Position numbers and translations under genes: made by a program. Below are positions 1-64,000 of a stretch of 64,000 nucleotides of DNA, one piece after another. Numbering within the stretch: the stretch's first letter is position 1; every line of letters starts with the position of its first letter. The notes under the pieces were generated by a model, which saw nothing but the letters and a program-made list of their open reading frames with translations, was not told the origin of the DNA and ran no database searches. The stretch comes from Phaeosaccion multiseriatum (lineage: Eukaryota; Protista; Ochrophyta, other classes): assembly GCA_965112735.1 (NCBI GenBank), contig OZ218951.1:1116001-1180000 (forward strand), read 5' to 3'.

Positions 1-1954
1 TGCCTCTCAGCTCAATACCACGTGGTTCTCCACACCGGAGACCTGTCCGCAGATGGAATTCGCGTCAACGACAAGTTCTGCCCTACCCTGAAAGGGGTCC
101 GCAAAGACGTGGAGCATTCCGTCCAGTGGGAGAGGATGGAGAAGTCAGCGCGAGTTGAGAGTATGCGACAAAAGAATGCGGAGTTGGGCCTGAAACCCTC
201 CCTCGATCAGGTGGGGTGGAGTGGGGAGGAGTGGGATGGGACTCTTCTCTTTGGTGTCATGGACTTGCCGCTGGCTCACCACGACAACGCATCACCACCC
301 TCACTAAACCTTACCCCCTCTTTTCATGGCAGGACTTGAGAGAGTGCTTCATGAGCACGGTCTGCAACCAAGACAGACCAACCCCCTCGGGACTCGACGT
401 CAAAGCCGTCCAAGAAACCATGTGGTACACGGAAACCCACCTCCGCCTCCTGTATAGCCACGACGACGCCTATTTCGCCCGACTCGCAATGTCCGGCCTC
501 GCGCACGAGTTAGAGATGGTGCTGGTAGGGGGAGTGGGCGAGTCAAGCGAAGAGGAGGAGGGGGAGGAGGGTAACGATGGTGGTGGTGGTGGTGCTGCTG
601 CTGCAGCTGGTGGTACCAAGCTCGCAGTGTGGAGTGGAGACGAATTCACCCTCAGCCCCCTGCTGGCGCTGCTCCTTGGAGACGGGTACAGCGGGGCTTG
701 GCCGAGCTACGCCTCGCTCTTGCTCGTGGAGGTGAGTGCGTGTGTGTGTGTGCGTGTGTTTGCGTGTGTGTGCGTGTGTTTGCGTTTGTGTGTGTGTGGG
801 CGCGTGTGTGTGTGCGTTGTGTGCGTGTGTGTGCGTGTGTGTGTGTGTGCGTGTGTGTGCGCCCTCAGAGGGACACCGCTGAAGACTGACTTGACTGGCC
901 CACTCATTCGACTGTGTGTGCTTCCCGTTCTTTCCTCCCGACTTTCCCCTTCACACACGTCTGTGCTGTCTCTCTTGTCAATATGCTTCCTTCCTCCCTC
1001 TCCCCCCAGGTCTACAGCCGCCCCCCGGGGGTCTGGCTTGTGCGTGTGCTGTACAACGGCGAGGCGGTGCGACTGACAGGCTGCCAAGAAGAGGAGAGTG
1101 ATCTCTGTCCAGGTAAGGGAGGGGAGTGGGGAGGGGAGTGGAGGGGGGGTGAGGCAGGGGAAGGGTATGGTAGTGTAGGCCATTGTGATTGTATGGCTTG
1201 TGTACGTATGCTTTTGCGTGTGCGCCTTCTTCTCCTCCTCCTCATCTCCTCTTCCTCCGTCGTCGGTCCTTTCGAACCACGAAGCCGGCCTATTGCCCTT
1301 CATTTCACTGATCCCCATCCACTGCCATGCCCCTCCCCCTCCCCAATCTCCTCAGTCGATGTCCTCCTGGGCCTCCTTCGCTCATCTGCCTCTCTGCGGG
1401 GCGCTTGCCTACAGGCCGATGATGGTGACAGGGAAAGAGAAGAAGAAGAAGATGAAGAAGAAGAACCAACATCAGTAGAGGGGCCCATTGGAGGAGACGG
1501 GAGTGGAGAAGGGTCCTCGACGACGGTTGAGGAGGAGATGCTGCCTGCGCAGGCTGTGGACTACAGCTCCTACATTAGCGGGGCAGTCACAGCCAAGATC
1601 GTCGGGGCGATGCTTGTGCTCGGGTGGATAGCAGGGTTGGCTTGTGGTTGTAGGAGACTCAAGAGGGAGTACAAGCGCCAGTGGGAGCAACGGTCGTTTG
1701 AGAGTTACACGGCTGTGGGTAAGGAGATTAAGTCCGCCTTCTCTCCTTCTACGAGCTTAGGAGGAGGCAAGGGGCGACGCCCGAGCAAGTTTAGCATCCA
1801 TGGCCACAAAGACGACGAGGAGGAGAGCGAGGATGAGAGCGAAACGGAGGGGGTTTGGGAGGGAGGCGTAACCAATGGGACAGGCGAGAAGAACGACTCG
1901 GCCTCTTATGGGGCCGGCGGCAATGGCAGTAGGAGCTACCAAAACATGATGTAA
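1..1954 (+). CDS. Histidine acid phosphatase (branch 2)-like type I membrane protein, 5'-truncated by the window edge. Exons approx <1-210, 333-731, 1010-1112, 1356-1954
   Basis: Spliced peptide contains [16 protein letters not shown] (the SGHD position), [13 protein letters not shown] and [17 protein letters not shown], typical of the His-phosphatase C-terminus. It is followed by a TM helix ([17 protein letters not shown]) and a cytosolic tail. GT-AG junctions are phase-consistent. Confidence 0.7.
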
Positions 1955-2316
1955 AGTGTATTAGTTGTAGCTGCGAGACGATTTTTTTTTCTAATTTATA
2001 TGTACTAGTTAATGTGATTGTCTGTCGTGATGTGTGTCCATGCGACACTTGACGGACATTTTTCTTTTTTTCCCTTCATTTGCCACATACTACAGAAGGC
2101 AAATATGTGTCCCACCCCCCCTAGATTGTTCAGAAGGACGGTTTCCTCCTGAACTAAATGTTCTGTGGTCTGTCTGCCCCACAGGCCCCCCTACTTTTCT
2201 CGAACCCATGTCTCCCCTATTGTACTTGCGTGTTAATCGATGATGCCTTCCCGCCCTCCCGCCCTCCCTGCTTCCCTCCCCTCCCCTCCCCTCCCCCCCC
2301 CACTCACCCACTACTT

Positions 2317-5300
2317 CTACTCCTTCTCATACGCGCCCCCCAGCTTGCCCTGTGTGTTGTCATACGTTGGTGTGACGGTGGACAGATTGGAGGACATTCC
2401 GCTCCTCACACTCCCTGTGTCGTCATCCCTCATGTTGAGGTAGTTTCGAGACTGACTCTGCGTCAACTGCCCCAAATCCAACCCACTCACCACACCCACC
2501 ACACCCGCCCCGCCCGCGCCCGCACCAGACCCATCGCCATCTACTGCCATCTTAGCTCCCATGGCCCTCGCTCGCAAAAGACGCCCATCAGCCGAGAACC
2601 TTGCCTGAAGATCACCAGCCTCGTCCTCCGATTCCTGCGCGTCTTCCTCCTCCTCGTCCTCGCTCAGGGCTACAATGTCCATCTCACTTTCCTCCACATC
2701 TGAGACCCTTCTCTTGGATGCCTCCTGAATCGCTCCTCCTCCTTCTGCTGCAGCTGCCGTAGTATTGCCTGGCTTGTGCTGAGCCTGGCTGAGTAGTGGC
2801 AGCCCACGGAAAGGGGTTGCGGGGTCTCCTGCTCCTCCTCCCCGCCCCCCTGTCGAGGTCAACATCCTACCCTGATACAGCAAACCCTTGTCTGTTCCTA
2901 CTTCTCCTCCAGTCACTGCCGCCCTCCCTCCACCTCCTCCGCTCTCCTTCCCTTCAGCTCCGCCGGCGACGGCATCTTCAGCTGCCGCCGGTGCTGTGCC
3001 GCCCACCCCCGGTATCGACGCCCTTCGACTGCTCCCCTTCTTGAGCAAGTTCCCCAGGCCGCCCAACACCCCCACCCCTCTCCCACTCTTCACACCGCTT
3101 GACACTCCTCCTCCTCCTCCTCCTCCTCCTACTTCTTCTTTCCCCTCCTGTGGAGCCCCGCCAGAAACGCCAGGCGGCACCAGCAACTCTCGGCGACTCC
3201 CGAGGAGGCCTGACAATTTGCCACCCCCACCCCCTCCTCCAGCTCCACCCCTGCCTCCCTCTCCTCCTCCTGCCGTCTCCTTGCTCTTGGTCCCCTCAAC
3301 CCAATTCTCCTCCTCGGCCTCAGTATCATCATCGTCCGCATCATCATCATCACCATCATCAGCCCCATCGTCGTCAACTGTTGAGGCCGGAACCCCAGCA
3401 TTGGGGGGAGTGCGCAGATCAGACAGGAAGCGCCCCATCATCACGTCTCCTCCTCCTCCTCCTGCTGTATCACCAACTGGTAATCCTAGGGCGGAGTCCC
3501 CATCTGTGATACTCTCGTCGTTGTCCTCCTCCTCCTCCTCCTCCCCCGCCTTTCCTTCCCCGGGCGACGCCACGGACGCCCCCTCTTCCACCTTCGTTCG
3601 GCTGTGCACCCAAGCTCCCGCCATACTCTTGGCTCCGATACTTGCCACATCTGCCCCTCCCCCCTGCTGGGAGGGCCCTGACGTCGTGGACGACGGTGGC
3701 AATAGCACTGCTTCCACTGGTGGCAGTGCTGCATCGTCTCCACCTCCTCCCCCGTTCTCCGGGCCTTCCTCCACCCCTGGAGGCCGGCCCACGCCTCCCC
3801 CTCCCCCCGCTCCTTCTCCTCCTCCTCCTCCTCCTCCTTCTCCGCTTCCTCGCCCCTTCTCGCCAACGTCATTACCCTCGCCAACGTCCTTACCCTCGCC
3901 CCCGCCCTCCTCCTTGCCGAAGGGCCAAAGCCCCCTGGCCGAAACCCACCCCGCCCCATGCCAAGAGTCGGACAGGGGCGAGGACGACGAGCGGCAGCCA
4001 TCCCGAGTGGGAGAGAGAGATGTAGATCTGCTCAGTGGTCCAGAGGTGCTCGGGGGGAGTTCGCGGCGCGGGTTCGTCGTCGGTGCCGCACCAGCAGCAG
4101 CAGCAGCCGCAGCAGCAGCAGCAGCCGCAGTCGCAGTCGCCGCAGCAGTAGCTGCAGCAGTTGGTGATGCAACAGCTGCCGTGCTAGCATCGGCGGTGGG
4201 CGGCACAACAGCAGGAGAAGCAGGTGGTGACACCGCAGCGGGAGCAGGAGCAGCAGCAGCGGCGGCAGTAGTAGCAGCAGGAGCGGCGGCGGTAGCGGCA
4301 GTGGCCGCAGCAGCGGCGGCGGCGGCAGTAGCGGCAGTAGCAGCGACAGCAGTAGCAGCGGCTGCAGAAGCAGCATTTGCTTCAGCGACAGAAGCAGCGA
4401 GGTTCTGCATGGCAATGGTCCTTCCCCGCCCTTCTCGTCCTTCTTCATCTTCAGCAGACCGGCGCCTCTCCTCCTTCTCCTCCGTCTCTGCTGCGTGCTC
4501 CAGAGAGTCCAGAGAGGGTAGGTTGTTCCGACTGCCCATCCTCCTTCCTGATCCTGCTCCTCCTGCTCCTCCTTCTCCCTCCTCTTCAGCCACAAGTCGC
4601 AAACTCTCGTCGTCTCCCTCTCCATTGCCGTGCTCCAGTAGAGTGGGCGTCCCCGTGCTCCTTGCTACTGGCTCCCCTCCCCCACGCCCCAGCACAGTCG
4701 GTGCGAGCGTTTCCACCGTGGAACAAATCGACTCGGCCGCCCCGCCCCTCCCCTCCCCTGTGGTGGTGATCGGCGGTCCGCTCTTGTCATCCCCGGGGGG
4801 CGCAGCGGAGGTGACGACAGCGGTGGTGGGGAGAACATCCCTAGCAGAGGCAAGGTTCTGTGCCGCCAGAGACGCGAGAGAGACAACCTCCTCCTCCCCT
4901 TGTCGCTCTCCGCCTCCTTGGCTTGCTGCGGCCCTGTTTTGCGACCCCTCCGCGGAAGCAGCAGCAGCGGAAGGGACGCTCTCGACCCCACTCGACGAAT
5001 TCCTGTCTCGGTGAGAAGAAGGGTCGCTTGAGGAATTCCTGTCTCGGTGAGAAGAAGGGTCGCTTGAGGAATTCCTGTCTCGGTGAGAAGGGTAGCTCGC
5101 CCCGTCGCCTCCCCCTGAGACAGCCGACTCGGGGTACCCTTCCGCTTCCGCTGCCGAAGAGTCTGAGAACGGGCCGTGTGCGGCTCCGAGGAAGCCTGTG
5201 GGTGAGACGTTGGTTGGGATACAGAGGGGGGAGGGGAGAGTGAGGAAGGGGAGGGGGTGAGGGAGGGAGGTTCATGAGAAACAGCATCTAATGAATCAAT

Positions 5301-6550
5301 GTGTAAGATAAGCGATCCTCACGTAAACACACACAGGCTCTCTCTCTCTTACAAATACAAGTACATGACACACACACACTCACTCACTCACTCACTCACC
5401 TGTTGCGATGCTCTTTCGGAGGAGGTGGCAATTCTTCTTGAACAGAATGGGCCAAAACGAAACCCAAACCTCGCCCACTCGGCGCTCCACGAACCGCCGT
5501 AGCTCGGGGTCCTTCGGGTAGTCACCATTTGCGGCCTGCTGCTCGTCTTGCAGCTGCCGTACCACCAACTGATCCTCCTCCGAGTCTTCCAGATGCCACT
5601 CCTCTCGGTACGATGTACCTTCCGCGAGCTGTCGGTGCTGGCTCCGGTTGCTGGCGCTCAGCTGGGGAGGAGAGAAGGGGTCTTTGTTCGCACCCCCCCC
5701 CATGCTGTTACCCTGTCCGCCTCCATAGTCAAACGCCACCCTCTCCGTGGAGCAGCACCCGGTGCACGACGAGCAACACGAGCAGGTCAAGCACGCCGAC
5801 ATGGAGCAGTTGGTGATACAGCAGCCCGCCTTGGACCACCACTTGCCCCGTCGGATGAAGTAGGACGTGGACAGGAGCGCATCCAGGAATATGGGAAAGG
5901 CCAGACAAATGGCGACGAGCACCTCGATGAGCATGATGGCCAGGAAGGCATCCTCCCTGAACCCTTTTCGCTCTCGGTCTCCGTCGTTGTTCCTGTCGCC
6001 CAGGATGACCACAGAGAGGAGCAGCCCCACCACGGCGAGGTTGCCCAGAGCGGCCAGGCCTGTGTATGAGATTTGCAGTTGCATGCATTCATTAATAGGG
6101 GTTGGTCAGTTGGTTGTGTGTGTGTGTTTTGTCGCATTGATGGTTCTTGAAAATGTTTGACTACGGACAACAGAAAGGCAACAAACAGACAAACAACCTT
6201 TGGGCGTCTTTCTTTTCTCCCTCAGCTCCCTCTCCTCCGCGTACGTGAAATACTTCTCATTAAAGCACCAACTCCCTTCCCTTCCCTCCCTCCCTCCCTC
6301 CCTCCCTCCCTCCCTCCTCACTCACCTGCCCCGCAGTTGAGGGCCCTGTTGCAGAAAGGTGTGGACCTCACGAGTAGGCCGAAGTTGAGCAGCGCCACCC
6401 CTCCGAACACGCACAGCTGAGCGATGCCGTTGTCCACCAGGCCTAACAAGAAGGATGGCCAACAGCCGGTGCGTGTGTGTGTGCGTGGGCGTGTGCGTGA
6501 GGGAGGGGAGCGAGTAAGAGAATGAGGCTGGTGAATGAGAGTGGTTCACC

Positions 6551-6584
<34 letters not shown>

Positions 6585-9500
6585 GCAAAAAAACAAGAAA
6601 AAAACCGTTTTCAACCAATCACGCAAAACTCACCCGCAACCGCCGCCAACACCAGCATGGAGACCAAGCCGACACCCGCGTACACATAGCCCGTCGACGT
6701 GTAGTCCACGTAAAGCGGCTCCCCACCGATGCGCATGAGCTCCTGGGTACGTTGTTCCGTGGTGAGGCGGTTCTGCATGAGGTCGTTGAACGTTCGCTGC
6801 TGCTCCTTCATTGACGAAGTTGCCCGCTCGGTATCCGTGTGGTGGATGCTGCTGGGCGTGGTGTTTGTCGGGGAAGGCCCTCCCTCCAGCTCAGCCTCGT
6901 CATCATCATCGTCAAAATGGAAACTGCGATGCCCCCCCCCTCCTCCTCCTCCCTTCTCTCCTCCCGGGCGCTCTGCCAGCCCCCCTACAAAAGTTGACTC
7001 GTCGTCGTCGCCATCTGTCTGTGAATGTTGAGCTACAGAGGCGATGGTGTCTTCGTCTTCCAGTGCCCGAGCCGCCTCCCTCTCCCTTGCTTCGGCGTCC
7101 AGCATGTCGTCGAACAGAGCTTGCCGGGCCGCCATGCTCCTCTCGACTGTACCGCACATACATACGTTTACATACGTTTACATACGTATACATGCACACA
7201 TGAGAGGGGATGTGAGAGGCATGTTAGAGGTATAGAGGAACACGCACGCAAATACACACACCATGCGGGTTTCAGTTTAGTAGACCTTAAGCTAGACTCA
7301 ACAGAAGCCATCGGATGGACGGCAACTTACAGATGAAGGTGGCTTGCCAATTGCCCTTGTCGAAGCAGCTCAGGAAGCGCCCCTCTCCGTTGTGCGTGTC
7401 CAAGATTGACTGGCGACTGTGCAGAGAGAGAAGGAGAGGGTCAGAACGGGGGAGAGAGGGATACGCATGCGCATTTTACAGAGAGATGGCAAGGAAAGGA
7501 TCCGGGGCAGAGAAGACAAGAGAAGAGAGAGAGTGAGACGACGGCTTCCTCTTGGCCAACCAAGCAGCTAACAACAGACTGTATAAATTGAAGAAAAAAC
7601 ACACCAAAAAAACATCCAAAGGCAAACAGAAGTCCCTTCCTCTCACCCTCTCATCATTCACTCACATCTTCCCACCGACGCCTTGGGCCCTGGCTCCTCC
7701 GCGCCTGCCTGGGGGCTGCAGCTGACCAAAGCCAACGTGGCTCCGGCTGCTGCCACCGCTACCACCACTGCTGCTGCAGCTGTCGAGGAAGCTGCTCCTG
7801 GCCTTCTCCTCCGGCATGCCATCCGTCGGCCACCCTCCTCTTCCTCGCATGTTGTTGTGCACGTCGTCGCCACCTGTGTCTTGCTCCTCTTCCTCGTCCA
7901 TGGCGTACTCAATGTAGGCAATGGGGCTGTCCTCGCGGTTGAGAAACCTTGAAAAGAGGGTGAGCATAAAGACGATGAAGGGAAGGGCCACGAGCAGAAG
8001 GAGGGAAGCCCCTGCCGCCACAGCGTAGGGGCAATCCGTGCGCAGGCTGCGGAACTCTGCAGTGACCATGCCTGCGGTTGAGGGAAGAAAAGATTTGGTT
8101 GGGGTCAGGGTTGGGTAAAAGGTTAAAAGGGTTCAAGGTAAGGGTTGGGGTTCGGTTCAGCTCCTCGATGAAAAATATCCATCCATCCCCAATATCGACC
8201 TAAAGCTAAAGCCGATGGGTGTCAGGATCGGAGGTGTAAGGTTTTGAGGTACATATGGGATTACGTAAGGGTTTGAGTTGGTAGGGTGAAGGTCAGGTGT
8301 GACCACACACAAACCTGTGAAGAGGAAGAGCATGAAGAAGAGCTCGAGGTGGGGGTAGTACATCCAGCAGCTCGACTTGGACGCCTGGAACAGGTACGCG
8401 CTGCAGAAGGGGGGGGGAGGAAGGAGGAAGGAGGAAGGAGGAAGACCGAGGTTGGGGTGAAGTATGAGATGCGAACGGCAACGAAGACAACGAAGAAAGA
8501 GAGACTGATGAATTGAATGAATTGACCGGCTCTTTGAATGACTGACTGCCCTTCCTTCCTTCCTCGCTTCCTTCCTTCCTTCCTTCCTTCCTCTCAACTC
8601 ACCACAAGGGGCTGCGCAGTTCCCTCTCCAGTGTCTTGACCTCCCTCTTGGACAGCGGGGCCTCGGGCCCGGCAAGGGGGTCCCGCCTGCGCACACTCAC
8701 CACACCTCCCTCCACCCCAACCAAGCCGCTGTGGCTGCTGTGCCCTTGGCTGTGGCCTTGGCTGTGGCTGTGTCCACTCAGTTGAGGCGGTACGCTGCTG
8801 CTGTGGCCAGAGCTGCTGCCGTACACGCTTGAGGAGCCTGTGCCAGGGTGCTCGAGGACGATGCGGCGGAGAGCTTCCACGGGGCGCTCCTGTGAGTGTG
8901 ATGGATAGATTACCAACACGCGAAGGAGGAGGAGTGAGTTTTATATTTAAAGATGATGTCCAAGAGGCAATACATGCGTGTGTTGTGTGTGTTGTGTGTG
9001 TTGTGTGGGTGTGGGTGTGTGTGTGTGTGGCCGTGCTTACCTCCTCACTCCGGAGCTTGAGCAGCGAGGCCAGCTCGTCGTATTTCTGAGGGGAGGATGG
9101 AAGAACGAAAGGAAGAAAGGAAGTTGTTGAGAGGCAGGACAGGAGATCGCCAAGAATGCTTCCCCCTCCCCCTCTTTTCTTCTGCATGCCAGCCTGGTGT
9201 GTGTGTATGTGCAGCGACCAAACGAAACGAACCTCTCGAGTCGTCAGATGCTGCTGCAGCGACGACGGCACCAACGACACTTGAGACCTCGACGACACCG
9301 ACACGACAGACCGGTCCTCCTCTTTGGTTCCGATGCCTCCTTGCTGCCCCTCTTGCTGCTGCCGTATCACCAACTGTTGCGGCTGCTGCGGCAGTCGCTG
9401 CCCGCTCTGGCTGCTTGTGTTGTCTTTGTCGTCCTTCTCAACTCCGAGGGCCTCGAGCACTGCTCCGCGCCGTGCGAGCCAGCGAGCCTCCAGTGCTGCA

Positions 9501-10373
9501 GTGTTTGGGGTGTGTTGTTGGGTGTCAGGAGTCGGAATTTCTCTCTTTTTTTTATCTCTTTTCTCTCTCTCTCTCATCTCCCTCCCCTCCTTCTCTCTCT
9601 AGGGCTTACTCACCGGAGGCGATGGTGAGGTGAAGCAGCACAACAAGAAGAAGCGCTCCGAGCACAAGCACTGAGTTGCCCACGAGAAGCGCCACATTGC
9701 TGCTCCCACACCCCTCCTCGAAGCTCCCATCGGGACCTCCTAGGCGCCGCCCTTCACCACTCCGACTATCCCACTCGACGCCATCGCCCTGGTGATCCGA
9801 GAAGTGTGAGTAGGGCGAGTAGAGGATGCGATCGTTGTTGTTGTTGTTGTTGTTGTCGACAACGCTGCGCTTGGTGGTGTAGTCGGTCCTTCCGAAGGGA
9901 AGCAGCTCATAGGCCCACCACCAGACATTCACCCACGTGATCTCATCTGCAGGTACATGGATGAGCAGGCGTATGGGCACGGAGACCGGGCGAGATGACG
10001 GGAGGTTAACACTTGCACTCTACACCCACAACAAAACCTTCCTCCTCCTCCCCCTCCTCCTCCTCCTCCTCCTCACCAGTGAATGCACAAAAGTCTCTGG
10101 AGTGATCCTTCGTGGCCACAAAGAAGAGCAATGCCACGGCCTGAGCCTGCCCCAGCAGCAGCACTGCGAGAGAGGTGGAGGGGGCTCGAGCTCGGGCGTT
10201 GAAGAGGGATCCCGGCGTCTTGTGAACGAAGGAGAGGATGGCGGCCGCCAGCACTGCAAAGGCCACCACGGCGGAGTACATCTGAAACGTTTGTTTTCGT
10301 TTGTTTGTTTATTTGGAGAGGGAGGGGAGGGGAGAAGGGGGAAGGAGGGAGGGAGGTTACGCCGCGGACGTAT

Positions 10374-10407
<34 letters not shown>

Positions 10408-13400
10408 GTCCGAGACGCTTGCCCGTGGGCTTGGAGTCGATCGAAAGGGACCCCTCTCGATCGATAGGAGTGCCGTCTCTGATCTCCGTGTCGGGGAGGC
10501 ACTCCTCGTCCTCGTACACATCAATCACCTGCGGGTCAGATCCTGAAGAATGACGGGTGGGGCAGAGAGCGCGCGCGCGGGGGGGGGGGGGGGAGGGTGT
10601 ACAGAGACAGTGAGGAAAAGGAGGAGAGAGATAGATGGGTCACAGACGGCGGAAGGGACGGCGGTGCGCGTTGGCGTAAGCCCAACTTCTACAGGTACCC
10701 ACTCTCTCTCTCTCTCACTCTCTTCCCTTCCATCTCCTCCCCCCTCCAGCTCCACTCTCTCTCTCTCTCCCACTACCCCCACACGGGCCAGACTCCCTTC
10801 CTCCCTCACTCACCGTCAAAGGTGGCCAGCTCAAGCACTAAAGTGGCGTTGCTCTGCTCGACAACCGTCAGCCCGCTGTACAGAGGAGCGTCTGAAAAGA
10901 CCACTTCTGCACATCGCGTGCTGTAGTCGTCGCCCTCCATGAGTGCCAGGGACGACTCAAAGCTCGCGGCATTGTCTCTGAGGTAGGTGCGGAGTTGATC
11001 CTTGTCAGCAGCAAGAACTCCCTCCTCCTCCTCCTCCTCCTCCTCCTCTCCGTCTTGTTGGAGGCGGCGACCAGCAGCAGCTGGGAGGACCGAGCTCGCT
11101 GCTGAATTGGAGGGGCGTGAGGGAGGAGAAGGTATGATCAAGAGAGACAAGCCCTTTCAAAAATAAAATAAAATAAAATAAAAATGAGGGAGCAATACTA
11201 AAGCTTCTTCTTTCTCCTTCATTTTCTCCTTCCTCCTTTGCCAGTCCCACTTCAATTCGGCTCCTCCCTTCTTCCTCAATCGACTTGGGCTGCTGGCTGC
11301 CCCATACACTACACACATACACGCACGCGCACACACACCCACACACACACACACACACACGCGCACACACACGCACACTACTCTGCTCACCGGGAAGGGG
11401 CTGCGCCGAGAGCACCACAACGCCCTCGTCGTCCGTCAAGAGCACGTCCACAGCACAAGAGTCTCCTCTCTCCTGCCCCTGTGCCTCGCTGCTCTCCTTC
11501 ACCGTCACGTAGGGTGAGTCAGCATCTTCTCGCTCCACCTCACGCACAAACATTCGGGGTTCCGTTGTTAGGAGATCCAAGTCTTCGCCCTCCTCATTGA
11601 TGCCTGAGTGGTTAGAAGTGTATGGGGGGTGGGGGAGGGGATGATGTTAGAGGCATACGGTTGCGAGAGGAAAGGAGGCCGGAGGGTTGGGTGGATCGAT
11701 TTTGAAGCAATGTGAGGAGTGTACCGTCAGCAAGCAACAAAACAGGCACACAAACAACAAACAAACAACAACGAACCAACACAGGACATTGATTGGTTGG
11801 CAGAAACAACATGCACGCGGGTGAGGACCACATCACCCCCCCCCCCATTCCTTCTGCTTTGGTCAACTCACATGTGCACCCGTACTGAAGGGCCCTATTA
11901 TCGCTTAGGACAAGGCTCTCCTCCACGCACACGCGACGCTCGTCATCCCCCCCCCCCCCGGGCTCACGCGGAGCTGGCGAGGGGCTGGGGTTGGGGCCCG
12001 TCGTCACTCCGTCGCTTGGTGCAGGCGTTGGTGCACTGGTCGGCGCCAGAGTGGGGGCCAGAGTTGGAGCCAAGGTTGGCGTGGTGGTTGGTGTTGCTGT
12101 AGGGCTTGGAGTGGGGGTTGTGGTAGGTGCAGGAGTGGGCCCAAAGGTTGGGAGGTCGCATTCGCAGCAAGTGGCCCCGTTGGAGCAGAAGTATGCCGTA
12201 ATGTCCTCGCCATCTGTGAGTGGGTTGGGTGTTTTGGGTGTTACAAGAGAGCACGAGAGAGCAGGAGAGGGACAGAAATGAGTGGAGTGGAAGGCGCAGT
12301 GCGTGGTCAGGGCACTGGGCAGTGAGTGGGTAAGTTAGTTTTTTTTAAACCTTGGAAGAAATAAATTTAAAGCAACGGAGTTGGGGGGGGGGGGGGAGAA
12401 GAAAAACTTACAAGTTTGATATAAAATCGAGCCTGCCCTTCTCCACACACACACACACACGGGCGCACACACGTACAATATGCGCCGAGGTTCCACAGAT
12501 ACTCCTTCGAAGAAATGGTGTCTGTCACTTCCGAACACACGCCCTCCTCGGCAGGCTCCACCCCCTGGCGCTCGCACGTCTGGCTGCAGCGCGTCTCGCA
12601 GTTGTAGTCACACGGGTACGCCCACCACGAGTCGTCCTCCTCCGGGCCCTGTTGTGAAGATGTATAATAATAATTATTATTATTATACATTTATTATTAA
12701 ATGTATATAATAATCGCATTAGGGGGGGGGGTAGGGGGGTATGTACGGAGGAGGAGGAGAAGGAGGAGGGGGTAAGGGGTAGGGGGTAGTTTGGATTGGA
12801 GGGAAGACGTGTGAGGCGAGTGTTGCGAAAAAAAAATAATCATGGGGAGAGAGGGGAAGACAGCCTCAGTACAGCTAGGAAGACAAGCAGGGAGGAATGT
12901 GGCCAGGAAGAAAGGGACGGAGTCTCCTTACCCCCACCACCACCCGAAAGGTCCTGGGCACCTCTTTCTGGGCACCTCCGTATGGCGGTTGGTCGTAAGA
13001 CACAAAGGGGACATTTGCGCAGAGCGCTGGCAGCAGGACGCTGCGCTTAAAGGGGTAGAGCTGGATCAATGAGGGGGGGGCGAGGTACGCCCACTCATGA
13101 TGTGTGTCCATCAGTCAGTCGCAGCAGTCGCTGCACCGCGAGGAGGGCAACAAATGAAAAACAGTTGGTCTGTGTATGACAAGAGTAAGCCCACCCCACA
13201 CCCTCCTTCTTCACGTACCGTATCTTTGCTGTCCCGCACAATGCAGTGGCCCACCTCTGCCGGGCGGCACACGCAGCAGTCTCCCCCGCTAGCCTGGCAT
13301 CGGCCGTCGTGGTCCTCGAAGAGGAACTGTGACCAGGACAGGGACACCGACCCGACCTCCTCCTCTGGCTCCTCCACGAGGTTCTGCAGGGACTCACACT

Positions 13401-14011
13401 GCTCCTCGTGCTCGTACTCGATACCCTGTGCGGCGCAAGAGGCCGCGCAGCCAGAGGGGGAGGTGCAGGGGGGATCTTCCTCGGCAAAACACTCGAGGCC
13501 TGTCCACCCAGAGGGCACCCGGCGCAGGCACGCAAACTCGGGAATCAAGTCTTCCCTCATTTTCCGGTTGAATTGCGCTCGTGCGTGTCTGAGCTGCGCG
13601 ACTGCATCCATGACATGCTCCTGTGCCTCCTCCTGTGTCTGCTGCTGCGTCTGCTGCTGTTGCTGCTGAGGAGCACCTCTCTCATTCTCCTCATTCCATT
13701 GTTCTGCGGCGAGGGTGGGGGGAATGCGGCAGTGCAAACAAACCCAGAGTTAGAACTGGCAAAGAAGGGTACTGAACATGGACTGGGACCGGCGGGGAGA
13801 GCGCAAGCGGGAAGACCGGGCCAATGTGGAGGCTGTTTTTGACCACCACCCTGCCCAGGGCTCTCTCAAGTTTCTCACCTGTAGACCCCAACGCGGCCGC
13901 TGAAATTTCCGCCAATGCCGCTGACGGCTCGGCTGCAAACGTCTGCTTCACCCCCCTCGCGCACGCCGCCAGTCCTACCCACCCCAAGAGGAGAGAGGGG
14001 CGGCGAGGCAT
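2317..14011 (-). CDS. Large multi-exon membrane protein: signal peptide, Cys-rich ectodomain, Pro/Thr-rich stalk, multi-TM region (possibly TRP/Flc-like), ~950-aa low-complexity tail
   Basis: ATG at 14011 (MPRRPSLLLGWVGLAACARG). I followed phase-consistent GT-AG junctions from the first donor (13878) to the exon starting near 11603, and at 5399/5195; the middle junctions were not all checked. APTLAPT repeats at ~12000-12150. Hydrophobic exons at ~10076-10283, 9611-9950, 8325-8400, 7900-8070, 6630-6700 and 5850-6078. Confidence 0.65.
3467..3478 (-). other. Dispersed motif AGTTGGTGATAC, exact copy (exon, read as VGDT)
   Basis: Plus strand CTGCTGTATCACCAACTGG. Confidence 0.9.
4997..5090. repeat. 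36-bp coding tandem repeat, ~2.6 copies (12-aa unit SSSDPSSHRDRN on the minus strand)
   Basis: GAATTCCTGTCTCGGTGAGAAG starts at 4997, 5033 and 5069. Confidence 0.9.
5808..5819 (+). other. Dispersed motif AGTTGGTGATAC, exact copy (exon, antisense to gene, read as CITNC)
   Basis: Plus strand GAGCAGTTGGTGATACAGCAG. Confidence 0.9.
9364..9375 (-). other. Dispersed motif AGTTGGTGATAC, exact copy (probable exon, read as QLVIR)
   Basis: Plus strand CTGCCGTATCACCAACTGTTG. Confidence 0.9.
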
Positions 14012-14478
14012 CCCTGACCCAAGGGCTCCCAGATAATCCAATTTTTTGGCGTTTGGCGCCGCACAAGCTGACGCTGGAGCAGGTTGCGCGCCGCCTGCTT
14101 GCCGTGGTCTTACCCTCCCTTCTCTGCAGCCCCTTGCCTGGCTGTTTGCTCTGCTTACGTGCGCTGCCTGCCAACAGCAACGCCTTTTAACGCGAGACAC
14201 ATCCTGGGTCCTGGAGAAATATTTTGACAGATTGAATTCGGCTTTTCTTGAGTTTCGTTTTGATGGCCTGGGTGCGTATCTCCACGCAGAACAACAAGAG
14301 CAGAGCAAAGACTAAAAACAGAGCACAGAGCATTAGTAATAAAAGAGCAGAGATACAAAGGTGCCTAGATCCATCCCGACCAACGCCTTGTCGAGCCTCG
14401 CCGCAAAAGGGACAGGGACGAACTAACTCTTCTCCTTGCGGACGGGCCGTGAGACAAGACGTAAAATCAAAGGAGAAA

Positions 14479-15888
14479 ATGCTTCATCTGCGGCGGGGGG
14501 GGCGTGGTATCGACCTCAACCTCCTGCGGCACAGTCGCCTTAGGCGGAGGAGGCCACGACCAGCAGCTACTATCTCATGTTTGAGGAGGCAGTTGACCCA
14601 CCTTCAAGTGGGGCAAGCGGAGGGGGAAGGGGGGCAGGCGGGGGGGCAACAACAAGAGGGGCAGGAGCAGCAGCGGCGTCAGTACCACTACCGGCAGCAA
14701 CGGCAAGAGGAGGAGGAGCGGCGACAATGGGAACGGACGTATGCAATGATGGGTGCGGGGGGCATGTTCTTTGCGGCGGCTGGGCTGTGCGTACTCGACG
14801 CGGCGGAGGGCAAGAAGGAGAGTGAAGGGGGGGTACGGGGCGGGAGAAGAGGAGCAGATTGGAGAGGGAGGGGAAGGGGGTGGGGAGACGGCGGCTGCGT
14901 GCAGTGCGAAGGGAACAGTGCTGTTCGTATGTTCCAACTTGGCGATCGAGGGCAGGGAGGAGTGCAGGCCCAAAAGCACCACAGCATTAAGGATAATTAC
15001 GACATTGGCAAGCCCCTGGGGGAAGGCGCCTACGGCATGGTGTACGAGGCAAGGGCGGTGCACTCGGGGGAGCGCGTGGCGGTGAAGAAGATTAGCAAGA
15101 GCCAGCTGGGGGAGGAGGGCTTTTTACGAGAGCTCAACACGCTCAAACGCATCCACAGAGAGGGGGGTCATCCGAACATTGCGGGGGTGAAGGACTATCA
15201 CGAGGATAACAAGTTCTTCTACGTCATCATGGAGCTGGTGTCCGGGGGGGAGATGTTCGAGCACCTGTGTCAGAATGGGCCTTACTCGGAGGCCAAGGCG
15301 GCGGGCTTCTTGCGGGAGTTGGGGAGGGCCCTCACCTTCTTGCACGGACAGGTGAGAGGGAAGAGAGAGAGGTAGAGGAAGAGGAAGAGGGGAGGGGAGG
15401 GGGGGGGGGGGGGGGGAGGGAGGGAGGGAGGGAGGGGGGCGGAGGGAGGGAGGGAGGGGGGGCAAGGGACGGAGATGACGACATGGATTAACGTCTCTTC
15501 CTCTTCCTCTCCCTCTCTGCAAACCAAATCCAACGTCACTTCCACCGTTCTTGCACGCACACACGCACGGGCACACACTCCTCCTCCTCCTCCTCCTCCT
15601 CCTCTTCCCACCTCCTTCCCTTCCCTGCCTGCCTACCTACCTCCTCCAGAACATTGTCCACGCTGATCTCAAGCCCGAGAACATCATGCTGAGCTCCTGG
15701 GACCTTGACAACTCGTGCCTCAAGGTCAGTTCCAGTGTCACTTCCCCTTCAACACCCACCACCAAGAGGGGATGGATGGGTGGATGGCAGTGGATGGATG
15801 GAGGGCGATGGGTGCATGGATAGATGGATGGAATGCCAATCAAAAGCTGAGACAGACATGTAACCCCCCAACAACCCAACCATGTCAT

Positions 15889-15923
<35 letters not shown>

Positions 15924-18900
15924 AAAAGGTGGTGGACTTTGGCTGCTCCATGAGCAACGGCACCTCCGTGGACATATCCTCAGTGCCGCTGGGCACATGG
16001 GCCTACCTCCCTCCGGAGGCACTTAAGGCAGGGGGGGTGAGTTCGAGGTTCGAGATGTCGCCATCTGTGGATATGTGGGCCGTTGGGGCGATATTGTACG
16101 TCATGCTGAGCGGAGCGCATCCGTTCGACGCTGAGGGTGAGTGGTGAGGGGAGAGGAAGGAGGGAGACAAGAGAGAGAATCTGGGTGCCACCAAGTGGAA
16201 GGACTCGACCTCCAAGCGGTCGCCAGCTGTGACTGAAGCGGCTGGTGATCCAAAGTGTCAGTAATAGCTGTGAGAAGAGATGAGGGTACGGCGATATGTC
16301 TACCTCGTCTCTGTAGATACACAAATAGAACCGACCACAAACACTCCCCTCCCTCCACCCCATCCAACCCCCGAACCCATAAACCAATCAAGCAGGCACT
16401 GCCAAGGATGCTGAAGTGGTGGCACGCATCAAGAGAGGGGATATCCCCATGTCACAACTGGCGGCCGTATCCGACTCCGCCAAGGACCTCATCCTCCGCT
16501 TGATGGCTGTGGACCCCGCTCGCCGCCTGTCTGCCAAGGACATGCTCAATCACCCCTGGGTCAGAGGCGAGACCGCCTCCACTGACATACTGCAGGCACG
16601 TTGGGTTAGGTTAGGTTGGGCTGGACTGGAAGTAAAGTGTCTTCGTGACTTGACTTGGCTTTACTTTACTGTACTCAAATGTCTGTGTGTATCGAAGTAT
16701 GCTCTGACCCCTCCCTCCTCTCTCTCTCTCTCTCTACCTTTCTGCCCGTATGCTTTTTCCCATATACCTGCCCACAGGATAGCGACCAGAAGCTGACTCG
16801 ATTCCAGGGAGTGCTCCGCCAGAAGCTCGAGACGGGCTTTGTCTCTCTCGTGCTCGCCAGCGCCGTCAAAGAGGGGCAATTCTCCAGGGGGTACACGTAC
16901 TCTTTAGACCAGGCGGGTGTGGACGGCGTAGAGGGGGCGTTGGATGTGTTGAAACGTGTGTACTCGGCGTTTGACCGCGACGGGAAGGGCTTCATCAGCG
17001 CCAGGGATATTACAAGAGTGTTGGAGGAGCAAGGCTGTGGGGTGGTGAGCGAGGCGGAGCACGATGCCATGGAGACGGCGTTGGCGAGGAGGAAGAAGAG
17101 GAGAATGAAGAGGAGAAGGAAGGGGAATACTCCTGAGGAGGAGGGGAAGGATGAACAGCAACAGCAGCGACTGGGGCAGGAGGAGGACGAGGAGGAAGGG
17201 GAGGAGGATGAGGGGGAAGAGGGCGGGGAGGGGGAGGAGGAAGAAGACGAGGATAATACGTCGTCCAAGTGGGTGGGTGGGACAGTGGCGTCTTCCTCCG
17301 ATAGTGCCCTCGATGTGCATGAATTCGAAGAGCTCGTCGCCATGCTGAACAACCAACACTACCCAGCCGGCAAGTATGTGTTTCAAGAAGGGGCTTTACC
17401 CGAGGGTCTCTTCTTCATCACAGGGGGAAAGGTGGAGGTGCTGGTGAGGGATGAAAAGGGGCATCAACAGCGGGTGGCCTGTATGGGTCCGGGAGACTTC
17501 TTTGGGGAAGGGGGGTTGGAGAAGAACGTTCCTCGAAGTGTGAGCATCCGCGCCGTGACGCCGTTGGATGCCATCTTCATCAGCAAAGAGAGCTGCGAGC
17601 AGATGTTCCGCGGTACCCAGGTGGCCGAGGCCCTTCGTTCCGTGGCCTTCACCCGGTCCATGGTCCGCACCAAGCGCATTGTAAGAGCGGTGCACTCCAT
17701 CAAACAGATACACTTGATGGAGGGGGAGGTGCTCATTCGGCAGGGGGAGGAGGGCAACAGCCTGTTCACCGTGTGCAGCGGAGAGCTTGACGTCATCAAG
17801 GTCAGTGAGTAGTGAGCGAGTGAGTGAGTGAGTGAGTGAGTGAGTGAGTTGAGTTTGTACTTCAGTGACAGGGGTGAAGGGCGAGAAGATGTGTTGGAGG
17901 GGCTTCCCCCTCCACTGTCTCTCTCTCTCTCTGTGTGTGTGTGTGTCTACTCTGTCTCTTTGTCGCTCTCATCATTTGCGTACTCTGTCCCTGTGATCTG
18001 CTCTGATCTCTGTCCGCCTCCTCTCCGCGTCCTCCTACCTCTCCCTTTCTCTCCCTCACCCTCTCCCTCCCTCCCTCCATCACTCACTCACACTGTCACT
18101 GCACCGCACTGCACTGCCACAGGAGAGCGAGTCCCAGCGCCGCAAGGTGGCCCGCCTCGCCATGGGAAGTTTCTTTGGGGAGATGGCACTGCTCCTCAAG
18201 CAGCCGCGAACCGCCACCGTGTCATGCGGCTCGAAGGAGGGATGCGTCGTGGATGAGATTAAGGGCAACGACTTCCTCAAGCTCGTCATGGCCAAGAGCG
18301 ACCACGTACGTAAGGGGTTAGGCGTAGCCTTATGTAAGGGGTTGGGTTTGTAGTGTGTCACTTACCAGCAGCCAGTGCTTGTTGGAGGTGTCGTGGGTGG
18401 AGCCGGTGGAGTTATCATCTGAAGCTGAGCATCAAGTTATAGGCGGGGGCTGAGGCTTACGCTAAACTGCTCACCCCTCCTTGTCGCGATAGACCAACCC
18501 CACTCGCATGAGGGGTCTCACTGACCGCCTGTCCTGCTGCCCCCTCCTCTCTCTCCCTGCCTCTCTGTCTCTCTATCTGTCTCTCTCTCTCTGTCTCCCT
18601 CGCTCTCTCCCCTCTCTCTCATCTTTTTTTATCTCCCCATTGTCTCCCTCTCTCTCCCCCCCTCTCCGTCTCCCCCCCCCCCCTCTATCTCCCTACCCTC
18701 TTGCCACTGCTATATATACCATACCAAAAAACAGTTCAAGAACGACGTGATGCGCCTGTTGCGTGCCCGTCAGTTCCGCCACGGCATCTACAAGCTCCTC
18801 GTTGAGGCGGGGAGGGGGGCAGGGTCGGGGCAGGACAGCTTCACCATCGACGAGCTCAAGAAGGTGAGTTTGAGCTTGACGGGTTAAGAGTTTCAGTTTA

Positions 18901-19860
18901 GTACACCGCATTCCACCCCCTTCCTATCTAATGCCAAGCGTGATGCTGCCCTCTCTTTCTCTCTCTTTTCTCCTCTATCTCACTTTCGCTCTCCCTTCCT
19001 CCCTCTCTCCCTCCCTGCCTGTCTGCCTGTCTGAGCAAAGGTGTTCGACAGCGTGGCCAGTGGGGGGGAGAAGGGTTACATCACCCTTGACGAGCTCGAG
19101 CAGGCTTTGTCCAGGGTAGACGAGAGCCTCACCGCAGAACAGATCAGGGAGATCATGGCCATATTAGACATGGTAAGTAAGGGGGTTGGTGGGAGAGAGG
19201 GAGGGACCGACGGGAAGGGTTTGGGGGCTGCACGGGGTTTTGTTCTTAAGCCAATGAGAGAGAGGAGAGAGAGAGAGGAGGTGGAATGGGCTTCAGCAGA
19301 CTTCAGCATCTGTCCCCGAGTCTCCTTTGCCTCGGTCGTCATCAGTAACCACCCGCCCCATGGAAGCCGCCATAGATTGCCATATAGATTGGAGACGTCC
19401 TTCGTTCTTTCGTTCTTCGTGTGGCCCATCCGCTCACCACTCACCACTCATCACTCACCACTCCACTCCTCACAGGACTCGAATGGACAAGTGAGCTACG
19501 AAGAGTTTCTTCGCATCATTCTGTGAGTGCCCGGGAGTGAATGCACTAAAGGAGGGAGGGAGGGAGGGAGAGTGAATGCAGAAATGAGGGGGGGAGGGAG
19601 TGAGCGTGTGTGAGAGCGAGGGTACTTCGCTCTCTCACCTGAGCGACCGACACCCTCCGCGCTATGATTACGCCCGTCCTCCCTCTCTCTCTTCTGTCAC
19701 CGACTTTCCCCTCCCCCCTCCCTCCCTCAATCTCTTCTCTCACTGAGTTTCCCCTCCCCCGCCGTCTCTTCCGTCACTACTTTCTCTTCCCCATCCTCTC
19801 TCTTCCTCCGCCCTCAACCGATCCTAACCGTATGCCTCCATCCACAGGTGGGACCCTTGA
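14479..19860 (+). CDS. CAMK-group Ser/Thr kinase fused to EF-hands and two cyclic-nucleotide-binding domains; about 10 exons
   Basis: Kinase motifs GEGAYG, VAVK, HADLKPEN, VDFG, YLPPE and DMWAVG. EF-hand loops FDRDGKGFISARDI and LDM/DSNGQVSYEEF. cNMP motifs GPGDFFGE..VPRSVSIRA and GSFFGEMALL..PRTATV. The stop is at 19860 if the last intron (19523-19847, with a CTAAC branch point) is spliced, otherwise at 19526. Confidence 0.88.
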
Positions 19861-21120
19861 AGGGGCACTACAGCGTGTTGCAATATGCTCTGTACATACA
19901 TAGAGGAGCGAACTGAACTCACTCACTCACTCACTCACTCACTCACTCACTCACTTGGCTGGGCCAGTTGGGACTGGTGAATGAGCTCTGTAGGTGGGGG
20001 GACCCAAGCACTCGGAGGAGCACAGAAAGAGAGAGAGGGGGGGAGAGAGGAAGCGAAGGAGAGAGTACGGAGGACAAAGGGATTGGGATGGACTGATTTG
20101 GAAATATGTCGGTCGGTTGGTAGGTTGGTCGGTTGGTCGGTCGGTGGGTGAGGGAAGGAAGGAGAAGGAGGAAGGCGGGCGGCACTGCACGTGAGCGCCT
20201 TGTCCATCGATCCATCGGTTGTGCCATGCAGTGCCATACAGTGCCATATTGTGTTGTGGAGGGACTCCGAGTCGGGAAGGAGGCCTGTGCCTGACTCGGG
20301 CTGTCATCGATGGCAGCACACACGCCGAGCAGGGCAGAGAGGAAAAGGGCGTGGTGAGGTCGAAGTCGCCTTCAATTCGATCCCCGTCGACATGAGCCGA
20401 GGCGGGGGTGAAGTATTAATTTTGCCGTGTGAAAAGAAAAAAAGAAATGATGTAAACTGTATTGTAGTGGGGAAGGGGGGGGGGGGGGGTGTACAAAGAA
20501 GCTTTACACGAATGCATACATCAAGTCAATTTCGCTTGCTCCGTGAGGGGCGGCTCGCCATTTGCTGCCATCGAGGGGCCCGGGCGTGTAGTCACCACGG
20601 GTTGCCCCCTCTCAGTGCTTCAGCCACCAAGCCTCTCCTCCCTCCCTCCCTCCCTCCCTCCCTCCTCCCCTCCTCTCCTCTCCTTGGGCCTGCTCTCCGC
20701 ACGGCTCCTTCGCAGTTTAGACCACCGCCTTGCAAGGAGTGACTTTTTACTCTTACCAATCTACATACTTTATTCTGATTCTTTCTCATTCCTTCTCTAT
20801 TGTTACTGTACCTGTTGTATTCGACTCTCCTCCCCTCTCGACACGCTCCCCTCCAGCGCGTGTCGCAAGTGGTAACATGAATCCCCTCAACAAGAGCCCA
20901 GGAGCGCCCCCCTCCCCCCCTTCTCCCGGCCTCTTCCTCTTCCAACTTGTTGGCGTCTGCCGTCCATCCAAGAGCGTCCACCCACTGCAATCCATCCACT
21001 GCCATCCACCCACCCATCCATCCACTGCCATCCATCCATCCATCCATTGGATTTTTTCCACTGCTGTCCATCTAAGACCCTAGGACAGAGAGAGCTTTTT
21101 AACCCCATTGTCCTCCCTCT

Positions 21121-21683
21121 CTAACAGAGAGAGTCTTCCTCCCAATTGGCTTGGGTTATGAGTGCTGCCAGAATCCCACGCTCTGTCTCCGCCTCCGAGT
21201 CAATCGCCGCCGGCCCAAGGGGGTTGGCCTGGCTCCTGTCAGGAGGCCTGGTTGTGAGCTGCTCGACGAGTGTTCGGAGCCTCCCCTCATCGATTTCCCC
21301 GCCCTTGGAGGGGGGGGGCAACAGCAAGCCGTAGAAGTTACGCTCGGGGTCGTCGGCCGCATCTTCTTCCTCTTGTTCCTCTCCTCCTCCTCCTCCTCCT
21401 CCTCCTCCTCCTCCTCCTCCTCCTCCTCCTGCCTGTCGCAAAGCATAGGGGTTGACGACGCGGCGGGCTCGCGCGTGGTTGACATCCACTGCCATCCCGT
21501 TCTCATCCACTTTGGCCAGGGTAATGACGCACACAGAGGCCCTGGGGGGGCGTCTTGGCCTCCCGTCACGATCCGGTTCGTCTGTCCAGCCGAAGGCCAC
21601 CTGCAGGGCCTTCTCCACCGCTGTGACAGCATAGAACAGCCCTCGCCCTGCAGAGAGAGCGAGAAAGAGAGGGAGAGACAGAG

Positions 21684-21729
<46 letters not shown>

Positions 21730-24257
21730 GGGGCGATACAAACTTTCTGAGATTATGGTTGCGTTAGTTCCACGAACAGTCCAAGAACGATACACACCCA
21801 ACCGCTTTGCTTTGCCAGCAATGCGTAATGTATCGGGTATTCTCTTCTCTCTACATGCGTATGTGTGTGTGTGCGTGTGTGTAAGTCGGTTGGTAGGTTC
21901 GGGAGGGAGTGGATAGGTACGTAGGTGGGTGTACGTAGGTAGGTGGGTAGGTAGGTAGGTGGGTTGGCCGGTAGGTAGGTGGGTGGGTAGGTCGGTAGGT
22001 ACGTAGGTAGGTACATGTAGGTAAGTAGGTTGGTTTGCGTGCACATGCGATGCCCAACTTCTCACCTTTGAGGACGTAGTGCTTCTTCTCCTGGGACTCT
22101 TCCTCCCTCCTCACCCACAAGTCCTCAAGCTGGGCGTCGAGGACTTGTGCCCCATCGTCTTCGACTTCTCCTTCGCCATACTTCTTCCACTGCTTCTTCA
22201 CATGTTCCTTTGTGATGCTCAAAACGCCGTCCTGGGGGCTGTACTGCCTGAGAATACAGGAAACGTGGCGTGAAGAGGAAAGGAGAGGAGGAGGAGGAGG
22301 AGGAGGAGGAGGAGGAGGAGGAGTGAGAGGGGAGGAGGGAAAGCGAGAGCGAGAACGAAGGGGGACAGAAGCAGCACGCACACACACATACACAAGCACG
22401 CACACCCATGTACTTACTTGATGCCCTTTTCCGACCCGGCGAAGCTGACAACATCACCAAGGGTTTCGTCCGTCACGAGGATGACTTTTTGTTTTTGGCC
22501 GAAGCCGCCTCTCGGGGGATTCTTCCTCACAAAGAAGCCCGTGTGCCTGACAAACAAGAAACGAAATGGAGAATTGGTTGGTCGGGGGTTTCGAGAAGGA
22601 GGGAGGGAGGGCTTCGATGTATGGTTTCAATTTCATAAGGTCACATAAACTGAAAACTGAAAACTGAGCAAGTCGTTCGCCCCCCTCTCCCCCTCTCCCC
22701 CTCTCTCTACACCCTTCCCCTCACCTCTATCATTCGCCCCCCTCTCCCCCCCCTCTCCCCCGTCTCTCTCTACACCCTACTTACTTGAGGAGTTTCTTGA
22801 GGGTGTTCCCCTTCCGCACGTCCACGTACTTCCTTGCGTGCTCTACCGCTCTCTCATACACCGATCGCGCGGTTTCAAAGGGGACTCGCGAGTCGCACCG
22901 CAGCTGTAGGGCATATGGGCAGGCAAGGAAGGCAAGGAGGCGGTGTGGCCAGGCAAGGCAAGGCCAGGGTGGGGTGGGAACGAAGCAGGAGTAGGAGAGG
23001 AGCAGCGCCATCAGCACCAGCACCAGAGCACCAGCACCAGCAAGAGAGTAAGGGTGTCAGTGAGCGAGTTTTCCGTCATCAAAGTATTCAGAAGTGCCTC
23101 CCATCGGTCCGAGTCAAAGGGAGGGGGGAAGGGTGAAGGCCTTCGGTAGTGGACAGCAAGTAGTGCTAGTTTCCTCCCTCCCTCCCTCACTTTCTCCCCT
23201 TTCTCCCCCTTCCCTCTCTCTCTACCTCTCCCCTCCCTCCATCCCTCCCCCCCCCCCCTCCCTGCCTACCTCGTCAAGACTGACGTCCACCATCCCGTTG
23301 TACCCATTCACGTAGATCGGCTTGCCATGGGGCAGTGGAACGGGCTGCAAGTAGGTACCCGCAGCCTAAAACAATCACAGGACCACAGGGAGGGAGGGCG
23401 TGACGAGCAAGTGACTTGTGTAAGCGCGAACATCAGCAACAGAGCGATTGGGCATTCACTATCAGCTCTTCTCAGCTCTCCCTCTCCCCCCCCGCCCGAT
23501 TCGGTCGTATCCTTTGCCCCTGTTCTTCTTCTTTCCCCCTTCATCTCCTCTCCTCTCCTCTCCGCTCCCCTCTCCGCCTCTATAGTCTACCTGTCGGAGC
23601 ATCCTCACGCCCACATCCACGCCTCCTTCGCGTTGAGCCATCTGTTTGAACTGATCGAATACGTCACTAAACCACCCGAACACCGCCTTCTGCCGAGCCA
23701 CAGACAGGCACAACAGCCTGTTCAGGAAAGGCCCCTGTGAGGTGTGATGGAGGTGTGGTGAGGTGGGTGTTAAAAGTGGAGGCCGCAGGAGGGCGTTGAT
23801 ACAGCAACAGCAGCAGCAGTCAGTAATAAATCGGCAGCAGAAGCAGTAACAAAGCAGCAGAAGCAGTAGCAACAGCAGATGGTGATACAACAGGAGCAGC
23901 AAAGGGTTTCCGAATGCTCCAATGGTGAATGTCCATGATGTTGGGCTTTTGATGGTTTCAAATCACTCACTCACCACTTGCCCCATGCGGTGGCCCATCC
24001 TTTTCTTGTCCATGAACATCATGTCAGTGAGGTATAGGCTGCAGCACTCTTTGAAGTCTACGGGCTTCTCATCCTGGAGGGGGAGGTGGAGGGGAAGGGG
24101 GGAGGGATGGACACAGGTGGGCAAGGGGTTTGGGTGGGTGGGCGGGTCAGGACCGAAAAAGGGACGGCCTCCGAGAGAGATGGAAAGAGAGAGGGAGAGA
24201 GAGAGGGAGAGAGAGAGAGGGAGAGAGAGGAGAAGAGGAGAGAGAGAGAGACAGAGA

Positions 24258-24295
<38 letters not shown>

Positions 24296-27069
24296 AGAGA
24301 AAGAGAGAGAAGAGGAGAGAGAGGCAGAGCGAGGCAGAGCGAGGCAGACCGAGGTGGAGGAAAAAGAGACATACAACATAATATAGGAAGCAACGCGGGA
24401 GGCGACGCGCAGCGCTGTGCGACTTACAAAGGTGGGGGCCTCCTTGTATACGGCAGCATTCATGTTCATCTCCCTCTTGGCCATGATGGACGCGCTCAGT
24501 CGGCCGACGTCTCCCTCGGGGATGGGAGGGGGCTCGGCAAGAGTCAACTTGGTAGACTTACCCCTGCGGGGGGGAGAGAGGGAGAGAGAGAGAGGGGGGG
24601 GGGGGGGAAGGAGGGAGGGAGGGAGGGAGGGAGGGAGGGAGGGAGAGAGTGAGTGGGTTGGGGAGGGACGGGGGAGAGAAGGCGAGTGGAGAGAAATGAA
24701 GAGCCGTTGGGGGATGTTGGTCGGCCAAAAGGGTGAGCCATCCCCGCCACTACTCACGCTACTTACGTACTACTCAAGCTACTTAAGTACTACTTATGTA
24801 CTAATCTAAGCTACTTACATTATGTGGGTGCAGTTATCCACGAGATATTGTGCAGCCTTGCCCCCCTCGGGCGTGTCCACATTGAAGACAAAGAAGCCCA
24901 TCTGCTCACCCCCCTCGTGCGCGCCCTTCCTGTTGGCTACCGTTACGGCCCCCAGCAGCACCAGGCGGCTGAGGGGGAGGGGCAATGGATGAGGGGGAGG
25001 GGGAGAGGAGGAGGAGGAGGAGGAGGAGGAGGAGGAGGAGGAGGAGAAGGAGGAGAAGGAGAAGGAGGAGGAGGAGGAGGAGGAGGAGGAGGAGGAGGAG
25101 GAGGAGACAAAGGGTGGAGGAGTCAAAAGGAATGATAGTAAGAGAAAGAACGCGGACACGGCACACGGCAGACGAGAGGCATCACACGACCACCCCCCTA
25201 CCCCCCCCCTTGCCCGCTGCTCCGCGGCTGCTTTGGTTGGCCGAGCGGTTGCTCCCTTACCGAGCTACTGCGCTGGCGAATCTCCTCTCCCCTGCCAGAG
25301 GGGTGACGACGAGCTTGTACAGCGGCGGCGACTGCTGAAAGGCCCTGTGCGTCCTTCCCAGCTGCTGGACTGTCCGGTCCGCCGACCAAGCTAGCTCGAG
25401 GGTGATGTGGCAGCGGCGGCGGTGGCGAGAGCCTTCAAAGGTCTTGCACGAGTGGAGGGAGACTCCCGTTGAAGCGGCGTCGGAGATGATGGCGACTCGC
25501 TTGCGGCCCTGCGATGGGGGGCGGGTGGAGGAGGAAGGGGAAGGAGGAGTGAGGAGGAGGGGGGGGGGGGAGGAGGCTTTGGTGAATAAATTGAGACTTC
25601 ATACGACTAGAACAGCGAGAGAGGAGGGGAGAGATTGAACGAGCAGTACACGATAGATGGGATGGACAGATCGACAGACGGAGAGAAAGAGAGGCAGACC
25701 GTCGACAGACAGCTCGACACACACCACACACAAAGTACCCACCTCCATAAAGGCGAACCTCTCGTCGATGTTGGTCTCTGTTCTCCTCTCCATGACAAAG
25801 GCTCCGTCTTCGGTCTGCACCGTCCGCTGTTTCCGCCCCGTCATCTCTGCCACCGCCTTGGGCCCCCCTAACCCATTGACGAGCCTGTCCAGCGGGTTCT
25901 CCGGCAGGCTAAGCTTCTCAAGCGCCTGCAGAAGCTTGATGAGGCGCTGCTTGCCCCTCGTCCACTGCGTGAGGGGCCCTTCGGTGAGGCTCCGCACGAA
26001 GCGGGCATCCTCCACGAGCTCATTGCCATCGTAATTGCCATCGCCATCACCCGCACCGTCCTTGCCATCCTTGCCATCCTTGCCGGTACCACCACCGTCA
26101 CCCTCACCTTCAGGCCTCTCCTCCTTCTTCGCGCCCTTGACATTGGGTTTCTTCTCATCGCCCCCTCCTACCCCTGCCTCTTTCTCGTCCTCCCCCTGCC
26201 CCTTCCCCTCGTCATCGTCCTCGTCATCTGTGCACAGGTCCAACACATCCTCGTCGTCTTCCTCATCGTTTTCGTCCTCTCCCCCCCCCTTGGTGGCCCT
26301 GCCCGCACTGGGCTCGTCATTAATGCCCGCGAGAAGGTCAGTGTCAGCGTCGACGTCCACCACCGCTGTGCCCGCCTCGACCCCGCTCTCCGTGGAGGTG
26401 TTGAGACTATCGAAACTGTCGTCTGTCAGGTCGACGCACTCCTCGTCGTCGTCCTCATCATCCTCACCACCGTCACTGCCAGCACCCTCCCCCCCTCCTC
26501 CTCGTCCTCCTTCTCCAACTTTGTGCAGCCGCCTCTTCTTCTTGCCCGCTCCCGCCGCCTTGCCCTTGCCGCGGCCCCTCCTGCCCTCTTCTGCGGGCTC
26601 GTAGGTGTCATTCTCCTCGTCGTACTCCTCATCGGGGACAATAAAGTCCCTCATTTCGTCATTGTCAGGGTCCTCAATCTCATCATCCTCCTCCTCACCC
26701 TCGCTCCCCAGCGCCTCCCCACCTCTGCCCCGCTTCCGCCTCCGCCCCCCCGGCCGCAAGCGATTGTCCAAGAGTGAGTTCGTCCCGACGCCCCGTGCAT
26801 CCCACCCTTCCCTTCCTGCCCTGCCCCTGCCCTGCCCTTGGCCCTGCCCATCAGCAGCAGCAGCTACAGCGGCGGCGGCGTTGGCTTCCGCTACCTGCCG
26901 GGCAATGTCCGCGAGCTTTGTGTCGTTCCCTCCGGAACAGTCAATCGAGGGAGGAATGAAGCCCGGCACCTGGAAAAGCCTGCGGACGAGGCGCTCCAGG
27001 CTCTTTTGCGGCGCCGAGATTAAGTCGCTCTGGTTATCTTTCAACTCATCTTCCTCCTCCTCCCCCTCC

Positions 27070-27108
<39 letters not shown>

Positions 27109-30100
27109 CCCGCCCCCCCCTCCTCCTCCTCGTCGACACCCTTGGCGCGCTCGTTCAGTCGCTTGGCCATCTCGTCCTTGGCGTTTGACTCGCCGGTGGT
27201 CTGCAGGCCGATGACCACAGACTCGCCCCTCTCAATGGCCTCTTTGGCCTCTTTGAGGGTTTGGGGCACCTTAAGAGCCGTCACATGGCTGCGGCAGGCC
27301 CCCTGATGCGCGTTCCAAAACAAGGATTGGATCATGCCACTACGCAGAAAGTCCTTTGCCTCCTCTGAGCCCTGGGCGGCCTCAGGCAGCTTCTCATCCT
27401 CGCCCAGACCCAAATACTCTCTGGCTTCGTGGTGGAGAGAGTCTTGCATGAAGGCCAGCCTTCCTTCGGCTACGGACTCGCCTTCCTTTAGCTTGGCCAT
27501 ATCCGTCGTGCAGAGCAGGGGCGTGCCCTCGTCCCACTCCGCCTGTTGAGGGGTTGGGTGGGGTGGGAGGGAGGGGGAGAGGGAGAGAGAGAGGAGTAGG
27601 GGAGAGAGAGAGAGGGAGGGGAGCGGAGAGAGATGAGTCAGCGAGAGCAAGAGAGGGGGGAGAGATTGGGAGAGACAGAGAGGGCGAGATGGACAGAAAG
27701 AGACAGAGAGAGCAGGGACCGAGAGAGAGAGAGGGGGCGGGGGACAGAGTCGACTGACTGCCTCCCGAGCTGCCTTCCTGCCTCCTGACGGACACCGGTA
27801 CTCACCCTGCCGCTCTTGATGTTCTCGAGGTCCCTGACGGCTTCCCCCAGAGCGAGGAACACCCTCCTGAGAAAGCGGACCATTTCGTCATAGGCCTTGA
27901 CTTGCTCGGCCGTCAGCTCCGTCTCCACCACGAGGAACTCTGTCGCCGTGGGGGAGGGAGGGAGGGAGGAAGGGGGGGGGGGCGACAAGACGGCGACGAA
28001 GCAATCAATCCATCAATCAGCACACGAAGCAGGAAGGAAGCAGGAGAGAAGCGACCTGGAAAGAGCATTGCAATACAAGTAGTGCTGTCTGTCTGTCCGT
28101 CTCTCTCTCTCTCTCTCTCATCAGGTCATTCTCTCCTCCCATCCCCGCCCCTGCCCTCCCTCCTTGTCCCCCTTCCCTCCACTCACCAGCGCCCTGCATG
28201 CAACGAAACTGAAACTCTCTCCTCATTGCAATACAAGCAACGCTCTCTCTCTCTCTCGCAAGTCGTTCCCTCCTCCTCTTCCCTCCTCCCCCGCCCTCCC
28301 AGTTTGTCCCCCTCCCCTCCACTCACCAGCGCCCTTCATACTGAGAGTCCTGCTCAGCATCTTGCCTGACTGCACAAGGTCCAGCGTGACCAGCTCCATG
28401 ATGCCTGTCTTGACGGGGGCGCCCACTTGAAACTTGGGCAGAGTGCGGTGCTTCTTCTGTGTGGACTTAATCACCGCCTCTCCTTGCAGCCCTTGCAGGA
28501 ACATGTCAAAGTGATTCGGTGCAATCTTGGGGGTGTACTCTGCCTTGTAGCGCTCTGCGTACTCAGGGGTCCAATTTGCAGGGGTGCCAACTCCCCACAG
28601 GCCCAAGCGGGTCATGTAGCTCAGGTTGTACGGCTCCGTCGCGGCAGTGGCCGATGCATAGACGATCTGATTGGACGGGAGTTCGGGGTGTGTGGGTGTT
28701 TGGGTGTGTGGGTGCGTGTGTGGGTGTGTGTGTGCGCGCGCGTGCGTGCGTGTGTGTGTGTGTGTGCGCGCGCGCGTGTGTGTGTGTGCGTGCAGAGCGA
28801 TGCACAAGAGAGAGGGGGGAGATGAGGCAGAGGGGAAAGAGGAGGAGAAGGAGGGCACACAGGGCAAGGAGCGCAGAACCACGTTAGTATGCATCAGGAG
28901 GGCGCGACTCGCGACTCGGAAACAGCACCATAAAAACCACGACAAGAGGGCCCCTCGCCCCCTCTCGTTTGGGCGCCTAAAGGGAATACAACTGCTTTGC
29001 TTGTTGCTTCTTCACCCATTCCCATCGGTTGCCATCTGTTGTTCCCACCTTGGCTTTGGGGAGCATGGCCTGCAGCCAAATCATGGCAGCACCCGTCTTG
29101 CTCCTGGAGGGACGGGGGAATGGCACCAGACGGGGAGGGAGGGGACATGAGAGAGGAGGGAGAGTGAGTGAGTGAGTGAGTGGGGGAGGGAGGGAGAGAG
29201 AGGATGATGCCCACCCTGCTCAAGTCTCCAAGTCTCAGTGTTAGCGAGTCAGCGTTTACCCAACAAGTGAACAAGTAGTGAACAAGTCCTCCTACACCCA
29301 CCCACCCACCTGCCCTGCGGAGAATGCGCGGCCTTTCCCTTGTGCGACTCGTCAAACACAATGACTCCGTCGAAGTCAAGGCATCCGTTGACCGACGAGC
29401 TTGGGCCTCCTGGGGCCTTGCATCTGGCGCACTCGCCACACGCCAGCCACAAGATAATCTGCCAGGGGGGGTGAGATGGCGACGGCGCGTATTCAGTACT
29501 CACGTACGTAGGAAGGTTGGAGGGGGGGGGGAGGGGAAGAAGGAAGGGGGAGCAGGAGGCTGCGGGAGGGGAGGGTGTGGTGGGGGACAGTAGGGGAGGG
29601 GCAGCGGGTCTTCTCCCTCGGACCAAGTCGACCCCATTGCCTACGATCGGATAGATCGGTGGAGAGTAAGATCAGTAGATGATGGACTGGACTGGAATGT
29701 GCTTGCCCCATTGTGCCAGCCCCACGCCCCCCCCCCCCCCCAAATCGCGATATATATATAATGATATAATGTTACCTGTTCCGCTCTGGAGCTGCCCTTC
29801 TTGGGAATGCGCACAAACGTGTTGTAGGTGGAGAAGAGCACTCCCTCGACCAAGATCTCGCTAATGTCACTCGAATAGTCGCACTCGCTCAGAAGCTCTG
29901 TGTGCATGTCCGGTGCCTCGATGGCCTGAAAGTCGCGATCGGCCGCCGGCTTCAGGTCCGACGACGCGGAGAACCACACGGCCCGCCACATGCCCTTCCT
30001 CTTGCGCTGCGCCTGCCCTCTCCTCAGCGTCCGGAGCTTCTCCTCCGCCTTCTTCTTCGACTTGCCCTGGGCGGGTGCGTGCGGGTGTGTGTGTGAGAGA

Positions 30101-31417
30101 GAGAGAGTGTGCGTGTGTGCGTGAGAGAGAGAGAGAGTGTGTGTGCATGTGGGTGGGTGGGTGGGTGTGTACGAGAGAGAGCGTGTGCTTGGTGCGTGTG
30201 GGTGTGAGAGAGAAAGAGAGAGAGTGTGTGTGTGTGGGCAGGGCGGGTCCCCGAGCAAGAGGACCAACCAGGCACAAGGAAGTACTTCCAAATGATGCCA
30301 TATGCTGCCAAATGGTGGTAGAGTAGGACCCCCACCCACCTTGAGTTTCTTGATGGACTTCTTCAATACCTCGGTAGCCTCATCGTCGCTGCAGTCGCTG
30401 TCGTCGCTATCGCTACTGTCGCTGTCGTACTTGCCCTTCTTCTTCTTGCTCTTTTGGTCCTTCCAATCTGCTCCTCCGTCCCCCTCCATCAACCGCCGCC
30501 TCTCTGTGAAACGCTCCTTGTCCTCGAGCATGGTCCCTGCGATGCACCTTCCTTTCCCCATTCCTGCCCCGTCCCCCAGCAGAAAGCCCCCCGCCGTGCC
30601 ATCCGGGTTGGTCTGGAGAAGGCGCTGATAAGTGTAGGCGATGGTGTCTAGCTGCAGCTCGGAGACGTTGCCCTTTGTGCCCTGCTCCAGTAGCCGGAGG
30701 CAGGGGGTGTAGGTCAAATCGGGCTGGGGGGGAGTGCGGGGGGGGGGCAACAGGGCAGTGTATGGGGGTTGAGAGAGAGAGAGAGAGAGAGAAGGGGGGG
30801 AGGAGTGGAGTGGGGGAGGGGGAGGGGGAAAGAGAGGGGGTTTGAGGGAACAGGGAGAGAGGGAGACGATAAGGGAGATGGAGAGTGATGAGAAACTGCA
30901 GAGCACAGAGGGAGGGACAGAGGAGAGAGAAAGGGAGAAGAGAAAAGGAGGCAGATTGTGATGCAACGAGAGAGGCAGCAGAGGAAAGGAACTGCCGGGG
31001 CTGGAGAGACAAGAAAGGAAATGGCGGGGCTAGAGAGACAAGAAAGGAAATGGCGGGGCTAGAGAGACTAGAAAGGAAATGGCGGGGCTATAGAGACAAG
31101 AAAGGAAATGGCGGGGCTACACCACCGTCTGCCCTCCAATCTTGCGCGTCCTCTCCTTCCCCCCGCGTTGTGCCCCTACTCACCATTTTGACCGAGGCCA
31201 TCGTCTTGTTCTGCACAGCTGGAGCGGGATGCCGCGGGGCCCCCCATTCCTTGGCCTTGTCGTGCACCTCATAGCTGACATACGTAACCTCCTCCGACGC
31301 GTGCTCTGTGTTGGTGCCCTCTCCCTCCTCAGCAGCATCCACTTCCGCGGGAGCCCCGAGGATTCCTGCTGCTGCCGCTCCCGCGGCTGCGATTGCAGAA
31401 GACAGAGCCGCAGACAT
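21121..31417 (-). CDS. SBNO: Strawberry notch homolog (P-loop AAA_34 plus Helicase_C_4-type domains), multi-exon
   Basis: Conserved SBNO motifs [89 protein letters not shown] and [22 protein letters not shown]. Confidence 0.93.
30984..31119. repeat. 29-bp intronic minisatellite, ~4.5 copies, in SBNO intron 1
   Basis: Unit GAAAGGAAATGGCGGGGCTAGAGAGACAA repeated with few substitutions. Confidence 0.9.
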
Positions 31418-31807
31418 AGAGACACCCTTTGTAGAAGTGGAGCACTTTCAATCCGCCCTCATCCCCCTCCCTCTCTCTTCCAAGTTTCGTAAAGCGATTG
31501 TAGCGTTCGAAAAGGCGGGAGGTCTGAAACTGCAATTCATTTTGGCGCCAATTACTCACGCTCGACAAACATAAGTCACTGAACCTCAGGTTTTATTCGT
31601 GCAAGATCCGGGCAGGAAAAGCGCTAAATGAATTAAGCAGGCTCAGGATGGTCCCTAGCAAGAGTTTTCCCCCGGCGGGTGTTGAGTTTGGTGGATTCGG
31701 CACATACAACAGTGGATTGCTGGCAGCCAGACACACACACACAGGAAGGAGAATCCAGACAGCTTCCCTCTTCCTTCTCTTTCATAGTAAACACTGTCCT
31801 TTCAGAT

Positions 31808-32887
31808 ATGGCGGACAGGGACGAAGGAAGCAGAGAAGGCGGGGCAGCAGCGGAGCGAACCCTGGAGACACTCATAGACAACGCGGTGAAGCCCGCCGTA
31901 GAGAGCCTGGCGCTCAAGAATCAGATAAAAAAGCATGTAGAGGCAGCGTTGGCGCATCTGATCAATAAACAGGCCAAGGAATCCCTGCAAAAACTACTTA
32001 ACGAGCAGGGGGGATTGAACCTCACCGTGGAGTTGGAGAACGGGGCTCAAGGACGCCCCCCCTCCCAGGCCCAGCGACGTCACTCGTCCTCTTCGGACGA
32101 TCACGAGGGAGAGCGCAAGCATGACGACACCCGCCCAGGCAGCAGCGGCGGCGAAAAGCGAAAGGGCGAGGCCCAGGCGCAGCGAGATCACGCCTCGTCC
32201 TCGGATGGTCTCGACGCCAAGCGCCAGCGCGGGCAAGAGGACAGTCCAGGCAGTCATGCCTCCCGCACCTCTAACTTGGAGAGAGCGGGCGCGCCCTCAG
32301 CGTCGGCGGGGTCAAGCACGGCTGGCGCCAGCATCGAGGCCGACCTCAGCAGCTCGTCGGACGACGACGACGACGAGGAGGAGGAGGAGGAGGAGGAGGA
32401 GGACGAGGAGGACGAGGAGGAGGAGGACGACCACCGCGACGGGGACTACAGGCCGGCAGTCTCAGGTCAGTGATTGCTGATGATGTGCGTCACTCCTTTT
32501 GGTCCAGTCCTCACCACGCCGATGCTCTCAGACTATGCCTACGTGCATCGTGGAAGCGCCTGACTGACTCTAAGAGCTTCGCCCTAACGAGAACAGTTGC
32601 TTGTACATTTGCTGAGCCGCCTCTTCGGCCGCTTTCCCCCCTCCTCTGTGTTTCAGATGCGTTCTCCAAAAACAAGACCAATAAGAAGCCCAAGGCCACA
32701 AGGAGCCGTACCCAACGCCGGAAAGTGCAGGGCCGAGGCGTGTGAGATGCCGAAAGAACCCGTGGGTTTCTGCCAGAAGCACTGCCCCAGGAATGGCGGG
32801 GGGTCGCGGACAGCTGCCGGCGCTGCGATACTGATTAACTCCACGCTTTGCAAGACGTGCAAGGCCGCTGAAGAGGCCAAAAAGTAA
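31808..32887 (+). CDS. Hypothetical nuclear protein (helical N-terminus, acidic tract, basic stretch, C-x4-C-x9-C-x2-H zinc finger); apparently frameshifted, possibly a pseudogene
   Basis: Exon 31808-32466, GT-AG intron, exon from 32657. The spliced frame stops at 32745, while the finger CRAEACEMPKEPVGFCQKH lies in the +1 frame from 32723. Confidence 0.55.
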
Positions 32888-33072
32888 GCTCACGAGAAGC
32901 CCCGTCGCCAGGCCCGCGGGCAACAAGTTCAAAGAGTGGAAGAAGATACGCCAAGAGGAAAAGGGGTGCGGCGGGCAGGGTGAGGCACTCACTCTGGGTG
33001 GTGGTGGGGGGGGGGGGGGGGAACTCGTTGGTTGTTTAGGAGGCAGGAGAAGCTGTCGTTTTTTTAGCAAGA

Positions 33073-33281
33073 CTGGAGCCAGCTCTCATACCAAAGAATC
33101 TGTGGAGAAGTATTGGGTACAAGAGTCAAGGAGTATGACCGGGGAAGCGGTAGCTTTAGAGCGAGATACCAAAGAACCTGTGGAGAAGCATTGGGTACAA
33201 GCGTCAAGGAGTATGACCGGGGAAGCGGTAGCTTTAGAGCGAGGCTGGCAGCCAGCTCTCATACCAAAGAATCTGTGGAGA
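33073..33281. repeat. Intergenic tandem repeat, 78-95 bp unit, ~2.3 copies
   Basis: ATACCAAAGAA(T/C)CTGTGGAGAA starts at 33088, 33166 and 33261; the sequences between these starts are also near-identical. Confidence 0.9.
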
Positions 33282-33345
33282 ATTACCTTTCAACTTTCAA
33301 CTCCCCCCAACTGGAGACTCAAAACTGGACTCGGAGGCAGACCAC

Positions 33346-33548
33346 CTACTCCACCACAGCATCCTCTCCCCCTCCCTGAGGCCCCTGAGGCCCCTGAGGC
33401 CCCTTCCCATCGCCCTGCTTCTGCTGCGCTACAGCCAAGGCCGCTGCCTGCTCGTGGTCGAGGAGACGCAGTACCCAGTCCTCCGCCGCTCGCACGCCCG
33501 GCTTCTTCACCACGAGCAATCTCTTGTCCTTGTCGTACACAAACGACA

Positions 33549-33580
<32 letters not shown>

Positions 33581-34880
33581 TCCAGGCCGCTCCTCTCCAG
33601 CACCACCGCCTCCGGGACGCTCTCCACCCCGACCACCACCACCCTCTCCACGGGGTTGGCAAAGACCTCCTCGCTACTGCCAGGCGTATCACCAACTCCT
33701 CCAGCTGCAGCAGCACTGCCATTGTCAATGCTATTACCCGCCCCACCTGCGGTGCTGCAGCTGAGCGCTCCGTCCTCGAAGCGCAAGAGGCGGAGGCTGG
33801 ACTGTCCCTTGAGCCTGTAGTCGAAGCTCTCTTCATCGTCCATGTAGAGCCGGCCCTCGGCCGTGCCCGCTGATGAGAGCGCTACCACGAGCGTGTAAGG
33901 GTCCTTGCTCATCAGTTTCGAGCTGCGCCTCAGCCTCCCCTTGGTGGGGATGACGGTACCGCCTCGCTGCAACACGGGCAGAGGAGCGTCGATGGCAGCC
34001 GACAGCTCTATCCGCCGGCCACCCTTCTCATCCCCTCCTGCGAAGCGCTCATGCGTGTGCATGTGGTACCAAACATCAGGGGAGGAGGGCGATGACGACG
34101 GAAGGTAGAGGTCGAGGCTGTCCTGCCCCTGAGCAGTTACCGGCTTGACCAGGAGAGCGCTGCCCACCATCCACTGGTCGTCCATGTCGAACGTGGTGGG
34201 GTCGTCGGGAAACTCCATCCACATGGGCCTCATCATCGGGACTCCTGACGTGGAGGCCTGCGAGTAGAGGGTGGTAGTGGTGGTGGTGGTGGTGGTGGTG
34301 GTGGTGGTGATGAGGGGGACATGTGGGAGGGAGGGATCGGGAGGGAAGAGAAGGGAGAGGGAGGGTGGGTATGAGGGGGACAGAAAAGGATTCGAAAAGC
34401 GCACGACAAACAAACGGACCGAAGCCTTCATAAGAAAGAATACAAAAATGCCCCCTTACTCCCTGTGAACTTCACCTTAACCTTACTTAATGATACTTAA
34501 CCCTTGCCGCCCACGGATGTAAAACTGATCGTCCGCTTCCATCTCGCCTTATACACACACAGGTGATTCTTTCGGTTGATTCCCATAAGTCAATAGAATC
34601 CCCCCCCCACCACATCTTACACGCAACTCACCTCTTGAAAGAGCGTGTACCAGTAGGGAAGGAGGACGTAGCGCTGCACAACGGCCTCTCTGATTCGAGC
34701 TGTCCAAGGCTCTCCGAACACCCAGGGCTCCCTCCGCTTACTGTCCAAGTGGGCGTGTGATCGGAAGAAGGGCTGAAGAGCTCCGGCCTGGGTGGTGGTG
34801 GGAGGGGGGGGGGGTAGATGGAGTAGTAGTGGTAGGAGTAGTAATATAGTACAACGAAGTAGTATAGTTAAAGGAGGAGA

Positions 34881-34957
<77 letters not shown>

Positions 34958-37900
34958 CAGTAGTAGTAGTAGTAGTAGCAGTAGTAGGAGGAGTAGGGTT
35001 TCCGAGTGTAGGAGAAGAGGCGGAGACGAGGGGGAGGAGGAGGTCGTGAAGTTGCTGTACGGGCCGTCCCATGATGAGGAAAAGAGAGAGGGCGTGTGGA
35101 CAGACTACAGACACGAAAACAAACCATGCTTCTTTCTCTACTCATCCATCCACCCGGACCCAACCCAATTCAGTCAGTGTGTCCCTGCCGCTTGATTGAC
35201 TGACTGAGTGATTGATTGATTGACTCATTCATTCATTGACTGAGTGGGATTCATTGACTGATGTGTGCACCTCTTGTCGTACCTGCATCCATCTCAAGAA
35301 GAGCTCCGCGTCAGGGTTGCCGAAGAAGCCTCCCACATCGGCCCCTACAAAGGGCAGCCCGGCGATGCCCTATAATAGCAAAGAGGGGAGGGAGGGAGGG
35401 AGGGAGAACACAAAAAGTACGGCAGAAGGGAGGTAGTGAGGGAGTGATACACAGAGACACGCTCTGTCTGTACTTTTACGTCCGAGGCATATGAGCAGGT
35501 GGATGGGTGGGTGGGTGGGTGGGTGGGTGGGTGGTAGGGCGTATTTCCGGCGCCACTCCATCACTCCGCCGCATTCTTCGGAACGGGCAGGGCACCGTCT
35601 CCTCCACGCCAGCCTTGCACGTGAGCACGCACAGCTTACTCCGGCGCACGCACCCTCCTCTCGCCGGGGCCCTTACCGCTGCCCCCCCCCTCAAAGCTTA
35701 CGTACGTACGTACGTACGTACGTACCATGGACATGAGCATCTTGCCCGAGGCCTCAAGGTGTGCCCAGTCCGCCGTGTTGTCTCCCGTCCATATGGCGCC
35801 CCACCGCTGGCTGCCCGCCCAGAAAGACCGGCTCAGCACGAACGACCTGCGCAAGTGATGCGGGCGGGCGGGCGGGCGGACGGACGGACGGACAGAGAGC
35901 AGGGCAGCAGTTGGTGATACAGCAGCGGCGATGGCATGGCAGTGCCGTAGAAAGAGAGAGCAATACAAATATATATACAGTGAGAGAGGGTGGGGGGAGG
36001 GGAGAGAGAGAGGGAGAGAGAGAGTCAGTCGTAGTAAAGTGTCAGGCGGAAGTCAACTCGAGGGCTTCGGGAGAGGGAGTTTCAGCTTCAGTTTCAATTT
36101 CAGTTTCAGCTTCACGACAGACAGAGCAGTCGGGATGTCTCTGGAATGCCTCAGGTGTTCCTCTCTCTCCCCTCCCCTTCCTCCCTCCCTCCCTCCCTTC
36201 CTCCCTCACCTCCCTCCCTCCCCTCCCTCCCTCTCTCCCTCCCTCCCTCCGTCCCTCCCTCCCTCCCCCCACCAACTCACTGCCTCACCTGGCGTTTTGG
36301 TCGGGGTGTCGCTGCACGAGGCCCTCTGACGTGGCTCTCTGCATGTACATGCCATAGAGGTTGTGCCACTCACTGAGGGTTGGCGACGACGACGAGGGGC
36401 AACAACAGATGGCGAGCAATGAAGAATTGCATGAGGAACATTGGATGATGGTGCCAGAGGGAAGCAATCAACGCAGGGGGGAGTGGGTCTGTCGAGGAGG
36501 AGGAGGAGGAGGAGGAGGAGGAGGAGGAGGAGGAGGAGGAGGAGGAAGAGGACTTACCGATGCTCAACGCCTTGGATACTGAGGCAGTCCTTCTTCATGG
36601 ACACCTCTGGACCGTTAAACACGCTCGGCTCGTTCATGTCGTTCCATACGTGCAGGTTAAGAGTGCTTCCTTTGTAGTTGGACAGGGAGAAGCGGTCCTG
36701 CGGGGGGGAGGGGGGTAGGAAGGGAGGGAGGGCAGAGGGAGATGGAGGGGGGGGGTAGAGAGGAGGAGAGAGTGAGAGACAGAGAGAGAGGGCGGGAGAC
36801 AGAGACAAAGGGAATGCGGCATCTTATCATATAGGAATGAAGTGGGCAGCGCCGCTACTGACACTCCCATGACCTGCACGCACGCACTCACCGCCCACCA
36901 CTGCCGCACTGTGCTGTCTGTGAAGTCCAAGTAGGACGACGAGCCGGGCCAGCACCAGCCGTCTGAGCATCCCGGGATGGCAGTGGATGGGGAAGAGGGG
37001 AGAGGGGAGGGGAGAGAGAGGAGAGAGGAGAGGAGAGAGGGGAGGGGGGGATCGAGGGGAGGGGGGAGAGAGGAGAGGGGTGAGAGGAGAGAGGGGAGGA
37101 GAGGATCGAGGGTAGGGGGGAGGGGAAAGTTAAGGGGCTTGCGAGGTCTCCAACGTGCCAAACCAAATGTAAAACATTTGACCCAAGCGGGACCAAAAGG
37201 GAACCAATTGGTGCGAAACCACTCACCAAAGTCGTTTCCGTCCTTGTCCTTAATGTAGAGACCCTTCTTTGTGGCCTCCTTGTGAAGGTCCCAGCGTGAG
37301 TCCCTCTTGATGTGGGGGTCTACAATGGTCACCATCTTGCGGCCGTGGGCGGCGATGCGGTCCTGCATGGCCTCGGGCTCAGAGAATTTGTCCTTGTCCC
37401 TGGTGGGTTTAAGGAGGGAGGAGGGAGAAGGGGGGAGGGGAGGGAGGGGAGGGAGGGAGGAGGAGGGAGGAGGGAGGAGGGAGGAGGGAGGAGGGAGGAG
37501 AGAGGAGGGGGGAGGGGAGGGAGGGAGGGAGGAGGAGGGAGGAGGGAGGAGAGAGGAGGGGGGAGGGGAGGGAGGGAGGGAGGAGGAGGGAGGAGGGAGG
37601 AGGGAGGAGGAGGGAGAGAGGGAGGGAGGCAAAGCCAGCAAAAGAAAAGGGGCAAGAGTTTGGAGAGAGGGCGAGGGAGGAAGAGGGAGAGGGAGAGGGA
37701 GAGGGAGAGGGAGAGGGAGAGGGAGAGGGAGAGGGAGAGGGAGAGGGACCGCGGCAGGGAGAGGGATAGGCAAGAAGGGTCAGCAGCCACGACACAGGTG
37801 GGAAGCTTGACTTGGTGCTGCGTTCCCTTCGGCTGAGTAGGTGGCGACTGCTTGCTTCCTTCCCAGTCAAACTTGCCCCCTTGTCCGTCGTTCCCACGTC

Positions 37901-40900
37901 CCCATGTGAATCTCTGTCCCTCACCCTCTCCTCACTCACCCACTCACCCACTCACTTACTCCTTTCTCATCCACTCACTCACTCACTCACTCACCCACTC
38001 ACCCACTTACTTACTCCTTACTCACACACCCACTTACTCACTCACTCACCCACTCACCCACTCCGTTACTCCCTAACTCACCCACTTTTCTCACTCACTC
38101 TCACTCCTTCCTCATTCCTTCACTCACTCACTCACTCACTCACTCACTCATTCCTTTACTCACTCACTCACTCACTCCTTTACTCACTCAGTCACTCACT
38201 CCCTGACTCACTCACGTGTACACACACGTACACACACACTCATCCCTCCCTCCCTCACTCACTCACTCACCATGAAAAGTACCTCTTCCCGTCAGTGTGC
38301 TCAATGTCGAGCCAAATGACGTCATAAGGCATATCTAAATCCTCGAAGCCCTGATCCACCGTCCTCACATCCTCCATGTCTTTGTAGTTCCATCGGCACT
38401 GGTGATAGCCCAGAGAGAAGAGGGGCGGAAGCTCGGGCCGGCCGGTGAGGCGTGTGTATTGGTCGAGCACCTGAGGCCCCGGGGGGGGGGATAGGGTAGG
38501 ATGGACATGATGGACATGGAGGAGGAGGGGGAGAGGGGAGGATGGAGATAGAAATAGAGAAGGGGGAGAGGGTATGATGGAGATGGAGGAGGAGGAGGAG
38601 GAGGAGGAGGAGGAGGAGGAGGAGGAGGAGGAGGAGGAGGAGGAGGAGGAGGATTGGATGGAGATGGATGAGGAAGGGCAGGAGGGGGAGAGGGTAGGAT
38701 GGAGGTAGAAGTAGAGGAGGGGGAGGAGGGGGAGAGAGTAGGAGGATAGAAAGGAGTAGGAGGTGGTGGTGGGTCGAGGAGCAGAGGCAGCGGGCAATTG
38801 GTTTGTGTACGAGGACACAACTCTGTGTCGTGGGGTCTTGAAAACTTCCTTCAGTTTCGCCTGGAGAGGCAATTCTTACGCCTGCTCGATATCGATACAA
38901 CTGAAACTGCGGACATGGAGGACACACCTTCTTTGGGGAGGGCCCCGGGATGAGCATGAGGTCGATCACGCCACTTTCGCTCATCCAAAACACGGTCGAG
39001 CCTGCTCCTGCTGCTGTATCACCAACTGCCGCCCCGTCGCCGTCCGGTTGGCTCTCCTGTGACACGTCCACAAAGGTCTCGCTGGGGTTGTTCCAGAACA
39101 CGCTGACAAGAGACAGAGAGAGGGTTGGGATGGCAGTAGGTGGGGGAGAGGAGGAGAAGGAGGAGCAGGGGGAGGAGGAGGAGGAGGAGGAGGAGGAGGA
39201 GAAGGAGGAGGAGGAGGAAGAAGAAGGAGAGAGGGGGTGAGTGGGAGGAGACCAGCATATCGTCATAGGAGAAGGTAGGGGCTACCTGACTGGCTGACTG
39301 ACTGACTGACTAACCGACCGACTGACTTCCCTCCTTTCTTCTGTCCTTTCTTTCCTCCCTCCCCCCCTCCCTCCCTCCCTCCCTCCCATTTTTTCTTTCT
39401 TCCTCACCCCGTGGTCTGCCCCAGCTTGTGGCTGAGGACGAGGGGGATGTTTCCATAGAGTGCCATCGGCGAGTCGAGAATGTACTCAAACACGTCGAGA
39501 GTGTACAAGCGGTACGGTTCGGAGTAGCGCGCTCCGGGGCCTGGGGTGAGGGCGGAAGGGTATATATATAGGTATATGGGTATGGGCATATGGGCATGGG
39601 TGAATGGTTACAGGAGCACCTCAACAAAACCTGAAACTGAATCTGAAACCGGACCCATCCCCCTCCCTCCTTCACACACACACAAATTACGTAACTCTTA
39701 GGTTGATTCCCATAAGTCAACACAACACATTCACCCCCTCCCCCCATTGACCTCCTGACCCCTTACCCGTGGTGGATGGCAGAGCCAGGCTCGTGGAGTG
39801 CTCGGGTAGTCCGTACGTGTGCTTGGCGTCGGGGAAATGCACGTCCACACCGACAGACATGGGCCCCCGGGGCTTGCTGTCGGGATGACCGCCGAAACTC
39901 TCCTCCCACAGACCCAGGCTCTTGTCCGGGTCATCGTCTGTTAAGTATGTGTTGTTGGTGTGTTGGTGTGGCGTTCATCATATTTTTGTTGTTGTCATTC
40001 CCTGTGTCATTTGCTCCCTCCCCCCCTGCCTTCCTCCCCTCCCCTCTCTCACCTTCCGACACCCCCCCCGAAGAAGAAGAGCTTCCATCCGCCGCTGCTT
40101 CCGCTTGGACCTGCTGCGCTTGCTGCCCTTTCGCAACCTCCTCCACCTGTCGCTTCCATGTTTCGTGGTCCTCCTTACTCTGTCTGCTGCCATCCGCATA
40201 GATTGCCAGCCCATCCTCTCCGTAATCCACCACTTCCTTTCCCTGGTGTTGATCCGGCACCTCGTACGCTTGCCCCTGTCCTTCCCCAGCGGCCTGCCCC
40301 TGCGATGCCCCTGCTTCCTTGGCCTTGCGGAAGCCTTCGCCCCTCTCCCTCTGCTGTTCAAAGTACAGTGAGCCCTTTGTGTTTGCCGATACAGCCTCTT
40401 CGCCGTTGACGTATAGCTGAGGGGAGAGAGAGGGGGGAGGAGGGGAGAGAGAGGGGGTGAGAGGCGAGAGAGAGAGGGTGAGGGGGAGGGCGACAGGGGA
40501 GGGAGGGAGGGGAAAGGGAAGGGTTGGAGAAAGAGAGCGGGGATGGAGACAGGGGAATTATTTACGCGGAGAGGAAGCGACGCTGCTGTCTGCTCTCCGA
40601 TTGAGAGAGAGAGGGAGAGACACAAAATATAGGGGGCGAGAGGGAGAGGGGGAGAGAGAGAGAGCTAGGGAGTAGAAGATTGAGGAGCCCTGCACCCCGA
40701 AAGCCTCTCGCCTGAGGCCAGACGGAGCGACAATACGGTTGCTGGTCTCCCGCGGGGGGCGGGCGGGGAGCACACGCATACACACGCGCGCACACATGCA
40801 CATAACACACACACGCAACAGCAGCTTCATACGTAGCCTTACGTGTGCCGCGAAGGGGTTGAATGTCACGCTGATGAGCAGACCCTCTCCGTACTTAATG

Positions 40901-42121
40901 TGCACCCCTTCTCCGACGGCGATGCCCCTGAGCCCCTCGGGTAGGGAGGCGTCCCCGGGGGGCACCTCCTCGTGCGAGGTCAGCACCATGTTCTCCTCCA
41001 TTAGCACCTGTGGGTGCGTGCGTGGGCGTAGTAAGTCAATGAACAGGGCAGTCAGTGGGTGGGTGCGTGCGTAGAGTGCGTGGGGTTAATTTTCTTTTTT
41101 CGGAGGTATTGATGCTATATTTATACATTGTAATATATATACATAAAATATATCCCGATGCTTCGTCCTCCCTTCACCGCTTCACCGCTCGCCCCCCAGG
41201 CGTGCTTGGCCCTTGGCCCGTCCTCTCCATACGTACTGTTACGCTACTGAAAGGAAGGTTCGATACGTCTCACTACCGCCATCAGTACAAGTATCAGTTG
41301 GAACGCTCTCACGCACGTACTCACTCACTCACCTCCGGGGCTTCCCACCGAACGTTCTTGGGATGTTTCTCCGTGATGCGCAGTCTGCACACGCCGCTGG
41401 TGAGGCAGCCCACGCTCAGATGGAGGGCCTCGCCACCGTCGGAAGGGATGACGTCAGCTGTGACCCCCTGGGAGGTGTCCACGTGGACGCTGCTGACATC
41501 GACGCGGAACTGGGGGTGGGGGGGGGGGTCGTGTTTGTGTGTGTGTGTGTGGGTGGGTGGGTGGGTGGGTGAGGACAGGCCAAGCCAGCAGAGCAGGAGG
41601 GGGGAGGGCGTCCTCCTCGGGCTTCTTTTGTCAACGAGGATAGACTACACTCGTGAATTCAATTGAGACACAATGAGGCCCTTCCTCCCCGCTGCTGCGT
41701 GGGGGCCCGACGCTTGCTGTCAAGTCATTCATGCCGAAGTGAGTCGGCAAATAGGACGGAAGCACAATGGTGTTCGCCCTCTTTCGACATGGGACAAATC
41801 GTCGTCAAAGAAGCAACATGTGACACCTCTCTCTCTCATTTCTCTCTCTGCAGGCCGTCGATTTGATGACCCTCCTCGCTTCCCCCTTCTTACTCCGTCA
41901 CTCACCGGCACTGACGGGCTTGCTTTGCCCCGATTCCTTCGGCAAAAACCGGTGTCCCCACACGTTCTGAACTTATGCTTGTCCACCGCCATGACCGGCT
42001 GCAACCCTCCCCACCCCTTGCTGCCTCCGAAGCTCACAAATCCCGCCAAAGCCAGGCCGAGGCAGCTGGCTGCTCGGGTGAAGCCCAGCTGCGGAGACAG
42101 AGAGGACGATCGTAAAGACAT
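33346..42121 (-). CDS. GANAB: ER glucosidase II alpha subunit (GH31), multi-exon
   Basis: Signal peptide then [20 protein letters not shown]. Also [38 protein letters not shown], catalytic [19 protein letters not shown] and QPFFRSHAH. Confidence 0.95.
33686..33697 (-). other. Dispersed motif AGTTGGTGATAC, exact copy (GANAB last exon, read as VGDT)
   Basis: Plus strand GGCGTATCACCAACTCC. Confidence 0.9.
35909..35920 (+). other. Dispersed motif AGTTGGTGATAC, exact copy (GANAB intron)
   Basis: Plus strand GCAGCAGTTGGTGATACAGCAGC. Confidence 0.9.
37930..38270 (-). repeat. (GAGT)n-type degenerate microsatellite starting at an intron 5' splice site of GANAB
   Basis: About 340 bp of ACTC/ACCC/ACTT units on the plus strand, beginning at the GTGAGT donor at 38270. 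Confidence 0.85.
39016..39027 (-). other. Dispersed motif AGTTGGTGATAC, exact copy (GANAB exon, read as AVGDTA)
   Basis: Plus strand CTGCTGTATCACCAACTGC. Confidence 0.9.
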
Positions 42122-42871
42122 TGAGGTATGTCTTGCTTAGTCGGGAGCACGTGAGCTTCCTCCTTCTTGATATCCTTCCTCTCCTCTTGCTATTGGTGTG
42201 CTCTGCTGCTGTTGCTCCTGTTGGTGTAGAGGTGAGCAGGGAGCAAAGGATTTCAGCAAAAAGGGGGGGGAGTGAGAGAAGATCGTTGAGGACAAGCGCT
42301 GTCGGTAGGGGGGCGGAGGGATAGCAAACGCAGCACAGTGTGATTGAGCTGCTTGATGCGAAGATGGATGAGATGGAACTCTGAGTACGGGAGGAGAATC
42401 GAGGAAGGGGAGAAAAGGGGAGAGGGTCGCAGGGTTGCCAAGGATTCACCTGAGCAGAAGGAGAGCCACCAGCTCTCAGCAGAATATCATACTCTCCCGA
42501 GTAGCCTGCAGCATCTTCAGCCTCTCCTCCTCCTCGTTGCTGAGTGTATGGTACCCCTCTCGCCGCGGAGAAGCAGAAGTCAAATCCGATCTAACGGAGT
42601 GGGAGTGTGAGTTTCAGCCCTCTCGTTCTGAGGCACGGGAGATCTCATTGCTCGGTTTAGTCCCTCTGCACCCGCTCACCTCCCAGCCCTCTACGTACAC
42701 AGGAAGAGGGAGACACTAAGGATCCGCGCCCAGGATTGGTTGGGCTTCGCGCCTCTTGTTCTCCCGCTTGGCCTTACCTTCACAGCGCGGACTGCCTCCC
42801 CCCTGCCTCTCGACCAAGAGAGTTAACTCGAGAAGGAGGAGGAGGGAGAGGAGGCAGGCAGCAGCAGCAGC

Positions 42872-43204
42872 ATGGCGAAGCATCACCCCGACTTGGTCAT
42901 GTGTAGAAAACAGCCGGGCATTGCCATCGGGCGGCTGTGTGAGAAGTGTGACGGCAAGTGTGTCATCTGCGATAGCTATGTGCGACCGGCGACGCTCGTC
43001 CACATTTGCGACGAGTGCAACTACGGCTCCTACGAGGGGAGGTGTGTCATTTGTGGAGGACCGGGAATCTCAGACGCTTATTACTGTAGAGAGTGCACAC
43101 AAGTAGAGAAGGACAGAGACGGCTGTCCAAAGATTGTCAATCTGGGGACGAGTAAGACGGACTTGTTCTACGAGCGGAAGAAGTATGGCTTCAAACAACG
43201 GTAG
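42872..43204 (+). CDS. PHF5A: PHD finger-like domain protein 5A (SF3b subunit, Rds3), intronless, 110 aa
   Basis: Near-invariant sequence [39 protein letters not shown]...[12 protein letters not shown]. Confidence 0.98.
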
Positions 43205-44618
43205 CCCCAGCACCCCCTGTGCCCCCCCCTGGTTCAGTTTTGTACGTGGGAGGCAACAGCAGCGGTACGGTGGCAGCGGTATCGGCGTCGCAGTGCTCTA
43301 CACTGCGTTGGGGGCTTGGGGGAGAGTCATTGCAGGCTGGGGGGGAATTGGTAAGAGGGGCGGACGGTGCCAGGGAGGAACGAAGGCGGAGAGGACGAGA
43401 ATGTCTCTGCTGTTACATGCATATAGAGGGCGGGAGGCTCCGCGGCCTTCGCAAAGTCTGTGGATGAAGTATGTATGCCACCCTTCAGCTGGGGAGAGAC
43501 CCCTCTGGGAAGGGGGCGACGTCACACACCCTGAGCGGCTTCCGGCGCGCCACTTTCCGCTTGCCGCGGTGGGGGATTCATGACTATGGAAGGGACTAAT
43601 GAGTAGCGCTCGATCATGAAACAGCTTGACTACAATATAAGTAACTTTCAAGACGTTTAGTATGTTTTTTTTTTTTGAACAGGAGAGTGGGAAGAAAAGC
43701 GAGTGTTTCGTCTTCCCCCCAGCCCCTTCTCTTGCTGCTGCTTCACTCTTCGATCCAGCCCCTCCTAAGTAGCCTATTCCTGCTTCATGGGGGAAGGAGT
43801 GGTACCACCACGACACCCTGAGAGCACTCCCATGTTGTCGCCGCCATCCCTCCTGCGCTCCAGCCTCTCTAGAGCCAAGAGCCTCACTGGAGGCCACATA
43901 CCCCAGCCACAGTGACCGTGCAAGGCCGAGCTTGACCACGTCACAGACGGAAAGGGAGCATAGCTTGCAGCCGGCAGTGGGCCAGTCAAAGCAGCAACAG
44001 CAGCAGCGGCAGGCCCACTTCTCTCGTGGCCCGTGGTGGCGCTCCAGTGACGCTGGCTGGCGGGGCTCACACACTCTGCACTCTGCTCTCTTGCCCTCTG
44101 CTGGCGGCCCAGATTTGCCGTTCTCAGTCCATGTGAGCGTAGCGTGCGTACAATGACGTCCAGTTATTCTACCACGCAATTTCGGTTCGCAAGGAAGGCC
44201 CTGACCGTCCTGGCTGACTGGCCTGGCCTAACCTGGACCACAAGCGAAGGCTCGGAAGACTACTTTGAAGACCACAGTGAAGAGGCAGAGGCTGTTTCTC
44301 TCCCCCCGTGTCGGCAAATGGTCGCCACTTGCGTGCCCGTGAGAGCACTTAGGATCACCGTGCCGTCGAGGTGGCGGGAGAGCCTGGTCTACATGCCCCT
44401 ACCTTCTCGTCGTGTAGCCGCCTCTACTACCGCCACCGCGGCTCCTGGCGTTTGCTTGCTCGCTGGAGAGGCAGACGGAGACTTCAGTACGCATGGAGTG
44501 CCATCAAAAAGCCGGCCGGGCGGTGACTCCCGCCCTTCCTGTCCTTCTCTCTCGTTGTCTCCCATCAGTCTCTCTCAGTCTGTCGTTCTCTTTCCTGTGA
44601 TGGCGTCAGTGTGCTCAG

Positions 44619-46596
44619 TCACGATGGGGCATGAGGAGGAAGGGGAAGGGGCAGGGGCAGAGTGCACTCCTCGTCGACAATAACCTTCACGGGGCCGTAC
44701 ACGCGCTCCAGCGTAGCTCTCACTTGCGAGAAGATGGCCGCGACCCTCTCTGGAGGCGTGAAGCCGTCTCCCTGCGACAAGGCAATGGTAATCAAACCGG
44801 GCCTCCCTCCTCCGACAGTCGTGCTGCTGGTGCTACTGCTGCTGGTGCTACTGCTGGTGTTGCTTCCGTCTAGGGCCACGGAGGGGAGCGTGGCGGTGGG
44901 GGAGGTGTCGGGTGCCATCCGGAGGAGGAGCCCCTCGAGCAGGTGCTCCATTTCAGTGATCATTGCCGACACTTGCTCGTCGGTGCTGATGTGGTGCGGC
45001 AGACACACGCAGTACTCAAAGTCTAGGAGGAGGGCACGCTGCTCCTCAGAGAGCAGACGCAGCACCGCTCGGAAGCGTGTGAGGAGAGCTACCCCTTCCC
45101 CGTCAGGATAGAGCTCTGCCAGCTCCGTCGATATCCGACATACCTCCTCTCCTTCCTCTCCTTCCTCTCGTCCATGCTGTTGCTGCTGCTGCTGCTGCGG
45201 CGGTGGCTCTCCCGTTGTCCCTTCACTTCCCAGCGCTTGATCGACGCCCACGGCTCGAACCAGAGCAGCGACCAGAGTCCTAAACGCCGCCTCGTCCTTG
45301 ATTTGCTGTGCGTGCGGGAGGCAAGTGTGCGCCCCTCGAAACTTTGGTCGCGCATAGACGTTGAAGACAGTATTCACCGCTACCAAGCTTCTCGCTTCCC
45401 TGACTGCTGCATGAGGGGGGTACTTTGGAAGCCCCCCTTCGTCTTCTTCCCCTTCTTCTTCCTCTTCACCCCCACCCTCACCCCCACCCTCTCCGCCTGC
45501 TGCTGCTGCTCCTGTCGTTATGAAGACTCTTCTGAACATATTCAACAACTCTTCGCGGAAGGGGTTCGCGGTGACAAAGTAGTCCAGGCAAATATCCAGA
45601 ACCCAGGCAGCCCCCCCCCCGTCTCCCAGCAGCAGGCCGCGAGCCGCCCCCGCAAAGTCTGCTCCCTCCATAGAGGTAGGGCCTCTTCCCCCCACTACTC
45701 CGTCCTCGCACCCTCCCCCCCGGCCCTGCCGCTGTCGGAACCCCTCCCCCTCCCCCTCCTCGGCCTTAGTGGGAGCCCCTATGGATACCTTCTCCCCCCA
45801 CTCAGTGCCGCCGGGCACCACTTGGCCTCCCTGCGGTAAGAGGTCGCAGCATGGGCACACCAGGACCTCTACACGCTTAACGTTGTCCATGTCCGTCTCT
45901 GGGCAGAAGAGTTGGTCATCCACGAAGTAAGGTGCCTCGGATGCAACGCGGCACAAGCCCTCGTCCTTCCTCCTCGTCTTCTTCGGGTTGCCATCACAAA
46001 CGCAGTCGCTTTCGTCGTCTGCTGTCTTCACCCGACCCACCGGGATGACACTACGGCCGTCCTTAGCACAGAGGGGGGATAGGATAACCGAGGGGAGGGG
46101 GTAGTGAGAGGGGAAGGGGGGGGGGGTTGGTCATAGGTAGAGAGAGAGGGGGGCCCAAGATACCTTAAATTGGTCGGACCAAGGGGAGCGGACCCAGACC
46201 AGGCGAGTAAGGTGCCCCTCGTACACGAGAGGGAGTATCCACTCCGCGATGCCACCTTCTGATTCCTCCAAGGCGCGGTAGAGCTCTTGTGGGCGGAAGC
46301 AGACCTGGGCAGCATCGAAGGTGTGAGGCATCATCAAAGGTAGGGTCCATCTGGACGACGGAAGAGAGGCAGCCCCCCCCCCTGCCTTATGAAGGAGAGA
46401 GAGGCAAAACCCACCCTTGACCAACCTGAGCAGGCATATCCGCGGTTACCATCAAGTCCGGGTGTGCGTCGAAGTGGAGCATGGAGATCGTCTCGGGGAG
46501 CAGCTTGCGTCTCATGTGGCCATGGATCTTCTGCAGAGCGTCGCAGTGGTCCTCCACGACATGGCACTCCAGCATTGCAGCCCCCTTTCTCCTCAC
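44619..46596 (-). CDS. UPF0489 family protein (C5orf22-like), 3 exons
   Basis: [59 protein letters not shown] and [13 protein letters not shown]; GT-AG introns. Confidence 0.85.
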
Positions 46597-46754
46597 TGGG
46601 AGGACTTATCGTACCTATCGGTCCTCTCCCGCGAGTTTTGAGACAAGATTTTTACTATTAGCGTGGCGATGGCACCAGAGGATGGCTGTGCCTGTGCAAA
46701 AAAGCAAAAGGGGTTAAATAACAAAAAAGAGGGAGAGGAGGCAGTGCGGGGAGG

Positions 46755-48411
46755 ATGTCCAAGCGCAAAGCATGGAACGCTACCATGCAAGCCAGTGGCT
46801 ATGTGCGCCCGGACAAGAAAGGGAAGCGCGCCTCAGGTACGGAAGGATTTCAGCTTGCTTTGTGCTGCCTCTGCCACCTGCGTCTTGACAAGTCTTTGTG
46901 CCTTCCCGTCTCCTCATCACTCTCCCTCACCCTCTCCGGTGGAATGCATATGTCCTCCTGTCCCTTCTTCAGGGCGTCAAACGGTGCTGAGCAAGACGAT
47001 GAGGGTAGTGGACGAGGAGACGAGGAAGGCCGTGTGGGACTCCCAGCTGGACGCGCTGGAGGCAGACAATTATACGGAGGAGGTGTGTGAGTGTGTGTGT
47101 GTGCGTGTGTGTGGAGAGAGCTGAACGCAAAGGAGGAAAGGCGAAGAACGGAAAGTCCAGAGATGGTCCAATCACGGCGATACAGGGATGAGAGTGGAAA
47201 GCAGAGATTGAGGGTTGCGATTGGGCTCTACCCCGTGAGGCGTTCTTGCGCTCTTCCGTCGTGCTCCTCTTCCGACCTCCTATTGAGCGAGTAGAGGAGG
47301 GGGCAGTCTGAAGCACCCCCGTCTCAATCTCGCTATCTCGTGCGGATTACCACCGCTGCTGCTTGTATGTCCCTCTCATCCTCTGCCCCGGCCCGACCCC
47401 GCCCCTTGTGTCTGTCCGTCGCAGGCGGATGGAGACAGTGACGACGAGTTTATGAACGAGGATGTGGTCGAAGGAGTGGGGGGACTGGACGAGCGGCAGG
47501 CGAGAATTAAGGAGCGGAAGCACAGGAAGGCGACTGGAGGGGCAGCCATCTTGGGACAGCCTGCGGGCGGTGCGGGAGGGGGTGGCAGGAAAAGTGAGTG
47601 AGCTGAATGATTTGAATGAGTGCGTAATAGATTGTCCGCGAGCGAGTGGGTGAGTAAAGGAGGGAGTGAGTGAGTAAGTGTGTGAGCAAACGAGGAAGGG
47701 AGGGCGGGAGTGAGCTGATTGGGCGAGTGAATGAAGCTGAGTGAGTGAGTGAGCTGAGCTGAAGCTGAATGAGTGCCCGACTGACTGACTGACTGACTGA
47801 CTAACTGACCGACTGACTGCCTGACCGGCTGACTGACTCAGTAAAATACTGGGGATATTGCGCGTGACGGTCAGCGCAACATCCCTTCTGGAAGGAAGGC
47901 CTCCTCTTATTCGCTCATGTTTCACAGAGAGCCCTGCCCTGAGCTATGGAAAGGCCCCTCCACCGTATCTCCGCTGGAGCTTTCGTCCATATGCAACTAT
48001 CATATCCCCTCCGCCTGCCCCACTCACTCCGCTTTGAGATGGTTTTCGTTCCCCTTTCCAACGCTTTGCCTCCTTCCCCCCCTCTCACCCCTCCCGCGCG
48101 CACGCACGCACACATCCCCACAACACACACACGACAAAACAGACAAGACCCAATGGAAGAAGCGCAACTTTCGGAGCCTAAGTCAGGTGGTGTTCGAAAT
48201 GGTGAACGAGGACGAAGTTGCCCGAAACGATGCCGGCTTGCCCACCTACACGTCCATCGCAGCTCCGGAGTCCACCCTTCCACCGCGCCACTTTTGCTCC
48301 GTGTGCGGCTTCTGGGGCCTGTACTCTTGCACTCGATGTGGCACTCGCTTCTGCAGCGGAAAGTGCCAGGCGCACCACAAGGAGACGCGGTGCCTCAAGT
48401 TCTCGGCGTAG
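46755..48411 (+). CDS. ZNHIT1: Zinc finger HIT domain protein 1 / SWR1 complex subunit 6 (Vps71/SWC6), about 4 exons; start at 46755 or 46785
   Basis: LDALEADNY motif and C-terminal zf-HIT PPRHFCSVCGFWGLYSCTRCGTRFCSGKCQAHHKETRC. Confidence 0.9.
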
Positions 48412-48756
48412 TGGATGATGCACTGCACTTACCTACAAGATGAATAGATCGAGAGAGGGGGATTGGGGGGGGGGGGGGTGAGGATGTGGGGACCGGAACC
48501 ACGTACCTCACCGCTCGTGTATGTATGTAGACAAGAGCCCGTGCGAGTGTGAACTCTGGGTGTATGTGCATAATAGATTGAAGGAGCAGAGCGTTTTTTT
48601 AATGAAGAGAAAGGAATACCTTCCACCAACTAGAGATAAGCTACTTGAGCCCACTATATATACATATTATACATTCTTCGCCTGCTGAGCCTGGGGCCTG
48701 GTAGCGGGCCCCGCCACCAGTGGTCTGGTGCTCTGCCAGTACACTGCCCACCTCTT

Positions 48757-51553
48757 TTACCTGCTCGGCACGACAGCACTCCCCGCCGCTCGCCTTCCCT
48801 CCGACAACACCCCTGCGCCCTCGTTATCACCACCATCGTCGTGATCACGACCACCAGCAGCAGCAGCCGGAGGAGCCCAAGAAGCTGCTGTGGCGCTGCT
48901 ATTAGCGCTGCTGCCGCTGCTGCTCATGCTCGTGACTCCATTGCCCTCCTGTTCCTCCCCCCCCTCCCCGCCCCCATCTCCGTCCACAACCTGCAGCACC
49001 CCCCCCCCTCCTTTGCTCCCGTCCTTCCCTTCCCTCTCCTCCCCACCCCCCCCCAGCAACCGCACCGCCTTGAGGACAGAGTTGGCCTTGAGGAGCATCT
49101 CCTCGTACTCAGAGGTCACATCGGACATTGCCGTCACCGCCCCCCCCGCCCCCACAGTCACCCGTCCATCGGGCTGGGCCACTGCTGTGCGGATAACAAT
49201 GTTGAGCTCGCTGGAGCCGTCCACGCCCATAAAACCGAGGCTGCCGCTGTACACCCCCCGGGGTTGGCCTGAGGGGATGAGGAGCGGGGCGGGGCGGGGG
49301 CGTGAGTCGAAAGTTCCAAGGGGAAAAGAAACACGCCGGCAGCTCCTCCTCCTCCTCCTCCTCCTCCTCCTCCTCCTCCTCCTCCTCCTCCTCCTCCTCC
49401 TCCTCCCTCCTCCTCAGCCCCATTCCCCCTCCCCCTCTCTCTCCGTCTGCCTCCCTCTCTCCCTCACCCTCTCTCCCTCCCTCTCTCCCTCTCCCCCTCT
49501 CCCTCTCCCCCCCTCCCTCCCCCCCGCTCAATCCACTCTCTCCTCTCACTCACCTTCCTCCAAGTGGTCGATTATCTCCAACGTACGCCGCTTCGGAGAC
49601 CCCGTCATGGAGCCCCCCGGGAAAGACGCCGCCAACACATCCACCACATCTACTCCGGGCAACAACTGGCCCTCTATCTTGGATACCAACTGGTGCACAT
49701 TGGCGTAGCTCTCTACATGCATCAGGTCTGGCACACGTACAGACCCCACTTCGCAGACCCTTCCCAGATCGTTTCGTACCAGGTCCACAATCATAAGGTT
49801 CTCTGCGATGACCTGTGGAGGATAGGATATGGGGTATGTAGAGTATAAGGCACAGGGGATGGGGTGTAGGGTATAAAGTGTCAAGGACACAGGGTATAGG
49901 GTATGGAGGGAAAGCGCACAGAGGCAACAGGGTAAATAGTAAAGGAATGAAAGTGTTAGGTATGGAGGATAAGGTACACCCAGACTAACCTTCTCGGAGG
50001 TGAGCAGCTCGTCCGCGAGGGCGGCGTCTTGCTCTGGAGTGGCCCCCCGGGGGTTGGTGCCCTTAATGGGCTTCGACTCCGCCAGGCCTGCTCGGTTGAT
50101 GCGAAGGAACTTCTCTGGGCTGCTGCAGCAGAGGGCGAAGGAAGGACCCCCTCCCTCCTCTCCTTGCCCCTCTCCCTGTCCTTCCTTGGCCTCTCTACCG
50201 ACGAGCGCCCTTCCGCCTCCGGTAGTAGTCCCTGCTGTATCACCAACTGCTGTATCCTGCTGTTGGTAGGGAGTGAAGCGGCGCTGAGGATCATGCTTGA
50301 TGAAGGCAGCGTACGGAGCAGGGTTGCTTCTTCGCAGCAGCAAGTACAGGTCCAACGGAGCCTTGTCCCGAGGCAGGCCCTGCTCGGTTTCCAATTGATT
50401 GGTCAGGCAGACTTCATACGTTTCCCCCCTGCCGATGAGGTCAATGCACTCTCGAAGGTTGTCCTCATACGTCTTTCGGGACCGATTTGAACGACACACG
50501 GCGAGAGGCCGAGGTCGAAGCCGTGGTGTCTGCTGCTCCTTTTGTTCCGCCTTCTTCCCCTGCTCCTCCTCCTCCTTCATCCCCCCGGCTTCAGAAACAG
50601 TTTGCTGTCCCTGTGATGCCGCGAGCAAGGAGATTCTCGAGGCCGTCTCCTCAATCCAAGCCCTCGCCTCTCCCTCCTCCTCCTCCTCCTCCTCCTCCTC
50701 CTCCCTCTGCTGCTGCTCCTCCTGTTGTTGATTCTCGTCCTTCTTGGTGCCACCATCCCGCACTAAAGCCACAGCATAGGCTCGCTGCGTCTCATGGTCG
50801 TATGCAACGAATCGATTGGCAAAGACCCAAAAAGCCGTCGGCACATCAGGTCTCCCTGTCTGTGCTGCTGCAGCCCCTGCTTGTGCCCCTTCTCCTAACT
50901 CTCCCTCTCCACCATCCACTGCTTGGAGCTCCTCATGTTGCCATGTCCATGCCTGCCCGCCGGTGTGGGAGAGCACCGCTGCCGTTTCGTGTCTAAGCTC
51001 GTAGCCAAAGTAGCCCACGTATCCCCCAACAAAGGGGAAAGGAAGTTCCTCACGTTCTTCCTCCGCCTCCTCCTCCTCCTCGCTTGCTGTTGTATCCCCA
51101 ACTTCTGCAGCTGATGTTGCACCCTTTTGGCCAATCCTTCGGGCAGTGACACCACCGACCCTGTTGCCCCGCGCTCCACCGCCGCCTTTCGAGATGATCC
51201 TGCCCTCACTGCTGCCGCTACCCCCGTTACCATTCCAGCCTTCAATCTGTCGTTTCAGAAAGTCAAGGAGACGGCCTCTCAGCACTTCCTTCCTTCCCGT
51301 GTCGGCATCAGTGGTCACCACCTCACCCACACCCGCCTCCTTGTCTTGAAGGTAGTACTCTGTATGGATGGGGGTGGTGGTGGTGGGGAGGGGGGGCGCG
51401 ACCACAAACAACGGCAAGGGGGTGAGGGGTGAAAAAGAAAGGCGAGGAGGAGGTTGGAGAGAAGAGGAAGGAGCAGGGGAAACGAGGAGAAGGACGAGGG
51501 GAAGGAGTGGAAGTAGTAAATAGTGGTAGTGGAAGTAGTAAAGAGTGGTAGTG

Positions 51554-51641
<88 letters not shown>

Positions 51642-52262
51642 CAGTAGCAGTAGAAGTGGTAGCAGCAGGAGGAGGAGGAGGAGGAAGAGGAGGAGGGATG
51701 TACAGAGGCAGGGCATATCGCATGGAGGGGAAGAGGACGAGCAGCTCATGTCTCCAAACGCGACAAAGAGGGGGAAACTCGCGCTCCTTCACCCTCTCTT
51801 ATACACTCAACGTACCTACTGTACTCGCTCCCCTTCCCTCCACTCCTCCCATGTAGCTGAATCTCGCCTTGGCAAAGCCCTTTTTGCGATCCTCCAGCTG
51901 TGGCTGTAGCGAGCTGCTGTCCAGCCACCAAGCTGTCTCTCTGTGCCCGAAGAGGGAGAGAAAGATTTGCTCTGACGTTGCCAGGGGCGGCGCAAGGGGA
52001 AGAGAAGGGCCGCTACCGGCGCCCTTGTTGCTGCTACTGCTTCGCTGCAGATCAATCTCCTTGAAAAGAGCTACGAAGCCGGGTTGCTGCTCCTTCTCGT
52101 ACTTACTTGCTAACCCCTCGGGTTCCTGCACCCGCACCTCCTCCTGTATCACCAACTGCTGCTGCTGCTGCTCATGCTTTTCTGGCCTGTTTAGCCCCGT
52201 CCAGATATTTACATTCGAAATACCCTCCACACCCCCCTCCGCGAGACTAACTTTACTTGTCC

Positions 52263-52293
<31 letters not shown>

Positions 52294-53355
52294 ACTGATA
52301 CTGATACTACTACTACGGCTCCCACCCCGTTCCCCGCTCCACCCGATATTATTTACACCCGGTCTTGTCGCTAGCGAGGAGCCTTCCCGGCGCACCTTGC
52401 GAGTAATGTCCCGAAAGTTCTTAATGACTTCATCGCCCCCCTCAGTGGCCACGCTCTCGGGGTGGAACTGAACGCCATAGTGCGGCCTCTCCGCATGCCT
52501 GAGCCCCATGAGCACCCCGTCGGCCGTCCAGGCGATGGGCAGCAAGGGCGAGGAAGGCGACAGGAACGAAGAGGGCTCCACCACGAGCGAGTGGTAGCGC
52601 ACCACCTCGAAGCCCTGCCGAATGCCCTTAAAGAGCGCGTCTCCGCTGTGGTAGACGCCACTCAGCCGCCCGTGCATAACCTCCGGGGCTCTCACCACGG
52701 CCGCCCCGTGCGCGTGGCCGAGGCCCTGGTGGCCCAGACACACCCCTAGGATGGGAATGTCGGCAAAGGCAGCGTCCGCCAGGGCTTGTGTGCACATGCC
52801 AAAGTCCGCCGACACCAGCGGAGAGCCAGGGCCCGGACTGAGGACGATGCTGTCGGGAGGCACGCCGTGCATCATGACGTCCACGAGGCGCTGGAGGTCG
52901 CCGCCGAAGTCGTCATTGTAGGCCACAAAGGGCGCTTCCCCGTTGATGAGCGCGAGCTGCTGGTAGAGGTTGTACGTGTAGCTGTCGTAATTGTCGATCA
53001 GCAGAGTCCGCACCGGCCTCTCTGTCGCTTCCTCTCCTCCCCCTCTTCCTTCCCCTCCAGCCAAAGAACGTGGCTGGGACGGGGTGGACCACGCGTGTTT
53101 GCGCCGATCTCTTCCATCGGCTGTTTGCCGAGCTCGCCAGAGACGGTGCACCATCGTCAGGGGCTGCTGATGCGAGTGGGGCTGGAAGGCGACGGCCGTA
53201 CCGCCAAGGCCGTGGCCGTGGCAGCACCTCAGCACGGCTGCCGCTACAAACCCGGCTGCTACTGCTGAGGCTGAGGCTGGTGCTCCTGTACCTGCCTGTC
53301 GGCATCGCTTCCGCCGCACACCACTGCCGCCGCAGATCCTGTGATGACACTCCAT
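48757..53355 (-). CDS. ADCS: Bifunctional aminodeoxychorismate synthase (PabA glutaminase plus PabB), folate/pABA synthesis, probably plastid-targeted
   Basis: LLIDNYDSYTYNL, LSPGPG, GVCLGHQ, RYHSL and GVQFHPES (PabA). FVGGYVGYFGYE, GETYEVCLT, SSPEKFL, KPIKGT, ENLMIVDLVRNDL, FPGGSMTGSPK and YSGSLG..LNIVIRTA (PabB). The N-terminal extension contains AVA-FQP. Confidence 0.95.
50237..50248 (-). other. Dispersed motif AGTTGGTGATAC, exact copy (ADCS exon, read as AVGDTA)
   Basis: Plus strand CTGCTGTATCACCAACTGCTGTATCC. Confidence 0.9.
52146..52157 (-). other. Dispersed motif AGTTGGTGATAC, exact copy (ADCS exon, read as QLVIQ)
   Basis: Plus strand CCTGTATCACCAACTGCTGCTG. Confidence 0.9.
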
Positions 53356-53754
53356 AGCCTCACTTCTCTATTCTCCAATTCCTCTTGCTCCACCCTTCTC
53401 TGCTGCTATCGCCGGTAACAGCTTCTACACCTTTTTTCCCATAACGTGTTCTCCATTTCTTCTCTCTTGTTCTCTCTTCAATCCCTTCTGCGGCCGTTAT
53501 GGTAAAGGCTGGAGACGCACATCGCGCTAAAAAAAAACTTGGTTTCCGCGCCGGGATGAGGCTTTCTTTTTGGCGCCGCGAATGAGCTGAGCTGGAGGTA
53601 GAAGCAAAAGACAAACATAAAGAGGCCGCAGAGGGAGTATTCGAATTCACAAAAAACCTTGACAGGCTCCCTTTCCCTTGGAGAAGGCTTCTGCTGCTCC
53701 GGGTGGGCTTGCAAGCGGGCTTTCGCTGTTAGAGAGCCCGAAAGGGGGGGGCTC

Positions 53755-55027
53755 ATGGAGCTCACACTTGGCGTGCTCGCTCTGCAGGTATGATGGGCTG
53801 GTGTGTCCCTGAGGCATGAGTCCTCGAGGTCACAGCAGCAGCAAGGCGTAGCCGCAGAAGCAAGCAGTAGCAGGAGCAGCCTCACTCTCTCTATAATGCG
53901 CTGGCGGAGGAGGGCCTCCGCCACACGGCTCTCATTCTTTGTCCTTTTTCTGTCCCTGTCTCATTGAGCCAGCTGCTCTTTAGGTCAGTCAGTGGCTCAC
54001 TGTCCATGTATATGCATCCTTACCTCTTACCCACCTCTCTACGCTCATGTGATTCGCTCGTGCCCTTGACATGTACTTGCGGGCCCATCGCTGGCCCCCA
54101 CCCCTCCAGGGCGCTTTCCAAGAGCACAGCGCCATCCTGCTGAGACTGGAAGGTGTGAAGGAGGTACTGGAGGTTCGATTACCGAGGGACTTTGCTGGGC
54201 TGGATGCCTTGGTGCTACCTGGCGGGGAAAGCACTGCGATGGGGCTCATCGGAGAGGGAAGCGGGGTCTTTGCAGAGCTCAAGAAGTGGGTCCAAGACGG
54301 CCGGCCGGTGTGGGGCACTTGCGCGGGAATGATTCTCTTGTCAGACACCGCCATCATGCAGAAGCGAGGCGGGCAGAGCCTGGTGGGCGGTCTGCAGGTG
54401 GAGATTTGCCGCAACTACTTTGGCTCTCAAGTGTCAAGCTTCGAGCAGCCCGTCTGCATGGAGAAAGTGGGTTCGCTGCTAGGCGGGGGAGGAGGACGGG
54501 AAGGGGCTGATACCAAAGGAAGTAGCAGCAGTAGCGTACCCTATCCGGCAGTCTTTATTCGAGCTCCCGCGATTCTCGAGGTGGGGGATGGCGTGGAGGT
54601 GCTCGCGTCTGTCCAGGCGTGGCCGTGCTCCAAAGCGTCGAGGGGGCTGCAGAGAGAGAGAGATGCTCTGGGGGAGGAAGGAGGGGAAGGCGTCGAGGGA
54701 GGGACTGTAGCCGCCAAGAGGGACAAGCTCTCCATGTACCTAAAGGAGGGAGGAGGAGCGGATGGGCATCAGGAGCAGCAGGAGGCGCCCCGAGTGACAG
54801 TGGCCGCCAGGAAGGGAAGTATACTTGTGACGGCTTTCCACCCGGAGCTGACCAATGACGTCCGCTGGCATCAGGTTTTCTTGAGCATTGCACGGGCGTG
54901 GAAGGCGGAGGAGGGCAGAGAGAGCCTTGCTTCTGCTGCTGCTGCTGCTGCTGCTGTAAAGGAGACCGCGGGGGAGGAGGAGCGCCATCGCGCACCAACC
55001 ACAATGCAGAGAGTCGCTTCTCCTTGA
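53755..55027 (+). CDS. PDX2: Pyridoxal 5'-phosphate synthase glutaminase subunit (SNO/PdxT); exons 53755-53787 and 54110-55027
   Basis: Spliced LGVLALQ/GAFQEH, then LPGGEST, WGTCAG, RNYFGSQ..SF, VFIRAP and AFHPEL. Confidence 0.95.
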
Positions 55028-56015
55028 TGGATTACTCCGTGTGGCGTGCTGGAAGATTGCGCTCCGGAGGATTACGCTCACAGCCTTTGAGGCAAGAGGG
55101 CTACTCTCGTGCTGCGTTCCAATGGAGGAAGAGGAGAGAACCGCACAGATTGATTGCGCGTCTTTCGCGCACTGTGCTCGGGGTGTGTGGGGGGAGGGAT
55201 GAGTGCCATAGCCACGCGAATCCATGAGGCTACATGAGCACACACACGCACACAGACACACAGGGTTGGTTGGTGAGTATGGCTGTGGGGGGGGGGGTAG
55301 CAGATGAGGAAGCGCAACAGAGTGAAGCCAATCATGCGGAGTCACATCTCTTACACAAGCCGCCTGGATTGGATGTAAATAGGACTGAACAGCGATGGGA
55401 GGTGCAGATGAATGACGAGGAGGGATGAGGTTCGAAGCAGCTGTGTCTATCGCGCTTGTGTCAGGCATGGGCTGACTGACACTCTGAGCCTTTTCAGCGT
55501 GGACAAGACTTGAGGCGTACGAGGAAGTGGGCCATACATAACATGCGATATGAGGCTGTGAGGCCGTCTGTTTATTTAATTCCTTTTAATAACAGAGTGT
55601 GTTCATTGGGCACAGCATTAGAATCCCACCTTCCTTCTGTTGCGTCTTCCCTTGTCGTCGCCCCGTAAGAAGTCTTCCACAACTCACAACTATTCCGTGG
55701 TGAGTGAGTGAGTGGATCATCATCCCTTCTCGGGTCGCCTCAATGGGCGCCTGACAAGGCCGCACATCGTTTTACTGCTTGGATCATGGGAGAGAGAGAA
55801 GTAACTTCCAGAGTATGACCCGCCTCGACATCGGTCAGAGTAAGTCTCGTCGCCCTCTTCCAATGAAGAAGATCAAACGGCAGGGCTTCGATTCCTCCAG
55901 CCCCATTGTCATTCACAGAGCAATGGTCCATTTGTCCATTTCAGGATGTCCTTGTCTGGTTCTTGCTCTCTCGATTTCTGACCCTCGTCCTCCCTTCTCA
56001 CACTGGCAGGCCTCG

Positions 56016-56834
56016 TCATGTAAGGTCTATGTGCTGCTTGATGGAGTTTAGCAGGGACGTTTTGGGCACCGCCCCCACGACGGTCATGACGCTCTTTCCC
56101 TTGGTGAAGAGCATGATCGTAGGAATGGCACGAACCCCAAACTCCGACACCACTTCCCGATTGTCATCTGTGGAGAGCTCCACCACTGCAAGCTTCTCTG
56201 GGTAGTCCGCTTGAATCTCATCCAAAACGGGCCCCACCATCCGGCACGGTCCACACCAGGCGGCAGAGAAGAGCACCAACACGGGCTTCTCGTTCTCCAG
56301 AACAGCAGCTGGGAAGCCGTCATCATCTACCAGTAGCCCCTTGCTGCTAGCACCGAACAGCCCGCTGCTGCTGCCCCTGCTACGGTCACCGTAGGGTCTC
56401 CTCCTGCCACACGTGACAGCACCAGAGCCACTGATGGCCGCTGCGGCTGCTACTGCCGCTACACCTTCTCTCGATTTACCTCGCCTTCTTCCCAAATTTG
56501 AAAATACCCCGTCCTCCCCCCTCGAAGCTGCCAAACGCGTGCTTCCGTGTGATGAGCTCCGCCCTCCCCTCCTGTTGCCTCTGCTGCTGCTGCTCCTCCT
56601 TCCTGCGCCATTTACCAAGCCTTCCTTGCCTCTTACTCCTACTGCTCCTCCCCCTCGTGCTAGAGCTGCTCTTCCGTGGGAGTCTGGGCTTCCCTGCCGC
56701 GCCTGGCCTGCCGGGACGAGCAACCCTCGGCTGCCTTGCTGCACAAAGGCGTGGCACGAGCGGCAGTCGACAAACACCAGGCACCCCGCAACGACTACAT
56801 GCAAGAAGCTGTGCATCGGAAGCCGCATGAACAT
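56016..56834 (-). CDS. Plastid-targeted thioredoxin (Trx-m-like), intronless
   Basis: Signal peptide ending CHA-FV, a Ser/Arg-rich transit region, then PVLVLFSAAWCGPCRMV...GVRAIPT...VVGAVPK. Confidence 0.9.
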   Translation of the reverse strand: MFMRLPMHSFLHVVVAGCLVFVDCRSCHAFVQQGSRGLLVPAGQARQGSPDSHGRAALARGGGAVGVRGKEGLVNGAGRRSSSSRGNRRGGRSSSHGSTRLAASRGEDGVFSNLGRRRGKSREGVAAVAAAAAISGSGAVTCGRRRPYGDRSRGSSSGLFGASSKGLLVDDDGFPAAVLENEKPVLVLFSAAWCGPCRMVGPVLDEIQADYPEKLAVVELSTDDNREVVSEFGVRAIPTIMLFTKGKSVMTVVGAVPKTSLLNSIKQHIDLT

Positions 56835-56940
56835 GGAGCGAAAGCTGGGGTGAACGGGAGGGCCGTCCACCCCGGGGAGAATTTGACTTTCAGATGGGAG
56901 ACGATCGGTCGCGGGCCCTTGATCGACCTGGATACGGTGT

Positions 56941-57043
56941 GCGCCGGCCGTAATCAGTAATCAGCCCCCGGCTGGCGCATAATCAGTAATCAGGCCGGCT
57001 GGTCACCGGCTGTAATCAGCAACCAGGCCGGCTGGCGCCGGCC
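56941..57043. promoter_or_regulatory. Triplicated TAATCAG(TAATCAG)..CCGGCTGG module bounded by GCGCCGGCC direct repeats, upstream of the thioredoxin
   Basis: The repeat structure is visible in the sequence; a regulatory role is inferred only from its position. Confidence 0.45.
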
Positions 57044-57550
57044 ATTTTCTCTAACTCCCCTCTCTACGTTGTATACTGTTAAATAATGTTGCGCTCTTTA
57101 GGGCGATTCTCTATCAAAGTTCCGTTCCTCTTGGTTGCTCTCGGCTCCCCGCGCGGGTGCACTCACTCGCTCCTCAACCCCGAAGCAAGCCCCGCACACC
57201 GTCGCGACGAAGGGGGGGGGGGGACAGACGGGTGTGCGCTTCCCATGCACCCTCCCTCCATCTTTCACCACTCAAGAGGGTCCCCGGCTCCGAACTCATT
57301 CCCCACCACACTTCAAAGCTCTACTGAAAAGATACTGAAGCAGCGCACGCGCTCTCCAGCTCCTGCGCCCTTTACTCCACCACCACCTCCACCAGCAGCA
57401 GCAGCAGTGGTAGTAGAAGCAGCAGCAGCAGCAGCAGCAGCGACGGCGGCGGTATCTCCCTGTGCGCAGCTCCCAGCCACTGAGCGCCCCACACGTCTAT
57501 TTGCGTCCCACCTCCTCCCTCGCGTAAAGCTCTCTGTAATGTAATTGAAC

Positions 57551-59697
57551 TCATTCGTCAAATACAAGGTCCGAGTCCTTGCCGGGGATGGATTCGAGGA
57601 TGACATCGTAGGTGAGCTCCGCGTTGGGGGGGATACTGTAGATTCATGGGTCCATGTAACAAGTAGGGAGAGAGGGTGGATGAGGGGGGAAGGGAGGGAG
57701 GGAAGAAGCAAGCACGCACGCACAAGCGGGTCAGAGGTGAGACAGAGAGAGAAAAGCAAGGGCAGGGTATGGTGGGATTGAGCAGGGAAGCAGCAACGAA
57801 TGCGCTCAAGAGCATCCTTCCCTCCCTCCCTCCCTCCCTCCCTCCCTCCCGAGAGAGAGAGAGAGAGAAGCGCATGTGTGGAGGTCGGAGGAGGTAAAAG
57901 AGAAAAAGAACCCCAACAAAGACACGCACTCCCCCAACAACGCCGGTAATCAGCACCCAGCCCCAAGCTACAGCCCCTCCCTCCACCCCCCCCTTGCGAC
58001 TGGCGCCCTGGCGACATGCTTGTGGCTCTCTCGCTCTCTCTCTCAGTATCCCCCCTCGCTCACCGTGGCTTGCCCGGACTAGGGGGTCGTCCCGCCTTTC
58101 CAAAGGCCAAATCTCCAGGCACGGTAAGCTCCCACCTGCTGCCCGCGGGCATCATCTGCAGAGCCTCGTCCATGCCCTGCACACACCGGCGTCGGTACGT
58201 GTGTGTGTGAGTGTGTGTGGTGTGTGTGGGTGGGTGTTGTGGGGGGGGGGGGGAGGAGCCGCGGTGGGACAGAGAACGGAAGCCGTCAGACTACGCGTGT
58301 GCTAGCTAGTTGGTGAGCAAGCCAAACGAGACAGAAGGGCTCAGGTCCGCAAGCAATCGTTTCCAAGTGCTGTGAGGATACACCCCCCTGGCCCCTGCCT
58401 CTGACCGAGCCTTCCGTTTCCATTAGTGCTGAGCCTTCGCCGCATCGGGTGTGGAAAGGAGCATCCCGGAGTCCGGTTCGCCTTCGCAGTCCTAACATCA
58501 GCAGTCTCTTGCACCTTTCCCTCCCTTCGTCCCTCCCTCTCCCTTCGGCCCTCCCTCTCCCTTCCTCCCTCCCTCCCTCCCTCCCTCCCTCCATCCTCTA
58601 CCCAAACGCTCCTCTTGCATTGCTTTCTCGTGAGGTGAGATCATCTGCCATGAAAGAGCGCAAACGCACACACACACCCACGTACCTTTGGAACGTTCCC
58701 GCTTCCCAGCCGAATGTAAAAGGCCTCGGGACCCTCCAGGATGTCTTGACAGGCAGGTAGGTAGGTGGAAGAAAACACGCGGGGTGGAGGCAGGAACGAG
58801 GATGAGAGGGTGGAGGAACATGGGCACATCCTTTCACGCATAGGAAGCTCAGCTGCATGGCACACATGCGTCCACACGCGTCCACACATGCCCACACAAA
58901 CACACACATTCCCCTTTCTCTTTTCCTCTGTCTTTCTACATGTGTCGCATTCTCTGTCCCTCCTCTCCCTTACCATCAAACACAAAGTCCTTGTACTGCC
59001 CCTTGAAGCGGATTGCCACCAACTCGCCAATCTCGGCCTTATCACCGGTGCCTGTCAAAAGACGGGGAGAGGTCGGGGGCAGATGCACGAGTGAGTGAGT
59101 ATGGCGCACGTGCAACTGTCATTTTGGGAGAGAAGAAGGGGCGGTGACAAGCTCTCCTATTGTCACGTACCTGTCTTCACCTTCCTGATCTTCAATCCAC
59201 TAGGCGTGGTGATCTAAGAGGTTCGAGGGACGAAAGGGTGGCGTGGGCAGGCATGCAGTCATAAGGTGAGTGGGCGAAAACGGGGAGCAGCACAGACCGC
59301 CAGGGGGAGAGAGACAGAGAGAAAGACAGAGAGGGCAGAAATGGACTACGTTGTTGAGGAGCAAGCACGTAAGGAGAGATGGAGAAAGAGGGGAGTAGGT
59401 TCAGTTAATTGGGCTAAAAAAAACCGTGTCTCGCACCTCCTCTACTGCGAGCGACGGAAGAGCCGTCGCCACCTGCACTGCAGCTGTCGTTGCGACGACG
59501 GACCCTACGCTTCGCAAAAACTCTCCTCTGCTGCTGCCGCTGGCTGTTGCCGACGCCTTCATCTCCATGTTACTGCGAGCGACGGCCCTTCCTTGTTGAA
59601 CATGTGCACTCCTCGCCGCAAGCGGAGACGCCACAAATGCCGAGCTTGATGCCGCCGCACATGCCACAAGCAAGGACACCAGGACGTTCTGATGCAT
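57551..59697 (-). CDS. Thylakoid-lumen FKBP-type peptidyl-prolyl isomerase (FKBP16-3-like), 6 exons
   Basis: Spliced in phase: signal peptide SSA-FVASP, lumen transfer peptide ending PSLA, ITTPSGLKIRKVKTGTG, FYIRLGSGNVPKGMDEALQMM, LAFGKAGRPPSPGKPRIPPNAELTYDV. Confidence 0.9.
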
Positions 59698-59864
59698 GTT
59701 GTAGTCTTTTCTATTTATCTAATGCGGGTTTGTTTATTGCCAACAATGTCGCCCCTGACGGTGTGAGGAACAAAAGAGCTGACATTTTTATTCATTACGT
59801 AACCTTATAGGCACGTGGAGAGCGAGGAGCAGACGGGTTATGGCAGCCAAGCCCCAAGACCTCC

Positions 59865-61278
59865 ATGAGTCCGCCATGGCTCCTCGCCTGCCGACTCTTG
59901 ATCTTGGCGCTGCTGGGGTCGGAGGCGGTGCGCGGCGTGCGGGCGCAGATTCTTCGCTGTGAGACGGAGGCAGATCTGGACGGAGTGGCGTGCAGGCTAG
60001 ACATGCTAGAGGACAACGCCCTTGCTCAGATGATTTACGACAGGTGAGTCATGCGTGCTCTTTGTCTGCCTGTCTATGTTTGTGTGCCTGTTTGTGTGAG
60101 TGTGTGTGTTTGTCTCTTCATCTCTATCTTCATCTCTCTCTCTCTCTCTCTGTCTTGTCGATAACTCTCCCTCCCTCTTCCCCCCCCCTCTTTCTCCCTC
60201 TCTCTCTGTACTCTCTCCCTCCCAATCTGATGCTCTTTTCTCCCCCCCCCCCCTACCCCTTTCCTGTGCAACTCCTGCTGCTCTTGCCCCCCCCCCCTTG
60301 CTTCGTAGGGGATTCGACCCTGAGGGCGCTGATAGAGACACTTTATTAGCGGCCGCAAATGAGCTGCTTATTTACGAGTTAGAGACAGGGAGACCTTACG
60401 ATATCGAAGAGTATCTGCAAGCCAAGGAGGCAGAGTTAGACGCTGCCGAAGAGCAGTACAGACAAGAGAATCAAATAGCACAGGAAGAGCTGCAAGATGC
60501 AGGCGAGGGAGGGCAGGACGTAGGCTCTGCTGCCAGCGGTGGTGCCCCCGGGGGCTCCTCAAATACCGAGGCAGACGAGACGCCACAACAAATAGAAGAC
60601 GAGAGGGAGCTTTCGGAGGAAGTAATAGCAGAGGTGTGGGAGAAGGAGATTGTAGCGGGTGGGGACAACACAGTAGCGGCGGTAGGAGGAGGCTTGACGG
60701 GAGATTCAGTACAGGGATACCTTGTTGAGCTATTGACGGAGTGGGTGGAACAAATGCGGAAGGACTTTGACATGGTCATGCGGGTGTTGCCGAACGCCGT
60801 GGAGCGGCCCATTCGAGAGGGTTTGGCGCATGTGAGCAAGATGGTGAGGCTCATCGGGGCGCCCATGGCGGAACAGGGCTACCGAGTGGGTAAGATATTG
60901 GCCAGTAAAGGCTTTTACTCGGCAAAGAGGCTGGGGAAGGAGCTCAACACACGAGTCATGCCTCATGTGCGCGAGGCGGGCAAGACCGTGCATGGCAAGG
61001 CGAAGGAGTTTCTTCTACAGAAGAGAGGAGGAGGAGGAGGAGGAGGAGGAGGAGGAGGAGGGGCGGCAGTAGCAGCAGACTCGGGAGCGGGCAAGCAGGA
61101 AGGGGCTCGTGTAGATAGACCAGGGGAGATGGAAGAAGAGGAGGGGGAGGAGGAGCAAGAGGAGCAGGAAGGGGACGAAGCAAGGCAGGAGCCGACGACA
61201 ATGACGGCCGCACAAGAGGAAGAAGCCGAGCAGGGAGGTGCATGGGTAGAGGGAACTGAGCCGTCCAGCATTACGTAA
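59865..61278 (+). CDS. Hypothetical protein with signal peptide; exons 59865-60043 and 60309-61278
   Basis: Hydrophobic N-terminus (LLILALLGSEAVRG), in-phase GT-AG intron, and a long open second exon. No family recognised. Confidence 0.65.
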
Positions 61279-61312
61279 CACATACGACATCCCTCACATA
61301 CCCCCCTCATTC

Positions 61313-61386
61313 ATTGCCTGCCGCTTTGATTGGCTTGTCAGCCATCCAAATTGCCTGCCACTTTGGTTGGATTGTCAGCCATCCAA
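61313..61386. repeat. 37-bp tandem duplication between convergent 3' ends
   Basis: ATTGCCTGCC(G/A)CTTTG(A/G)TTGG(C/A)TTGTCAGCCATCCAA at 61313 and 61350. Confidence 0.85.
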
Positions 61387-61538
61387 TTGAAAATAAATCG
61401 TCCGTCCGACAGTCCTCTCTTGTTGCCAACAACAAAATGGGTATTGGCAGCAAGCGCGCTGGCTCAAGGATACGGTACCAGCAAGACTAGTGTGATGTGA
61501 GATTCAACTTGAGATTGAAGTCAAAACTCACAGGACAG

Positions 61539-63395
61539 TCAGGACACCGCCGCTGGACCGCAAACGCTCCGAAAGTGCTTCTCGTGCTTGCCCGTCAAGG
61601 CAAACACGCGATACTTATGATTTAGGCTCTTGACGCTGTGTAGCAGCGCCGCCGACCCTAGACAGCCTCTGCCCGCTACCGCCACAGCGTACGTCACGCG
61701 CCTAACTCGGCTGTGCACCAGTGCCATGGCGCACATCGGGCAGGGCTCGTGAAGGAGGTACACGTCAAGCCCCGTGCACAGGTACTGGCCCCGGTCCAGG
61801 CATGCTTCTTCTCCTCCTCCTTCTGATGTTGCTCCTCCTCTTTCTGCTGCTGCTGCTGCTGCTGCTGCGACTGTTGCTCCTTGCTTCGCTCCATCTTGTT
61901 TCCTACATGTCTCGTCCTTACTTCGCTGCCCCTTGCCTTCTTCCGATAGCGGCGCGGGGGGTGACCCATCTCTGCCATCCCCTCCCTTCTCCCCCTGCTC
62001 CTCCTCCTCCTCCTCCTCCTCTTCTTCTTCTTCTTCTTCCTTGTCTAGCTGCCTCTGCCGCACAAGCCGGCGTCCGACACCGTCCAAGATGGCCATCGTG
62101 GGGTGCATGAGGGGATGATTGCGCATACCGGAGGGCACCCTTGAGAAGGACACGATTTGCTTGTTGGCAGGGTTCACCGCCACCCCGCCAGACACCTTGC
62201 AGCGGGCCTCCTTCAGGCTACTACAGCAACACGGAAATGGTGTTGGTTCTGGAGCTGCCCTCACACTCACTACCCCTCCTTCTCCTCCTCCCCCTCCTCC
62301 TCCTTCTCCTCCTCCCCCTCCTTCTCCTCCTTCTCCTCCTCCTCCTCCTCCTCCTCCTCCTCCTATTCTTCCTCCTCCTTCTCCCCCTCCTCCTTCTCTC
62401 CCTCCTGCTGCTGCTGGTGGTGGTGTTGGTGATAGCGGTCTGCTTCTTTCCTGCCGCTCTCGCTGCTGCTCTTGAGCATCACGTAGTGCGCAGCGCATAT
62501 AGTATAGAGTCGCCGCTTCCTCCTGCTCAGTCAGCTTCTGCTCGCTACGTCTGCGTGTCTCGCGTAGGAAGAGAAAGCGAGGCAACCCAGGCAAGCAACA
62601 GAGTGCCCAGTTTGGCCAGGGTGTGAGAGGGAGGAAGGTGACATCACCAGAGGGTGTGGGGCTTAGTATTTTGTTTTTCACAACAGGGCACACCCACCCG
62701 TATCCATTCCAGCAGGGGTGGGACGCATCGATTGACATTGACTGCCGTACAAGAGCAGCAGGTCGCCTGGTACCAGGACTCCAAAGGTGTGAGTGAACAA
62801 GTGCCCAGTGTTGGTCCATTCTTTCCTATCTCAGACCAACTTGACCTCCCAAGCCGCCCTCCATCCCTCAGAGCGAGCTCTGCCACACCTCCTTGCTCAC
62901 TCACCTGCTTTCTGCAGCGCTCAGGTTGAAATTCATGGGCCACAAGGCTCTACCCTCCTCAAACTGCGGTCTATTGTAAGGAGCGTACCTCGGGACCTGC
63001 ACCACATCCTCTTCGCCAGGACACACACCGCATGCTGTCTCCAGCTCCTTCCGAACTTCCTCAGACTCAGGCGCCCAGTACTCTTCGGGAGTGGCCAGAA
63101 GGACCGACAGAGACGTAGCCTTGCGGCCTCCACCCCCTTTCTTGCCGCCACTGGTACTGCCGCTGCCGTCGACCTCTTCGTTGCTCTTGCATGCCTTGAC
63201 TCTCTTGAGGTGTTGCATAGCCTGACTACTAAGAGGGAAAGCGTTGGCCAGTCGAGGCATGAGCGCACCCGCCGCCTGAGGACGAATCGCTACCACCACC
63301 ACCTCCATCCGCTCCTTCCATCGGGCTTCCATTTCCTCAGCCTCCCCGTCGCCAATCTCGACCACAAAGCCCGTGGACCCCTCTTCCTCACTCAT
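61539..63395 (-). CDS. ADAT3: tRNA-specific adenosine-34 deaminase non-catalytic subunit (Tad3), 2 exons
   Basis: HLKRV, VPRYAP, WPMNF, HPLMHPTM (no catalytic Glu), YLCTGLDVYLLHEPCPMCAMALVHSRVRRV and LNHKYRVF. Confidence 0.92.
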
Positions 63396-64000
63396 GATAT
63401 CCCTACCACCCTCAAATATACCCGGGAGGGTCCGTCGAGTTGGGGATAAGAGGGGAAAGGGGAGAGAGAGGAGGGGAAGGTGGGGACAGGAAAGGTGTTT
63501 TCCCCCCCGTTGTTTTCTTCCCGAAGGGCCGAAGGGATTGCCAGTTCGGCAGGAACTACCAGCTAGCTTCAGCAGCTTATAACGATCATATCCCACGCTA
63601 ACGTTAGCCCACTCCTCTCCCTCTTCCAGGATCCACACCGATCGCGGGAAATCCGAGTAAGGCAGCGAATTTCGCCGAGATGAAACTCAAACTGGATTTC
63701 CTCCCTTCCCCTCCTCGCTCATCATCGCTCTTCACGGCGTATACGCGCCGTATAGGCACCCCTCCTTCGCCTGCTCTCCCTTCTCATCGTATCCCTTTCC
63801 ATCCCTCTTCCGAAGGCTTGCTTTGGACCAAGGGCCGGCAAGAAATCGGCACCAGGCTCGCAACAAGGGAAAGGGTGTGCCGTGGACGCACAACAAGAAT
63901 GTCCATCAGAGAAGACCCGTCGTTCACCTTGAGTGGCAATACCTTCATCCAGCAAGCGCTTCGGCAAGGCAGACGGGTGGATGGCCGCTCCATTCTCCAG

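Follow-up and report, generated by a model that had tools for sequence, protein, structure and literature searches.

A 12-nucleotide word, AGTTGGTGATAC, recurs in the 64-kb window (the whole stretch of DNA analyzed here) and looks like an ultra-short copied DNA unit of an undescribed kind, rather than a protein motif or a regulatory site. The initial annotation had listed eight exact and four one-mismatch copies, and all 12 coordinates and strands were as claimed when re-checked (Table 1). The density of the word is about one copy per 5 kb, all copy counts being those of this one window. Its extreme over-representation was also borne out. With at most one mismatch, 12 copies were observed against 0.11 expected from dinucleotide shuffles, none of 100 of which reached 12. 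A count against Markov backgrounds, which had been proposed as a check, placed the word far above background within the window, as models of order 0-5 predicted 0.002-0.02 exact copies and eight were found. The post hoc choice of the word is covered as well, since the commonest complex 12-mer reached only 3-4 copies in simulated windows. Together, the shuffles, the Markov models and this maximum-count simulation rule out chance or composition as the source of the 12-mer. AGTTGGTGATAC was, moreover, the top over-represented complex k-mer of the window at every k from 9 to 14. Other over-represented 9-mers (TTGAGGAGC, GAGCACCTC and CGTGGTGAG) have no common flanks and are considered ordinary for that reason.

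Table 1. Copies of the 12-mer in the window, with their match to AGTTGGTGATAC, reading and surroundings.
Positions	Strand	Match	Reading	Surroundings
3467..3478	-	exact	VGDT in the - strand long open frame 2320-5271; + strand open there too	right flank AGCAGGAGG..., left flank not repeat-like
4159..4170	+	one mismatch (AGTTGGTGATGC)	ASPT in the - strand frame, VGDA in the + strand frame	within a long GCA-type array, 4088-4375; 'AAC' flank subfamily
4222..4233	+	two mismatches (AGGTGGTGACAC)		possible 13th, older copy; 63 nt from 4159, same array
5559..5570	-	one mismatch (AGTTGGTGGTAC)	QLVV, sense in ORF 5395-6105(-)	
5808..5819	+	exact	CITN, antisense in ORF 5395-6105(-)	Cys-rich stretch, the antisense reading of a GCA tract
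9364..9375	-	exact	QLVI, sense in ORF 8597-9598(-)	poly-Q context; 'GGC' flank subfamily
23877..23888	+	one mismatch (AGATGGTGATAC)		20-nt-period CAG/CAA-type array near SBNO; 'AAC' subfamily; probably in an intron or other non-coding DNA, as there is no long open frame
33686..33697	-	exact	VGDT, sense in the GH31 C-terminal exon, ORF 33346-34431(-)	downstream of the last Pfam domain; least repeat-like flanks among all copies
35909..35920	+	exact		full 22-nt consensus (GCAGCAGTTGGTGATACAGCAG); probably intronic and antisense to the gene, as it lies between GH31 exons
39016..39027	-	exact	VGDT, sense in ORF 38325-39281(-)	
50237..50248	-	exact	VGDT, ADCS	within an insert missing from Pinguiococcus ADCS; partial tandem duplicate (GGATACAGCAG) directly 5'
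51092..51103	-	one mismatch (AGTTGGGGATAC)	VGDT, ADCS	insert missing from the ortholog; 'AAC' subfamily
52146..52157	-	exact	QLVI after a Gln run, ADCS	left flank of eight perfect triplets; linker that joins the GATase domain to the following conserved block

Long open frames contain ten of the copies and probable introns the other two; as noted before, none was found in promoter or intergenic DNA. The gene identities proposed for the carriers were recovered, with SBNO, ADCS and GH31 assigned by Pfam, and the membrane protein corresponding to ORF 5395-6105, which has two TM-like segments. Judged from the longest open frames, the word is indeed read in four frames (VGDT, QLV(I/V), CITN and ASPT) and is thus not confined to a single one, and the frame containing TGA is never the long open frame at any copy. 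ADCS reads the word as VGDT twice and as QLVI once, and exon 5395-6105 carries it both sense and antisense. With two frames used in a single gene and both orientations present in a single exon, a cause at the protein or RNA level is excluded. Thus, the signal is at the DNA level and independent of reading frame, as had been claimed. Eight of the 10 exonic copies are on the sense strand, a bias that we ascribe to CAG tracts being read as Ala or Gln in preference to Leu or Cys, like those of Eimeria. The ADCS copies fall at gaps or in a linker of the ortholog alignment, and the conserved blocks flanking 50237 and 51092 share a frame only with the word left in place, showing that it is translated and not spliced out. 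For this reason, and because its GT...AG span is 13 nt and not a multiple of 3, a spliceosomal mini-intron or introner was rejected.

All 12 copies lie in or at a CAG-class triplet tract, with constant orientation and phase, a feature that the initial annotation had missed. The anatomy of the unit is (CAG)n-TTG-GTG-ATA-(CAG)n. In 11 of the 12 copies the best-fitting flank repeat was (AGC)n, in a single phase and on the strand of the word; compared with random positions, flank repeat scores were at or above the 95th percentile in all 12 copies and at or above the 99th in nine. Similarity among copies spans about 18-25 nt and then fades into the repeat on both sides, the consensus conserved unit being about 22 nt; one pair, 5559 and 9364, has a longer flank in common (35 nt, 89%). 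At 3467, 33686 and 50237 at least one flank is barely repeat-like, and the 12-mer is intact. Conservation is significantly higher in the core than in the flanks (4 mismatches in 144 positions versus 22 in 120). Of 102 tract loci, loosely defined, about 10 contain the core in identical form, as do roughly a fifth of the 49 pure tracts of at least 9 nt. A second word, ATGGCAGTGGATGG, behaves similarly in (ATGG)n microsatellites of the same window, which suggests a general process acting on microsatellites in this genome.

Several observations bear on how the copies are related. TTG-GTG-ATA differs from CAG-CAG-CAG at seven of nine positions and is identical at eight unlinked loci, which excludes an independent origin at each. 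The flanks do lie within a tandem array of a 1-6 nt unit, as in a compound or interrupted microsatellite arisen in place; such an origin was rejected, since the core is not derivable by a few substitutions and is the same at the eight loci. The flank variant AAC was found in three of the four core-mismatch copies but in none of the eight exact ones (p=0.018). This association, and the longer flank shared by 5559 and 9364, are expected under descent by copying and not under independent origin. Decayed copies are nearly absent, so that the family has a sharp edge. The copies are not more clustered than CAG tracts are (P about 0.1), which gives no specific support for local template switching, and the latter was set aside.

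We tentatively favor, with a little less than even confidence, a lineage-specific unit of about 20 nt that spreads from one CAG tract to another through templated repair of breaks and persists only where the reading frame is free of stops and the region is structurally neutral. The copying mechanism and the neutrality of the unit are our inference: the 12-mer, which forms the unique centre of a dispersed repeat that is only about 20 nt long and specific to the lineage, would multiply by copy-and-paste among the many CAG-class tracts of the genome. Copying would start with a break or a stalled fork in one tract, and another tract already carrying the core would serve as the repair template. The triplet repeats on both sides would supply the (micro)homology, and for this reason a core of 9-12 nt would be copied with fixed orientation and phase. 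The unit would encode no protein and need no function. Selection would act only as a filter: an exonic copy would survive solely if it is read in one of the five stop-free frames and if it falls in a low-complexity insert or linker where additional residues are tolerated. The core would be better conserved than the flanks because unique sequence changes by substitution only, whereas the flanks change by slippage and through variable copying end-points. The absence of the word from promoters is accounted for by the places where CAG tracts occur. Some observations speak against copying. The tracts, mostly 5-24 nt in length, are well below what efficient ectopic recombination normally needs; three copies (3467, 33686 and 50237) have a flank with hardly any repeat character; the near-absence of decayed copies could instead reflect purifying selection on the word; and a core better conserved than its flanks is also predicted for a selected site.

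Related arrangements are known. Disease-type interruptions, such as CAA or CAT in CAG tracts and AGG in CGG tracts, also place non-repeat triplets in phase inside the tract, but they are single triplets, one substitution away from the repeat, and originate in place at every locus; in the present case, three triplets in a row are changed at seven of nine positions and are identical at eight loci. The opa/M repeats of Drosophila form a dispersed, transcribed CAG/CAA-type family common to unrelated genes, as do the tracts seen here, but opa is degenerate and without a unique conserved core. A close parallel for the carrier tracts is offered by the coding CAG repeats and HAARs of Eimeria. As the part of the Eimeria study that concerns these repeats describes them, they are scattered across unrelated genes, usually encode Ala or Gln, seldom Leu or Cys, and lie outside conserved domains in structurally neutral regions, with their role, if any, at the DNA level (Reid et al., 2014; PMC4199364). 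The carrier tracts studied here are likewise coding, read as Ala or Gln, and outside conserved domains. The repeats described in that part of the Eimeria study are plain, however, with no unique fixed-phase word (PMC4199364), whereas here there is a unique core of 9-12 nt, and the host is an ochrophyte-type alga and not an apicomplexan.

It is also conceivable, if doubtful, that we are dealing with a 'selfish interruption', self-propagating, protein-free and about 20 nt long, which invades the CAG microsatellites of the whole genome, exonic ones included, possibly by biased gene conversion or RNA-templated repair, or else with the recognition site of a factor that marks or stabilizes CAG tracts. 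Either would be a eukaryotic counterpart of the over-represented oligomers of prokaryotes. Such oligomers, which include HIP1, the uptake sequences of Neisseria and Haemophilus, and Chi, are prokaryotic, have known or proposed machinery and no tie to microsatellites, and HIP1 is palindromic. Like them, AGTTGGTGATAC is short and exact, exceeds its expected frequency by a factor of hundreds to thousands, lies within genes, is read in several frames and avoids the stop frame; it is, in this window, over-represented independently of frame. Unlike them, it occurs only in CAG tracts, where its orientation and phase are fixed. The analogy with HIP1 and uptake sequences drawn in the initial annotation thus holds for the statistics only, since the word here is non-palindromic and belongs to a eukaryotic genome.

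The copies could, alternatively, be minimal 3'-terminal stubs of a LINE or SINE retroelement that integrates specifically into CAG microsatellites, which we consider unlikely. Target-primed reverse transcription at a fixed position of the repeat would then lock orientation and phase, and uniform, extreme 5' truncation would follow from microhomology of the target with a CAG stretch inside the element. Fixed orientation and phase relative to the tract would fit, as would the subfamily structure, which is typical of a replicating family. In the parts of the literature that concern them, non-LTR retrotransposons that target microsatellites (PMC4640811) and microsatellite-associated mini-elements (PMC3812793) are documented, and they resemble our copies in being dispersed, in one microsatellite type, with an orientation fixed to the repeat. 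As compared with the elements described there, the copies studied here have no element body, with only 18-25 nt shared, and no variable 5' truncation. The same 5' boundary is found in all 12, none extending further into unique sequence, none truncated within the core and none sharing more than 35 nt, so that the variable truncation and longer copies that are the hallmark of non-LTR elements and SINEs are missing; any target-site duplication would be masked, the flanks being triplet repeats themselves. Also, no reverse transcriptase, endonuclease or transposase domain was found in the window among the 29 long ORFs or open spans scanned with Pfam, which include 26 of the 33 ORFs listed with a length of 220 aa or more. 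A MITE with terminal inverted repeats was rejected, since the inverted pairs 3467/4159 and 5559/5808 have no internal similarity and the shared sequence is 18-25 nt.

A selected DNA signal, that is, a candidate binding site for some abundant protein with sequence specificity (a Myb-type or zinc-finger factor, for instance) that has a role in gene bodies, chromatin, replication or recombination, or in CAG-tract stability, seems to us improbable as well. The conservation of the core far above that of its immediate flanks, the sharp edge of the family with almost no degenerate copies, and the intact 12-mer in the three copies with a non-repeat-like flank would all be accommodated. The reverse strand of the word contains CAACTG/ACCAAC, which we take to be Myb-type core sites, and TTGGTG presumably resembles Chi-like or minisatellite cores; neither was treated as evidence. 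Nothing about a binding site would, however, require the same orientation and phase to a CAG tract every time; promoters and intergenic DNA contain none of the 12 copies, and the copies lie in the least constrained parts of the proteins. The correlation between flank variants and core mismatches, moreover, indicates shared descent and not independent selection. The interpretation offered in the initial annotation thus survives in part. The nucleotide-level signal stands, and a sequence-specific insertion or copying process is favored over a binding site by the orientation lock, the fixed phase and the correlation just mentioned. A site for a chromatin, insulator or methylation factor is disfavored by the lack of promoter or intergenic copies, by the tie of orientation and phase to the CAG tract, and by the location of the copies in lineage-specific low-complexity inserts.

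A role at the RNA level, as the target of a small RNA of about 22 nt, a splicing signal or a tiny GT...AG intron, appears very unlikely. The length of the conserved unit, the sense orientation of most exonic copies and the fact that GTTGGTGATACAG starts with GT and ends with AG would suit it. Antisense copies are, however, present in exons and introns, the frame of ADCS is continuous only with the word kept, and the sense bias is accounted for by the Ala/Gln reading of CAG tracts, as in the relevant part of the Eimeria study (PMC4199364). In addition, no miRNA-like precursor hairpin was found at the non-coding copies (z -1.2 to +1.6), and there was no Rfam match. A small-RNA gene or target was rejected on these grounds and because copies lie on both the sense and antisense strands of genes. 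A known RNA family or a tRNA-derived origin was also discarded (no Rfam match, no tRNA), as was a slipped-strand hairpin with the word in its loop (z -1.7 to +1.8, no common structure). An artifact, be it left over from an adapter or primer or introduced when CAG repeats were assembled or polished, is hardly credible, for although a short exact word might suggest one, the copies are on both strands and interior to a contiguous 64-kb sequence, keep long ORFs open, include four different one-mismatch variants as well as flank subfamilies, and match the published record only within unrelated primers.

Outside the window, the 12-mer was absent from about 100 kb of six PX-clade relatives, syntenic ADCS-PDX2 loci included, and the loci of the same relatives, the best of which are 52-63% identical at the protein level, contained no analogous private word. 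A 19-mer search returned seven singletons in prokaryotic genomes (596 Gb), in unrelated contexts and at chance level, and 17 singletons in metagenome contigs; a 16-mer returned 74 singletons in viral contigs, and again all of the metagenome and viral matches were in unrelated contexts. In the literature the word was found solely inside unrelated primers, and no described analogue was found. By these comparisons, the unit is restricted to its lineage.

If the pattern holds genome-wide, this would be, to our knowledge, the shortest dispersed repeat family in a eukaryote, and a unique sequence able to spread through microsatellites into coding exons without the hallmarks of a transposon. Extrapolated to a genome of about 100 Mb, the density in the window would correspond to the order of 10^4 copies. 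The finding bears on the origin and diversification of low-complexity protein inserts, on sequence exchange between dispersed microsatellites, and on the possible existence in eukaryotes of genome signals at the word level, comparable to HIP1 or uptake sequences. The word may also be of practical use as a diagnostic marker of the lineage and as a natural tag for the turnover of CAG tracts.

A search of the window for the 12-mer AGTTGGTGATAC (the word, with copies named by start position) at up to one mismatch recovered 12 sites, eight exact and four with one mismatch, the same twelve as in the initial annotation. The over-representation reported there is real: dinucleotide-preserving shuffles gave 0.11 expected matches at this stringency, and Markov models of orders 0 to 5, trained both with and without the copies, predicted 0.002-0.02 exact copies against the eight observed. 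As the commonest complex 12-mer in simulated windows reached only 3-4 copies, post-hoc choice cannot account for the excess. With simple repeats removed, the word and its overlapping neighbours ranked first among k-mers at every k from 9 to 14. A 15-mer search of the window permitting three mismatches gave a single extra candidate (4221; 1.3 expected by chance); the family has a sharp edge and no decayed tail. The two-mismatch variant AGGTGGTGACAC, which reads GGDT, shares an array with copy 4159, 63 nt away, and represents an older copy or else a local duplication.

Aligned on their own strands, all 12 copies were found in or at a CAG-class triplet tract, as ...GCAGC-AGTTGGTGATAC-AGCAG.... 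About 22 nt are conserved in the position profile, the 12-nt core being almost invariant (4/144 mismatches, versus 22/120 in the flanks) and the flanks grading into imperfect triplets. Read in repeat phase, the unit is (CAG)n-TTG-GTG-ATA-(CAG)n, with three non-repeat triplets. In 11 of the 12 copies the flanks were best fitted by (AGC)n in one and the same phase and orientation; scored against random window positions, all 12 copies reached at least the 95th percentile and nine at least the 99th. Pure CAG-class tracts of 9 nt or more number 49 in the window; under a loose definition there are about 102 tract loci, some 10 of them with a copy; no other recurrent complex sequence adjoins CAG-class tracts in the window. 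When the 812-nt segments surrounding the copies were compared in pairs, no element body emerged. Similarity spans only 18-25 nt, except that copies 5559 and 9364 share a GGCAGC... flank and are alike over 35 nt at 89%, the longest match between any two copies. A partial tandem duplicate directly 5' of copy 50237, GGATACAGCAG then TTGGTGATACAGCAG (peptide DTAVGDTA), shows that local slippage acts on the unit.

The simple-repeat load of the window is extreme (166 Tandem Repeats Finder rows), dominated by purine-rich triplets and by units of period 4: (AGGG)n, (GTGA)n and (CCCA)n. AGC-class tracts (49) are fewer than those of the AGG class (87). Complex units also form three young tandem arrays. 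A second dispersed word, ATGGCAGTGGATGG, has five exact and two one-mismatch copies against 0.00 expected, some within (ATGG)n/(GGAT)n microsatellites and some where the flanks are unrelated, and may represent the same phenomenon in a different microsatellite class.

Features of the window with their positions and strands
Feature	Position	Strand	Remark
SBNO	25.6-31.0 kb	-	Pfam
ADCS	49.5-53.4 kb	-	Pfam
GH31 glucosidase exons	33.3-34.4 and 36.6-37.8 kb	-	Pfam
cNMP-binding protein, kinase, deaminase, thioredoxin, PDX2/SNO			Pfam
ADCS and PDX2/SNO	49546-55027		direct neighbours, head to head
ORF with two TM-like segments	5395-6105	-	
35-nt match of copies 5559 and 9364	5537-5571 and 9342-9376	-	extends 3' of word (GGCAGC.GCAAGA...)
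Partial tandem duplicate	50249-50262	-	
Variant AGGTGGTGACAC	4222-4233	+	
ATGGCAGTGGATGG, exact	1315-1328(-), 15784-15797(+), 20992-21005(-), 21018-21031(-), 36977-36990(+)		
ATGGCAGTGGATGG, one mismatch	2537(-), 21482(-)		
Tandem array, 29 nt x4.7	30984-31119		94%; upstream of SBNO
Tandem array, 36 nt x2.6	4997-5090		100% identical
Tandem array, 78 nt x2	33088-33243		96%

Frames were assigned from the longest open frames, which gave the same four peptide readings as proposed before: VGDT (copies 3467, 33686, 39016, 50237 and 51092), QLV(I/V) (5559, 9364 and 52146) and, both antisense, ASPT (4159) and CITN (5808). Copies 23877 and 35909 are probably intronic, without a convincing open frame. 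The TGA-containing frame, described as never coding, was never the long one. ADCS is the clearest case. In a BLASTP comparison with its Pinguiococcus ortholog, copies 51092 and 50237 fall in segments opposite gaps, copy 52146 falls in the linker following the GATase domain, and the conserved blocks flanking the word are in frame only when it is retained. Thus, the word occurs in two frames of a single enzyme, is translated and sits in lineage-specific inserts. As the 5395-6105 exon, in addition, holds one sense and one antisense copy, the cause of the recurrence lies in DNA and not in protein or mRNA, in agreement with the nucleotide-level signal first suggested. In the low-complexity DNA of 2320-5271, both strands have an open frame across the same stretch of about 2 kb (minus strand, 984 aa; plus strand, 712 aa), so that it is ambiguous which strand codes at 2.3-5.3 kb; neither open frame has a Pfam match. 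This touches the sense/antisense call of two copies and leaves the conclusion unchanged.

AAC replaces AGC after the word in copies 4159, 23877 and 51092, three of the four core-mismatch copies, and in none of the eight exact ones (Fisher p=0.018, for a small sample of 12 copies). Linked variants such as these, and the 35-nt flank that copies 5559 and 9364 have in common, are the product expected of a self-copying family whose members later diverge, and would not arise by independent selection of the site at each locus. It is unlikely that the word is a selected, putative protein-binding signal: its flank variants are correlated, it is locked to the CAG tract and regulatory DNA of the window has no copies. 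Conservation of the core far above the flanks and the lack of a decayed tail speak for such a signal, but the core/flank contrast is also expected if selection is absent, given the faster mutation of microsatellite flanks and the variable end-points of copying. Of the two possibilities raised in the initial annotation, tract lock and absence from regulatory DNA disfavor a binding or chromatin site, and linked variants and tract lock favor an insertion or copying process. One such process, in which the copies are stubs of a CAG-targeting retroelement, we regard as doubtful. Microsatellite-targeting non-LTR elements exist (PMC4640811), but the 5' boundary of the copies is uniform, no longer copy was found in the window, and no RT was found among 29 of its long ORFs or open spans compared with Pfam. 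Microsatellite-targeting retroelements have bodies. Action at the RNA level is very improbable, and an artefact still more so.

Disease-type interruptions of repeats consist of single near-repeat triplets generated in situ, unlike the three non-repeat triplets found here. HIP1, uptake sequences and Chi have statistics alone in common with the word. The tracts that carry the word are like the CAG repeats in Eimeria coding sequence (PMC4199364) in encoding Ala or Gln rather than Leu or Cys, in lying outside domains and in having possible DNA-level significance; the passages of that paper on such repeats do not mention an embedded unique word, which is present here. We class the word, as seen in the window, as a short dispersed repeat with a microsatellite association; it belongs to none of these families.

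Among named sequences, PDX2 and the ADCS GATase domain are best matched in ochrophyte algae (Phaeothamnion, Pinguiococcus, Tribonema, Ectocarpus and Chrysoparadoxa; 52-63% identity), which places the source of the window among stramenopile algae close to the PX clade; the collections searched include no near relative. PDX2 also adjoins ADCS in Phaeothamnion and Discosporangium (loci L026 982-5073 and L030 10001-18125); PX-clade algae have thus conserved this pairing of genes. In about 100 kb from six relatives, syntenic neighbourhood included, we found neither the word in CAG context nor a comparable private word. An extended 19-mer occurs four times in the window; 596 Gb of prokaryotic genomes and a metagenome collection yielded seven and 17 occurrences, respectively, and a 16-mer gave 74 singletons in viral contigs; all of these prokaryotic, metagenome and viral matches lie in unrelated contexts. 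Literature occurrences were inside unrelated primers only.

A known RNA family or tRNA origin, a hairpin, a small-RNA precursor, a mini-intron (by the ADCS frames), a MITE (the interiors of two inverted copy pairs are unrelated) and purely local copying were rejected, which leaves a unit of about 20 nt, copied with a little repeat flank in constant register. CAG tracts are break-prone and stall forks. We tentatively infer that templated repair between CAG tracts, the simplest process without extra machinery, spread the word. A broken tract would be repaired off another that holds the core, the triplets on either side acting as (micro)homology, and the copied core would keep one orientation and phase. 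Copies in exons would afterwards be purged by selection where they fell in the stop frame or in constrained parts of the protein.
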